From contig NC_135761.1 in assembly GCF_052425735.1 (NCBI RefSeq), positions 39,246,001 through 39,310,000 of the forward strand: DNA of 64,000 nt. Direction: 5' to 3'. The notes below the pieces were generated by a model. It was not told the origin of the DNA. It saw only the letters and a list, made by a program, of their open reading frames with translations, and did no database searches. Below, piece after piece: positions 1 to 64,000 of this stretch (within the stretch, counting starts at the first letter, position 1; each line of letters starts with the position of its first letter). The translations under genes and the position numbers were made by a program. The DNA is from Oculina patagonica. Lineage: Eukaryota.

Positions 1-96
1 CAGGTACGAAGAATAAAACGCATTACTGTATTTATATTTGGCTCGGCGGCCACTTAAGAGCAAAGATCCACTAATACCGCGCGAAAACAAAAATAG

Positions 97-1202
97 GTGG
101 CACAAAAGTTGCACATCAGAATTCTTGATATGCCGCCCAAAGAAAGCCTATGGTAGGCCTAGAAACGCGGTGGGATTTTTTTCTTCAAATATTTCTTCAA
201 CCGGTCAAAAACTTACAAAACCGTTATGAACCCCAGTGTCTTCTAAAACACACAAAATAAACATTACTAACACCGTGTCGTAAACTTCGCACTGGCTCAT
301 TCGCATTAAATGAAACCCCGTTTTTGAGCCTAGAAATGGACTATTGAAGTGTTTATAAGTCATTTGAGTCCAATCTTTCTTCTGTAAGTTAATTGCGAAG
401 GTCACGGCGAGCCGCTGAAAATCACTAAAATTCGGTTGCTCGAAATTCTTAATTTGGCGCTCTTTTTCGAGAGAGAATTACTCTACCCGGTAAAACTCTA
501 AATAACTTGAATTTCAGATATTTTGAAAGGGGAAATGCCATTCTAAAACCTAGTGTAAAAATTTATTTCGGGCTCTCTATACGCGCTGAGTGCGAACGCT
601 CTCAAAATACTTATAATTACAAAATTATCTGTCACTGAAACGTAAACAATACCCACATTCTCCCGGCCTGAGAGTCCAAAACGTCTTCTTCTGAGTCTTT
701 CCTCCGTTTTCTACTAGTATTTAGATGTAATCTACAGCAGAAGTTCCCTGTTAAGATCATCCTGAACACCATATCTTCTAAATATCGAGGGTAAAGCGAA
801 TTTCGAATGCTATCGCCATCTTTAATATCGATCAGTCTTCAAGCGTGCTGTCGACAACTTCAGTACATCTCCGTGTTGACATTCAACATTCGACCACTTT
901 CAGGTCTGCCATGATATATTCCCATCTCTTGTTAAACAACCGTCGAATAAATATACCCTTCTTGTATCAATCCTTTGATTTCTCGACCGAAATGCCGGTC
1001 CGTTCAGTTCTCCATGGTCGGAAACAAACCAGACAAACTGTTGTTCTCCGATGACATGTTGACTAATTTGAAACTTGCGTGTCACGCAATCGCTTTCGTA
1101 CTAGTCACTCGGTAGGTTTTTGCTCACGATTGCCATAAATGAAATAAAAAAACACGATGATTTGAAAGATCAGGACGTCTAAATTAATTGTTTTGTGTTT
1201 AA
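97..1202 (+). repeat. Left arm of ~1.1-kb inverted repeat (partner 5089-6191)
   Basis: GTGGCACAAAAGTTGCAC... at 97 is the reverse complement of ...GTGCAACTTTTGTGCCAC ending at 6191. ORF-track peptides 38..229(+)/6059..6274(-) and 845..1054(+)/5186..5446(-) are near-identical mirror images. Confidence 0.95.
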
Positions 1203-1205
1203 GGG

Positions 1206-1305
1206 GAGGTGGATGGAAAGGGTCGAAATGAATTTCAACTTGAACGTGAAAAATTTCGGCAGAGTTTCTCAAGTTGAAATTCTTTTCGACCCTTTCCATC
1301 TACCT
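1206..1305. mobile_element. Small palindromic MITE/hairpin
   Basis: AGGTGGATGGAAAGGGTCGAAATGAATTTCAACTTGA ... TCAAGTTGAAATTCTTTTCGACCCTTTCCATCTACCT, ~37-bp arms. Confidence 0.75.
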
Positions 1306-1534
1306 AAAACAAGTAGGGGGATTATGGCACAGTTTCGACGAAAAACAATCAAAATAGAAGCCTCTACAGCAGTTGTTTTACAATATGCAAACAACCAAAG
1401 GTTAAATTAACGGCAAATCATTTCTGAGCGGCAACGTCTTGTCCAAAATAATATTGTTATCGCAAGTGCTGAACCCACTCCATCACCCCTCCCCCTCTCC
1501 GCTACACCTCACCGAAGGCACTCAACCCCCCAGT

Positions 1535-1970
1535 TGGGGGGGGGGCATTCGGGATTTAAAGTTACGGGGATGATCGAAGGATTTTTTTGGGTTTGAAATT
1601 TTCGATTCCGTGATTTTTTTTGGGTAGCAAAATTTGGCAAGTATTTTATTGGGTGGCTTGATTTAACTAGGGATTTTTGGGGGTATTACAAACAATCTCA
1701 AAATTCGTGGCAATGCTTTGACCACATAGTTCTGTGATTTAAGTACAAACACTCAACGTGTTTCTAATGTGTTTTTTTGTGTGTGTTATATCTTATATTC
1801 CCCCTTTCTGATTTATTTCGTGGCTTAGAAATTTGAAATGGTATTTTTGGGGGGTTGGTTTTTGGTCCAGGGTTTTTTGGGGTTTTGTTGGAAGCCTCAG
1901 GGATTTTTTTGGGTCATGATTTTCGCTCCCATTCGATCATACCCGTCATTTGAAATCCCGAGTACCCCCC
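1535..1970. mobile_element. MITE with G/C-run termini
   Basis: Imperfect TIRs GGGGGGCATTCGGGATTTAAAGTTACGGGGATGATCGAA / TTCGATCATACCCGTCATTTGAAATCCCGAGTACCCCCC. Confidence 0.75.
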
Positions 1971-2363
1971 ATGAGCTCAACCCAAGGTCCAGATCCTTAC
2001 TATCCTTGCTCTTTTATATCCTTTTGAAGACAAAATAAAACCTCCTTTTCGCTACCTGACGAAATAAAAACGTGTATAAACCATCAATAAAATTGAGGAT
2101 GTTGCCTTTTTTACGTAGCTCCAGAAGTGACACGTATTTCTACTTTAATTAAATTTTCACTTTCGACAGGGGTCCATTCGGCTTTAAATAAAAGAAAACA
2201 ATTTAGAATATTTAGATAGATCGACTGCCCGGTGTTTGGTGGATTAAAAGAAAAGTAATATAAGGGATAATTCCTTACCCCTTTCGACATTTCATAAAGG
2301 GCAATTGGTAGAGTAAAACAGACTATTTCGTTTTTGCCCCTTGTTACTTTTTCTTTCTCAAAC

Positions 2364-2395
<32 letters not shown>

Positions 2396-2429
2396 TATTA
2401 TAACCGTGACGGTGGTTTGGAAACCCGAT

Positions 2430-2650
2430 CTTAATTAGCATAGATTTTTTACGATTTTATTTCTCCGTTTACTCCGTAGTTTTTGTTTCGATCGAGAAGA
2501 TATATCAAACACTCGAGACAGTGTTTCATCGGCTATCCAAACACCTCGAATTTCGTCAAAAATACTCCGCTGCGCGTCGTATTTTCAACTCTCTTTTCGG
2601 AGTTTGGATATTCCGATGAAACACTGCCTCTCGTGATTGATATATTACGT
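2430..2650. repeat. Interspersed repeat with internal palindrome (MITE-like)
   Basis: ATATATCAAACACTCGAGACAGTGTTTCATCGG...CCGATGAAACACTGCCTCTCGTGATTGATATAT fold-back at ~2500-2645. Confidence 0.65.
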
Positions 2651-3149
2651 CAAAATGTTATATAAGAGTAGAGATATGGACGGCGTCTCGGGCTCGAGGC
2701 CTCGGGTATAATTACTTTTACCCGTACGCATGGTACGCGCTGGTCGTAAAAGATCTAAAAGTTACTTTCCTTCTTCATGGCTTTTCAAAAAGCTGTTGGA
2801 GCCTAGTCCCTGGGGGGGGGGGGGTTCTTGACCTAAGTTTAGGTATAGGGGTGCTGCTGGAAGTTTGAAACCCTGACCTTGTTTAGGACAATAAAAACTT
2901 AAAATACCTACCCTGTGTAGGACAACACCCCCTATTCTAAGACCCTATTTAGGACAAAGGATAACATTAACAATCATTACGCTTTATTGTGATTGCGTCC
3001 CATACGCGACGTTTGAAGCATTGAAATGCAGAAACACCTATCCCACCGAATAAAATAATGCTTTTTTATTGCAGTGAAAGCGAAAACAATGTAAATACAT
3101 GGACATACATACTAAAAAGAACAAATTGTGTATCGCCATACAGCTACGA

Positions 3150-3420
3150 TTTTAATAAACTACATAGGCCTTTCGACCGTAACGGTCCTCTTCAGTGTAG
3201 TAACATTTGTAATGGCAACGACCAGTAACATGATATTACAGTACAGATAGGGTGTGTCGAGATATATAGGGTGTGTAACGCCGGTGCGTAATGCACACGG
3301 ATCAACCCTATTAAGGCCATCAGGCTCACTAGTGCGCAACTTACTTATCCAAATGGACTCTAACTCATTTAACTTCTCAGGAGAAGAATGGCTTAATACA
3401 GTCTTGGACGACAGTCTTGC
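3150..3420 (-). mobile_element. Penelope-like element 3' fragment (GIY-YIG C-terminus plus pLTR)
   Basis: LNELESIWISKLRTSEPDGLN matches the E-x2-WI-x2-L-x-T-x2-P-x-GLN end of PLE GIY-YIG domains. A hammerhead motif follows. Confidence 0.8.
3159..3201 (-). ncRNA. Minimal type I hammerhead ribozyme
   Basis: Minus strand: ACTACA-CTGAAGA-G-GACCG-TTA-CGGTC-GAAA-GGCC-TA-TGTAGT. Stem I ACTACA/TGTAGT, stem II GACCG/CGGTC, palindromic stem III AGGCCT, CUA cleavage triplet. Confidence 0.85.
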
Positions 3421-4819
3421 AGCCATACCCTGTCTAGGACAGATTCAGGCCCTGTTTAGGACAGGAGCTTGAAATTATATACCCTGTTCAGGACCGGAGG
3501 AGTCAAAAACCATACCCTATCCAGCGGCACGTCCCCGTATAGGCCATATAGGGGAGACCCCCCCCCCCCCGGGCTAGTGACCCGTCAGGGCGGAGCTTCT
3601 TTCAGTTTCAATATATAGTAGGAGTATTTTACTCCTACAAAATAAGATGCTAGTCCATCGCAGGATTATCCTCTCCTTCCTCCTCAACATACACACCTTG
3701 GTGGAGACAGCACTGTGGGAAAAAAATTGTCTTGCCCAAAAACATAATGCAATGATCCCGGCCAGGGCTCGAATACGGACTGGTCGACCAAGAGTCTAGC
3801 GCACTAACGATTTGTGTACTTGGAGATGTTGGTTGGTCAACTGGACTGTGGATGACGTTTCCATGTGATGAGTGATAAGTCCAGTTTCAGCGAATGTATA
3901 CCCTATTCAGGTCTCAAATGCGGCACTAATTCGCGGGGGGTTGGGGGGGGGGGGTAATTTGAGGACACCACTTTTGAAACAAAGCAAACACTGAAAACAG
4001 ACTACTTGCACAGGTACCCGGAAAAAGAAAGAGAGAAATTGGGCTTGGTGTAACGGTAAAGTTCATGAACGGCCTTCACAACAAAACTACGTACTGTAAT
4101 AATAATGGACAGAGCACTTGTTGAACGAATAATGGTGTAATATATTCACTTTAAGTGTTTTAGAGTTCCATTGTCGGTCAAAGGGAATTCTTCGAATAAG
4201 CACCGCATCGGGACTCTTCTATTCGGAGGAGGCGCTTATTTACATTTTGTCCCAAATGCGGCGTTATTCAAATGCTTCGCTTATTCGGGGACGGCGCTTA
4301 TTCGATGGAATACGGCAGTTATTTTAACTGGATCGGAAGATATGTAGGACTATATGCCGTGAGACAGTTGTGCCAGGTAGGGGCCCATGGTTGTGCCTGA
4401 AGAAAAAAGGCAGTGCCTTTCAAATCGTATTGACCGAAATGATCGATCTATTTTTTTTTTTTCGCAATGTCTTTGACCAATCACCACTTACCCAACCACG
4501 GGAGGCTCCGCCCCAAAGTGAAGATGTCGTTCTGGATACCTCAATACAATAGTTAACAGGGCAAGGTCTCTGTTTGCTGTATTGCTGTATACCTGTTTTC
4601 ACAAAAGGACATATGATCTGGACCTCAGGCGGAGTACCGCTCGTCGTCGTGTAGGCAGGGGTTAGTGGGTTAGTGGCAATGGTGTGGGCCAAGCCATCTG
4701 TTGAAAATATCATTTTGGCCAAGATTCTGTTTCTTGCAAATAATGGTTTACCATATATTGTTTCAACCTTTAGTTGATTGAGTATAGTGAAACAATGAGC
4801 GCTATATTAAACCTTTACA

Positions 4820-5019
4820 TACCTTATTATAGGAAATTAACGATACATGTTATTAACGCGAATTTCAAAAATTCGCGTTAATTTTATTGATGTTTATTGA
4901 TATAAACACGTTTACTATAAGCATTTAACCAGAACATTTCTTAAATTCGCGTTAATTTTATTACGCGTATATTTTGTTCGCGTTGTTAAAATGCTTCGTT
5001 ATATTCCTATAATAAGGTA
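4820..5019. mobile_element. MITE
   Basis: TIRs TACCTTATTATAGGAA / TTCCTATAATAAGGTA with repeated AATTCGCGTTAAT internal motif. Confidence 0.7.
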
Positions 5020-5088
5020 AGTCTGTTTACGATCAGGACTAGTTTACGATTTTTTCGTGAAGGGTCACAAAGGGATGCTGGCACAGCG

Positions 5089-6191
5089 TTAACCAGAATA
5101 TTTAATTGAGACGTCCTGATCTTTCGAATTATCGGGTGTTTTTAATTCATTTATGGAATCGTGTAACAAAAAAACAACCGAGTAACTAAGGAAAGGGATT
5201 ACGTGACACGCAAGTTGAGTCAACATGTAATCGGAGAACAACAGTTTGCCTGGTTCCAGTGCGTTGTTCTTGACCATGAAGAAATGAACGGACCGGTATT
5301 TCGGTCGAGAAATCAAAATGTTGATACAAGAAGGGTATATTTATTCGACAGCTGTTTAACAAGAGATGGGAATATATCATGGCAGACCTGAGAGTGGTCG
5401 AATGTTGAATGTCAACACGGAGATGTACTGAAGTTGTCGACAACACGCTTGAAGACTAATCGCTATTAAAGATGGCGATAGCATTCGAAATTCGCTTTAT
5501 TCTCGATATTTGGAAGATATGGTGTTCAGGATGATCTTAACAGGGAACTTCTGCTGTAGATTACATCTAAATACTAGTAGAAAACGGAGGAAAGACTCAG
5601 AAGACGTTTTGGACTCTCAGGCAGGAAGAATGTGGGTATTGTTTACGTTTCAGTGACAGATAATTTTGTAATTAAAAGTATTTTGAGAGCGTTCGCACTC
5701 AGCGCGTATAAAGAGCCCGAAATAAATTTTAACACTATGTTTTAGAATGGCATTTCCCCTTTCAAAATATCTGAAATTCAAGTTATTTAGAGTTTTACCG
5801 GGTAGAGAAATTCTTTCTCGAAAAAGAGCGCCAAATTAAGAATTACGAGCAACCGAATTTTAGTGGTTTTCAGCGGCTCGCCGTGACCTTCGCAATAAAC
5901 TTACAGAAGAAAGATTGGACTCAAATGACTTATAAACACTTCAATAGTCCATTTCTAGGCTCAAAAACGGGGTTTCATTTAATGCGAATGAGCCAGTGCG
6001 AAGTTTACGACACGGTATTAGTCATGTTTATTTTGTGTGTTTAAGAAGACGCTGGGGTTCATAACGGTTTTGTAAGTTTTTGACCGGTTGAAAAAATATT
6101 TGAAGAAAAAAATCCCACCACGTTTCTAGGCCTACCATAGGCTTTCTTTGGGCGGCATATCAAAAATTCTGAAGTGCAACTTTTGTGCCAC
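5089..6191 (-). repeat. Right arm of ~1.1-kb inverted repeat
   Basis: Reverse complement of 97-1202. The outer part is near-identical and the inner ~200 bp visibly more diverged. Confidence 0.95.
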
Positions 6192-7103
6192 TGCCCGCTC
6201 GGTCTGAGTCGAAATTTCTTCTTAATTGAGTTCAAGGATTGTAAAATGTAATAATGAAAAATTGAACGCGTCATGCAAACAGGGTAAACAATAGACTCGA
6301 CTTTTCACCGAATCAAACAGCTGAGCCACAAAATAATGTTCTGTGTTTAGTAGTTTATAAGCTCTTCTGTGATGCAGAAATGGTAAATTCGAGAAATACT
6401 TTTTCTAGATCTTCACAATCTCTATTAACATTGTGGCAGCTCGCCGTTCGTTTTGCGTGCCACATCTAAATTAGACGTTGGATTAAAACTACAGCACACA
6501 CTTACCCGGCTCATTGCCTTTGTAAACAGTTTATGTCATTCATTCTTCAGTTTCTTGCTTTATTAATAAATATCAGCAGCTTTCAGTAATATTCCATTTA
6601 CGTCCATATTTTGCGGGCGGTGATGCCGATACAGTCCGCCACACTAAGTCTGTCAAGTCTGCCGCTGTCTGCAGTTTCTTGCATCTGATCTCTGGGTTTA
6701 AGTTTCGTTAGTTTGCACGCCAAAAATCAAATCGGTTTGTTCGTGTCAGTATAATCCTGGATAGTAGAAATCCATGATATAAAGAAAATGTTTGTTTTCA
6801 AAGACATATTTCCAAACATGCATGCTTTCATTCGATTTTCGTGACAATTAACGCAAACTGAAACGTGATCTCTGACATATGAGACGTTTTAATCTAATTG
6901 GTCAACTTTGAAAAACGTGTTCAGTTACTTGACCGTTTCTTTAAGCGGGAATCATCTCTTCTGTTTCTTCATGTGCAGTTTATGTAGGTAAAGCTCAACT
7001 CCTTCCTTTCTGCTGCCGGAAAAAAGGAAACCGAAAAAAGATTCCCTACAGCGTTGCAAACAATGTAATTAGCCGACGTCTTTACATGGTCTGTGGAATC
7101 ATG

Positions 7104-7432
7104 GTGGAATGCGTAGCGACGCCGTCGCTTTGTCCTGAAAGTGTTTCGAAGTTCGAAACAGTTGTACGCATGAAATGAAGGTCTCATCAGCAATCGTGTT
7201 CAGCTACAAATTATTTTATTACTGCGAGAAATGGAACAGCTAGGCCAACGATCGATCTTTGCATCAGTTTGTGGAATGCGAAGCGACGCTGTCTCTTTGT
7301 CCTGAAATGTTTCTATGTTTGAAACGGTTGTACATTTGTACGCGTGAAATGAAGTGGTATCATCATCAATTATATTGTGTTCAGCTATAATTTTATTACC
7401 ACAAGAAATGGAACACCCAACAATCGATCAAG
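7104..7432. repeat. Diverged tandem duplication, ~165-bp unit x2
   Basis: GTGGAATGCG(T/A)AGCGACGC...TTTGTCCTGAAA...GAAATGGAACA...ATCGATC starts at 7104 and 7271. Confidence 0.8.
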
Positions 7433-8189
7433 TAAGAGGTGAGCACATTTAACAGTTTGTATACATGTATACAAATTAAATGAACACGGCAATCACAATC
7501 GCGTGCGAAGACTGTTGGTCATGCGATCAAAGACATGGAGTATCCCACTATCCCATGTTAACCACAACCAAGAATTATTGTATCTGTCTTTCAACTTTCT
7601 ATCTCAAGTTAGATTACATGTAACTGTAGAGACATAAAGAATAGCCATAAAGGTGAATAAAAAGGTTAGTTACATCGCATTAACTCCACAGAATTAGTTA
7701 TAATATAACACATTTCTAGATATTTCGGTTTCAGCCCTTAATTTTAATTTCAGTTCCTACATGTATGAAGTTCTATTGAGTAAATTCTAAGTAAGAGTAA
7801 GAGTTCCAAGATAGATCTTTTTCCAAAAATTTCTAAGAAAGCTTAAGTAATTGTGCACTTCATTTATATTTGTAACTTAACAAATTAGAGCAAAAAAAGT
7901 CAAATATATAAATAGCATTTGAGTTTCAAATGAACACTGTAACAAAGCAAAACACTGTCATGAAGCAAATTTGTTGACATTGACTTGGTACTGAGTAGAT
8001 AAAATAAAACTTGCATAATTGTGAATGTATGCTCATTTATCAAAGCAAGCTTAATATATATTTCTTTTGGCAATTCATTAAACTCTTGTTGATTTTCTGG
8101 CAATGCATGTATGTTGATTTGTGCGGCAAAACATTAATTTTGAGCGAGGTTTTAGTATACAAGAATCATTTTGCACTGTTGCATGCAAG

Positions 8190-8586
8190 TACAGGGTTGC
8201 ACTAGCCAGGTAAACTAGCTTCTGCAGGGCTGTTTCATGAGGTCTACAGGGACTGCTGGTTTGAAAACTGTAACAGGGCTGTTACAGTTTGGCTACTTGG
8301 TAGAAACAACCTTGCCAACTGTGCCAATTTACGAGCTGCAACAGGGCTGTCCTGGACAAGCCTATGAACAACCTGTTACAGGCTTGGTACAGGGCTGCCA
8401 CAGGGTTATTGTTGTCATTAAATAGGCAATACCATGACAGGGCTGTTACAGGGTTGCTGCTTGGTAGAAACAACCTTGCTAACTGTGCCAATTTACGAGC
8501 TGCAACAGGGTTGTAACAAGGTCCTTTTCACACCCCAGTTACAGGGCTCCAGGGGGGTTTCTACAGGGTAGACTTTTTCTTAAGGG
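8190..8586. mobile_element. DNA-transposon end with ACAGGG subterminal repeats (EnSpm/CACTA-like, ending ...TTTTCTTAAGGG)
   Basis: Many ACAGGG(C/T)TG copies, an internal ~80-bp direct duplication (8272-8350 / 8436-8513) and a GGG terminus. Confidence 0.5.
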
Positions 8587-9309
8587 AATAAGATAAAATT
8601 TAGTTTAATTTTTCTTTGAGTTAGCACAGCTGACAAACTGAGCAAGCTTATAAATTCAACTAAATTGAAAACAGTACCAAGTTGGTTTTGTCTTAAACAT
8701 GACCTTTTTGCACAATTTCAGTAATTCATTCCAGTAATCCATGCTTCATGGATAATAGTTTGTATTTTTTATAGTTTAATTTATACTATTTTATCTCACC
8801 TGCAAAGTGCTTTAGAATAATTTTATATAATTTTAGCGCTACATAAATTAGATTATTACTATTATTAATCTGTAAGATTATGCTCTTCAGTGTCCTCAGC
8901 AACAAACAGCAAGCCCTAAAGGTTCAAAAAAAAGAACAAAACTTGGCTCAGCTGAAAAACTCAGCAAGCTAATAAGTTTAAACCAAAATCATTATTAAAA
9001 GTGTCATAAGTTGGTGAGAATTTTGTTGTGTTCCATCATCGTACAAGAGTCTGTCAGTACTACTGTATCACGGCAGCAACGCTGATTATGTGGCTGGTAC
9101 TGCTGTCTTTCCCAGGAATCAACATGTTTGGTTGATTTACTTCTCACCATGATTCTGATCAAGAAAGGAGTGTAAGCAAAAGTGATAAAGCAGTGATGAA
9201 GGAGTGAATGGAAAGGAAGAGGAAGTGGCAATTGGTGAAGAAATGGGAGGTAACAGAGGGGAGGAAGGTGAAGAATTGACATTTCCCGAGAAATTTCCAG
9301 TTGTTGGGT

Positions 9310-9675
9310 TCCGTTGGTGGCGCAGACACCAATAGTATACAGGACATCTACCATGGACTTGATTACAAGAATTTCGTACATCCTGGAGGTTTCCTATCTC
9401 ACCCTTACAACATCTCTTTTACTTTTAACACTGATGGGGTCAACAAATATTCATCGTCAATGCCTGGACAAAGCTTCCAAAGGAACACAGGTATAAAAAG
9501 AAATTTATTATTCCCACATATATCTATTATGACAAACATGATCCGAATATGCTTACATTTCTAAACCCTCTGGTTGAAAAGCTCAACACTATCTATGATT
9601 CGGGAATTGAAGTACCAGGCAGCCCTGCAAACGATAACATGCTTTTCGTGGCCACAGCGGATTTGCATGCCCGAG
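9310..9675 (+). pseudogene. EnSpm/CACTA transposase fragment
   Basis: DIYHG...GGFLSHPYNISFTFNTDGV, then after a frameshift LPKEHRYKK...PNMLTFLNPLVEKL...VATADLHAR. These are the TDG and DxxAR catalytic motifs of CACTA transposases. Confidence 0.85.
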
Positions 9676-10544
9676 GACAAGGAGGATTTTTAAAACTCTT
9701 ATAATTGTGACAAAAGTTTGTCATAAGTGGATACTTAACTTTTATAATAGTCACTCAGATAGAAAAATATTTATCTGTCTTGATTTATTTGAGAAGCAAT
9801 TTAGAGCTTTTGTTTTTAACTATTAATTTTAGAGACATTTTAATTTTATTCTCGTTTATTTTCTTACTCTTGTAAAGCAAAATAATGTAATATGTTATTG
9901 TAAATATTACATTACAGCACCCCAGATTCCATGAAACAGTAAAAAAAAACTGAAAGAAATATCAAGATAATTATTACTTACCATATAATTATGTGAGTAT
10001 TTTACCAGCATAATAGAAGTACTTATATATGTTAGCATAATATGTCTGTTAGCATCTTTCAAGTCCAAAAAATGCCAACAACAAGCATCATATACTGTAT
10101 TTGTTTGGCAACAAGTAAAATTTACTTGAAATTATATGACTTAATGTTTTTTCCTTAACACCACAAAGTACACTGACTTTTGATGACTTGATAAGTATAA
10201 ATCCCCTAATATAAAGTATAATTAAGGTGTAGTTATTGTTTTATTAATTCTAACCAATCTTCGTATTCTTTTTTTCTCGACAGTAATGGCCCAAAATCTG
10301 TCACATTGACACATTAGCAGGATACATCCATAATGTAATACCATGACAAGTATTTCGAGTTCCAGATCCAAGCAAAGACGGAAACAGTCTGAGCAGTCTG
10401 TTTCTCCCCCAGAAAAAGGAAACAATTTGCTGCCTATGACTACAAAAAGAGTCCTGCTTAAATAAAGAAGTTTAAAATTGACACTACATCAAATGCCTAA
10501 GATGTCCTCGTTGGAGATGATGTATCTGTTGATGATAAGACACT

Positions 10545-11040
10545 TTGTCTTCGTCTAAAACAAGGATAAAAAGAGGAGTTACATCTACCAGCAGAGACCA
10601 AATGGAAATTGCGCTCGAATTCCCGACTCATCTGAAAGAAACTGATAAAAGCCACCCTCCAGCTGCTCTTCGAATTCTTGATGAGGGTCATCTGACATTC
10701 GTGAAGAAAGAATTTCTCAACTTTGTGAAAGAAGCTGATTTGAACATTTGTGAAAATGTGAATGTGCGCAGCTTGAAAAAACACAAAACTATTTTCTTGG
10801 AAGTTTTCCATTTCAATGTTTATAATGACGAGGAGTTGCTGAAACTCTTTAAATGTCAGCAGAAAAGTGTGGAGCGCCAGTGAAGGATACAAGCAACAAT
10901 ATTATTGACAAGGGTCTATATTGCTTCATATACTGTGCAACACTGAACCAAAGAATTCTTCAGGGGGAAATTCGAAAGGGACTTGGCTACATCTAGTAAA
11001 GTTGTAGAAGCTGATAGGTCGTTGAGAGATCAAAAACATT
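10545..11040 (+). pseudogene. Degraded coding fragment, probably TE-associated
   Basis: 112-aa ORF with natural composition (LRILDEGHLTFVKKEFLNFVKEAD), continuing after breaks as KEFFRGKFERDL...EADRSLRD. Family not identified. Confidence 0.4.
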
Positions 11041-11097
11041 AGGTGTTGCCAAAAAAAGGTAGATTATTGTATTCAGTTCTAATCTGGGACCACAACG

Positions 11098-11295
11098 AAC
11101 TGGGACAATAATAATAACGAAGACTTCCATCTTACAGTCTTCGATACAGCCCTTGCAGAAATCAGTTCTTTTAAAAAAGAAATTACTAAGCTCACCATGG
11201 ATGACATTACAACAAATTCCCTTACCCTACCATCTGTGATCACAGTTCGCTTCAACAATAAGACCAAAATTGTAACAAAAATTGCAATCAAGTAA
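11098..11295 (+). pseudogene. Coding fragment resembling the C-terminus of an RPA-like OB fold
   Basis: Open frame without Met: NWDNNNNEDFHLTVFDTALAEI...LTLPSVITVRFNNKTKIVTKIAIK*. Family assignment by resemblance only. Confidence 0.3.
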
Positions 11296-11729
11296 CTGAC
11301 AAAACGTGACATGGAGACCTGACTTTTAAAACTGCTTCTCGTTGAAAGAAAAAAAGCCAATTTTCATTGACACTGACATTTTAAGTTGTGTTGCCCCATG
11401 GATGACAGTTCATTATAAAAATATTTTTTTCTAGTTATAGCCTGAAAATCGTAATTACCCACTTGAGTTGAACATTTACTTCAGTTATGGTAGGTTTCAG
11501 TTACCATTATTTAAAAGTACCTACTAGTTATAACAAATACAAAAAATACCGACTTTTAAAACACTCAGTGAGATATCTCCTTCAACTAAATTTAACTTTA
11601 TCATAACATAAGCAATACTATAAATTTATTAACGTAACATTCAAATAATTATGTGCTGTTTATGGGCTTAACAATTATTTTAATCGTTTATATTGTAACC
11701 AACTGTTGTTGTTCACCCAACAGTTGAGT

Positions 11730-12075
11730 TAAAAACGATATTGGAGTGGTGAAAAAGGAGTTAAGAGATGTGTCAACGTCGCTCGAGGCTGCATGGGTAG
11801 AAGTGAATCTGCTAAAGGAAAATAACAAATCTCTACAAAAACATTTGGACGATACACTGAACAAGAATTGCAAATAAAGCGAAGAGATTGTCGTGCTGAG
11901 AGGCCGCTTAATCAAACAGGATGATTATTCCAGGAGGGAAAACCATCGCTTTTACAACATAGCCGAAGAACCCAGAGAGACGAAGTAAGAATGTTTTGCT
12001 TAAGTTAAAGTGCTTGACGAAATTGGTGCCAGTTCGGACGAGATCCGATTCCACACTATTCTCCAGATTGGTAAG
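11730..12075 (+). pseudogene. Non-LTR retrotransposon ORF1 fragment (coiled coil plus L1-type RRM)
   Basis: KKELRDVSTSLEAAWVEV...LIKQDDYSRRENHRFYNIAEE...IRFHTILQIGK (YSRRxN and xHRIG-like motifs), several stops. Confidence 0.8.
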
Positions 12076-12313
12076 TCGAAAATGCACTCAAATAATCGAC
12101 CCAGCTCTACGCCGTCTTTGGACGGGGCATCTAACACCGAGGCTTCTCCAAGATCGAAGATGATGAGTCTCACTTTACCTGTCCACATCCAGTAATAGCA
12201 CGTTTTGTTTCGTGAATGGATGCCGTATGGGTCTGGGGAAGGAGAAAAAGACTGATGGAAACTCAATTCTCTTCTGTTTTCATCAATAAAGACCTTTCGG
12301 CGGAGATGTTACT

Positions 12314-12793
12314 ATGGAATTCTTTATGAGTGATGATACAGATCCATATTACAATGCCTGGTGTTCGGCTTTTTCAAGATCTGACAAAAAGCTGCTTTAC
12401 AGCTGGCACATGGACAGTAGCTGGCACCAAAAGCTAAATGAATTTATTAAAGACAAAGAACAGCAAGCAGAAGTGTATGAAGCCCTAAAAAATCTTCAAA
12501 ATGAGACCATCAAAAGTATATTTCGAAGATCCTTGCAACAGTTCCTTGCATGGTTAAAGGGCATCTCCCCAGAAATTACCTCTTACTTCGACAAGGAGTA
12601 CGCCTCCCAGAAGGGCATCCTCTGTGAAGGATTGCCCACAAACACCAACATGTTTCTGGAAAGCTTCCACCAAACCAAGCAAAACAGGCGAGTAGATCAT
12701 CTGCTGTGGACACGGGGCTACGAACAGTTGATCAAAGCTGAAAAGGGCAAGGTTAGCCAACGGCAGTGGGATACTAACAAGAGGCACAAGTAG
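12314..12793 (+). pseudogene. Mutator (MULE) transposase fragment
   Basis: FMSDDxxxYYNAW, LLYSWH (CxxH-like), TNTNMFLESFH and KQNRRVDHLL motifs; internally deleted. Confidence 0.85.
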
Positions 12794-13921
12794 GTGAATC
12801 AATACCATTGAAAGCCAAATGGGCCTCCCAAGCACATTAATCAGCTACACGCTGGTCGAGCAATACATCTGCCCAAAAGGAGGAACACTTTTGGACACTG
12901 GCCCGGTAAAAGAAATACGATTTAGAAGGAGTCTTTCCGCCGATGTGGTCAAGCAAAGCTTGATCGAGGCCTTTCCAACCCTGGAGAACTTGGACTTGTC
13001 ATGTTAAGTGCTCACTTTGAATTGTGAATCCACTAACCATAACTGTTACACACCAGCTCTACATCGTTCAAAGTATGGATAATTATCGACCCAGTAAATC
13101 TCTTTCTAGTGAACACTATTCAACAGTTCTCTGAATAGCAATATATGCGTCCCTAACCAGAATATTTTTGCTTCTTTACTTTCAAAAGGGTGAGAGTCAT
13201 TTCATAGCATTAGAAAGGAACAACCATGACAGTTGTGCACGTTGGGGTGCCTATTGGCGACAAGATTATGGAGCTCTTTGGTGGAATGTCAAAAAAATCA
13301 CTGAATCTATAGTGAAGGTAATCACGAGGGAAGTTTCTCCCAGAAACATCAAGAAAACCCCTTGTCTGAACTTGCAAAAATAAGGCTCAATCCACACTGT
13401 TACAAAGGCTTGATAAAATACTCCATTCATTGAATGTTTCAATCTGGTGATTGAAGGTGTGCTGAGAAATGGGGCAAATGAGCACTCACCACTGACATGA
13501 AATTGTTTAAGAATAGAAAAACAATCCAGAACATTTTTGGGATCAGACAAAAGGTAAATGCTAAAAGCAGTTTCAAACTGCGAGAAGGGAACCTCTTCAC
13601 TGGTTGGAAAACATAAGTCACAGACATGTACTCTTTTCAAAATCAGTGTTAGCTAACGGAGCCACAAGCCACACCTGTATGGGCACAGGACACAATTTAT
13701 ACTCTTATTTGCAGTGTAGACTACAGGTGGCACCTGAACGCTCCCTGACTAATTAATTTGTGTTGACATGTTCCCCGTTACCAGAGTCAGAAGGAGCCTT
13801 GGCGTCTCCAATTTTTTAGAAAGAAGCAAGGAGGTGGAGGATGAACTATAAACAAGGTCTCTTGCCTCTTGATATTATAAAAAGACCAAAAATTAATAGC
13901 TATCCTGATGGTGTTGCATTA

Positions 13922-14200
13922 ACTCTAATCATTTCATAAAAAGCGTACGCATATATGGATTCATTGATGTTTGATAGTTAAGTCTTTTCTTTAGTCATCC
14001 CCAACTTATACTCCAGGGCAGACAAAGTTTGAAAAAACTGTTATTTCAAACTTTCGTTCTAGCTTACATTCAGAGACGAGGATGTCGCTGCGTTTCTTGA
14101 AGGCCATCTGGCCCTCGTAGAGGCAGTAGGTATAATCCTTCAGTTTATTTTACTGGCATTAAATGGAGATTCGTTAAGCCAAATGAGAAACTTTATCACA
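13922..14200 (+). repeat. Direct repeat of 15312-15715, containing a small exon-like unit
   Basis: ACTCTAATCATTT...CCAGGGCAGACAAAGTT and TAG|CTTACATTCAGAGA...GTAGGTAT are shared with 15312-15715, which has an extra ~110-bp internal segment. Confidence 0.8.
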
Positions 14201-14263
14201 ATGTTCAATATTATCACATAATTTTGTTTTTAAGTCGAAACATTTGTTCGTGAAAGTCAACAT

Positions 14264-14523
14264 GGCTTTGGGTACGGTGTGGCTATCGTTTATTGCTGTT
14301 AAGGACATTGGAACGCTTATAGTCAACCATTACGGTGAGCAAAAAGAAAGGCTTTGGGTACGGTGTGGCTAGCGTTTATTGCTGTTAAGGAAATTGGAAC
14401 GCTTATAGTCAACCATTACGGTGAGCAAAAAGAAAGGCTTTGGGTACGGTGTGGCTAGCGTTTATTGCTGTTAAGGAAATTGGAACACTTATAGTCAACC
14501 ATTATGGTGAGCAAAGAGAAAGG
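14264..14523 (+). repeat. 86-bp tandem repeat x3
   Basis: Units start at 14264, 14350 and 14436 (GGCTTTGGGTACGGTGTGGCTA...GAGCAAAAAGAAA). Preceded by ATG and followed by GTAAGT. Confidence 0.95.
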
Positions 14524-16828
14524 TAAGTTGAAGGGACAAGTCCCTGGATCCACTTTATTGGCCAGTTTTGAGTTCGCAAATGAACATCTTAACAAACGGA
14601 CAAAATACCGCCTCCTTGCCGCTGGGGTTACAAAATTTTATAACTTTTTTTTTTAAATGTTTAAATAGAAACTGCAACAAGTTACCGGCTAAGGAAAGAA
14701 GACCTAAGCACATTTTGATATAACTTCGCAACGAATTAAGTTACTTCTGGATTTTTTTTTCGTTTTTTGTATTTTCAGTGGTGAAAAAATACAAGATGTC
14801 AAGGAAAAAAGCGAACAGGTAAAAAATAGCATTTTCTTTAAGTAAAGATATTTGTTCCTCGTTTATTTTACTGCAAATGTAAAGAGTGCTATAACAATAA
14901 AACTCTAAAGCAAGAACCTAATTATTTTCAATGATCATTATACTTTTTCGTAGATGCGCTGCGCACGTGCCTTGAAGTACCCTGGTAGTACAGTCGCTGA
15001 AGCCTTTCTTGTCTGCTCGCCTACATAAGCCAGGTGCGAGAAGGGAAATAGTAGTATAAATCAAAAAAAGCTTAGAAAAAGGTCGTAAAAGTGTCAATTT
15101 GTGTAATTCACACAAACGTTTGGGATGTAGCCTTTCTTCAGTGGGAAACCATTTTCCATTTGTGTACTCGATCGCATGCAAGATATAAAAGGCTCAAGAG
15201 TGCACGGAAGGCCACACCTGAAATTTTTGTGTAAAATTCAGCATTTTTTTATTTACCAGTATTTATTATTTGTTTTATAGTACATGTACTATTTTGAAAG
15301 TGCCACTCATCACTCTAATCATTTGTTAAAAAGCGTATGCATACATGTGTATATGGATTCAATTATGTTTGATAGTTTAGTCTTTTCTTCAGTCATCGCC
15401 AACTAATACTCCAGGGCAGACAAAGTTTTTTCACTTTGCAAGTCAACACGCATTCTGGTCGAGCAATAAGAAAAGGAAGCGCGATCGGTAAGAGACCTGT
15501 AATTCACCACTTCGGCAGCGCAGTATTTCAGTGTAAAAAATGTTATTTCAAACTTTTGTTGTAGCTTACATTCAGAGATGAGGACGACATCGCTGCATGT
15601 CTTGAGGATTTTAGAAGGCCATCTGGCCCTCTTAGACGTGGTAGGTATAATTCTTTAGTTTATTTTTCTGACATTAAATGGAGATTCGTTAAGCCAAATG
15701 AGAAACTTTATCAAAATTTTCGGGATTGGAAAATCATGACAAAATAACTTGCAACTTCAGAGCAGGAGTGGTTAGAAATTCAATTGAGGTAATATTTAGT
15801 TTACTTCATAAACCTTTACTAATTTTACCACAAGGTAGGCGGATTGCCACTGCGTTTCTTTTATTCAAGTAATATACATGTACACTCTTTATTTTACGCT
15901 TTATTCAAGGTTGATTTTCTTGTTGTATTTTAAATGTAAATTTTTCAAAAATAATGATATTGGAGATTTTGACACTGGCAAACCAGCTATGATATAGAAT
16001 CGCTTACTGCATCTCACAGACATATAATTGACAAAAATAAGTAATTTCAAAGAATTTCAATTGAGGTAATATTTAGTGTATTTCACAAACCTTTATTCAT
16101 TTTACCACGAGGCAAACACCCAGGAGCAAAAAAAAAAAAATGGGAAAAAGAGAAAATGAAGAAGAAGTCCATCAACATGGAACGCCTAAAAATCAGTTAC
16201 GACAGTGTAATAGAAGAGAAAGGGGGGATGAGAAAGAACTTTTCAAAAAACTAATGAACGCCATCAAAGACAACAAAAAGAAGTCTTTCTCTTTCGCATT
16301 GAGACAAGGCCTCTTACTCTGTGAAGTAAAAAAAAATTGACAAAAGAACGTTTAAAAGAGTTTGTGACAATTGCAAATTTACTATAAGATATGTAAATTT
16401 TTTAATTGCATTTTTAAACCTTGTCAGTAAATTCACAAGGTTTCAATATTGCATGTTATAAATTAGAGTTTTCATGGCAAACATGAAAGTAATAAAAGAA
16501 ATTTGTAAGGAGAACAATACATTTTGGATTGTGTAAAGAAGATAGCTAGCATCTGAAAAGATGTGATGTCACAGGCACAGCAGTGCTGGCCTAGAGCTAT
16601 TTGTTAAATGTTACATAACTTAAAAATCTAGAAATTTCCCACTTTTTAAGTTAAATGTTTCCTTCCTTTGTTTCCTTTTTAAAGTTAAATGTTACAGCCA
16701 GTCTAAAGCTATTGTGTAAATAAATTTACGCAGGATTTTTTATCCTGTAATATCTGACTTAACATTTACTGCAGGAATTAATATAGTAAAAATGGGTAGA
16801 GGGAAGAGAAGGCCAACCCTCCTTACCG

Positions 16829-17209
16829 TTGGGAGATTACCTGGGAGACTTCACGAACGAGTTAGACGATGATGACTTCATTGTGGAATTTTCAGCAGCC
16901 GGACCGAAAAATTACGCGTACAAGACCAAACTGGGAAAAATCTCTTGTAAAGTAAGGAGTTTCTCGTTGAACGTTAGAGGATCCGCGCAACTTAACTTTG
17001 AGACATTGAAAGAAAACGTCAAATCCGAAGTGAAAGAACCCTTGTCCGAAACGAGGACCATTGCCGTGTTTAACCCTCACAAGATCACTCGAGATAAAAA
17101 GAGCAAAACCCTCAACACCGTGACCGAGATTAAACGGCATCAAGTCGTCTTTGATAAGAGAGTGGTAGATGTCAACACGTATTTCTCGTACCCATACGGG
17201 TTCCTCTAG
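16829..17209 (+). pseudogene. Polinton/Maverick (adintovirus-like) protein-primed DNA polymerase B, C-terminal fragment
   Basis: GDYLGDFTNEL...IVEFSAAGPKNYAY...CKVRSFSLN...LNF...VVFDKRVV...SYPYG is the characteristic Polinton pPolB C-terminus. Confidence 0.9.
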
Positions 17210-20200
17210 TACAGACCCGACGTAGAAAAAGAAGAAGAATTGGATTTGATGACCCAGGTGCCGTTGCAAAGGCCAAAATAAAGTCTAGCTCGTGTAGTTC
17301 CAAGACTAACTGGGAAAACATTTTTAAATGGACTTTAATTGTTTGTTGGTGTTTTTTCTTTTCTCAGAGCAATTTGAAATTTATTAGAGACTATAACGAG
17401 ACTTATTTCAGAGAGTTGATACAAACTTTGGAACAAAGAGCCTCTAACTCGTTCCCAGCAATACCGAGAAAAGGGGGATACCCCTCCCCTCTCTCACGTG
17501 TTTCTTTTTTTTGAAAATAGCTTTACAAGCGTGCGTTTTCTCAGAATCGCCGACCTAGAAAAAGCAATGTAGACTCATCTGCGCATGCGTTTAGTTCCAG
17601 GAAGAACAATACCATAAGGAACGCAAAGCGCTTTCTAAAAAAATACCTTTGTGGTCTTGCACACTGTATTAATTAATTGCGAATCCTTTCTAGTCATAGA
17701 ACTCAAAACAAACGTCTTTCATGTCTGATTTTTTATCTATATGTAATAGATACAACCATTGTAGCAATGTAAACTTTACTGGGATTGGTTCAAAGCATAA
17801 AAGCTCTCATTCATGGCTTGTACTTTAGCACGCAATGTCTAAGTAGTTTATAGTACAAGCTCACCTATTGGCAATGTTTTTTACAGACACTGTCTTGCCC
17901 TAAAAGCAGCTACCATGGCACGCCCTCGTCAACAAAAGGCGAAGAAGTCAGCAAGACCTCACCAGTTCCCACTCACAGTTAGTACGAAAGTTGAGGACAA
18001 CCTTGGCCAGCCAAGCTGCAACAACCGCCAACAACACTGGCCGGACCGCTGAAGGACGTGTAGCAAGACCACGCTCAGGTTGCCAGCGAGTTCAAAACAC
18101 TCAGCGTTTTAAGCTGCCACTATTTTCAATCAACAAGCAAGGAGAAAAAGTGGTTGACGAACTTTTTAAATAGTTGATTCAAACTTACCCAGAACTATCA
18201 GTTGGCGTGTTGCCTGATATCGTTTTAGCTGAAGTGGTGTTGCCCAAGAATCGAACAACAAAAAATATTGAAGATATAAGAGAGAAGCTGAAGAAAAGCA
18301 TTAAAAATCCAGGATTCAAGGATTACACTAACATGCATTTAAGATTGGATAATGAGGAAACATGTCTTGAGACATAAAGAAAACTTGAATTAGCAGAGAA
18401 GATGAAAGAAAAATAATCATGAACAACTGAAAGTAACCCCTCCTGCAGGCCTGCTTACAAGTTTCCCATTCCTAACAGGAACTCCCCGACAACAAGAACC
18501 AGGTGTGTTTAACATAGGCAAATATACCACGTGCAAGAGGATTGTAGACTTCCACGGAAAAAAGATGAGGATGCTGGTAAAGAGGAGATAACAGAAATGG
18601 TAAGGAGATCATTGCCCTTTGATTCATCAGCTGCTGCTACCCCAGAAGACCAGAGGAATGTAAAAGAAAGTGTGGCAGTGACCATTTGAGAAGGTCAAGG
18701 TCAAGGTGTCCCTGAACAAAAGATCAAACACATAGAGCTTTCTTTTGTCTGAATGTTTCATTGTTCTTATAAGAAGAAGATACTTGAAGTTAGAGAATGT
18801 AGGAAGCAATTCCTTTCAAATGTAGTTTACATGGTATTACATTTTCTCTGTTACAAACCCCAAACTTCAAGGTATCAGGCTTATTAACATTCTGTTCTTT
18901 TACTTAGATACATCTGATAATTAAAGAATGAGTTCTAAATCTTATGCTCATGCCATGTCCAGATCCAGAAGTGGAGAAGAAACCAACCGCATAGCACAAC
19001 TTGGAGCCCATTGAGTATTGCGATAAAAAAGACAAAGAGACTGTGAAACAAATAAAATCTGGCAAGTTTCATTTTAAAGATTTGCGAAACAAAAAGGTAC
19101 AAAGGCTAGATACCAACAGCACTAAGGAGTTTAAGACCCTGTGCAAGGAACTACTGTTCAACAACAGTAGCTGCTTATGAAGCAGGGAGTCATTTTCCAT
19201 GCATTTGTACCTCAAATATGTCTTTGCTTGATGCTTGTCAGGCGGATGTTGGGGACAGTATGTTGGCAGAAATGGAATTACAGTGCTTACAGAGTGGTTC
19301 TACAACAACCAACTACATTCGCACCAGCGAACGTCACCGACGGGAGGTGGATCGAGCCGAAAGACTCGGAAAAGAAATGTTTGATGCTGATCAGGCTGAT
19401 AGCAACAATGGCCTTTGTATTGATCCGAAGTCTTCCCATCATCCGAAAATGCAATGAAAAATGCAAAAGCCAAAACAGCCTATGGCAAACATGGCTAACA
19501 ATGCTGTTGTACTTTAAATGTGAATTTATCATTTTGAGCGAGCAAATTAATCAAAAGTGCGCACCCACTGTGATCATTGCATTGTATAAATCAAATCATT
19601 GTTTATGTAGGTTGAATGTTCTATCAGTTATTACCCTGTTATTATTGTGTACTATTTTGTTTCAGAGAAAGCAAACTTCCTGTCCTGGATACTGTACTGT
19701 TTACAATAGTTGTTGCAAACCAGAAGTCTGTGACAATAACTAATGTTTCCTTGGGGGTCAATATTTATGTAAGAATAGTGGGATTTGGTTCACAATGAAC
19801 ACACATTAAGAGTTTCTCAAAGCAGCAGTTGCAAATCCTGCAGACAGAAACAATGTTCTAAATACAAAGGAAGCTGCTACAGTTCCCATGTTAGGTGTCA
19901 GGTGCCAGCTGAAAGCAATATTTAATGAAAACAAGAATGCTACTGGAAGGGTTAAATATGTTGTTCTGACAACAAAGACAGAGGAAAAGGGGCATTCAAA
20001 ACATGGTCATTTTAATATGTATGTATGGGATACAGTGTTACTAACACCCGTGTTGAGCCTACTGCGAAAGGCTTTGACAAATGCCCAAAGCAACAGAAAA
20101 TTCAAGTGGAAAAAGATGTACAAAATTAATATTCTATCCTGCTGCATCTGGATAATGCAGTAGAAGAAGGTGGAGCTAAATGTGAGTTGGTGCAACAGCT

Positions 20201-20241
20201 AAATGTAGAGTAACAGTCACAGATCCACCATGCATCCAAGC

Positions 20242-20349
20242 TATTCTTTAACTAGTGACGATGTTGACATGAGAATTCTGCCTCGACAGATGACTAATTC
20301 AAACGTAAACAAAGATAACCACATGTTCCAGCTGTTGTCCTTCAAGAAT
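20242..20349 (+). pseudogene. DUF6589-like transposase-associated fragment (second copy at ~26872-26979)
   Basis: SLTSD(D/N)VDMRILPRQMT...NKDNHMFQ resembles the DNxD...PRxMT...HxF motif. Confidence 0.45.
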
Positions 20350-20870
20350 TTTCCATCAAACCAAGTCCTTATTTCTTCACCTAAGGATCAGGGTCCCAAA
20401 GAGTTTTAGGGCTGCAGGGCTCTCACAACAAAAGCGCAGGGCTCCTGCTGTATTGAGGACTCCAGGCTCCACTATGCATTTTTAAACTAATGCACAATTA
20501 AATCCTACAATTTGTTCGGGATCAAGTACCGAACAATTAACTTTGCCCCCACCAAGACCTCTCATCCCACAGGATTGTAATTTGGTATGTTTGATCTAGC
20601 CCCTCTATCAGACTTGAAATGCAACGTTCTTGTTACATTAACCCTAGGTCCTTGTGGAGGTCTTATTCGCCAATGCGATTTAAACAACAACATTAAAAGT
20701 TATGTTTATGACGCCTCCACGCAATTGTTGTGAGAGCAAGTTTTTGCTAACTTAAACGATGTTTGCATTATTTAAGTGCTTGCTTCATCTTACATAACAG
20801 ATTTTGGGTGCTTTCCTGCCGTTGAATAGTTCAGGTCATACGAAATATCAATTCACTTTTTACTTTTCAG

Positions 20871-20960
20871 AAGAGGAAAACCTACGCTGCTACAACTGCG
20901 GTGAGCTAGGCCACAAATTCTTTGAGTGTAAGGAAAAAAAGAGAAGAAACTGCCAGAAAA
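20871..20960 (+). pseudogene. CCHC zinc-knuckle exon-like fragment (second copy at ~27501-27590)
   Basis: RCYNCGELGHKFFEC (CX2CX4HX4C) directly after the acceptor TTTTACTTTTCAG. Confidence 0.7.
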
Positions 20961-21599
20961 AAACTAGGATAATGATGATAGGTCATGTGAACTTAATCCT
21001 GGGGGTGGTCAGGACAGAAGAGTGAGAGTTATAGCTAAGGCTTTTCAACCCTTTCCACGTCTAGCAAAACTTGGTTTGACCACAACAGAAGTGTGTAACA
21101 AACTTACAAGTATTTCTCAAAGATCTTGAGATTCCTGAATATAAAGACTTTTTGTCACAGACCAATTAAAAACAATTTGAAACTGTAGCCACAAACTGTG
21201 ATGAACGAAGAAATACCTGTCAACGAATGGCAGAAAAAGATTAAGTTGGCAGAACCGATGTTTATTCTATAAAGTTCTAAAATTCTGGGTAAGACAGAAG
21301 TGTTTTCCGTTTATGTGTTTATAGTACATCCTGCACATCGATCGGAAAGGCTCAAGGAATCAAATTTAGCTTTATTGATTGTTGAACTTTCCTCATAATC
21401 CAGCATTTTTTTCACAATCAACTAGGCATTTTCCCACCAGGTTTTTTTTTCCTCAAAATCATGCTTGAAATTTGGGGGTGTGGGTTATCTACGAGTGCAG
21501 CTTATACACAAGTTTCTACGGTACATCCATAGCACCCAAGACTGTTTTTGTGATTGTCAAAAGAGGGGTAAGCTTTTTATATATAATATATTTCACGCA

Positions 21600-22570
21600 T
21601 GAAACTCGAGTAACTGTCACCTTATAGTTTCTATATTGAATTTGTATTTTGCTCTACATTTATTTGTTTCAAGCACTCTTGCAAATGTGTGAATCCTTTT
21701 ATATTTTTTATTGGTTGGGCAGCTACCAGCCCCCAAAGAGGATGCCCACATTGTAAAAAGTTTTAACAATTTAGTTTTTATTTTTCACCTGAAGAAGACC
21801 AAATAGTTGAAAGGTATTATCAAATTTTGTCGGACCAGTCAGAAGTTCGTTGTCTTCAAATTTTCCCAAGTACAAAAATCTACAATTCTGCAAGAGATCA
21901 TTGAATCCTTTACTGGATGTTTCTACTGTGAGTTCTTTGTTTGGTAAGCCTCTTATTACACAAGCTATAATATATTTTAATTTTTTATCTCATTTTAGAA
22001 TCTTATTTCCATCTATCAAATTTCTTAAATTTCTTAATTTCTATGGGTGGCTAAAAAAGCTCAAACTTGTCCAAAAAACTACAGAACGGTCATTGAACTT
22101 AATGGAAAGCCTAATGGCGGACCAGTACCATGCAGAACTCTCTCCAAGCATCCTTGGAAAAAGTCTGCTGAATACATCATATGACCAGCCTAGCTGTTCA
22201 AAAGAATTACAAAGCAACAAAGAGGAATATGTGTACGAAATCCAGTTTCCAGCCTCCAAAAGAGTACACCAAACCCAGTAGTGGGAACAAGAAAACAACA
22301 AAGAAAGCAGATAAACGCAAGGCCACTGAAGCACTCCCTACCACAGAAGCTAAGATCAAAAAGACGGAAATTTCCATCAGGAAATTAAACGAACATTTAG
22401 AAAAAAAAGACTTGTCCGAAGACAGTAAGATATTCTGCAAGGGCCAATATTCTGGCAGACGAAGATTTTAAACAAGATATTAAGACAGTCAAAGAGAAAG
22501 CAGAGCAAGGCTTTATCTGCGCTCTAGCAAGGTTTCACTATCGCCATCAAGAAAAACAGAAAATTAAGCT
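21600..22570 (+). mobile_element. Penelope-like element 5' fragment (pLTR with decayed hammerhead plus N-terminal ORF); second copy at ~28230-29190
   Basis: CACCTGAAGAAGACCAAATAGTTGAAAG at 21786 is a decayed hammerhead core. ORF ...IRKLNEHLEKKTCPKTVRYSAGANILADEDFKQDI...LARFHYR resembles cnidarian PLE N-termini. Confidence 0.55.
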
Positions 22571-22789
22571 GTATATTTTTAATTTGTTTATAGGTTTTTT
22601 ATATTTTTATATGTTTTTCCCATGTAGTTTTATCTTTTTAAATTTGTTAAGTTTTTTTATAGTCTTAACTTTTATATACATTTTTAATTCCTCTATTTTT
22701 ACCTTTTGACCACTATGATAACAGTACTTTCAAGTACTGATGAGTTAATCATGTTTAAAGATTTGTTTAATGTGGCGAAAACAATGCTA

Positions 22790-23389
22790 ATAGTGGGAGG
22801 GGGGTCGCCTGGGGGTCACATGGTTTTACAGCTCAGCTTCTGAGGTCAGCTCATTTTCACGTGCACTTTTGCCATTCAACTGTCTTTGACATCTTCGCTG
22901 TGTTCTCCTTCGATTATTTGCTTGATGATGGATTCTCGTGGCACTAACAATAGTTTGAATACCGCCCCGATGTTGTCTGGAGATGGGGTTTCGTCAGCTT
23001 CAGTTGTTTGGTCGGCTGGCGAGAATGTTTTGGCTCCTTTGGCAAGTCAAGCATCGCAAGTTGTTCATCATCCGGCTGGGTCATCGACCGGTGGATTTTC
23101 GCCGGATTTGGTTGCACTAATTTCGCAGACGGTACAAGCTTCTTCAAATGCTGTGCCTTCAACTCTAACCCTGCCAAGTTCATCTGCAGCGTTCCCTGTG
23201 TCTGTCACGCCGCCATGTTCGGTGGGCATTCCTGCCGTAATTCCTTTGCTCGCTAGTTCCACTGAAAGCTTGTTGGCTTCAGGAACGGGATTCGTCGCTC
23301 CACCGGTACAAGGTAGGCCACTTGTTGTACCGTCTTTCGACTCTACGTTTGCACCGCCTTCTATGTCGTCCTCCGTTTTTAGCGGGTAG
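22790..23389 (+). pseudogene. DIRS/Ngaro-like retrotransposon ORF1 5' fragment (second copy at ~29430-30041)
   Basis: Ser/Pro/Ala-rich ORF with FSPDLVALISQTVQA and QGRPLVVPSFDSTFA, resembling cnidarian tyrosine-recombinase retrotransposon gag N-termini. Confidence 0.5.
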
Positions 23390-23579
23390 GCGTACATGTT
23401 TAAAGATTTGTTTATTATTATTAACAAAGACAAAGCTGGAGAGTCTGGGAATGCTTTCGTAGCGAACAGACGTTGTTTTCGAGTCTCCGAAGAAGACCAG
23501 ACCAAATGAGAACTTACTTGTAATTTCATCGTCCAAAACATTCCCTGAAGTTTATATAAAGTTGTCTTAATGCAAAAGT

Positions 23580-23980
23580 ATGACTGAAAAAGGAAAAGGG
23601 AAGAAAGAGAAGCGAGCCAGACCAAGTAGCTCAACCAGCGATGAATGCGATCAAGATGGCCAACATTACGAAGAACTTCTCGCGCACTACAAAGCACTGG
23701 AACAAAAAGACGCCGAGAAGAGTGTGGAAAATTGCCAAACTAAAAGCTCTCCTTCAGGAGGCAAAAGACGATTTAAAAGCTCTAAACGACAAAGTAGATG
23801 CTCTCAAAGCTTCGGTTTAGTTTACGCAAAAGGAACAAGATGAAGTAAAAGACCGTTTGACGACGTGCGAAAAAGACCATATCAGACAAGAGAACGAGTT
23901 GACCTGCCAAAGTATCTACAGCCGGAGATGGAACTTGCTGTTCTTTAAAATTAATGAAAGCAAAGACAAGAATTGCCACC
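23580..23980 (+). pseudogene. Non-LTR retrotransposon ORF1 5' fragment (second copy at 30232-30630)
   Basis: MTEKGKGKKEKRARP..., a coiled coil, then QSIYSRRWNLLFFKINESKDKNC. Confidence 0.8.
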
Positions 23981-24691
23981 TGCTCATATGATTTAAAATT
24001 GACAGACAATGAAGGCAAAGATTTTAATTAACTCATGTGTGTCTGTTAAATGTGTCAATAACACAGAGGGTAAAAAAAAACAAAGTAAAGAGTTAAATAA
24101 CTACACAAAACCTAAAGAGACACCAAAAGAAACAAACTAACAAACTTAGCCTCGCACCAAACAAATAAGGAGGAAAAATTCATGAAAACCCTCTTGAATA
24201 AAAACCTCACTGATTTCCAAACTTTAGTTACCTCCTGGGGATTGAAATTTATACCTGTGAACAAATCCAACACAAACAAGATCCAGCGGCATTTAATGCA
24301 GCATTTTTAACATTTTAAAAGACGAATGCATCCTTAACATATGTTTCACAGAAGACTAAAAGAAGTTCACCCTTTCCATGTAAAATCCCACTGGAACCCA
24401 CCAGTTCAAAAGTTAGTTGTTGCAGGGTTCTCAGTTGAACCCGTAATCGTAACAACAGTCACGGGTGTCACAGGTAAGTGTTACGGCTGTCAAAGTGCTT
24501 AAACCAGTCGATCATTTGATCTTTGAAGTGCAGATAAAAGAACAACTTTTTCAGTAAATTACTGGGTAAACTATTGACTGTTAGTTTCTTTTGCAATGTA
24601 CCTTTCTTCGGTTTTAGTTGTCGAAGTGAATAGCCTTTCAGCAGACAACAGAATGACCGAACAATTGCTTTGCATCTTCGCAACATTGATT

Positions 24692-25191
24692 NNNNNNNNN
24701 NNNNNNNNNNNNNNNNNNNNNNNNNNNNNNNNNNNNNNNNNNNNNNNNNNNNNNNNNNNNNNNNNNNNNNNNNNNNNNNNNNNNNNNNNNNNNNNNNNNN
24801 NNNNNNNNNNNNNNNNNNNNNNNNNNNNNNNNNNNNNNNNNNNNNNNNNNNNNNNNNNNNNNNNNNNNNNNNNNNNNNNNNNNNNNNNNNNNNNNNNNNN
24901 NNNNNNNNNNNNNNNNNNNNNNNNNNNNNNNNNNNNNNNNNNNNNNNNNNNNNNNNNNNNNNNNNNNNNNNNNNNNNNNNNNNNNNNNNNNNNNNNNNNN
25001 NNNNNNNNNNNNNNNNNNNNNNNNNNNNNNNNNNNNNNNNNNNNNNNNNNNNNNNNNNNNNNNNNNNNNNNNNNNNNNNNNNNNNNNNNNNNNNNNNNNN
25101 NNNNNNNNNNNNNNNNNNNNNNNNNNNNNNNNNNNNNNNNNNNNNNNNNNNNNNNNNNNNNNNNNNNNNNNNNNNNNNNNNNNNNNNNNNN
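24692..25191. other. Assembly gap (500 N)
   Basis: Run of n. Confidence 1.
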
Positions 25192-28100
25192 GATGCTGGT
25201 AAAGAGGAGATAACAGAAATGGTAAGGAGATCATTGCCCTTTGATTCATCAGCTGCTGCTACCCCAGAAGACCAGAGGAATGTAAAAGAAAGTGTGGCAG
25301 TGACCATTTGAGAAGGTCAAGGTCAAGGTGTCCCTGAACAAAAGATCAAACACATAGAGCTTTCTTTTGTCTGAATGTTTCATTGTTCTTATAAGAAGAA
25401 GATACTTGAAGTTAGAGAATGTAGGAAGCAATTCCTTTCAAATGTAGTTTACATGGTATTACATTTTCTCTGTTACAAACCCCAAACTTCAAGGTATCAG
25501 GCTTATTAACATTCTGTTCATTTACTTTGATACATCTGATTAAGAATGAGTTCTAAATCTTATGCTCATGCCATGTCCAGATCCAGTAGTGGAGAAGAAA
25601 CCAACCGCGTAGCACAACTTGGAGCCCATTGTTTATTTTAAAGAGTATTGCGATAAAAAAGACAAAGAGACTGGGAAACAAATAAAATCTGGCAAGTTTC
25701 ATTTTAAAGATTTGCGAAACAAAAAGGTACAAAGGCTAGATACTAACAGCACTAAGGAGTTTAAGACCCTGTGCAAGGAACTACTGTTCAACAACAGTAG
25801 CTGCTTATGAAGCAGGGAGTCATTTTCCATGCATTTGTACCTCAAATATGTCTTTGCTTGATGCTTGTCAGGCGGATGTTGGGGACAGTTTGTTGGCAGA
25901 AATGGAATTACAGTGCTTACAGAGTGGTTCTACAACAACCGACTACATTCACAACAGCGAACGTCACCGACGGGAGGTGGATCAAGCCAAAAGACTCGGA
26001 AAAGAAATGTTTGATGCTGATCAGGCTGATAGCAACAATGGCCTTTGTATTGATCCGAAGTCTTCCCATCATCCGAAAATGCAATGAAAAATGCAAAAGC
26101 CAAAACAGCCTATGGCAAACATGGCTAATAATGCAGTTGTACTTTAAATGTGAATTTATCATTTTGAGCGAGCAAATTAATCAAAAGTGCGCACCCACTG
26201 TGATCATTGCATTGTATAAATCAAATCATTGTTTATGTAGGTTGAATGTTCTATCAGTTATTACCCTGTTATTATTGTGTACTATTTTGTTTCAGAGAAA
26301 GCAAACTTCCTGTCCTGGATACTGTACTGTTTACAATAGTTGTTGCAAGCCAGAAGTCTGTGACAATAACTAATGTTTCCTTGGGGGTCAATATTTATGT
26401 AAAAATAGTGGGATTTGGTTCACAATGAACACACATTAAGAGTTTCTCAAAGCAGCAGTTGCAAATCCTGCAGACAGAAACAATGTTCTAAATACAAAGG
26501 AAGCTGCTACAGTTCCCATGTTAGGTGTCAGGTGCCAGCTGAAAGCAATATTTAATGAAAACAAGAATGCTACTGGAAGCGTTAAATATGTTGTTTTGAC
26601 AACAAAGACAGAGGAAAAGGGGCATTCAAAACATGGTCATTTTAATATGTATGTATGGGATACAGTGTTACTAACACCCTTGTTGAGCCTACTGCGAAAG
26701 GCTTTGACAAATGCCCAAAGCAACAGAAAATTCAAGTGGAAAAAGATGTACAAAATTAATATTCTATCCTGCTTTATCTGGATAATGCAGTGGAAGAAGG
26801 TGGAGCTAAATGTGAGTTGGTGCAACAGCTAAATGTAGAGTAACAGTCACAGATCCACCATGCATCCAAGCCATTCTTTAACTAGTGACAATGTTGACAT
26901 GAGAATTCTGCCTCGACAGATGACTAATTCAACCGTAAACAAAGATAACCACATGTTCCAGCTGTTGTCCTTCAAGAATTTTCCATCAAACCAAGTCCTT
27001 ATTTCTTCACCTAAGGATCAGGGTCCCAAAGAGTTTTAGGGCTGCAGGGCTCTCACAACAAAAGCGCAGGGCTCCTGCTGTATTGAGGACTCCAGGCTCC
27101 ACTATGCATTTTTAAACTAATGCACAATTAAATCCTACAATTTGTTCGGGATCAAGTACCGAACAATTAACTTTGCCCCCACCAAGACCTCTCATCCCAC
27201 AGGATTGTAATTTGGTATGTTTGATCTAGCCCCTCTATCAGACTTGAAATGCGACGTTCTTGTTACATCAACCCTAGGTCCTTGTGGAGGTCTTATTCGC
27301 CAATGCGATTTAAACAACAACATTAAAAGTTATGTTTATGACGCCTCCACGCAATTGTTGTGAGAGCAAGTTTTTGCTAACTTAAACGATGTTTGCATTA
27401 TTTAAGTGCTTGCTTCATCTTACATAACAGATTTTGGGTGCTTTCCTGCCGTTGAATAGTTCAGGTCATACAAAATATCAATTCACTTTTTACTTTTCAG
27501 AAGAGGAAAACCTACGCTGCTACAACTGCGGTGAGCTAGGCCACAAATTCTTTGAGTGTAAGGAAAAAAAGAGAAGAAACCACCAGAAAAAAACTAGGAT
27601 AATGATGATAGGTCATGTGAACTTAATCCTGGGGGTGGTCAGGACAGAAGAGTTAGAGTTATAGCTAAGGCTTTTCAACCCTTTCCACGTCTAGCAAAAC
27701 TTGGTTTGACCACAACAGAAGTGTGTAACAAACTTACAAGTATTTCTCAAAGATCTTGAGATTCCTGAATATAAAGACTTTTTGTCACAGACCAATTAAA
27801 AACAATTTGAAACTGTAGCCACAAACTGTGATGAACGAAGAAATACCTGTCAACGAATGGCAGAAAAAGATTAAGTTGGCAGAACCGATGTTTATTCTAT
27901 AAAGTTCTAAAATTCTGGGTAAGACAGAAGTGTTTTCCGTTTATGTGTTTATAGTACATCCTGCACATCGATCGGAAAGGCTCAAGGAATCAAATTTAGC
28001 TTTATTGATTGTTGAACTTTCCTCATAATCCAGCATTTTTTCACAATCAACTAGGCATTTTCCCGCCAGGTTTTTTTTTCCTCAAAATCATGCTTGAAAT

Positions 28101-31100
28101 TTGGGGGTGTGGGTTATCTACGAGTGCGGCTTATACACAAGTTTCTACGGTACATCCATAGCATGCAAGACTGTTTTTGTGATTGTCAAAAGAGGGGTAA
28201 GCTTTTTATATATAATACATTTCACGCATGAAACTCGAGTAACTGTCACCTTATAGTTTCTATATTGAATTTGTATTTTGCTCTACATTTATTTGTTTCA
28301 AGCACTCTTGCAAATGTGTGAATCCTTTTATATTTTTTATTGGTTGGGCAGCTACCAGCCCCCAAAGAGGATGCCCACATTGTAAAAAGTTTTAACAATT
28401 TAGTTTTTATTTTTCACCTGAAGAAGACCAAATAGTTGAAAGGTATTATCAAATTTTGTCGGACCAGTCAGAAGTTCGTTGTCTTCAAATTTTCCCAAGT
28501 ACAAAAATCTACAATTCTGCAAGAGATCATTGAATCCTTTACTGGATGTTTCTACTGTGAGTTCTTTGTTTGGTAAGCCTCTTATTACACAAGCTATAAT
28601 ATATTTTAATTTTTTATCTCATTTTAGAATCTTATTTCCATCTATCAAATTTCTTAATTTCTATGGGTGGCTATAAAAGCTCAAACTTGTCCAAAAAACT
28701 ACAGAACGTTCATTGAACTTAATGGAAAGCCTAATGGCGGACCAGTACCATGCAGAACTCTCTCCAAGCATCCTTGGAAAAAGTCTGATGAATACATCAT
28801 ACGACCAGCCTGGCTGTTCAAAAGAATTACAAAGCAACAAAGAGGAATATGCGTACAAAATCCAGTTTCCAGCCTCCAAAAGAGTACACCAAACCCAGTA
28901 GTGGGAACAAGAAAACAACAAAGAAAGCAGATAAACGCAAGGCCACTGAAGCACTCCCTACCACAGAAGCTAAGATCAAAAAGACGGAAATTTCCATCAG
29001 GAAATTAAACGAACATTTAGAAAAAAAGACTTGTCCGAAGACAGTAAGATATTCTGCAGGGGCCAATATTCTGGCAGACGAAGATTTTAAACAAGATATT
29101 AAGACAGTCAAAGAGAAAGCAGAGCAAGGCTTTATCTGCGCTCTAGCAAGGTTTCACTATCGCCATCAAGAAAAACAGAAAATTAAGCTGTATATTTTTA
29201 ATTTGTTTATAGGTTTTTTATATTTTTATATGTTTTTCCCATGTAGTTTTATCTTTTTAAATTTGTTAAGTTTTTTTATAGTCTTAACTTTTATATACAT
29301 TTTTAATTCCTCTATTTTTACCTTTTGAACTTTTTAAAATCTCACAGGACCACTATGATAACAGTACTTTCAAGTACTGATGAGTTAATCATGTTTAAAG
29401 ATTTGTTTAATGTGGCGAAAACAATGCTAATAGTGAGAGGGGGGTCGCCTGGGGGTCACATGGTTTTACAGCTCAGCTTCTGAGGTCAGCTCATTTTCAC
29501 GTGCACTTTTGCCATTCAACTGTCTTTGACATCTTCGCTGTGTTTTCCTTCGATTATTTGCTTGATGATGGATTCTCGTGGCACTAACAATAGTTTGAAT
29601 ACCGCCCCGATGTTGCAGACCACATTGTCTGGAGATGGGGTTTCGTCAGCTTCAGTTGTTTGGTCGGCTGGCGAGAATGTTTTGGCTTCTTTGGCAAGTC
29701 AAGCATCGCAAGTTGTTCATCATCCGGCTGGGTCGTCGACCGGTGGATTTTCGCCGGATTTGGTTGCACTAATTTCACAGACGGTACAAGCTTCTTCAAA
29801 TGCTGTGCCTTCGACTCTAACCCTGCCAAGTTCATCTGCAGCGTTCACTGTGTCTGTCACGCCGCCATGTTCGGTGGGCATTCCTGCCGTAATTCCTTTG
29901 CTCGCTAGTTCCACTGAAAGCTTGTTGGCTTCAGGAACGGGATTCGTCGCTCCACCGGTACAAGGTAGGCCACTTGTTGTACCGTCTTTCGACTCTACGT
30001 TTGCACCGCCTTCTATGTCGTCCTCCGTTTTTAGCGGGTAGGCGTACATGTTTAAAGATTTGTTTATTATTATTAACAAAGACAAAGCTGGAGGAGTCTG
30101 GGAATGCTTTCGTAGCGGACAGACGTTGTTTCGAGTCTCCGAAGAAGACCAGACCAAATGAGAACTTACTTGTAATTTCATCGTCCAAAACATTCCCTGA
30201 AGTTTATATAAAGTTGTCTTAATGCAAAAGTATGACTGAAAAAGGAAAAGGGAAGAAAGAGAAGCGAGCCAGACCGAGTAGCTCAACCAGCGATGAATGC
30301 GATCAAGATGGCCAACATTACGAAGAACTTCTCGCGCACTACAAAGCACTGGAACAAAAAGACGCCGAGAAGAGTGTGGAAATTGCCAAACTAAAAGCTC
30401 TCCTTCAGGAGGCAAAAGACGATTTAAAAGCTCTAAAGACAAAGTAGATGCTCTCGAAGCTTCGGTTTAGTTTACGCAAAAGGAACAAGATGAAGTAAAA
30501 GACCGTTTGACGACATGCGAAAAAGACCAGATCAGACAAGAGAACGAGTTGACCTGCCAAAGCATCTACAGCCGGAGATGGAACTTGCTGTTCTTTAAAA
30601 TTAATGAAAGCAAAGACAAGAATTGCCACCTGCTCATATGATTTAAAATTGACAGACAATGAAGGCAAAGATTTTAATTAACTCATGTGTGTCTGCTAAA
30701 TGTGTCAATAACACAGAGGGTAAAAAAAAAACAAAGTAAAGAGTTAAATAACTACACAAAACCTAAAGAGACACCAAAAGAAACAAACTAACAAACTTAG
30801 CCTCGCACCAAACAAATAAGGAGGAAAAATTCATGAAAACCCTCTTGAATAAAAACCTCACTGATTTCCAAACTTAAGTTACCTCCTGGGGATTGAAATT
30901 TATACCTGTGAACAAATCCAACACAAACAAGATCCAGCGGCATTTAATGCAGCATTTTTAACATTTTAAAAGACGAATGCATCCTTAACATATGTTTCAC
31001 AGAAGACTAAAAGAAGTTCACCCTTTCCATGTAAAATCCCACTGGAACCCACCAGTTCAAAAGTTAGTTGTTGCAGGGTTCTCAGTTGAACCCGTAATCG

Positions 31101-31340
31101 TAACACCAGTCACGGGTGTCACAGGTAAGTGTTACGGCTGTCAAAGTGCTTAAACCAGTCGATCATTTGATCTTTGAAGTGCAGATAAAAGAACAACTTT
31201 TTCAGTAAATTACTGGGTAAACTATTGACTGTTAGTTTCTTTTGCAATGTACCTTTCTTCGGTTTTAGTTGTCGAAGTGAATAGCCTTTCAGCAGACAAC
31301 AGAATGACCGAACAATTGCTTTGCATCTTCGCAACATTGA
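25192..31340 (+). repeat. Copy 2 of ~6.1-kb near-identical direct duplication
   Basis: Same order of ORFs as 18570-24689, with scattered SNPs and small indels. Confidence 0.95.
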
Positions 31341-31537
31341 AATGGGCCACCATATTGAATTTGTAAATTCAAGCCCAGGCCTCTCGCAAATGTCGTCTTT
31401 TTTTAAAAAAACAATGGCCGCTGCAAAGCGAAAGGCCGACCAGCCAGGGATTCTGAACTTTTTTGCAAGAGTTAGATCAATTTTGTTGTTCAGTCATTGT
31501 TCCCTCTATCTTATACTCTTTCTCATTTAGATATAAT

Positions 31538-32411
31538 GGCCGCGGCCGCACTTGGCGAGTTAACGGAGTTATTTCCAATTAATCAATTAAAATTAACTGG
31601 GTTAAAAAAATGTCTAATGCGGCCGCGTATTTGGAGAGTTAACCGACTCTTAACCAAGTTAGCGGTTCCCATGGAAATTAATCAAAGAACAAAAGATTTT
31701 TTAACCGAGTTAGGTTAATTCTAAACTACCTTTCTGCGTGGTTTTAACCAGGTTAGTGGTTTCTTATCAGATTCGACTATTGTCTTGGTTGTCAAATCTG
31801 TCAATCTTCACCGTGTAAGATGAGATGTTCGAGGATTGATGTTTTTCATAACACGCAAACATGGCGGCTGGTCACAATTCGCACAGTTCGTGGTTTAATT
31901 CGTTATTTGCCCTTAGTACTAGAGAACTGGAGAGCCAGGGGAACGATTATTTAGTTCAGGAAGGGATACCGTGGTATCATCAGCAAGCTACTTTGGCTGC
32001 GGCTTCGCCGTATCTGACAAGTCTACACAGTGCATTTACGCCTGCAATTTTTGAAACACCGCATTCGCCTCAGTCATCAGAAGGCGAAAGTTCAAACTGT
32101 TCCACAGCGGGTTCCACAGGAACTTCTCAAACTCAAAAAAAAAAAAAACTGCATAAGACGAGAACGCATTGAAATAATACCCAAACAGTAGGAGAATGAT
32201 GGTACAAATGATAACGTGATCATGGAAGCCGGCAATTTTGCCTGTTTATAAATAGCACGTCACTTCAGTCTGGTTTTGATGCGGCCGCTTAAAAATATTA
32301 ACCGAGTTAGTTTTCGTATAAACCCTACTTTAACGGAGTTAAGTTGTGAGGAAATTTTTAACTGGGTTACTAGAAAATTAACCCAGTTAACTCTCAAGTG
32401 CGGCCGCGGCC
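31538..32411 (+). mobile_element. Non-autonomous PIF/Harbinger element retaining the 5' part of a probable Myb/SANT gene
   Basis: TIRs GGCCGCGGCCGCACTTG / CAAGTGCGGCCGCGGCC with 3-bp TSD AAT. ORF 31861-32172 ends KTRTH*NNTQT, resembling the start of a Myb/trihelix domain. Confidence 0.8.
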
Positions 32412-32424
32412 AATAGCAATTACT

Positions 32425-32620
32425 CAACCCTCCAAGTTTATTTTTTCCTAAGTGGCCATTTGGCCACCAACTACTCAAGTTTGGTCGCCAGTTAAAAATT
32501 TTAGTCACCAAATTAAGCTGATCTTTTCAATCTTTCCTCCCAATTTTAGTCGCCAGGCTGGCGACCTTGGTTCAAATTTAGTCGCCATGGCGACTAAAAT
32601 GGTCTTAACTTGGAGGGTTG
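32425..32620. mobile_element. MITE with 5-bp TSD
   Basis: TIRs CAACCCTCCAAGT / ACTTGGAGGGTTG with TTACT on both sides. The empty site is visible in the family copy at ~54065-54080. Confidence 0.85.
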
Positions 32621-32924
32621 TTACTGGGTCAGTGTGACCTTGAGAATTAGTTTTTGTAAGTGGGTGCTCCCATTAGGAGAGGACTGGTTACTTAATAATG
32701 ATTTGTGTTTGAAATAAATGCCATTAACTCAGAAAGCAAAGCATTGTTATTGCAGGTTAATATTTCATTAAATATTAAACTGATCTTATTTATTTTATAT
32801 TATTATTATATTAGGTAACTTTAATTTAATTGTAATGCTTTATTTTTTCGCTTAGTGTTTTTTGTTTTTATAATTTTCTAGGTACTCTGTAAATCCAAGA
32901 AAAAAAAAAGTTAATGTATGTATG

Positions 32925-33690
32925 TACAAATGCTTCCCCAAGATCCACCCGCTACACAAGATTTTCAACAGACACACGATCAAGCTCAGCTACTCATGTA
33001 TGCCAAACATGAAATCCACTATCGCATCGCACAACAAAAGCATTCTCTCAAATGTCACGCCAGCGCCAACTCAACAATCACGTGATGGGTGCAACTGCAG
33101 GAGAAAGAATGAGTGCCCTCTGGAAGGTCAATGTCTCCAAACCAATGTAGTCTATCAAGCAACAGTGACAAGCGAAACTTCCACGCAATCATACGTAGGA
33201 CTAGTAACAAACTTTAAAGACCGCTACAGAAACCACAATGCATCCTTTCGACACACCAACAAAAGAAATGAAACTGAACTATTAAAACACATCTGCACCC
33301 TTAAAGACGCGAAAAAAAGCCTATCAAATTAAATGGAAAGTGCTAAGAAAGTGCCAGCCATACAATAATAAATGCAATCTATGTCTCCACGAAAAGTTTA
33401 TTATTATCTGTAAAAAAGATCTTTGAAGCTTAAACAAGCGCAACAAATTAGCGAGTTCATGCCCCCATAGAAATAGATTTGTCCTCAAGAACTTTAAAGT
33501 AACGTAATCTACGCAACTGCTACTTAGCAACCATATTTTGAATATTTTGTATCTTGTATTTAACCGCCAGCATTCAAATTAATGGTCATTCGAAAAAATT
33601 GCCTGAAGAGTGTGGTCACCTTTTGACCATACGAAACAGAGCTGTTGCAATAAATCGATGGAATACTATTGAAGCCTGGAACCTTTTTAA
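32925..33690 (+). mobile_element. Penelope-like element 3' part (GIY-YIG endonuclease plus pLTR)
   Basis: KIFNRHTIKLSYSCMPN, CNCRRKNECPLEGQC, VVYQA...YVG...FKDRYRNH, then after a frameshift KCNLCLHEK...SSCPH. Inserted in a (TATG)n tract. Confidence 0.9.
33598..33651 (+). ncRNA. Type I hammerhead ribozyme
   Basis: ATTGC-CTGAAGA-GTGTGGTCA-CCTTT-TGACCATAC-GAAA-CAG-AG-CTG-TT-GCAAT. Intact core, 9-bp stem II, short stem III, GUU triplet, stem I ATTGC/GCAAT. Confidence 0.9.
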
Positions 33691-34509
33691 ATAATTTATG
33701 TATGAACGTATGTATGTAATTTTCTGTTTAATAAGAGATAATTTCAACTTTCCTATCTTCAAAGCAACTGAACAGATAACAAAATGCACACAAAGTTGTT
33801 TGCAGAAAATGAGAAAATATGCCCCCAGAATGAAGGAAAAAGCATTTATGAGCATCTCAAATCGAAATTTTCCCAGGGGAGCATGCCCTCGGACCCCCCT
33901 ACCAGCTTGGGCCTGTAGTTACATGTAGTTACACGCCCTTTGGCGATGTATATTGGTTTTACGCCTGTAACTTCCACAGCAATGGCTATACAAAATTATA
34001 TTGAGAACCCTGGTTGTTGCAGAGAGATTCTTGGAGAAAGTAAAAATAATCTGGCCGAGATAAATACAACTAAAAACAAACTTGTCATGCTAAATGAATG
34101 AAAAGCATTAAATGAATTGAAAAAAAAAAACAAATAAAAGAATTGAACAGTGAAATAACCTGAAGAAACATAAAAAGTAGCTTTGAGATTTTTAAACAAT
34201 TTTTGAGTAGCCTTCTCAGTTATTTTAAGGTTGCTTCCTCATCGTCAGTGGTTCATTTCGTGTGAACATTGTAAACAATATGTAAACAACAGTGATCATC
34301 TTACCTTGACTTTCGATCAACAGGGTTTCTTTTAATTTGTCAGTTTTGAACACAAAAGTTATACAAAGCAGCTTGTGTGTGTTCTATCAGCAGTGGAAAT
34401 TCCAACTAAGAGAAAAAAAAAGCAGTGTTACCTGTGCTCTGTGGCAGCTCTAAACTCATCTTTTTGTAAGCTAAACAATTTAAGGAAAACTGTAATTCTA
34501 TGATTAACA

Positions 34510-35233
34510 AAACTTGACATGCAAGGAAGGTATAGCACTAAACAGTTACATGCAACGATGGAAAAAAATATAACCTTCAAATTTTCTATGCACTTTCATT
34601 CTTGATTTTTTGACGTGTATAAATTCCATGTCACAGAAACAGAGACAATGTGAACACAGCAGAAGTCAGAATAATTCCATCAGAATACACAATTTTTCCG
34701 TTTCTAGTTATTCGAAAGCAACAGAGATCTTGATATTTACTATATCATGCTCAAACTATGCTCAGTCGAAAGCGTGGGGGGGGGGGCATGTTAGTAGAAC
34801 GCGCGAGTTGTTTTTACGAACTGATGCTTCGGACGTAAAACCTCATATAACTATTCATTTATGCTTATTAAAAACTCAAAAAGGCGTCTTCGAACAAGAA
34901 ATATGTGGCTTCAAACTGGAAAACGGTAGTTGCAAACCAGAAACAGTCGAAAAAGGGTATCCGGTCAGCTCTTCTAAAGTGGGTGGGTGGAACGCGAACG
35001 GACCGTGCGAAATCTCAAGCTCCCTGATTCGTTTTTAACTAGAAGACGGTTTGAAGGTAAACGCTAGTGTAAACGCGTACAACTGTGCTCACAGCTACCC
35101 TTTTACGAAAAGAACTGTGTCATAAAGAAATCAATTTTCTTACCTGGGGCTCTCTGGTGTGAAGAAATACCAGTGTAGATGCAGAAATGAAAAATATGGC
35201 GGCCAGAAAAATGTGACGCTGAGTAACCAGGCA
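34510..35233 (-). promoter_or_regulatory. Putative promoter / non-coding exon 1 / intron 1 start (left-facing), paralogous to 51350-51880
   Basis: 23-mer TGCCTGGTTACTCAGCGTCACAT (35233-35211), YY1-like GCCGCCATATT, donor CAG|GTAAG at 35144/35143, CpG-rich. Collinear homology with the right-facing copy. Confidence 0.6.
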
Positions 35234-38200
35234 TCATGCAGCCGCCCCTCCTCATGCCCGGGACCCTCCGCTTGTGCGACCCTGTGGAAAATTGGAGCAC
35301 TGGTCGTCCAGGAGTCCCGTGATCTGTGGAACGCACTGCGTAAATAAACTGCGAACAACGAAAACGCTTAAAGGAAGTTAATGCATTTTTTTCATGTTTT
35401 ATTAACTATATATTTATTTATTATTTGTTAATTAGAAGGAAGTGTCACCTAAAGATTACTAAACAAATTCACTGGTCAAATTTTAAGAAAATTGCATGTG
35501 TTAAACCATAAAAAGTTGATGTGTTTGAACGGTTGTTTTGCATTACAAATTTTAAATTTTCACGTAATACATTCATTCCTTTTGACACCTTTTGTAAAAT
35601 TATTTTTATCATCAAACACTTATTTCATCTTTGACTACGGTATCAATTATATACTTTTGGGAATGTTTGAAATTGAGTGCAATTTCTTATCTAGTGTGCG
35701 TTTTTTTGTAACGAGAGTCAAGGTTTACTTGTGAGATACTTGCAAGAAAACGGTTTTGTTTCACTATTGAACGACAAAGTGAATTCATAATATTTATTTC
35801 GAATTTATTCATTCCTAGGTAGCCTACACTATCAACCATTGTTTCAAGAACAAGGGACATACTTGTTTGCTTATTTATGATTAAATAGATCTTGACCTTT
35901 TTTACCTTAGATTGGTCAACCACGGATTCTTTCGTGAAATAACTTGTTTTCTGACCTTAAGTTCTTTTTATACACTTGTATTCGGTGATATTTTTAGCAG
36001 GAAACCTTGACCTTATTTTCCCACGTTCTGTAAGTGACAAAGAACCTTTTTAACTATTGTACAATTTTTATTAATTTTGTACACTTTTGTTTGAACAACC
36101 ATGCACGCAAGTATTCTTTTAAATTCGGCTTGTACAAACGACTGCTCTAAACTCGTAAACAACTTAGTATTTATTTATGGAAAGGGGTCGGACTGAAGTT
36201 ACCGAATAACACGCCCCTTCTTCTTCGAGTTTAGTGGAAAAGTTGTTGTTGAACTTTTCTAAACATTCTAACTGTACAACTGTCAAATACTTGTAACTAT
36301 TTTTGTTGCAGTACAACAGTGTTTGTAATTTTTATATTGCTCGCGCTGTTTTATTTTGGCCAGTTCACGTTCGGTTCGTAACGAAATTTTGGAAAGAAAA
36401 GTGTTTTCGACATCGCAATTAGCTCGAAGGTTTACCTCAAACGCGCAGTCGTACTACAACGAAAACTAACTGCACAGGTCATTACATAAGCCTAGTAGAT
36501 ACATCAAATTTGACGCTTTGACAGAGATTGACAGCTAGAAATCTGGCCACTTTAAAAGTGTGCGAGCAGCAGCTGCTTTAAACACGAGAGAGTCAGAACG
36601 TCATTGTCAGAGAAGGTTCTACACCTTAGTACAGTGTTTATTAAAAACGTTGGAACAAGGCAGACTGATGACTGTTTAAAAGTGGGAGCTGCTAGTCCCC
36701 CTTATCCCGCTTTTAACACATGCATTGCGAAATTATTAGACATAATAAAGAATGTAGTCGAGGCTTGCTTTGGCCAAAACATATAATAATTCCCAACTCT
36801 CTTTTCGCTTAGAATTATCGTAAAAATGCTTTTCTGGAGCCTGACCTTAAAAACGCAATTTGGAGGACAACGAATGAAAAAAAGATAACGAGCGCAAGAA
36901 AGGTCGTTCAACTAATACCAGCATACGAGTTATATGATTTAATGAGGAGTCTTGGGTCGTTTGCAGTTAGAACCCTCATAGAAAAAAAAACACGTGTATT
37001 AAAACACTCGTTCGGAATCTGTTTACGACAGTCCCATACACATAAAAAAATATTCAGCCTGGAAAACGAAAAATTGTTCTTCAGTAAATGTAAAAATATG
37101 GATGCCATTTTGACACGAATTACCAACCAGGGTACGACAGGAAACAGAACTGAGCAGATTGATGCGGAAAAGGGAAGGATACTAAACCGCTGAGAGAAAT
37201 CTGATCACAGATTACTGTTAAGGCAAGTAACACTTACGACAATTTTCAGTCGAATTTTGCAGAAAATACTGGATATAATAACAACTCGGCCTGAACGTGT
37301 TATTTTACGCGGGTTTGTACTGTATTTCAAACCCAACACCTCGCACGTGAATTTTGCAGAATAAACATGTTTCACCTAGACATACTTGTCATTGCATACC
37401 TATATATTTCATAATACTAATTAATACATATTTCTTTTCGTCTTTTTTGGAAAAAGCTGCCGGGACAACAGTTACCTCGCCTTCAACGTAGATACATAAA
37501 AAAAAAAGTAAAGGCGGACAGTTGTCTTCAAGGTTTTCGGTCATTATTGATAAATGGTTAGGCTGAAAGCCTCATTTTAAAACGCCAAGACAAGTGTATC
37601 TCTTCGGAAACGCCAGCTGGAATTTCAAATCAAAGAAATGTACGTATTGCTGCCTTCATGAAAATCATAGTTGCCTTTTTTGCGTACCCATTCGTCATTT
37701 TTTTCTCTCCGAAAGAAATCTCCGATTTGTCGAAAATGGCAGGCGATCATAAGTATTCATCACAAATATTTACCAAAACCGAAACGGTCTGTTGGGTGCC
37801 CGTAGAAGAATTTCGTCTCAGATTCTTGAATCTGCGGACATTACAAAACGAGCACATCGCTGTCCGCATATTGAACCACATCCACACAGAAAACATCGAT
37901 AACCACTCATAAAGAACAATTGGCTAGATTTATCGAAACCGGGTCAAAGAAAAGTGAGGCCAGTATTCTTAAATATGTACGTTACTGTGCGCCAAGTTGG
38001 CTTAAAACGAAGCAGGAAAAAAGAACAACAGCGCTGAAAGGTAGAGGAGAGAGAGGAGAAGAGAAAAAAAGACTGACATTCCCTCAAGTTTTTATATCGT
38101 AGAGTTTAGAGATAGTTTCTGGCGGGGGAAAACGCGTTTACAGCGATTTCTACTTAAGACATTGAAAATTTTATTAACCTGGTTTTGATAAATCCAGACA

Positions 38201-39934
38201 TTACTATATAAACAGAAGGAATGACAAGAAACTAGGGGATCGTACTTAAAAAATAATTTTTCTTGTTGTTCAGATCGTTCTAGGTCACTCAGTTCTTGTT
38301 TAAGCTCCTTTTTGCATTTTTTCCTGAAAGTGTTCTTTTAAACCCTTTCATTTTTAGTTTTTCACCTTGTCAAAGAAAAAAAACCCAGCAAATCAGGATA
38401 AAGGAGAGTGGCCGTTGTATATTGGACGGTATTTAACCCTACCCTCCACGATCATATCTTGCACGAAATTTAGTAGGCGTTGTTTTTCTGTGGCATAGTA
38501 TAGAAGTATAGACATAAGTAGTTACGCAACACTTTCTCGCGATATACTTCGGAACATCCCACTTATCAGTTGAATTTTTTGTGTTATACACTCTCGCTTA
38601 AAGATAGAATTAAAACTTTGTTGAAGGGTCAAAACTACATGACTAGGAAAAAATACAAGTGACCGTCCCAGGGGATACTCCTCCAATGGCCTATGCGGGG
38701 AGGCTCCGCCTGAAAGGGGTACCTATTTCAGGCTTCAGGTAAATGAGATGTTTTCTTTAAAGTGCTTTATGTGAGGGTCTGAATGGGGGTACCGCGATAA
38801 CACAAAACACTTCATTTTTTGGCTCTGTAACATGAAACAGTAAACTTTTAGGCATTCTAACACTAACAGTAAAAAATTCACTGTAACAGTAAATTTTCTC
38901 CAAAAATCAAAACAAAACAAAAACGGCGCCATAAAGGCCGCTTTTATTTTGTTTAGTATATGAAGAAGTTTTCGGCCATTTTCGGACGATTTCCGATCAG
39001 TTCGGAAGAAATCCGAAGACTACCAAATATTCCCAAAGACTACTAGAGATTTCCGGAGATATCCGAAGACTACCGAAGATGGCCGAAGACTACGGAAGAT
39101 TTCCGGGGAAAAATTCGAAAATGTTCTCTAAGTTCACAAGTGATCTTATCCGATTTTTTAAGAGCAGATAAGAATTTACAATGCTAATTTTTTTTACGAA
39201 AAACCCTCCAAACGCTTCACAGTATTTTTTCCAGAAACAGTAAACATTAAAAAAATTGGCCAATTTAACAGCATACCCTCTTATGTTAGAGCGGTTTTCA
39301 AATGAGTGTCGTAAAATCAAAACCAAAGCAATCATTCTGGCCAATCAAAACAGACACAAACAATCCAGTAAACCAATCAAAACGCAAAGTAAATACTTTT
39401 GGCCGACGCGAAGCGCGGGAAAACGTATGTGAGCGAGTCACGATTGGCTTTGGTTTCACCAGGAGCCATAATCGGGGACGGAGACCGTAAGCGCGCGACT
39501 GAGGTTGTCCCCATGATATGGAACAATTGTGCTATTTTTAGCACAAATTGCGCCATCTTCAACGTCATAAACCGCGCGAATACACGCAAAATTGCGCGGA
39601 TTCTCGCGTGGATCCGCTCGGATAGAACCGGAGTTGCGTGTTCAGTGTCACGTGAGTCGCGAAACCATTCGAGTCTGCACGAAAAGCTGGAAAAGTTGAG
39701 AACAAACAAGCAGCTATTTCAAAGAGAAATAGTGTTTCGTTTCCTGATTGCGGAAGGGTAAGAATAGTGTAACACTTAAGGAGAGGTGGGTTTGGGGTTT
39801 ACTTTAATTTGGAGAAGGTCCTAGTGTATGTTAAATTTGCCGAATTTATGCACGAGTGCAAAATGAAAAGAAGAACTTCATATTCAGTAGTAACTTAAAT
39901 TCTCATTTTACACCTACAGTCGATTTTATGTAAA

Positions 39935-42900
39935 GGAGACATAAACTACGTCCTGCTGCAGTTTGGCTTTCAAGAGTTCAAGTAACACATAAATATTTCT
40001 CTTTATAGAAATAGCATATGTCTTTATCTCCAAATTAAGTTAAGTGAAGGGAGCTTGCCTTTATCGTTTTTACTCATCCAGTGGAAATTAAAATGATTTT
40101 TTTATTTCTGCAGAACACGTTTTGCTTAAAAATGGCACCCGATAGCATAACTTTGGATGTTACATGAATGGAAAAATAACTTACAGAAAATATTTAAATA
40201 TATTCCTATCAATGTGGGGAAACATGAAACCACAAGAGTAAAATGCAAGATCAGAGTAATGCAATTAATTTAAATGGTTTATTTTTTGAAACAAACAATC
40301 CTAAAATAAATCAGTTCCATAAATAAAGTGTTTTGTGACTATTGATCTCTGATAAAATGCAAAACAACACTTTAATCGAAGATGAAATTATTACCTTTTG
40401 ACAAAAAGCTTGAGGTATATACTTCTCTGAGTTGATCACATGCTCAAATCAAATAAATGCCAAATTCATACAAACCAAAACCCTGGTCGACAAGAACAGA
40501 GATAAGCACACTGTTTCGAAGCCATTACTTCAAAATGAAATGCCTGTTGTCACTTTACAAAGACACGTAAACAACCAATGCAAATTAATGTAAAAAGCTA
40601 CCATACACAGATTTTTAACAAGGATTTTTAATTAAGCAAAATTCAAGTTTAAAGAAAGTTATATGTTGTATATAGTCGTACCAGGATTGTATTTTGCTCG
40701 ATCCGCGCTGCACGCTCTCCCGGCAAATATAAAATTATCTCCACAGAATAAGACACAGCCAAGTTGCTTCTGTTGTCAGTGTAACAGCCTTGCATTGGTA
40801 ACACTGATAATAACGATTTGCATTTTTGGCGATACTGTGGAGTTTCGATCAGACCGCGATGGCTTTGAATAATCCAAATAATGTTTATATCATTAATTTA
40901 ATCTCAGAAATCTGCACCAGCAGTTGCAACGGTAGTTAATATTGAGCGTTACATCAACTAAGGAGACGAATTTAGTTCGACACGGCAGTTGCACACCTTG
41001 CTATACGATACTGTCCATACAAAATTTAAACTTTGAGCAGAACTTATCAACTTTCCGTGCAGACTCGAATGTTTTTGCGACGCCGACGTGACACTGATCA
41101 CGCAATTCCGGGTACATCCACGCGAGAACCCACGCAATTTTGCGTGTATTCGCGCTGTTTGTGACGTCGAAGATGCCGTGAAATTTTCCTGTACAAATAG
41201 AATAGGGCAATCGCCCACATTTATACATTCCTCTGTTACATGTAGTGAAATTAACTTTGTAAGTCACCTGCAAATATGCACTTCTCTTTGTAGCGCACTT
41301 AAGCTCTACCGTGCGAGCAAACAAGAGATACGCCAAGTCATCCCGTTTTTCTTTGCGCTTGTAAAGACTGGTTGGTGGAAATTTACTTCCGTTTCAGAAT
41401 AACATTAAACGCTACGAGAGCTTTCTCTAGTTTTCTTACAATACATCGCTTTAGTCAAACTTAAAACCATTGCAGTCGTTAGATATTTCTGTTTGCAACG
41501 AATCTAAATTTTTTTGGTCATGCTGAGGAATATATTTCCGATATTTGAAGAACATGACTGTTTTTACGAAATTAATTGCCATCGGTCATACGTATTTACT
41601 TTGTGGTTACGACCGTTCTTGTGATTGGATAGCAGCCCCCCGTGCGAGCAAACACGACAAGTCATCCCTTTTTTGTTTGCGCTTGCAAACACTGATTGGT
41701 GAAAATTTACTTCCGTTTCAGAAAATCGCTAGAATGTTTACTTAACAATTAAACGCTACGAGAGCTTTCTCTAGTTTTCTTACAATACATCGCTTTAATC
41801 AAACTTAAAACCATTGCAGTCGTCAGATATTTCTGTTTGCAACGATTCTCAATATTTTTTTATCATGCTGAGAATATTCTTTCCGATATTTGAAGAACAT
41901 GTTTTTACGAAATTAATTGCCTTCAGTCAAACGTATTTACTTTGTGGTTACGACCGTTATTCTGATTGGATAGTAGCCCTCACTGTGTAAATAGTTCACA
42001 TCGAAGCCAAAATAATACCGTATCGTTTCTGAGGAAACGAAACAAAAAGAAGGCAGTCAAGTTCAGTGAAAACCTCAAATTTTGTATGGATAATATTGTA
42101 AACCAAGCTGTGAAACTGCCATGTCGAACTTAATTCATCTCCTTGATGTAAAGCACAAGATTAACTACCGTTGCAACTGCTGGAGAAGTTTTCTGAGATG
42201 AAATTCGCGATGTAAACATTATTTGGATTACTCGAAGCCATCGTGGTCTGATCGACACTCCAGACCAAGCATCGCCAAAAATGAAAATCGTAATTATACA
42301 CTGACAACAGAAGCAACTTGGCTGTGTCTTATTCTGTGGAAATAATTTCGTATTTGCCGGAAGAGCTTGCAGCGCGGATCGAGACGAACGAGCGAAATAC
42401 AATCCTGGTATGACTGTAAATAAGCTTACTTATTGATGTACTTTAATTATAAATCCCGGTTTTAAATCTCGGTTTTAATAAAGCTTTTTTTATATTAATA
42501 TGCCCTGGATGTTTACGTGTCGAAGTATCACAGGCATTTGATTTGCAAGAAATGGCCTCAAAACAGTGTCTTTGTGCTTATCTCTGCTATCGGCCAGGGT
42601 TTCGGTTTGTCTTGAAAGTCAGGCATTTATTTGATTTGAGCATGTGATCATATTTAGAGAAGTATATACCTCAAACTTTTTGTCAAAAGATTATAGTTTC
42701 ATCTACGATTAAAGAGTTGTTTTTCATTTTTAATCGGAGATAAGAAGTCACAAAACTTTTATTCTAGAACTGAATAATTTTGGTATTTTATGATTCCAAA
42801 AATAAACCTATTTAATAATTTAAATTAATTTCATTACTCTCATCTTACACTTTACTGTACTCATTGATAGGAGCATATTTAAATATATTCTGTAGTTATG

Positions 42901-43150
42901 TTTTCATTGATGGGACATTCAAAGTTATGCTATAGGTAACCATTTATGCAAAAAGTGTTCTGCAGAAATAAAAAAATCATAATTTTAATTGGATGAGTAA
43001 AAAAGGTGAAGGCAAGCACCCTTTCCTAAACTTAATTTGGAGAGAAAGACACATGCTATTTCTATAAAAAGGAAATATTTAATATGTGTCACTTAAACTC
43101 TTGAACACCAAACTGCAGCAGGTCTAAGTTTAATTCTTCTTACATAAAAT
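39935..43150. repeat. Internal inverted repeat, arms ~39935-41035 and ~42075-43150
   Basis: CTGCTGCAGTTTGG.../...CCAAACTGCAGCAG. ORFs 40663..40872(+) and 42130..42402(-) are mirror peptides (PQNKTQPSCFCCQC). Confidence 0.9.
41309..41980. repeat. ~335-bp tandem duplication in the loop of the palindrome
   Basis: CGTGCGAGCAAACA...GATTGGATAG(C/T)AGCCC repeated from 41310 and 41641. Confidence 0.9.
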
Positions 43151-46100
43151 GGACAAGTAGTATACTAAAAAAGATGTTATGGATAGCACATCCATGATTT
43201 TTGCCAAAAATAAATCTATGATTTTCAATAGGTGTCTTGCATGTCTTGCATCACCAAACAATATTGTTTGCTATATGGTTCTTCTGACATCTTTCTCATT
43301 GGTAACCTTTGTCAAAGTTCTGTGATATGTACTGAATCTTTACTTTTGATGAATCTTTTGAACTATGTCCAGTTTTGTCACAAATTAGATCTTATAATTG
43401 GGAGTGATTTGTAAGTTTTTTGTCACTTCTCCCTTATTGTATGGCTATACTGATTTCTTTATTTTTGGCCTACAATTTCCTTCAGTTTCCTCCCTTCCAA
43501 CTAGGAAAAATTCTGAAGCTGCTCATAATAAAGAAGTAAGAATTCATCCAGTTTTTGTTGTTTATAACAAAAGTAAAAGTGAAAGGTGAAAAGGTTATAC
43601 AACTTCAAACTTTTTAGCTTGTATAATCTTTCTGGTAGAATAGCTATAACAACACTGTTTGAGTGGCATTAGGAACTGAGTCGGTTAAGTGTGACGAATC
43701 TGAGCTTCACTTTGGATGTATATATATTCCTCTTTTGAACGGAATATAAGCACTTTGCCTTCATTTCATTTAACATACAGTTAGTCTTGTATTTCATGAT
43801 GCTAATATAATGATGCATTTTTATATGTTTATTTAGTAATAATGTCAATAATATAACAGATGCTCATCTTTTAGTGCTTTAAACCGCAGATTAGTTTGAC
43901 CTGACCCTAATAGTGCTTTTTTTTGTTTCTTTGTTTTACTTCTGTTTTGTTATTGTTATCAGTCCTATCCCTAGGACATTTAACAATTTAAGAGGCCATT
44001 TTAACAGTACCCAAGATAAAACACAAGGCTAATTAAATGGTATGGGAAGTTGAATTCCAGTTTAACAACCATAATAGTTGTAATAGTTGCATAACCAGAC
44101 TGCACTCAATTTCTGTAGTCCAAGAAATTTGATACTGTAATGTACAATTTTGAATTTTCAATACACAGTTTTCCCTGAGAGAGAGGAATTTTTTTTTCTC
44201 CTGTGACTTCAGTTTATCTTTTTGGCTCACTGATTGCAATTTAATCTTTAAAATTTGTCATCCCTGAGTAAAAAAAAAATAACATTAATAGCAATAGTTG
44301 AATGCTCCCTGCTTTCGAAAACATGGCCAAAATATACTGCAGCTTTTAAGAAATTGTTTTTAATTATTCCATGTTATCTAACAAAGTAAGTACATATATG
44401 ACCAGATGAAAAGTTATTGCTGCATTGAAATTAAAATACAAGAGACTTAAAGAAAAATTTCGGAGCAAAATCAGTCAGATAAGGAACTTGAATGGGGCAA
44501 AACATTTAAGAAACATGTAAAGATATTCCTAAACTACTCCATTACTCAGTATCAAAGTCCTAGCTATAAACTTGCGAGGCTGCTGTACAACATATAAAAG
44601 CATCGAAGAAAGAACGACATGATGTATACAGTCGTATTTCGGCAAAAATATGGTCTCTGTTTGCCCCTGTCGATCTTTATGCTTTGCGTCTCCTTGTCGC
44701 TGCGCTCTAAAACGAGTAAGTAAATGTCTTGCGCCTCCTCGTATACGACATCTCCGACGCGTTTTCACGCTGTTCACGACTGAATTTGTCGGGAAACAAT
44801 GCTACTGCAGACATCCGAACCACTAGAATCACCCTCACTTTCATGATCACTTTCAAGGAAGTGCTCAAGGAAGGATTGATGTAACTGAGGAGTAGAAACA
44901 GATGAAAAAAATCCAATATCTGCTTCACTTGAAGAGGTAATTTTGGACGCCATTTTGTTTGTTTTTCTCCGCGCGACGTCCTCGCAAAAATCCTCGCAGC
45001 AGTACGCGCGCGTACCACACGCGATGGCGCAATTTGTGCTAAAAATAGCACAAATGTTCCATATCATGGGGACACCCCCCAATACTGAAATGGCACGCGC
45101 TTACGGTCTCCGTCCCCGATTATGGCTCCTGGTTTCACTTCTGATTGGTTAAGAAAGTGGCGCGAGATTTTGAGACCAATCAGTAAGCGAAGTAATGCAA
45201 AACCAAAGCAATTACGAATTACTTCCGACACTCAAGTGAAAATCGCTCTAATACATTGCGAACAAACACACCCTATCATTTCATTTTATAAAGTGAAGCT
45301 AGTTACAAATGACAAGAACACAATCTATCTTAGGCATGTGTCACGTCCCTTCGGTATATGAAAGGGACACGTTTTTCAATAAAAGGTGTGCGAAAGAGGT
45401 ACTTTTCTGAAATAGTATACGGGATTAAGCCTCGGGGCGGAGCCTCCCCGTATGAAACTCTTGTGAGTGCCTTCCTCCCGGGCGCGTGGGATATTTCATA
45501 ATATTCAGTAAAAAACTATTAATGGAATATTTCAATTCCCGAGTTTTGATTGGTTAACAGGAAATATCATAATTTTTTGGGTGTTTTAAGTAAAACAATT
45601 ATTCCACTCACGCTTGTTGGATATCTATCTAGCCACGCGCCTCGTTCGCTATCTACCATCTCAATTCCAACTCACGCTAGTGAAATAATTGTTAAGTATA
45701 TCACTCGAAGGCGTTGCAGTACAGCATCTAGTTTGTATCATGTTTTAGCTTATTTAGAAGGAGCGATATCTCTACCTCTGTATGCTTCACGTACCTGAAG
45801 CAATAAAAGTTTCCCCTTTCGGGTGGAGCCTCCCCGAATAGGCCAGGCTTTCCACCCAGCCAATGTCTATGGTTACATTCTCTTCCTATCTAACTTTCTT
45901 ACGGATCTGTCACTGTGCCCCTGACAAGAATAGCAGACTTTCTGCGTGTAAACTTGCATATTTTTCGAGATCCACTTTTGCCGAGTAGTTTTTCGTAGCG
46001 ACTGAGCTCGCTAATCTATTATCTATCATTTTTATTGCTCTCTAAATTTTATACATTTTTAACGCCAAAATATGTCACGATTTACGCCCGGAAAATGGCG

Positions 46101-47074
46101 CCTTCCAAAATATTTCTGAAACTTTATGTTATTTATAAGAACACAACTGAGGGAAAATATTTGCGTCAACAAAAAAACATTGTCGCGGTCCATTCAAGGC
46201 ATTATTTTCGAATATTTGTAAACGAAAAATTGTCGAAGAAGACGTACCAGGAGTTGCTCTGAGGAAAAATATAAATATCTATGGCTTCACGGTTTTAACT
46301 CGGGAATAAAAAGATTAGTGAAAAGAGTCCATGTCCTGTAGTCATTTAGTCCATGTCCTATAATCACTTAAGTTCCTAAGTTCCTAACGCGTTGTGCTTA
46401 TTGCCTCTTTTATTCTTTTATGCATTTTTCCGTACGTCTCCGTTTTAAAAAATGTATCGTGGTTTCAAAACACCAAACCCCCTAAATTAGGTTTAAAGAA
46501 ACGTCAATGTACAAGTCTTAAAAGTTTTTCTTAACTCTGGGTTTCTTTATACTTTTACCTTATATTAATGCAGCAAAAACAAAATATTAAATAAGTTTTG
46601 ATCTTTTTCTTCTAATTAAACAATTACCGAAATATAAAAAGTCTAAATACACTTGTTAAGATATGATCAGTTTACGATAGAAACTTGCCCGTGTTATGGT
46701 CAATTAAAGAGCTCGGCTTTTAGAAGAATCTTCGAAGAAGACGCACAAGAGTTGATCTGACGAGTAAAGAGCGTAGTGTTTATTTCTACTCTTGTGCATT
46801 TCTCTCGGCTTTGCACAAATCCTTGGTTTCCTAAAGCCCGTGCCGCGACAGCTCGACCCCGAGGTATCCACTGGTGCGTTGGTCATTTCCGGGACAAACT
46901 TCTAACATAAAGTGTAAAGTGCGAAGAACAGTACGCAACAAAATCGATCTAAAAATAAAGGAGTACGTTATAGCGCAAAAACGTATCACTTATAGTCTAT
47001 GCATTTTTTTTCTAGGGACATTTAGTAAATATGGGCCTGTCCTTGTCCGCTAGTATTTCAATTAGGCTACGGTA

Positions 47075-47389
47075 CCGTTTTTATTCGATTAAGCGCCCAA
47101 CCCACCCCCTAAAAAAGCGAAAGGAGTAAACTAAAAGGAATGAAATTGACTAAGTACTACCAAGAGACTATCCCTAAGACTGAGCTTTCTTCAGTGATTC
47201 ACGAAATTTTCAATGCGGAACAGTTAAAATTCAGCTTTGGTACATATTAACGTTTTGTTATTATTTATTGTTTTCTTGCAAAATAAGAGTACTGCTTGAA
47301 AAAAAAATAGTGAAAATGTAATAAGCGCCCACTGTCAAGGTCCAAAAATTTAATAAGAGCCCACAGGGCGCTTAATCGAATTAATACGG
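47075..47389. mobile_element. Tc1/mariner-type MITE
   Basis: TA-CCGTTTTTATTCGATTAAGCGCCC ... GGGCGCTTAATCGAATTAATACGG-TA. Confidence 0.85.
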
Positions 47390-47400
47390 TATTTCATAAA

Positions 47401-48968
47401 CATACATACATACATACATACATACATACATACTTTATTTAACGTGGAAAAAAGTACACACTTAGCTGTTAGCTAGTTTACAGGTGCTCCACGATTAAAA
47501 GTTTAGTATTTACAAAAGTATTTACATCAAAACAAAGGGTATAAAAGTATTACATCAGACTATTTTAAAATGGTTAAAAAAAAAAAAAAAAAAAAACAAA
47601 CAAACAAACAAACAAACAACAACACCATCTAGCTAAATTAAGATTCCTAAAAAAATATATATATATAAATATAAAAATCCTATCTAAAAGCGATAAAATA
47701 TAATTATTAAACATTGAAATCAGTTTGTCTAATCTTTTTCAAAAAGTCCTTTGAGCCTGCCATGGAACGAATATCACGAGGTAGCATGTTCCAGTGCTTT
47801 GCTGCAGCATAACGCCACGACTTAAGACCATATCTGGTAGTGTTCACTTTAGGTATGGAAAGATTAAAATTACCGCGAAGATTGTACGCTGTTCTCTTTT
47901 CAGTTATAAGATTTTTGAAGCTGGATGGTGCCCTGCCTTGAATAATATTGTTCACAGTCAATAACATATCTTGAGTGCGACGATTTTCTAAGGTTGATTT
48001 TGATCCGATACGCCGCAAGAGCGCTTCGTACGACGAGGTCTTGTCGCTGTACACAAATCTCAAGGCCCTCGCATTTGTTCTTTCCAGTTTTTCTATATTT
48101 CTTCTTCCACAGTGATACCAAACTTGACTACAATAAGAAAAATAAGGTAAAATAAAAGCTCTATACAAGGATTCCTTCGTATTACAAGGTAGAATGTTCT
48201 TTAACCTGCTTAGAGCGTTTATTTGGCTCCCCACCTTGCGACAAATGTCCGCAATGTGTGAATCAAATTTTAGTTTATCGTCTAAAGTTATGCCCAGTAA
48301 TTTTATCTCCTTGGATACTGGAATTTCTTTACCCTCACATTCGATCTTGATGTCACACTGACTAGCATTTCCTAACACCATGGCGTTATATTTTGTCGGG
48401 TTGGCGATCATACCGTTTTGTTTGAACCAAGAGCTGGCATTGAACAGATCTTGGTTAATCATGTTTTCAACTGCGCGGGGACATTCGTTTGAGGCATGTA
48501 GATTGGTGTCGTCTGCAAAGCTTAGTAAGCTGCTCTCGTTTATAGCATAGGCCATATCGTTCATAAAAATATTAAAAAGAAGCGGTCCTAATATTGACCC
48601 CTGGGGTACACCACTACGAACGACATTCCACGATGAAAAACTGTTTCCCAGTTTGACTCGTTGGTAGCGATGTGAGAGATAGCTCTGAAGAAGGGACCAC
48701 GATCTTTCATCCAGTCCGTAAAATCTAAGCTTTTCCAACAGAAGATCGTGAGGGATACAGTCAAATGCCTTGCTAAGGTCCAGTGTAGCAGCACCAATAA
48801 AGTGGCTTTGATCAAGTTTTTCTTTCCACTCTTCGGTAAGTGTTAATAGCGCCGCAGAGCAGCCATGAAATTTCCGATACGCGAACGTATAGTCGTGGAA
48901 AATGGTATCAAAATACGTACTCATCTGTGTATGGATAATGCGTTCAAACACTTTGTCGAATGCGGGCT
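47401..48968 (-). mobile_element. 5'-truncated CR1/L2-group LINE with (TATG)n tail
   Basis: RT ORF followed by a 3' UTR, AATAAA and a (TATG)8 tail at 47401-47432. Confidence 0.9.
47707..48968 (-). CDS. Non-LTR reverse transcriptase (C-terminal ~420 aa of ORF2, open frame)
   Basis: KVFERII, AYRKFHGC, LDLSKAFDCIPH, GVPQGSILGPLLF, FADDT, KLLGITLD and YSCSQVW-like motifs. The endonuclease domain is missing. Confidence 0.92.
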
Positions 48969-49445
48969 TTGTCCAACACGCTGTCCTTTTTGTGTAAAGG
49001 TGTAATCTGACCATTCTTCCACCCTTCGGGGACTTAAAACGCGATTTAAAAATCCGACAGATCAATCCTAAGCTTCGAGTGTTATTGCAGAAGGCTTTTT
49101 CCTTTGCCTTATAGAAGCTTCTTACCAAACAACAGGTGCACTCAACTAAAGGTTTTATTTTTCTATAGGTGTGAGAACGCCGTTTTTATAATCGTCCTAT
49201 TTCAGCGTTGTAAAATGACATTTGTCTGTTACGCTTACTCGAGTTTCATATTCGAATAAACGCTACGTCACGATGCGGCGTTGAAATCAATGGAGGCTTT
49301 AAACCGAATAACAGTCTGTTGGGTGCTCCTGAAACAACATTTAAGTTACCAGCCATGAATAAATTTGCTCGGGGATTTGGTCTTGGAAACGAAAAAAACT
49401 AAAAGTGGGTCGAGATGAGAAAACAAGACCAGGAAAACAGGTGAC

Positions 49446-50352
49446 CAGGGCCGTAAGCAGACTTCAAACCAAGACGAGGCAAACTAGTCCGAGCGCCGAA
49501 GGCGCGAGCCGCTAGGGGGTCTGGGGGCATGCACCCCAGAAAATTTTGAAATATAGAAGTCTTTATGCACCGAGCTTCCTCCTCCCGCTTGCTCTTTCTG
49601 CTCCTTCATTTTTCTTCCTGGACAAAGGTGTAAGGGACGACTGGTTCTCATTTTTCAGCAATTTGAAGCTATCACATTTTGTACTTACAATTAATAGCAT
49701 AAGTAATGAATCCACAAGAGTAATCGACATACATCGATTTTAGATAGACGTCTTAGGTAACAATACCGTTTTGAACTGAATTGTTCGCTAATATAAACAG
49801 ATGTTCAGCTACTATAAGTTCTTCGTTCGTGATGTACTTAAATTGCTTATGTTCTTTAACCTTGATACAATAAGAAACATAAGACCATAGCGGTTTTCCG
49901 CGTCAAACTAATACACAAAGAACAACTTATATCATTGCCATATCTGAGAAATATAAGACTAAGAAGTCTCTTTTTACTGTCACAATTCTGACACATATTC
50001 GAGCTTATGGCACCTAAATGACCTTTTTTTCATAAAATTCACTTGCCTTAGCTGGCTTCATATTTCATAACCCAATGACAAAAGATTTCTAAGGATTTTT
50101 TTTTCCAACTTTACCCATTTTTACAAAAAATAATTTAGTGTCACAATTCTGACACATATTCGAGCTTATGGCACCTAAATGACCTTTTTTCATAAAATTC
50201 ACTTGCCTTAGCTGGCTTCATATTTCATAACCCAATGACAAAAGATTTCTAAGGATTATTTTTCCAACTTTACCCATTTTTACAAAAAATAATTTAGTGA
50301 AAATTAAGACAAGGCAAGTGCCTCGTCTTGCCTCATGCTAGTTACGGCCCTG
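49446..50352. mobile_element. CAGGG-terminal MITE with 5-bp TSD and internal 161-bp tandem duplication
   Basis: TIRs CAGGGCCGTAA / TTACGGCCCTG with GTGAC on both flanks. Duplication 49978-50138 / 50139-50299. Confidence 0.85.
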
Positions 50353-50399
50353 GTGACGATCTATTAGCTTCAGAGTGACTCCGTTCTTTGACAAACGGC

Positions 50400-50800
50400 G
50401 TTTTCCAAACGAACAATGGCTGTGGGCAAGCGTATTTTTCTGCAATATAACAGCGACAAACCGTTGAGTGGCGCCGGATCTCTTGAAGACCTGGATCAGT
50501 AACTTAGTTAAAAGAGAAAATATAGACGGGAAACTGATCCTGACGGCTAATGCGATCAAAAATAATAAGCGGATAAAAAGCTAAATTATGTTGAAATATT
50601 ATTATTTATTCTTTAATTTTAGTTTTTTCTTATTAGCAACGACCCTTTTACTTTTCTCACATTTTTTCAGCCTAGCCCCTGAGGAAGGTTTGTATTGCAA
50701 ACCGAAATAAAGGGAAAAGTTTATTTAATTTATATAAGTTTTTATCCACTTTATTATTTTTGACCGCTTTAGCCGTCAGGATCAGTTTGCCGTCTACATT
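50400..50800. mobile_element. Penelope pLTR remnant with inverted partial copy and mutated hammerhead (50675-50715)
   Basis: 50523-50583 is the reverse complement of 50735-50796. CCC-CTGAGGA-A-GGTTTG-TATTG-CAAACC-GAAA-TAAA-GGG core. Confidence 0.7.
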
Positions 50801-51349
50801 CCCCAAGGACGATGTTTGAGTCTTTCCCAAAGACTCCTCCCTAGTTCGAATGCAAGATGGCGCTCGCCAACTCAGAAACGACCACTCAAAAGCGACATAA
50901 CTTACACCTATGCAAGAACGCAATATGACACTTTGTTGTGCGGTATGAAAATATGGTCAAGAGACGTTGAAAACCGTCAGGAATTACGAGAAAGCGTCAC
51001 TGGATATTGCGTTCTTGCAGAAGTGTAAGATATTTAATATTTACCCAAAATTTCTTGATTAGAAGCGACATATCGGCTTCCGTACGTACTGAGGGGGCAA
51101 AACGGGAATTGAGATTTGGGCAAATTGTCGGCCCCTGGCAAAAACCTCTGACGGCAGATTATGTACTTCTGTCGACGGTCAAATTTGGTAAAACACGTGA
51201 CGGCTATATCCGTGTTGGATCCGCGGTGAATAACGAACAAATAAACAGTAGAACTGGGACTCACTGTGACTTGGAAAACTGGGAAAATAGGAAAGTGGGA
51301 AATGGAATTTTACCCCCTCCTCCCCCAAACGCGCGCTCTGTCACCATCT

Positions 51350-51880
51350 TGCCTGGTTACTCAGCGTCACATCAGTTTGCACTTCGGGATCAGCCCACAT
51401 TTTCGCAAGACATAGCGTGGCAGTTGTTCATTCTAGAAAGAGCTCCAAACTTCAGGTAAGCACATAAGTTTGTTTGTTACATAATTCTCTTCAAACTAGG
51501 AGAGTTACAGTAGAAACTGCACCCCTTTACGCGACTGTCTTGTATGCAAACCGCTTACCTCCTCGAGCTAGCGCGCACGAGGTTCGCACCCCGATCGAGT
51601 TTGCAACGTCGTAGTTCGAGTTCGATCAGACTAAAAAGTTTCACCAGGTTTAATCTAAAAGCACGAGTTCGTATGTTTTCATTTCTGAACTAGGAATGAT
51701 CCTTACTCACATTACTTCGATGCGGGTTTTGACTAAGTATGGTTTGAGTCTGACATTGCGAAATTTAACACATTACAAAACTCGAAAAAATCAGCCTGAT
51801 TTTCCACGTGAGATCTTACGATGGTATCACAAAAAGCTTAATATCACTTGTTTATCGCTCCAGTACACTTGCATGGTAAG
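51350..51880 (+). promoter_or_regulatory. Putative promoter / non-coding exon 1 / intron 1 start (right-facing), paralogous to 34510-35233
   Basis: Same 23-mer at 51350-51372, donor CAG|GTAAG at 51455/51456, CpG-rich, collinear homology downstream. Confidence 0.6.
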
Positions 51881-52894
51881 CAAAAACATCCAACAGTGTT
51901 GTATGTAAAATATTTTTTATTTTTTGTTGTTGTTAACTGATATTATTTACAATTTTGTACTGGTATCTTGTCATGATATTTTGCTAGGTATCTTTGCCTT
52001 CTTTCTCCATAAAATCTTCCTACATATGGTAACATCTTATTCATTGGCCATATAAATTTTCTTCTGAGTTATTTTAATATAGTTTTTGAGAGAATCAGTT
52101 TGCGTCGGTGTTAAGCGCGAATTGTTGGTGCACATTTCTAAACATGTTCAAGGCTTTGTTTGAAAAGTAAATTCAACCTCAACACAACTGACAAATTTGA
52201 AAAGTATTGTAAATGTTTGTGTAGAAAAAGTTATTGTATGCAATCCTCAACCGTTACATTTACTTCAATTGTTTGTTTTCATGTCGACAAAAACACTCAC
52301 TTTTGGGTCGGTTTATGCAAGTATAGCTGAGTGCGTCATGTTGAGTAAATTTGACTTCAACACAACAAATCTGTGTTTTTGTTTAAAACACCGATGATTA
52401 ATGCGGTTGTGTGCAGGACTAAAGACTTCGAAAAGCATTTCTGGTGTTCTCCAAATCAGGCGGTAACTGGTAAAATTTACCGCTTGTAACAAGACTTGTT
52501 ACTGCTTAGAAATCTTGAAAATTCTACAAGTAAATAACAAATTAATGCCACTCATTTCACCCTCATAGTCATGATCCAAAATATAAAATAACAGATTGAA
52601 AATAAACAGCGACAAATGCAATATTTATTTACGAATTTGTGTTTCTGAATCTCCAGGGCTGATACCTATCGATTAAAGAGCAAGTTTTGCTGGTCTTTCT
52701 CACTTCTTGGTAAGTGCATATCTGTTGCTCGGCAGTTTCCACGATGAAGCGGCAGCAATCCTTGCTGAAAACAATCACAAATGCAGAGGTAAAAATAATT
52801 TAAGAAGTAGTGAGAAATGTTACTTAAGTAAGTAGTTCATTTTTCTAAAACATGCAAAACGCAGAAAATAGGTGAATGCTTAGTTGAACGTAGT

Positions 52895-53170
52895 TGACGT
52901 GTGGTGAAGACAAATGCAGCTTTCCTTGTCAAATTCCGCTTCTGCTTCCCCCAAGCTCCATGTGGTGTTCCTCATCTTCGGTTTGCGAACCACTTTCCCG
53001 CATTCGCTTTTGTCGTTCTCCATGATCAGGGTCTGCGGAGGCGTCTTTGCTATCTTCTTTCCCCATAGTTTGTTAATCCATGATGATTTTTTAAGTTAAA
53101 AGTTTACATGAATATAACGAATTGATTGAGCTCTCAGACACGTCTTACCTCAACAAGGTGCACTGCGTAA
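52895..53170 (-). pseudogene. Probable LINE 5' UTR plus ORF1 N-terminus
   Basis: ATG at 53066: MGKEDSKDASADPDHGERQKRMRESGSQTEDEE..., similar in style to the ORF1 start at 23580. Confidence 0.4.
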
Positions 53171-53687
53171 GTCCCGAGAAAAAAAAAAGCGTGCAGGAGT
53201 CAGCCTATGTTTTTATGTTTGTCTTGGTATATAGAATATTGTGATTAATCTTAAATTGAAACATTATAAGCTTTGTATTCTTAGTTGTAGAAATTGGCCA
53301 TTTGTATGTTGTTTGTCCAATCCGTAGCTGATGATTCAATTTTCATTAGTTGGTGGTTGGAATTTATTTTTAACAAAATTTATATTTTGCAAAACAGCAT
53401 TGGAAACATTTTCATTAGTGTCTCTGATTTTGGATTGACGGAATTTTCCATTTGCTTTCGATTGCGCTAAGAAGACCGTAATATTTAGTAAAATTTGTCC
53501 TTAAGTTAAATTGATTAATGAATTGGTGATACCTTAGGAATTCTTCTCTGGTATCAACTAAGGGGTGTCAAACATTGTTAATACCTACCTTGTACCATGA
53601 CTTGTAAAAGCTGGCTTTGTTTGTTTGTTGCTTGTTTTTTTTGAATTGTCTATAGCTTGTGGTGCTATCCTTGAAGAAGTGAATACT

Positions 53688-54687
53688 CAGAGGGTTCAAT
53701 GGAATTTTGTACAGCCGTTGCTGTGGTAGTTACAGGGGTAACACCAATAAACACCGATATACATTAAAGACAAATTTAGTAAATGCTTTTTCCTTCATTC
53801 TGGAGGCATATTTTCTCATTTTCTGCAAACAACTTTGTGTGCATTTTGTTATCTGTTCAGTTGCTTTGAACACAGGAAGGTTGAAATTATCTCTTATCAA
53901 ACAGAAAATTACACTGCAATATTTAATGAAATATTAACCTGCAATAACAATGCTTTGCTTTCTGAGTTAATGGAATTTATTTTATACACAAATCATTATG
54001 AAGTAACCAGTCCTCTCTAATGGGAGCACCCATTTATAAAAACTAATTCTCAAGGTTTCACTGACCTAGTAATTGCTATTACCGGTATATCCAAATGAGA
54101 AAGAGTATAAGATAGAGCAAACATTTGTGAATGAATGAATCTGTACAACAAAATTGATCTATCGTATTATTTCAATTATAAGGCGCACGGTTTTTTCAAG
54201 GAAAATCTGTTTTTCTGTGGGAAGTTTTTGCCAAAATTGGGGTGCGTCTTATAGCCGAGTATTTTCGCCCAACAAATCTTATGACCGCCATTTTACCGGA
54301 ACATTAATAGAAATAAAACAAGAAAAATGAAAACGCTTAATTTTGGTCATTGACTTTTATAACAAGAAAACAGATATAAGAATTAGCAAGTTTCAATGTA
54401 AAGTTTATTGTCACGATTAAACAAGTTGCGAAGACGCGAAGCAATTGTTCAGGCATTCTGTGGTCTGCTGAAAGGCTATTCACTTCGACAACTAAAACCG
54501 AATAAAGATACATTGCAAAAGAAACAAACAGTCAATAGTTTACCCAGTAATTTACTCAAAAGGTCGTTCTTTTATTTGCATTTCAAAGATCAAATGATTG
54601 ACTGGTTGAAGTACTTTGACAGCCATAACACTTACTTGTGACACCCGTGACAGGTGCTACGGGTTACGGGGTCAACTGAGAATCCTG
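53688..54687 (-). mobile_element. Second copy of the CAGGG-terminal element of 31074-34012 (without its nested inserts; has its own insert at ~54163-54420)
   Basis: Reverse complement matches 31074-31335, 31472-31535, 32412-32776 and 33716-33996. ORF 54408..54641 mirrors 31119..31337. Confidence 0.9.
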
Positions 54688-54823
54688 ACTCTAGGCACAT
54701 ACTGAATTTTCCACCCACTGAAACCCAAATGGTTTCTTTAATTTCCAAAGATCTTATTCTGTCTAAGAGCTCAAGGAGTAGCTTGCCCTCGCGATGTTGT
54801 TGTTCATCACTCGTAAAGTCACT

Positions 54824-55345
54824 CGTCAGTTTGTGCCACAACATCTCAATGGGATTGACGTCTGGGCTTTCTGCTGGGATCTATCACCAGCTGATTTCGT
54901 TAAACTCCAAATAATTCTTTGCCAGATTTCTTTCGTGCTTTGGATCATTGTCTTGTTGGAATCTGTGACCTTCAAGAAATTTCTCCTGGATGAATGGAAC
55001 AGGAGTTTGTTCAAGAATTTCTTTGACATAGAATTTGGCATCCATGTTGCCAACAAACAGGAAGACCTTCATGGCACCATGCTTGGAAATCCTGGTCCAG
55101 ATGTGTACTTTGTATGGATGCTTGGGGCAACCCTTGAACTTTGCTTGCTCAAGCTTGCGGCTAAAAAAGATCCTGGCATGGTTCTTCATGTGTACTGAGC
55201 ATTCATCTGTCAATATAATGCTGTTGAATGTCTCTCTTTTTCCCTGACACTTGGAAGCAGAACTGCAACTGTTTCACCCTGTTTGGCTCTTTGATCAGCT
55301 GGCAGTACAGTATTTCGTTCCTGTCTGGACCCAGCCAGGCTTCTT
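54824..55345 (-). pseudogene. Tc1/IS630-family transposase fragment
   Basis: YCQLIKEPNRVK...ILTDECSV...PKHPYKVHIW...RFQQDNDPKH...PAESPDVNPIEMLWH (DDE triad). Confidence 0.92.
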
Positions 55346-55961
55346 CTTATGACAATTACTTGTGCTATGTCATCCTGATCCTAAAAAAATTAATGGACTT
55401 CAATTTTGCATTCCAAAAATCACATAACAGAGTGAAGCAAAAATTAACTTGAGATACTTAGAAACCTTATATAATAATGGCTGTTTTATAAACACATTTT
55501 GACACCATGTATATGTTTAACAGGCTCTTACCTTAATGAAATAAGTAAATTTGTCTTTTATCCCCATGCCCATTGGTGGAGTGTATAGCAAAGTCTGTGT
55601 TTTTTTCTTTGCAAAGAAAGGTTGCTTAAGTCTGAAAGCAGTGGACAAAGCATTATTTTTAAAGAAAACACTAATATATTGCTCAATAAGAGTGATATAC
55701 AGTATGATCGCATTAATATAAGACACCATGGCTCAGTATAAACTTAACCATAAAAATTTTCTGATTTACTTTTTAGTTTACTTATTTTAACTGAACCCAT
55801 TTATTGGGACCAACAGAAGAATATCAGCACACAGTCTTAATTTATTTTCTATATGTCTCAAGTCCTAGGGATATCATTCCCTCTTTACATTGTGGCACTA
55901 TAGGAATGTGCAAAGTATGACATTTCAAAGTCAGAAGCTCACTGTAATTGAAGTATTATTA

Positions 55962-56745
55962 CCTGTGGGTAAATAGCGAAGGCCAGAGTACCTTTCAAGT
56001 ACTTTCTTGACTGTTACCTGTCCTTGAAGCTTACTGACCCACTTCCTCCTGTAGTCAAAGGAGACCTTAAAGAATCCCGCCCACCCACTTTGCATTGCGC
56101 GCCCATTTATTATCCGGGACCGATATCCGTCCATATGGGCACAGACAAGACACCGATCGTGACAGCAGAGAAAATATGAGGATCAACACAAGAAAACAAG
56201 ATCCAGCAGGAACGTCAACAAATGGACAAATGAACAAACAAAACTAACAAAATTAATACTGTTGCCCAGACGATTGAAATTTTAGAGACTGGTTAAACAA
56301 GGGACTCACGCCTGTCGCACCGCCGAGGCTCCAGGTGGTGAAGCGCCTGCATACTAAGCCCTGATCCAAGGCCTCCTGAATCCAGAGGCGAACGTTGATG
56401 CCGAGAATTTTCTTGGTTGTTCCGCGGGAGCGGGACGAAATGCCATCCGAACAAACGAGAAAATGAAAGAAAGAAACCAATAAAATAGACCGAAAAACAG
56501 AAACAAAGAGGGGAGAGAGCGAACACAGGGGGGAGCGCGGGCCACGTCATAGATGTCATACAATGGGGTTTGCTTTTGAGGCGCGCAATGCAAAGTGGGT
56601 GGGCGGGATTCTTTAAGGAGGCTTATCAGCTTCTTCAGGTCTGGCTTTGCTTTAGTCATCTCCTTGATGACTTGGTCATCATTTCCATCTTGTGTTGACT
56701 CTGTTTTCCAAAGTAGCATCTGGCCTCTTTTCTTCTATGGATTTT
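55962..56745 (-). pseudogene. EnSpm-associated accessory ORF exon (SAMD3-like region), split by a Kolobok-like insertion
   Basis: Removing 56071-56616 restores KEMTKAKPDLKKLISLLKVSFDYRRKWV...VKKVLERYSGL, followed by a donor AG|GTAAT. Confidence 0.55.
56071..56612 (-). mobile_element. Kolobok-like non-autonomous element
   Basis: 33-bp perfect TIR AGAATCCCGCCCACCCACTTTGCATTGCGCGCC, TTAA TSD inside a CCTTAAGG target, AG...CT termini. Confidence 0.8.
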
Positions 56746-58304
56746 CCATGTTAGAGAGCACCAAAAAGACTATTTTTAAGTTAAAAAATTAATTTAAAAA
56801 GTCATGTAGCAAGAATAGAAAATCTGAAACACTGTTTTTTAGACCAATATATGTAAAAAAATCCACATAAAGGTTTAGGTGCTCATATAAACATGTTCTC
56901 AAATAAGCCTCATGTTATGCAACATCATAGTTTTAAACAAAATGCTGATGTTGCTTATTATGGTCTATAATCTCTAATGCAGTCACAGGTCAAATATAAC
57001 ACTACTGTCCTGTTTTGGAGCACTTGCTTATAAAAGCATTGGTCTATAAAGAAAGAAACACCCTTTTCACAGGGTTTTCACTGACTCAGTTTCAAATGTA
57101 TGGTTATTATTTTGAATGAAATTTCAAAAAAGAAATTGAAATGTCTCTTATTCTTGTGTCTTATAAAACTTGTAAAAGTCTGGTGAATTAATTCAGCTGT
57201 GGAAACACTTGACTTTTTGTTCTCTCAAAATTTTACAGTTATTACCATTACTAGATGGAAATGCAACAATCCCTAACACACAGTTCACATTACATTAGCA
57301 AACTATTGCACATCCCTTGGAGGGGTAAGGTCCATAATGCAACTTTACATGGATGGGACATGTCCGTTGTATGGTATGTCCGGTGGATTTGGCCATCTCT
57401 TTCTGACATTTTGTACAATGAGTTGGGCAGGACCTCCCTTACATGTACATCCTCTACATAAAGGCCTAGTTCATTCTTGCGCTGCAAATAAGTAGGGTTG
57501 GCCCATAACCTAACCCTCTTCAACATATGATAATACTCTCTTTAATCTTTATAACCCTTGGCAATCTATCGTGGACGTGGTGGTTCATATGCTTGTAAAA
57601 AGGCAGCCTTTGATTGTGATCTTAGCACACATGGCTGCTGTAAGCAAAACCTTCAGCAGCCCCCTCTTCTTGTCAGCTCACCCAGACTGTAATGTGGGAT
57701 ATTCCTCTCTTAGCTTCTTCAGGTCTGCCTTCGCTTTAGCCACCTTCTTGATGACTTGGTCATCGTTTTGCTGACTCTTCTTTTTCCTTCTCTAATGGCT
57801 CAAATGCAGCTTAAAGAAGCATGTGATATCCCTTGGTTGGGCTTTTTATCCATTTCTTATTTTCCCCGACTGTTGGGAAGATCAAAATCTTAACAGCGTT
57901 TTCTTACATAAATGTCAATGTCTGTGATAACCAAAGAAGATGATGGACGATAACAAATGAAGAAAATGGCGATATAAAATGCCAGTAGTTCAAATGTAGT
58001 CTATCTAGCTCTCTCTGGTTCAATGGAAAGCTATCACTTAAGAAGTGAAGGAAACGCAAATTCCCTTTCTTTTTATTTGCCAAGATGACCAATGACAAAG
58101 ATCTGCACTTCATGCTTTCATGCACTGTCCTACATGTATGCAACTGTAAAAGAAGTAAACAAAATTGCACAGTACAAAAATTTGTACAGCATGAGTGGTT
58201 TGTATACCGTGTCATCCATGGCATTTTGCTCAAATTTTCCCATGAATTAGTTTGCATATGAAGGTGTCATGCAGGTCACCATGGCTGTTTCGTGTATTTG
58301 TAAA

Positions 58305-58662
58305 TAATCTTATTGCATAGTGATCTTGAGACCGTACCAGCTGTGCCAACTGTGTGACTGGCCATATAATCAGCAGCAAAATCTTGTGTTTGCCGAAAGT
58401 GATATGAAATATACTTACCAGAGTCAATGACTGCCAACATGCTTTTTTGCACCTTAGATCTCGGGATCTTCATGGCAGTTTCCTGTCCATTTTTGAAAAT
58501 TGATCTGAAGTCAGCCGTCGCTTCCAGCCCTAACTTGACGCAAATCTTGCGCATGTTCTCCAGACTATAGGGGGTCCCTGCGTCTGCCAGAAATTTCGCT
58601 TCCTGTCTTCTTTGCAATGTGTACAGTCCCATTACCGGGAGGTTTTCCACGCTGTGTAACAT
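58305..58662 (-). pseudogene. Possible tyrosine-recombinase C-terminal fragment
   Basis: KICVKLGLEATADFRS ... AADYMASHTVGTA and, in the adjacent frame, QDHYAIR. Resembles the R...MxH...TAxxHY end of YR domains. Confidence 0.45.
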
Positions 58663-59674
58663 TATTTTGGTCTAAGCCACTGGGCTACCTGAAAACCAAA
58701 CATTACACCAGAGAAACAAGTGTTTATTAACAAATTTATTTTTAATTGTGAAAACACAATGGCAGGCACATTTTCTAGCGATTTAATATCTAGAAAACTG
58801 GATTTGACATTACCTATCCATATCATACACATATCCCTTATAAAAGTGCATGTGACTTCTGTTATTAATGTACAAGAATATACTCTTGTATTAATATTCA
58901 CAACATAGCAACGTTATGTTCCAAAGCAACATGTTATGACTCTGAAAACCTGTGATTTTTTTACAGGCCGGGTGTAAAGTTAAGATATGAAAGTAATAAA
59001 AGCTGTTATACACACAATCACTGAGCCATTGGTTTGAAGAAATGTTATCTTTTACCCCATTTTTGTTTTTGCCATTTTCCACTGCATTAATGATATCTTT
59101 TACAAAGTTGTCCAGGGTGGCAATAACTTTGTATGTGTTGCCATACTGCTGTGTTACATATGGGATTAGTTTATCATGGAGATACTCGTCAACATCAGCT
59201 TGACTGATAACACTGTCATCTGCAACTTGATTAATTATCTGAGGAGTGGATAATGAAAAAGTTAAGCATGTAAATTTTGTAAGTACTAGATATTTTTCAT
59301 TAATTAGCTATAGATAGGTGTCGATTGAGTATTTATAGAACCGACACTTGATTGCTTCTGTAACAGATAAAGAGTTGAATTTCAGACTAAGGTAATTATG
59401 AATGTCATTGTGCACATAGATTTTTTCCATGATTAATATGAATAATAAATCTCAATTCAAGCTCAACTTCAGCTTGAAAATTGCCCATTGGGGCTCATCA
59501 CTGATCACCTAAAAATAGGGTTTAGAGACAAAAAACTGTGGTTGCCAAAAAATGCAGATTAAAATGTAGCATCATGCTCCTAAAATCTTGTGGCAGACAA
59601 GAGCAAGACATGTACAGGCACCATAAAATAAAAAATTTAAAATAGAGAAAAAGGAGAATAGTTGCTGAGTTACG

Positions 59675-60050
59675 GTGGATCTTCACCTCTTTACAAGGTT
59701 TGCCCCTTGCAAAGCTGTACCAAACCCAGAGTTCATCAGGATGGTAAACCATTGTGATCTTGCCAGTTGCTGGATATTCCTCTTCTCCCCAGCCAAAGTT
59801 CAGCCAGTGGACATCCTGGATCTCTTTCACATAGTTTCCGTCTCTGTCCTGCCAACAAACGGCTTTGTTTGGCTGGTTTCCTCTACCACCTTCATCTAGT
59901 GTTCCTTTTTTCAATTTGCGAGAAATCGATGTCATTTTCCAAAAAGGTGTGCCCGATCAAGAATCTGTGGTTTGACACTTTGTAAATTCCAGGCTGGTGC
60001 AGCTTGGCAAATACAGCAACAACTGTCCTATTTTTATTTTTTATTTTGGA
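59675..60050 (-). pseudogene. Sola-like DDE transposase fragment
   Basis: (Q)NKNRT...[23 protein letters not shown], then VHWLNFGWGE...HPDELW. Confidence 0.65.
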
Positions 60051-61956
60051 AGGTTTCAACTCTTTTTTGCTTAGGGCTAGGCTTGCAATCCACGTATAAA
60101 TCTTCACCAAGGCCTCGCTGTAAACCATGGCACACGGTTTCTGAGTTTGGCAAAAAAGTATTCTTTGATGATTGCCTTCTTGTTTCTTGCTCTCTCAATG
60201 GAAGTATGAAATGTGGATTTCAACTGGTTGAGCTCCAGAACAGACATTTGGTCTTTTGGGACCGCACTCAATCATAAATGTTGACCAAACTAGACCTTTA
60301 ATGCTGCCAAAGAACCTCTCACGTTTACGAGATTGATTGCCACGGAACCATGTTGCTTACCCAGTTCAGTTGCTAGTTGAAGCGCTGTTTTGGCAGGCGA
60401 TGCTGTTTAAAAACGCCTGATGTTATTTACAACATGGGCAACATAGTCCCCACTCTTGTGTTCCTCACTCTCGCTGGCAGTGTCTGTGTCACTTTCAGCT
60501 GAAGGTTCCTAAGGACGCCCTGGACCTGAATGCACCTTCGCCACTAGAACAAATGTAGCTCACAGAAGCATGTGGTTTCCATTGATAGGGCTTTTTATTC
60601 GTTTCGTTTCTTTTTGCCGACTGTTGGGAAGATCTAAATCTTAATAGCATTTTGTTATATGGCAAATGCAAGTCGGTGGATTTCAGTAGTGTCTTCCTTG
60701 ATGTCAATGATAGCCAATGAAGATGATGGATGAGAACAAATGACTCTGATAACAGGGAGATCAAATTCGTCATTTTTAAAACTGTTCCCTCTCTATCCCA
60801 TGCCATAATATTAGGATGTCACCTGGCAAACTCGAGGTTTTTGTGGTTTTTTGTATAAAGATTTGGCAAAAAAGTGTGTAATCCATGTATAAAGAAAGGT
60901 CCAAGAATCAAAACATGTACAGGGCCCATGAAACTAAAATGTAAAAAAAGAGAAAAAGTTGAATACTTGCCTGAAAACGAGAGAATCTTGAATGGCGTAC
61001 GATTCTTGGTCGTGGACCACCACACAAAAATCTCGAGCAGTTCTTTGACTTAAAAAACAATCTAAGGCAAGGTATTCTATATTGTTTACAACATCTTAAC
61101 AACATCTGTGTACCAAAGATTGCTTCTACACAGTCAACTTCTTTCAGTGTGCTCTAGCTGGCTAACCCTTCTAACCTTCAATGAGCTTGGCCCTAACCCT
61201 TCGGCTAGAGATGTTGCACATCACTTATAAGTTCTGACATTTGGAAGGTTTATGTGCTACAAGCTAGCACTTGTTTATGCCTTATTTGGTCAGTGTGGTT
61301 ACTAGTTATTATTGTTAGCAATTTTCAGTAGCCACAGACATCAAGTGCATTATGGTTTGGCTGGTTAAGCCTCTACCTGTAAGTACTTCACCTGTACTTA
61401 CTTTGTGTTTGTCTTGTTTACTCTTTTTCTTTTTCTCTCTTTCAGCCAGTCCAGATCTTTTTCTTTTTTAAGAGACGTTTCTTCTCCTTTTTGCTTTTTC
61501 TGTCTTTGTTTGTCCTTTGTGGCGTTATTCTCACCATCTGACACAAAGTACATGTAAGTAGTTAAAAAATGATTAAGCTTTTTCAAAAGATAATTATTAT
61601 TACATGTGAGCAAAAATTCTGCATGATCGATAATACTCTTATTAAAATATAGAAAGGCAAGATAGTAATCACTGTCTTACCCATAAAAGATCCTTGAACT
61701 CCGCCTACTACTACTAACATTTCGAAACAACCAAACCACTTTTCACGCTTATATAGCCGAACCAGCGCTCCATTTGACCAGCGGTGTGAAATTGAGTGAC
61801 TTTTGGTGACTGTAGAGCGACTGTAGAGCACGGTAGAGCGGTTTCGCAGCACTTTCTTAGCCAATCAGAAGTTTAATCAAAACCAATCATGCTTACGGTA
61901 TGCAAGTTCTATTCCCGTCCTTCGTGCCAGGGACCTGTATAATTACTTTGGTTTTT

Positions 61957-62702
61957 GTTACCTTTCCTGTAGAGAAGAGAAGCATAGCAAAATTACATTG
62001 GCTGCACACATCCAGGTCTAAGCCCTCAATCTCTTCCTCAATGTTTTTGAAGAGAAGGCTTTCTTTCATCATAATGAATGCGTGATGGAGTTGAACCAAA
62101 ACGCCAACACTTTTAGGAGCAGATTTTAAGAGTTCTTCAAATTTCCTTTGCTCCTCCATCCACTGGCTGATGGTTTGCTTCCCTTCCCTCTTTTAGAAGG
62201 TAATAAAATTACAAAAAGTTTAAAAATACACCACAAAAATACCTTTGTGCAGATAGAGTCAGAGTGTTTTTTAAATGATGGTCTGAGGCCTTTTGTAAAA
62301 AGCATTTTGTATATCAAACATTCAAATATACTTTGACACTTTCACAAAGATCTTAAAATTGAGATGAATGTCAGTTGGTTCACTTTCATGTTGACTTGGA
62401 AATCATATTGGCTCTGCTGCAATCAGTTACCAGTGATTGATTATATATTTGGTTTGTATTGTTACCTTTCCTGTAGAGAAGAGAAGCATAGCAAAATTTG
62501 ATTGGCTGCGCACATCAATGTCAAAGCTCTCAATTTCTTCCTCAATGTTTTTGAGGAGAGGGCTCTCTGTCATCTTAGGGAATGCCTGATGGAAATAGCC
62601 AAATTCTAACCCTTTTAGGAGCAGATTTTAAAAGATCCTTAAATTTCTTTGGGCCCTCCATTCACTGGCTGATGGTCTGATTCCCTTCCCTCTTTTAGAA
62701 GG
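61957..62702 (-). repeat. Diverged ~245-bp direct duplication of an exon-like unit (61957-62200, 62461-62702)
   Basis: GTTACCTTTCCTGTAGAGAAGAGAAGCATAGCAAAATT ... CCCTTCCCTCTTTTAGAAGG occurs twice. Both copies end in a minus-strand donor AAG|GTAAC. Confidence 0.85.
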
Positions 62703-63169
62703 GAATAGGAAGCATCCTTGTTGATGCCCTAGTAGAGAGAAAAGCAATTCACGCCTCTGTATTACACCTCACTCCCTCTTGAGTTATTTAGTTTTATCAT
62801 GGAAGGAGATAAAAGTCGGTTGCTAGCAAACCCCTAAGAAATGTGTTGGGCAGGAATTTCACTGCTACTTCACCCTCTATTTTCCTTTTCACATATGGTA
62901 GCAGGCTAGGCCACATTGGTGGGAAGCAAGCTCTTCCACCACTGCATCAATGTCCAGGAAGTAGCTGACGCCTTCCAAGTCCTGAGTATCTAGCAGGTCC
63001 ACCAGTGCTGAATCATCACTGACCTGACCCCTGTCAGATGCAATGGTGTTTTGGGAGAAAAATGGCATTAAACATAATGTTTCCCTTGTTTGGTGAAACA
63101 TCCACATCTATCAATAAAAGAGAATAAGAGAAAATTTAGCTAAAGATAGCATGTCCATAGTCAACTTGT

Positions 63170-63736
63170 TTATTATCTTGCACTGGTTTGTCATAATAAG
63201 TCTGAAAAGTTCCCGCATTGGACCACCCAGCAATGGAGATAATTTATGTTTCACAATGTGAACTAACAATTTGGCTACCATGGCAACACACTTGGTTCCA
63301 GTTCCGAAAGGCTTTTCTGGCTACATCAAGCATTCTTTTGTGTTATTTGTCAATTTTGTTTTATATGCATGCTCTGACAAACATGTGAATGGATTAGGCA
63401 GTCTTGTCCAGGTTTCATATTTCTGAACTGAAAAATACTAAAATATTTTGGTGGGGACTGGAAAAGAGTGAGTTGCTATGGTAACATAATTTAATTAAAA
63501 CTATTAGTATGCCAAGTTTCATTGGTCTCTGCAGAAAAATGACCGAGATAACTCAATTTTTGTACCTGACATAGAATTGGGTTGATTTGCACATTTTACG
63601 ATTTTCTAAGCTTTAATATCTCTGGAACTGAAAAAGATATTTGAAAGCGGAAAACGTCATTTTGAATCTTTCGTTAAATACTCTATAAAACGCTAATAAA
63701 GCAAGGGGTGAAAATTTGATCATAGCAGCACTTTAA
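63170..63736. mobile_element. Interspersed DNA-transposon-like repeat ending ...GATCATAGCAGCACTTTAA (Kolobok/Crypton-type MITE)
   Basis: CTTTAA terminus and internal CCATGGCAAC / GTTGCTATGGTAAC motifs. Left boundary uncertain. Confidence 0.45.
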
Positions 63737-64000
63737 ATTATCAATTATAATGATACCAGTAAGGATGATGATATTTCATATGTCGATGATGATCACTATG
63801 AGAACAATGATATCTCACCTTTTTATTCCAAAAAGTAGACATCGAAGCCCCCCCCATGTGGGAGGACCAACTTGTCTCAAGTCGATTAGTGTGTTGTCAC
63901 GGACCCATCTTCTGTGCTTCAGAATCCGCAGCTCTTGCATTGAGCATACGAGCCTTTCTGGAGTATTGTTCTAAAAGAAAATAACAATGATCAGTTTGTG

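Follow-up and report, generated by a model that had tools for sequence, protein, structure and literature searches.

In a gene-poor region of Oculina patagonica chromosome CM126638.1 (about 39.246-39.310 Mb), we have identified two inverted copies of a homologous sequence module that face outward, each into a CpG-depleted domain whose detectable transposon coding remnants all lie antisense to the direction in which the module points. Here, the window refers to the whole 64-kb stretch of DNA that was analysed, and all positions are given in its coordinates. Judging from its sequence, it is plausible, with a confidence that we would place halfway along the scale, that the two domains, or arms, are two divergent RNA polymerase II-type transcription units, each starting from one of the paralogous modules. 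Each unit would open with a conserved element of 23 bp, and its short first exon would be non-coding and followed by a consensus splice donor; the left unit would extend from 35.2 kb to about 7.5 kb on the - strand, and the right unit would begin at 51.35 kb and continue past 64 kb on the + strand. Their bodies would be methylated and rich in transposon remnants, with a 16-kb unmethylated spacer between them. Surviving insertions would be antisense to the unit because selection would purge those with their own signals on the transcribed strand, a mechanism that introns share with long non-coding RNAs and uni-strand piRNA clusters. The product of the left unit is more likely non-coding than coding.

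Outward-facing modules, CpG domains, and the spacer

A first-pass annotation of this DNA had placed a homologous, outward-pointing module at the inner edge of each transposon block, and our analysis bears this out. An identical 23-mer, TGCCTGGTTACTCAGCGTCACAT, occurs at 35211-35233 on the - strand and at 51350-51372 on the + strand, that is, as two inverted copies in 64 kb, where 0 are expected. In module 1 (34990-35233, -), the 23-mer is followed by a putative non-coding first exon that ends at 35144, then by a GTAAG donor, with diverged homology to about 34990; in module 2 (51350-51602, +), the putative first exon ends at 51455, again followed by a GTAAG donor, and the diverged homology reaches about 51602. 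Downstream of the 23-mer, the two modules share approximately 190 nt of this diverged homology (z=10 against shuffles), and upstream of it no homology between them was found (z=-0.15 against shuffles). The donor-like sequence CAGGTAAG is identical in both modules, 67 and 83 nt past the 23-mer, as an 8-nt run of the kind that chance could give at this alignment identity. Judged from the alignment, a run of 23 identical positions out of 23 within a stretch of about 60% identity is not what neutral decay would leave. With the 23-mer and CAGGTAAG present at both inner edges, the module is a putative discrete promoter; no gene is annotated at module 1 (34990-35233).

Both arms show a CpG observed/expected ratio of 0.57, compared with 1.05 in the spacer and left flank (Mann-Whitney p=1.9e-7), and TG+CA rises to 1.21 in the arms versus 1.02 outside (p=1.9e-5), matching the CpG loss. 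The ratio ranges from 0.15 to 0.9 within arm 1 against about 1.05 outside it, and the depleted domain of this arm ends within the window, at about 7.5 kb, and we recognised no coding exon on the - strand. The inner edges of the CpG domains lie 0.7-2 kb outward of the modules, which are located just within the non-depleted spacer, facing the arms. An unmethylated start with a methylated body behind it would be expected to look like this, if methylation is what removed the CpGs; our control loci indicate that the O. patagonica genome is a mosaic of CpG-depleted and non-depleted states. The CpG domains and the position of the modules are evidence absent from the first-pass annotation, and they agree with two units starting at the modules. 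In 1-kb bins, the AT skew is +0.068 in arm 1 (p=9e-4), -0.045 in arm 2 (p=0.03), and about 0 in the spacer and left flank. Some observations count against two units: the skew is still positive to about 41 kb, past module 1, AATAAA hexamers number 31 on the proposed arm-1 transcript strand versus 13 on the + strand, and TG/CA asymmetry adds nothing after removal of base composition.

The spacer (35234-51349) has a CpG ratio of about 1.05, no net AT skew, short repeats, and one LINE remnant, and the DNA between the modules is unrelated to either arm. The LINE remnant is a jockey-like reverse transcriptase (47710-49185, -; RVT_1 7.5e-28) that forms one open 492-codon frame without internal stops, with 63% identity to a reverse transcriptase of Exaiptasia described as "mobile element jockey"; it is 5'-truncated and lacks the endonuclease part. 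It is the sole LINE piece of the window, its best-preserved element, and probably the youngest one. This speaks against the layout given in the first-pass annotation: the strongest transposon ORF of the window lies on the - strand of the spacer, upstream of the right-hand module.

Transposon remnants of the two arms and the redundancy at the gap

Arm 1 (7500-34500; proposed transcript on the - strand) is CpG-depleted, A>T-skewed, and contains many transposon remnants, all of whose recognisable coding sequences are on the + strand. It is important to note that part of this arm is best read as an assembly artefact. The N run at 24692-25191 is a fixed 500-N gap whose flanking letters are redundant and do not continue each other: 18570-24689 and 25192-31340 align directly at 97.97% identity (60 mismatches and 13 gap openings), the first copy ending 2 nt before the N run and the second beginning at the first base past it (0 nt). 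The repeat directly past the gap, the copy edges at the gap, and the allele-like divergence are the same features, with no difference, as those of an unmerged contig-end overlap (haplotypic redundancy) in scaffolded assemblies. These copies are almost certainly the redundant ends of two overlapping contigs that were scaffolded, and they are probably haplotype variants. A biological tandem duplication looks unlikely, with copy edges that coincide with the gap edges, and the listed ORFs that span the gap are artefacts. Because of this redundancy, the content of 25192-31340 was counted twice, and arm 1 is really about 6.6 kb shorter than it appears. The more certain, practical lesson is that counts of "independent" fragments made on the raw sequence were inflated, since an assembly duplicate makes up one quarter of arm 1; the items that the first-pass annotation had listed as occurring twice are double counts of these 98% identical copies.

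In an unbiased scan against Pfam, we covered every stop-to-stop ORF of 60 aa or more, per strand and arm, with the second gap copy left out. The 49 ORFs on the + strand of arm 1 gave zf-CCHC (5.4e-5), DUF5764 (1e-4, not localised), GIY-YIG (0.003), and Transposase_21 (0.007), and the 41 ORFs on its - strand only noise (SK_channel, EF-hand_10, and DUF6515 at 0.003-0.007). The Transposase_21 match, an EnSpm/CACTA-type transposase remnant at 9435-9701 (+), is weak (E=0.0072, 16 bits, under the family cut-off). A MULE transposase remnant truncated at both ends occupies 12209-12796 (+); homologues bearing the MULE domain PF10551 show 51-68% identity and match its ORF 12290-12790 (+) with E-values down to 6e-45. 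The zinc-knuckle (CCHC) ORF at 20798-21022 (+; twin at 27428-27661) is over its family cut-off. At 22801-23793 (+) lies a repeated protein family that lacks a Pfam domain and includes ORF 22844-23386 (+); its twin, at 29441-30444, corresponds to the annotated gene ACROYT_G015183 (29565-30447, +); the antisense ORF 23071-23739 matches only proteins of 67-118 aa, and codon-position counts at 22801-23793 do not separate the two strands. A Penelope-type GIY-YIG endonuclease-like ORF (32874-33329, +) is again weak (E=0.003, 18.3 bits, under the family cut-off) and found no match in a PDB search. Colinear pieces of 78-96% identity at 31074-34018 (+) form an interrupted copy of a repeat family that has a compact, inverted copy in arm 2 (53682-54687, -).

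Arm 2 (52000-64000; proposed transcript on the + strand) is CpG-depleted and T>A-skewed, reaches the window end, and carries its recognisable coding remnants on the - strand. Its 33 ORFs on the + strand had no Pfam match, and its 32 ORFs on the - strand matched DDE_3 (0.0012) and DUF7869 (0.0039). The former is a Tc1/mariner-type DDE transposase remnant (54635-55273, -) with at least one break and without the N-terminal part; it matches the Sleeping Beauty transposase SB100X (E=0.001) with a weak colinear continuation. The weak DUF7869 match (59895-60194) belongs to a series of - strand ORFs in a unit (57801-60743) between direct repeats at 57801-57960 and 60550-60743, which is probably one insertion and not three. 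Three of the six items of the first-pass list for arm 2 fall in this one unit.

Overall, the transposon-family matches are antisense to the proposed transcripts in all 6 cases of arm 1 and both cases of arm 2, with none in the sense orientation, although the numbers are small and several matches weak. In neither arm did the opposite strand show transposon homology, and ORFs of 46-59 aa gave only noise in both strand sets. Both bodies are therefore, as in a uni-strand piRNA cluster, transposon-rich and mainly antisense, and the AT skew agrees. Half of the eight Pfam matches (E 0.001-0.007) are no better than the non-transposon noise of every scan; the robust remnants are only the MULE, the P0001-family ORF, zf-CCHC, Tc1, and the LINE reverse transcriptase. 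The first-pass claim that every transposon fragment is on the + strand at ~9-34 kb and on the - strand at ~52-64 kb thus keeps its polarity, to which we found no counter-example, and loses its counts, which become about 6 and 2 independent remnants instead of 12 and 6. Its LINE ORF1, Polinton pPolB, DUF6589-like, DIRS-like, hAT-like, Harbinger, YR, and Sola-like items are candidate ORFs without a named Pfam or PDB match.

With respect to host genes, the annotation covering 19565-40447 contains one gene, ACROYT_G015183 (+), which encodes a transposon-like hypothetical protein, and no host gene besides it; the annotation source does show genes that overrun a locus end. On the proposed sense strands of both arms, Pfam families (at least 0.01 significance) were only noise. 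Within this annotation and these scans, the bodies are devoid of host protein-coding genes, as are those of uni-strand piRNA clusters.

Transcription units, transposon graveyards, or introns

An explanation without any transcription unit would regard the arms as old transposon graveyards under transposon-directed methylation, their orientation as chance plus non-independence (the assembly duplicate and composite elements), and the modules as relics of two related repeat subfamilies with a conserved terminus, the 23-mer, in common. We consider this a real possibility, if one that falls short of even. With the duplicate collapsed and the 57.8-60.7 kb unit merged into one, about 6 and 2 independent remnants are left; with the change-point picked post hoc, the polarity has a p of roughly 0.02-0.15, and the arm boundaries were set after inspection of the data; long-ORF counts show no strand bias; and the abrupt start of homology at the conserved end, decaying inward, resembles transposon termini. 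In addition, CpG loss needs no transcription, because in Acropora methylation also affects transposons outside genes, and intergenic retrotransposons reach about the same level as intronic ones (PMC8857917). However, three features coincide in position, namely the modules, the CpG-domain edges, and the change of sign in orientation and skew, and the spacer contains repeats of 77-85% identity yet lacks CpG depletion. No target-site duplication, TG...CA pairing, or LTR-type end was found at the module, and 75 kb of O. patagonica DNA from other loci, a sample too small to weigh much, contained neither the motif nor the module. The arms might instead be long first introns behind the untranslated first exons of two paralogous head-to-head host genes, showing ordinary intronic antisense bias, but the chances of this seem slim. 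Paralogous modules with a conserved donor would fit such genes; the antisense bias of transposons in introns is well documented, with survivors that lie antisense to the transcript and a proposed cause identical to the one given here (PMC3517506, PMC3088655, PMC1794541); in cnidarians, no compartment is more methylated than introns with their transposons (PMC8857917); and coding exons are possible beyond the window, as arm 2 runs past its end. Against these points, the public annotation has no gene spanning 19.5-40.4 kb and none on the - strand there, the arm-1 CpG domain ends at about 7.5 kb without a recognisable - strand coding exon, the proposed sense strands yielded no coding exons, and tblastx between the arms revealed one repeat family and no paralogous exons; untranslated exons, and genes that lie outside the window, may nevertheless exist.

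If the arms are two transcription units, they could belong to a particular kind, namely uni-strand piRNA precursor loci (transposon traps) under a duplicated dedicated promoter with the 23-bp element, whose transcripts would be cut into antisense piRNAs. Every point in favour of two transcription units counts here too, and arms without host genes, built of many unrelated transposon superfamilies, are cluster-like; even so, we think this sub-case unlikely. Polarity alone does not mark a piRNA cluster, because an antisense bias of transposons is a known general effect in transcribed units (PMC3517506, PMC1794541). Most piRNA clusters of Nematostella are uni-stranded (402 of 457; PMC5731801), predictions for three reef corals range from 47 to 107 clusters per species (PMC13343488), and flamenco-type uni-strand clusters are recurrent in insects (PMC10643416, PMC7161354). 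The prior is low, however, given that tens to about a hundred clusters make up well under 1% of a coral genome; the coral clusters so far reported were not transposon-dense (PMC13343488); the best-preserved, probably youngest element, the LINE reverse transcriptase, lies outside both units; and the "dedicated promoter" is based on two known copies of the motif (n=2). More doubtful still is the specific proposal that the 23-bp cis-element TGCCTGGTTACTCAGCGTCACAT and a short spliced leader exon constitute, in a stony coral, the dedicated promoter of genes for uni-strand piRNA precursors, its two paralogous copies driving divergent transposon traps.

Known systems and significance

Mammalian bidirectional pachytene piRNA clusters use one shared promoter of a few hundred bases. 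Our two proposed units would likewise diverge from a central region, but they are not of this shared-promoter type because their starts would be 16.1 kb apart, each with its own paralogous module and with a spacer between them. The 16.1 kb that separate the motif copies, and the DNA between them, which is unrelated to the arms, rule out that both arms diverge from one promoter region of less than about 1 kb. The likeness to Drosophila flamenco and flamenco-like uni-strand clusters (PMC4120762, PMC10643416; in Aedes, PMC7161354) is one of sequence architecture and comprises a putative discrete start, a putative spliced first exon, and a long body of unrelated antisense remnants with no host genes inside. 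The arms are smaller (about 20 kb and at least 12 kb, versus 180 kb or more), their remnants are mostly DNA transposons and assorted retroelements and not endogenous retroviruses, and the host is a coral. The anthozoan uni-stranded clusters of Nematostella (PMC5731801) and reef corals (PMC13343488) come from the same animal class, in which the one-stranded type is expected; they were defined from small-RNA reads, with promoters and transposon orientation undescribed, whereas our case is one of sequence architecture. A review also derives cnidarian piRNAs from uni-strand loci (PMC9923473), and the first-pass statement that such an architecture is undescribed in corals was too strong in view of what is known in anthozoans (PMC5731801, PMC13343488, PMC9923473). 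Our literature search found no paper on O. patagonica small RNAs.

If the two units produce ordinary non-coding or intronic transcripts, they would offer a clean example of how transposon orientation, base skew, and CpG loss align with the direction of transcription in a mosaic-methylated invertebrate genome. If they are transcribed and yield piRNAs, they would represent a cnidarian piRNA cluster tied to a defined promoter element and a methylation domain; the design of an antisense trap behind a discrete promoter would then be older than bilaterians, and the motif could be used to find further clusters by sequence alone. Should the 23-bp element truly act as their promoter, it would be the first sequence-defined promoter element of a piRNA cluster outside bilaterians.

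CpG depletion and base composition of the arms

Two arms with opposite strand polarity had been proposed in the first-pass annotation, arm 1 from about 9 to 35 kb with its putative transcript on the minus strand, and arm 2 from about 52 to 64 kb with its putative transcript on the plus strand. We compared 1-kb bins from these arms (9-24, 31.3-35 and 52-64 kb) with bins outside them (1-8 and 36-51 kb). The 30 arm bins have a CpG observed/expected ratio of 0.57 and a TG+CA ratio of 1.21, against 1.05 and 1.02 in the 23 outside bins (Mann-Whitney, p=1.9e-7 for CpG and p=1.9e-5 for TG+CA). The CpG ratio is low in 7500-34500 and 52000-64000 relative to 1-7500 and 35000-52000; the left edge of the depleted domain, at ~7.5 kb, is sharp, and the inner edges, at ~34.5 and ~52-53.5 kb, lie 0.7-2 kb outward of the two sequence modules that mark the inner ends of the arms. 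The edges of the CpG domains coincide with the arms. Germline cytosine methylation leaves its footprint as a loss of CpG together with a gain of TG and CA, and the domains in the window read as a mosaic footprint of this kind; three control loci from O. patagonica also reveal a genome that is a mosaic of CpG-depleted and non-depleted DNA. It has been reported that methylation in cnidarians peaks in introns and their transposons, with promoters and intergenic DNA relatively depleted (PMC8857917). The domains fit an arrangement of unmethylated start and methylated transcribed body, but they do not prove transcription, because in Acropora the methylation of intergenic retrotransposons is about level with that of intronic ones (PMC8857917).

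The polarity of the transposon remnants described below is matched by AT skew, a mechanical measure independent of them. In 1-kb bins the skew amounts to +0.068 in arm 1 (p=9e-4) and -0.045 in arm 2 (p=0.03), and is not significant in the spacer between the arms (35234-51349; +0.008) or in the left flank (1-9 kb; -0.012). The cumulative skew curve peaks near 41 kb and not at 35.2 kb, a shift explained in part by inverted repeats at 39.9-43.2 kb. The two members (39919-41045 and 42059-43154) are 76.8% identical, with a 330-bp tandem duplication (41309-41979, 84.7%) between them. Short related pieces are found at 39.3-39.7 and 45.0-45.3 kb and in another O. patagonica locus, which makes this a dispersed short repeat family.

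Duplicated sequence and the orientation of transposon remnants

Arm 1 contains a run of 500 Ns (24692-25191). The sequence is not continuous across it: its flanks are redundant, and 18570-24689 (copy 1) is repeated as 25192-31340 (copy 2) in direct orientation over 6.1 kb, with 97.97% identity, 60 mismatches and 13 gap openings. Copy 2 starts at the first base past the gap, and copy 1 ends 2 nt ahead of it. These are most likely two overlapping, unmerged contig ends joined by the scaffolder in GCA_052425735.1, probably representing the two haplotypes. Since the copies are redundant, all of copy 2 is a second count of copy 1; this double-counting explains the two LINE ORF1 and two Penelope fragments that had been listed as separate items, and the earlier count of independent polarised fragments was inflated by it. 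The annotated gene ACROYT_G015183 is present in copy 2 only. The DNA around this gene, positions 39265565-39286447 of record CM126638.1 (GCA_052425735.1), matches 19565-24691 and 25192-40447 with 100% identity, which places the window on O. patagonica chromosome CM126638.1 at about 39,246,001-39,310,000.

With copy 2 left out, all stop-to-stop ORFs of at least 60 aa were scanned against Pfam by strand and region (E<0.01). The plus strand of arm 1 (49 ORFs) matched zf-CCHC (5.4e-5), DUF5764 (1e-4), GIY-YIG (0.003) and Transposase_21 (0.007), and its minus strand (41 ORFs) matched SK_channel, EF-hand_10 and DUF6515 at 0.003-0.007. Arm 2 gave no match on the plus strand (33 ORFs) and DDE_3 (0.0012) and DUF7869 (0.0039) on the minus strand (32 ORFs), while the spacer gave none among 32 plus-strand ORFs and, among 33 minus-strand ORFs, RVT_1 (7.5e-28) from an open frame of 492 codons (47710-49185). 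A single noise match came from the 47 ORFs on both strands of the left flank, and noise only from arm ORFs of 46-59 aa (66 and 69 in the two strand sets). It is important to note that non-transposon matches at E 0.0015-0.007 occur in almost every ORF set, so that those to GIY-YIG, Transposase_21, DUF7869 and DDE_3 are not individually significant; the telling point of these scans is that transposon families are confined to the predicted strands. Long-ORF counts per strand show no bias and do not discriminate.

Large protein searches provided firmer support. The ORF at 12290-12790 (+) in arm 1 has homologues at 51-68% identity that bear a MULE transposase domain, and the Tc1-like remnant on the minus strand of arm 2 matches the catalytic domain of Sleeping Beauty transposase at E=0.001 with a colinear continuation. 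Alongside these two, Pfam gave the zinc-knuckle match and weak matches in line with the EnSpm and Penelope-type assignments, but the other eight names in the original list (LINE ORF1, Polinton pPolB, DUF6589-like, DIRS-like, hAT-like, Harbinger, YR and Sola-like) found no named match among candidate ORFs in Pfam or PDB. In PDB, the pPolB-like, YR-like, GIY-YIG, LINE ORF1-like and 34.6-kb ORFs had no meaningful sequence match, 11 window ORFs had no match by exact sequence in a protein collection, and neither Rfam families nor tRNAs were detected anywhere in the window.

A repeated family known from other cnidarian-type assemblies (183-282 aa, identity down to 42%) includes the ORF at 22844-23386 (+), which is 96% identical to the hypothetical protein ACROYT_G015183 [Oculina patagonica]. 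Antisense to this ORF, arm 1 has its longest reading frame on the opposite strand (23071-23739, -, 223 aa; twin at 29723-30466), an example of an opposite-strand ORF that mimics a gene. Only five proteins match this minus-strand frame, each 67-118 aa long and covering the same stretch; they are probably gene calls made on the antisense strand. Against a homologous contig, 22.8-23.4 kb shows 64 third-position mismatches versus 40 and 38 at the other positions (p=0.012), a difference that cannot pick the strand because the plus and minus frames have their third codon positions in common; the assignment to the plus strand follows from homologue lengths and annotation.

In the spacer, the open frame at 47710-49185 (-) encodes a jockey-like LINE reverse transcriptase, 5'-truncated and without internal stop, 89% identical to an ENA-assembly protein and 63% to an Exaiptasia reverse transcriptase. 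It has no gene annotation and lies in DNA without CpG depletion, which points to a young element or to unmethylated DNA at this place; a tblastn search of the window with 120 LINE proteins found nothing besides this one reverse transcriptase. Between the arms, tblastx detected no paralogous exons and only one shared repeat family; its copy at 31074-34018 is interrupted, the one at 53682-54687 is compact and inverted, and this inversion fits the opposite polarity of the arms. A run of minus-strand ORFs at 57.9-60.2 kb, one of them with the weak DUF7869 match, lies between direct repeats (57801-57960 and 60550-60743, ~82-86% identity) spaced 2.75 kb apart, and these ORFs are probably one composite insertion of unassigned class rather than three.

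Other repeats were also observed. A direct repeat at 61947-62205 and 62448-62707 (84% identity) carries two minus-strand ORFs with a common peptide motif, of unassigned family. The left flank, not CpG-depleted, contains 1.1-kb inverted repeats (97-1195 and 5094-6191, 92.8% identity) enclosing ~3.9 kb with no Pfam family between them, which may be DNA transposon ends or a foldback element. Young tandem arrays are present at 14264-14523 (three 86-bp units) and 49973-50299 (two 160-bp units), each with 97% matches.

Six tool-supported, non-duplicate remnants in arm 1 all lie on the plus strand (6/6; two-sided binomial p=0.03), and both of those in arm 2 lie on the minus strand (2/2), as does the spacer LINE besides. 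The claim of strand-polarised fragments therefore stands for the tool-supported ones, but they are fewer than had been listed, and several are weak. For a change-point picked afterwards, the probability of the polarity pattern is a few per cent, and in the robust set only (MULE, the ORF at 22844-23386, zf-CCHC, Tc1 and the LINE reverse transcriptase) polarity is not significant.

The outward-facing modules

The 23-mer TGCCTGGTTACTCAGCGTCACAT occurs as two exact copies in the window, at 35211-35233 (-) and 51350-51372 (+), and has no match in any shuffle of the window. Over 300 nt upstream the two copies share no homology (z=-0.15), while the 300 nt downstream contain ~190 alignable nt at ~60% identity (z=10 versus shuffles), including an identical CAGGTAAG located 67 and 83 nt past the 23-mer. 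Both modules face away from the spacer. A homologous promoter/exon/donor module thus exists and points outward as described, but it is smaller than the original wording implied. Short ORFs over the modules have no conservation past the 23-mer, so any first exon there is expected to be non-coding.

Twenty-three identities inside an alignment of ~60% are not what neutral decay of one duplication leaves; the 23-mer would be either a constrained cis-element or the conserved terminus of related repeat subfamilies. We considered the module as a solo LTR or a repeat end with target-site duplication and found neither such a duplication nor an LTR-type end. A single 16-kb element with the 23-mers as its inverted ends was also rejected, the extra homology extending outward and not inward. 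A small sample of 75 kb from elsewhere in the O. patagonica genome contained no further copy of the 23-mer or module, and JGI metagenome contigs, IMG/VR and the paper collection do not contain the 23-mer.

Proposed divergent transcription and competing explanations

The two modules lie where the CpG domains have their inner edges and where transposon orientation and AT skew switch sign. All three features would be explained by a pair of divergent transcription units, each starting at its own module, an account that we consider about evenly poised between right and wrong. The antisense polarity of the remnants would then reflect selection against sense-strand insertions, as is usual in transcribed units (PMC3517506, PMC1794541). 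The main rival, somewhat less probable, dispenses with transcription: the arms would be old methylated transposon graveyards, their polarity a chance pattern inflated by non-independence, and the modules repeat relics. Polyadenylation signals also bear on long transcripts. Between 9001 and 35143, AATAAA occurs 31 times on the minus strand, the proposed strand of the arm-1 transcript, and 13 times on the plus strand, the reverse of what the excess of A over T on the plus strand predicts. This surplus of minus-strand hexamers, several of which come from the 86-bp tandem array at 14264-14523, argues against long transcripts; of the arm-2 hexamers, 11 lie on the proposed strand and 17 on the opposite one. 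The asymmetry of TG versus CA, tried as a sign of transcription direction, has raw counts as predicted, an effect that is gone after base-composition correction.

Divergent transcription could also serve protein-coding genes whose long first introns make up the arms, which we regard as quite improbable. Public annotation, viewed over 19565-40447 and of a kind that may leave out untranslated exons, holds one gene only, ACROYT_G015183 (29565-30447, +), of a transposon-like family; since the same tool lists genes that overrun the ends of the control loci, no annotated gene spans arm 1 or its module. The reading of the first-pass annotation, that the arms are uni-strand piRNA clusters, would be a special case of the two transcription units. 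Its appeal lies in arm bodies that lack genes and mix unrelated transposon remnants, and in the predominance of uni-strand clusters among anthozoans (PMC5731801, PMC9923473), but the prior is low, and we judge this reading unlikely.

In design, the region is like the uni-strand clusters of the flamenco type (PMC4120762, PMC10643416, PMC7161354) and unlike bidirectional clusters of the pachytene type, because its two putative starts sit 16.1 kb apart. Such an architecture had been thought undescribed in corals; uni-strand clusters in Cnidaria and predicted coral clusters have already been published (PMC5731801, PMC13343488). The evidence for the region comes from its sequence, the counts are small, and arm 1 is duplicated in part. 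At best, it would add to a known kind of cluster, and its promoter element may possibly be new.

Follow-up and report, generated by a model that had tools for sequence, protein, structure and literature searches.

To our knowledge, few non-coding elements have been described in the genome of the stony coral Oculina patagonica. The window analysed here, a 64 kb stretch of chromosome CM126638.1, contains two sites on opposite strands, copies A and B, that share a perfect 23-mer followed by a splice donor, and this raises the question of what kind of unit the two sites represent. The original prediction was a reusable module of promoter, first exon, and first intron. The pair is best read as a non-coding 5' transcript unit that was duplicated locally or is mobile at low copy number.

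The 23-mer, TGCCTGGTTACTCAGCGTCACAT, lies at 35233-35211(-) in copy A and at 51350-51372(+) in copy B, as had been described, and these two sites are its sole matches in the window even when up to three mismatches are allowed (0 expected). Significant homology runs from 35238 to ~34740 (-) in copy A and from 51345 to ~51760 (+) in copy B; its 5' limit is 5 nt before the 23-mer in each. Measured against real-sequence nulls from the window, similarity between the copies is significant in the donor together with the remainder of exon 1 (z 6.4, 0/600), in the ~100 nt of intron that come next (z 4.9), and in a middle intron block containing GTTTGCAAC, AGCAYSAGTTCGTA, and GACTRAGYATRGTTTGAG (z 5.2-5.8, 0/300). 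A comparison of A with B by nhmmer gives an E value of 2e-9 over the initial ~250 nt. With ordinary gap costs, 56-67% of aligned columns are identical, which agrees with the earlier by-eye estimate of roughly 60-65%. The collinear patches proposed over several hundred bp hold as far as ~34740/~51760 but not in the distal part (34729-34510 / 51761-51900), where the similarity, including that of AAAAAATCA and CTTGCATG, is at chance level (z 0.6-0.8). Upstream of the 23-mer, similarity between A and B is absent (z -0.7 to 0.35); thus, a promoter is not common to the two copies. The promoter must consequently be dropped from the module, all the more so as the annotated first exon at copy B begins at 51109. 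Judged by their sequences, A and B are old and diverged homologous sites that face outward (Table 1). The shared unit would be a non-coding stretch of ~0.4-0.5 kb, composed of the 23-bp element, an ATG-free exon piece, the donor, and ~300 nt of intron.

Table 1. Positions of the two copies and of neighbouring features within the window
Feature	Position	Strand	Remark
23-mer, copy A	35211..35233	-	exact; marks 5' limit of homology, which starts at 35238
23-mer, copy B	51350..51372	+	exact; marks 5' limit of homology, which starts at 51345
Exon-like stretch, copy A	35144..35233	-	90 nt, ATG-free, 23-mer to donor; z 6.4 vs B outside the 23-mer
Exon stretch, copy B	51350..51455	+	106 nt, ATG-free; 3' part of annotated exon 1
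Donor octamer CAG/GTAAG, copy A	35139..35146	-	last exon base 35144
Donor octamer CAG/GTAAG, copy B	51453..51460	+	last exon base 51455; used by public gene model
Proximal intron, copy A	34740..35143	-	weak but significant collinear similarity to B (z 4.9-5.8; nhmmer)
Proximal intron, copy B	51456..51760	+	weak but significant collinear similarity to A
GC/CpG-rich island, copy A	34600..35500	.	CpG o/e up to 1.47; window median 0.72
GC/CpG-rich island, copy B	50600..51900	.	CpG o/e 1.1-1.28; window median 0.72
Exon 1, ACROYT_G015185	51109..51455	+	first codon TTG inside open frame
Exon 2, ACROYT_G015185	52657..52709	+	CCAG/GG ... TTG/GTAAGT
Exon 3, ACROYT_G015185	53656..53729	+	enters hAT-like element; AATAAA at 53746, ATTAAA at 53763
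hAT-like non-autonomous transposon copy, arm B	53691..54687	+	supplies end of copy-B transcript model
TE ORF fragment, arm A	32874-33329	+	antisense to copy A
TE ORF fragment, arm B	54887-55273	-	antisense to copy B
TE ORF fragment, arm B	59895-60194	-	antisense to copy B

Within this unit, conservation is uneven. The identical run of 23 nt stands out as an outlier, since no other run between A and B exceeds 8-9 nt, and its probability is about 1e-4 to 7e-3 over five alignment schemes, reaching 0.26 only with an over-gapped alignment. Set against the divergent background of the copies, such a run suggests constraint. The donor is likewise better kept than its flanks, and the pattern as a whole, a 23-mer and a donor far better preserved than their surroundings, is that expected under non-coding constraint; the predicted purifying selection on a non-coding function therefore gains support. 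The 23-mer may be a sequence-specific binding element for a protein, retained by selection and recognized either as promoter-proximal or intragenic DNA or as 5'-exonic RNA. The exact 23-mer was not found in metagenome, prokaryote-genome, or viral collections. A 19-mer match outside the coral is a single one in a bacterial contig of 60% GC and is attributed to chance, and a literature search with pieces of the 23-mer returned unrelated primers only.

Counted from the first base of the 23-mer, the stretch up to the exon end in CAG/GTAAG (the slash marks the exon end) measures 90 nt in A and 106 nt in B, and GTAAG directly follows the last exon base in both. Counting both strands, the octamer CAGGTAAG has only four occurrences in the 64 kb, the module donors being two of them. 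This rarity, together with the matching positions, argues for the reading as a non-coding transcript unit, as do the unique exact 23-mer pair and the confinement of similarity to the interval that starts at the 23-mer. Both exon pieces lack an ATG, in line with the short ORF-less exon of the original prediction, and their reading frames are unlike.

Since ATG-free first-exon pieces, strong donors, and CpG-rich islands are also what 5'-untranslated first exons look like, the modules could head a pair of protein-coding paralogues, with the coding exons following at some distance downstream. However, tblastx between arm A and arm B reveals no conserved coding exons, its only strong matches being to a hAT-like element, and in the interval 31001-41000, which includes copy A, no gene model is annotated. 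The ORF of the copy-B gene model has no homologue besides itself among 5.8 billion proteins, a protein search with the ORF over copy A likewise found no homologue, and none of ten window ORFs is present in the protein collection by exact look-up. A pair of coding genes is thus very improbable, and a coding remnant, as the original prediction had held, does not explain the module. The lack of conserved coding sequence, the differing frames, and the missing ATG are counted instead for the non-coding 5' transcript unit.

Structured RNA genes were also considered. In RNAfold predictions for both copies, on both strands and in four windows, no miRNA-like hairpin of ~60-80 nt carrying the 23-mer in one arm was found. 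A conserved structure of the exon 1 RNA was rejected: the only candidate is a 7-bp pairing of the start of the 23-mer with the donor, which is devoid of compensatory changes and, by a rough estimate, not significant. The window has no Rfam match at gathering thresholds, permissive scans of both modules gave noise with nothing snRNA-like, and ARAGORN predicts 0 tRNAs. Hydra and some other cnidarians possess spliced-leader RNA genes, in which a short non-coding exon ends in a consensus donor, as it does here. In contrast to such genes, the exon here is 90-106 nt long and ~60% identical between copies outside the 23-mer, no Sm-site-like motif is visible by eye just past the donor, and there is no tandem array. 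The divergence of the exon and the Rfam result led to rejection of a spliced-leader RNA gene.

Transcription through copy B is represented by a public gene model, NCBI ACROYT_G015185 (P0001), which comprises three exons over 2.6 kb and splices at the 51455 donor. The first codon of exon 1, TTG, lies in an open frame, which suggests a 5'-partial ORF and a transcript start at or before 51109. The distance from the start of the model to the copy-B 23-mer is thus 241 nt or more, and the 23-mer is not necessarily a promoter element. The splice sites of the model are good, and its end adjoins the AATAAA/ATTAAA signals within the hAT-like element 2.3 kb downstream. Both the splicing at 51455 and this end are counted for a non-coding transcript unit. 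The model has a non-ATG start, is named a hypothetical protein, and may be a poor one; this, together with the lack of any model at copy A, weighs against the best reading. The CpG/GC islands at both copies are counted in its favour, with the reservation that the CpG-rich peaks of the window are mostly repeats, so that the islands are no proof of promoters.

Taken together, these features lead us to a tentative reading, to which we give somewhat under an even chance: two old copies of one non-coding unit, each of which would provide the 5' part of a short non-coding Pol II transcript that is spliced. That small non-coding RNAs with splicing have their 5' part in the two copies is probable. The first donor would be kept since productive expression requires splicing of the first intron, and the copy-B transcript would terminate at a poly(A) signal derived from the hAT-like transposon. 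In non-coding RNA genes, conservation is usually limited to a short 5' patch and the splice sites. The pair resembles paralogous lncRNA loci in having no ORF, a short conserved 5' block, a conserved first donor, exon and intron sequences that decay fast, CpG richness on the 5' side, and a transposon that provides the transcript end. It differs from them in that copy A is unannotated, transcription is predicted by a gene model, and the conserved block may not coincide with the start site but sit within exon 1.

A possible but doubtful alternative is that A and B represent different subfamilies of an unclassified kind of interspersed repeat (solo-LTR-like, SINE-like, or another non-autonomous element). 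The 23-mer would then be the 5' terminus of the element, kept by selection acting on the mobile element and not on these two loci, and the donor would be element-borne and exonised in B by chance. An abrupt boundary of homology at the best-conserved block is equally expected of a mobile element, and to this extent it counts against the non-coding transcript unit. The discrete unit of ~0.45 kb, flanks devoid of homology, a unit that begins with TG, and the CpG-rich setting also recall solo LTRs and other non-autonomous repeats. The window itself is rich in TEs, with LINE, hAT-like, Tc1/mariner-like, DUF7869-like, and GIY-YIG-like fragments; among 30 ORFs searched with Pfam, only RVT_1 passed the threshold and most ORFs were unclassifiable. 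That the CpG-rich peaks of the window are for the most part repeats also speaks for this alternative. A young LINE is present at 47410-49185.

Unlike such repeats, however, the unit has no matching 3' terminus and no internal retroelement sequence. A search for terminal inverted repeats, run with the 23-mer and with each half of it at three or fewer mismatches, found no inverted counterpart, and neither a TSD nor a tail at the 3' limit was found at the unit ends; in agreement with the original prediction, TIRs do not explain the module. The 5-mer CATGA, present at both ends of copy A, was rejected as a TSD, as it has no match in copy B and is not significant. The unit also lacks an ORF and any similarity to tRNA, 7SL, 5S, or snRNA. 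The hAT-like copy in arm A has a 7-bp TSD. Downstream patches that are 91-96% identical between the arms were considered as exons and rejected, since they are independent hAT-like insertions with differing flanks.

Copy number bears on the same alternative. The outside sample consists of five other O. patagonica loci and one ENA contig (128 kb), which with the window amounts to 192 kb, and in these 192 kb nhmmer finds no third copy of the module; the window and 120 kb of other O. patagonica DNA likewise yield A and B only. A dispersed family with many copies, as dense elsewhere as in the window, is thereby made less likely, and the result is counted for the best reading. However, the hAT-like TE likewise has two copies in the window and none in the 120 kb, and the obvious TEs in general are missing from the sample, so its power is low and the missing further copies prove little.

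The inverted arrangement of A and B could also be explained if a large palindrome of ancient date had its centre near 41.55 kb and the modules were the last of its outer parts still to be recognised. Around this point lie the arms of an inner inverted repeat (38687-41045 vs 42059-45845, 74-82% identical); chained collinearly in inverted orientation, these arms score 1074 vs 236 for a direct control. With the LINE left out of account, the modules also lie at roughly equal distances from this centre. On the other hand, the intervals between inner arms and modules (3.4 vs 3.7 kb) retain no residual similarity (z 0.23), the upstream flanks of the modules have none either, and pieces of the inner-arm repeat recur at 39.5, 41.1, and 45.0 kb and thus may be TE copies. 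A palindromic origin is unlikely. For the non-coding unit, the most likely origin would be an inverted duplication, small and local, in a region that is rich in TEs and prone to duplication. Other local duplications, namely the inner inverted repeat and an inverted 1.1 kb pair (97-1195 / 5094-6191), are counted for this reading; the 3.4 kb adjoining the modules, which bear no trace of a larger duplication, are counted against it.

The most far-reaching alternative is that each copy serves as a cassette of promoter, exon 1, and intron 1 from which a long precursor is transcribed, on one strand, across an array of antisense TEs, with the 23-mer and exon licensing the transcript. The Drosophila flamenco locus is a single-strand piRNA cluster that has a Pol II promoter and a spliced first exon. 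The resemblance, by analogy, would be one of geometry only: the copies face outward, a conserved 5' exon piece with a strong donor heads a TE-rich stretch as in flamenco, and the TE ORF fragments that can be classified, three in number, all run antisense to the module next to them. This bias is not significant (3/3, P 0.125), and two of the three fragments are below Pfam thresholds. Unlike a cluster precursor, the sole annotated transcript is short (2.6 kb) and ends at poly(A) signals; beyond it, the annotation has other, separate spliced models on the minus strand, and promoter sequence is not shared by the copies. The comparison is also one of an insect with a cnidarian and does not imply homology, and a paper on Nematostella piRNAs holds no detail of promoters or cluster architecture applicable here. 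Thus, heads of piRNA clusters are quite unlikely, and slightly less likely still is the specific proposal that the 23-mer, first exon piece, and donor form a cis-acting licensing cassette for two outward piRNA precursors, equivalent in a cnidarian to the first exon of flamenco and used again at further cluster heads of the genome. With two copies known from the window and the sampled DNA, the term "reusable" is unsupported.

What the pair means for coral biology depends on which reading is correct. Wide interest would attach to the piRNA-cluster reading alone, if true. If the 23-mer forms the terminus of some unclassified repeat, then the unit is merely one more entry for a coral repeat library. 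If, on the other hand, the 23-mer is under selection, it would be a candidate regulatory element in a coral genome, and the pair provides a natural test, two copies in which only the 23-mer and the donor have been kept.

Two outward-facing non-coding units, copy A on the minus strand and copy B on the plus strand, share an exact 23-mer, TGCCTGGTTACTCAGCGTCACAT, at 35233-35211 (-) and 51350-51372 (+), and downstream of it a CAG/GTAAG whose last exon base is 35144 in A and 51455 in B. Both elements of the original prediction are confirmed: in the window neither the 23-mer nor either half has a third site at up to 3 mismatches, and two of the four occurrences of the donor octamer on both strands are those of copies A and B. 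The 23-mer was not found in metagenome, prokaryotic and viral collections; a lone 19-mer match outside was dismissed as a bacterial chance match. The pieces between 23-mer and donor (90 nt in A, 106 nt in B) contain no ATG, and because their lengths differ by 16 nt, their reading frames relative to the donor differ. In both copies the 23-mer opens with 7 nt (UGCCUGG) that could base-pair with the donor region (35227-35233 with CCAGGUA at 35141-35147 (-); 51350-51356 with UCAGGUA at 51452-51458 (+)), which makes the two best-kept pieces complementary to each other. A and B show no compensatory changes, and by a rough estimate the match is not above chance.

The extent of the homology was scored against nulls made of real segments from the same window. 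Upstream of the 23-mer the copies show no similarity (z -0.7 to 0.35), and the proposed shared promoter is therefore not upheld; the 5' edge of the unit is sharp, 5 nt ahead of the 23-mer. Similarity is clear in the remaining exon piece and donor (z 6.4, 0/600 nulls) and continues through the first ~100 nt of the intron (z 4.9) and the block holding the three proximal patches that had been called collinear (z 5.2-5.8, 0/300 nulls). The distal patches did not hold: the stretch with AAAAAATCA and CTTGCATG, and all sequence past it, is at chance level. With nhmmer, A and B match at E 2e-9 over the first ~250 nt and only at about 1 over the remainder. Together these tests place the unit at ~35238-34740 (A) and 51345-51760 (B).

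Under five gap-cost schemes 56-67% of aligned columns are identical (78% in an over-gapped alignment), in line with the predicted ~60-65%. Apart from the 23-mer, exact runs reach no more than 8-9 nt, the donor octamer being the next best-kept piece. Taking the match probability from those other runs gives a 23-nt run P 1e-4 to 7e-3, and 0.26 under an over-fitted alignment only. The run thus fits the proposed purifying selection, but conservation of the 23-mer and donor is also the pattern expected under a very short conversion tract.

At 38% GC the window is AT-rich; it is crowded with repeats and contains one N run (24692-25191, kept unaltered in the analysis) and no Rfam family or tRNA gene. 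Both copies lie in CpG-rich islands (see table), which are weak promoter evidence because the window's other CpG peaks fall on repeats. A 150-aa ORF across copy B has a single match in a 5.8-billion-protein collection, the Oculina patagonica hypothetical protein ACROYT_G015185, a three-exon NCBI model (P0001). The public record that carries it (chromosome CM126638.1 of assembly GCA_052425735.1) matches window 41109-63729 exactly. P0001 starts at a TTG in mid open frame, and a neighboring 118-aa model at 41001-41357 (-) also has a non-ATG start (AGA); both seem to have been called as 5'-partial ORFs on transcript assemblies. If so, transcription reaches at least 241 nt farther upstream than the 23-mer, and the 23-mer would belong to exon 1 and not to a promoter. 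Copy A has no gene model (no gene is called in 31001-41000), and an ORF over it has no relatives found.

Features of the two units and their arms (downstream sequences)
Feature	Position	Strand	Remarks
CpG-rich island, copy A	34600-35500		GC-rich; CpG o/e 1.1-1.5 across both islands (window median 0.72)
CpG-rich island, copy B	50600-51900		GC-rich; as for copy A
P0001 exon 1	51109-51455	+	good splice signals
P0001 exon 2	52657-52709	+	good splice signals
P0001 exon 3	53656-53729	+	good splice signals
GIY-YIG-like ORF, arm A	32874-33329	+	antisense to copy A module
Tc1/mariner-like fragment, arm B	54887-55273	-	similar to Sleeping Beauty catalytic domain, E 0.001
DUF7869-like fragment, arm B	59895-60194	-	
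DUF7869-like and related ORFs under minus-strand models	56.3-62.2 kb	-	

The P0001 stop codon falls within a hAT-like element, with AATAAA 17 nt and ATTAAA 34 nt past the stop. Inverted BLAST matches of 91-96% identity join 53691-54687 (+) to 34011-31074 (-, in pieces), 1.2-2.3 kb downstream of the respective modules and in the same relative orientation. These patches were considered as exons and rejected. The element is ~1 kb long with terminal inverted repeats (TIRs) CAGGGTTCTCA..., a perfect 7-bp duplication, CAACAAC, brackets the arm A copy, and the flanks differ between arms; the patches are independent insertions of a non-autonomous transposon. The ends of the arm B copy are degenerate and lack a clear duplication, and the copy in arm A is split by two nested insertions (~33715-32799 and ~32621-31535), one with a weak GIY-YIG-like ORF. 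hAT-like elements tend to hop locally, which fits two copies 20 kb apart. Apart from this element, tblastx finds no conserved coding sequence between the arms, which counts against the very improbable, last-ranked reading that the modules are 5'-UTR exons of coding paralogues.

The original prediction saw in the module a reusable cluster-initiating cassette, read here as the head of a piRNA cluster. All three transposon fragments tabulated singly are antisense to the adjacent module, a count that is not significant, with two of the three below curated thresholds. The annotated copy B transcript is short and stops at a poly(A) signal, and three separate spliced models occupy the minus strand past it; the cluster, with its supposed long precursor and small RNAs, is quite unlikely, ranking behind the palindrome remnant discussed below. 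Those models (54885-63729) are NCBI "hypothetical proteins" over degraded transposon ORFs, and the annotation there was evidently not repeat-masked.

As predicted, the unit contains no TIR or coding remnant, and no target-site duplication, tail or small-RNA-gene ancestry was found. Its lack of TIR, duplication, tail and ORF counts against the second-ranked reading, possible but rather doubtful, of an unclassified repeat with few copies and a conserved terminus. Neither the window nor 128 kb from other loci contains a third copy; the latter sample cannot settle copy number, because the window's obvious transposons are missing there too. Third, and improbable, the modules could be remnants of a larger palindrome. 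An inner inverted repeat (38687-41045 vs 42059-45845, 74-82% identity) forms a collinear chain far above the direct-orientation control, and the modules are roughly symmetric about its center (~41.55 kb) once a LINE at 47410-49185 (-) is discounted. Yet the 3.4-3.7 kb between repeat and modules keep no detectable similarity (z 0.23), and thus a single large palindrome is not supported. The ~1 kb spacer holds a 330-bp tandem duplication (85%, 41309-41979), and a CpG-rich repeat of ~150-250 bp recurs at 39.5, 41.1 and 45.0 kb.

The LINE is 5'-truncated, with an (ACAT)n tail (47400-47433) and an intact 473-492 aa RT ORF (RVT_1, E 7e-28); among named homologues of this ORF the best is an Exaiptasia "RNA-directed DNA polymerase from mobile element jockey". 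The LINE is young; a copy on chromosome CM126643.1 is 97% identical, and another, in an ENA contig, is 92% identical. Elsewhere, a 6.1 kb direct repeat (18570-24689 vs 25192-31340, 98%) directly flanks the 500-N gap and looks like an unmerged contig-end overlap (haplotype or assembly duplicate), not a true tandem duplication. At the left window end, a 1.1 kb inverted pair (97-1195 vs 5094-6191, 93%) and short self-palindromes (1207-1305, 2500-2645) are further local inverted duplications or transposon pairs. Tandem repeats occur at 14264-14523 (86-bp unit x3, 97%) and 49973-50299 (160-bp unit x2, 97%). Of three transposon-like ORF fragments (9435-9701 (+), 16790-17206 (+), 3163-3444 (-)), one matches Transposase_21 weakly (E 0.007); the others, without a Pfam match, resemble by eye DNA polymerase B and GIY-YIG (Penelope-like).

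The pair itself is real: a probably constrained 23-bp element and a first splice donor within an otherwise decayed duplicate of ~0.45 kb. The favored reading, held tentatively at somewhat under even chances, is that local duplication copied the 5' unit of short, spliced transcripts that are non-coding.
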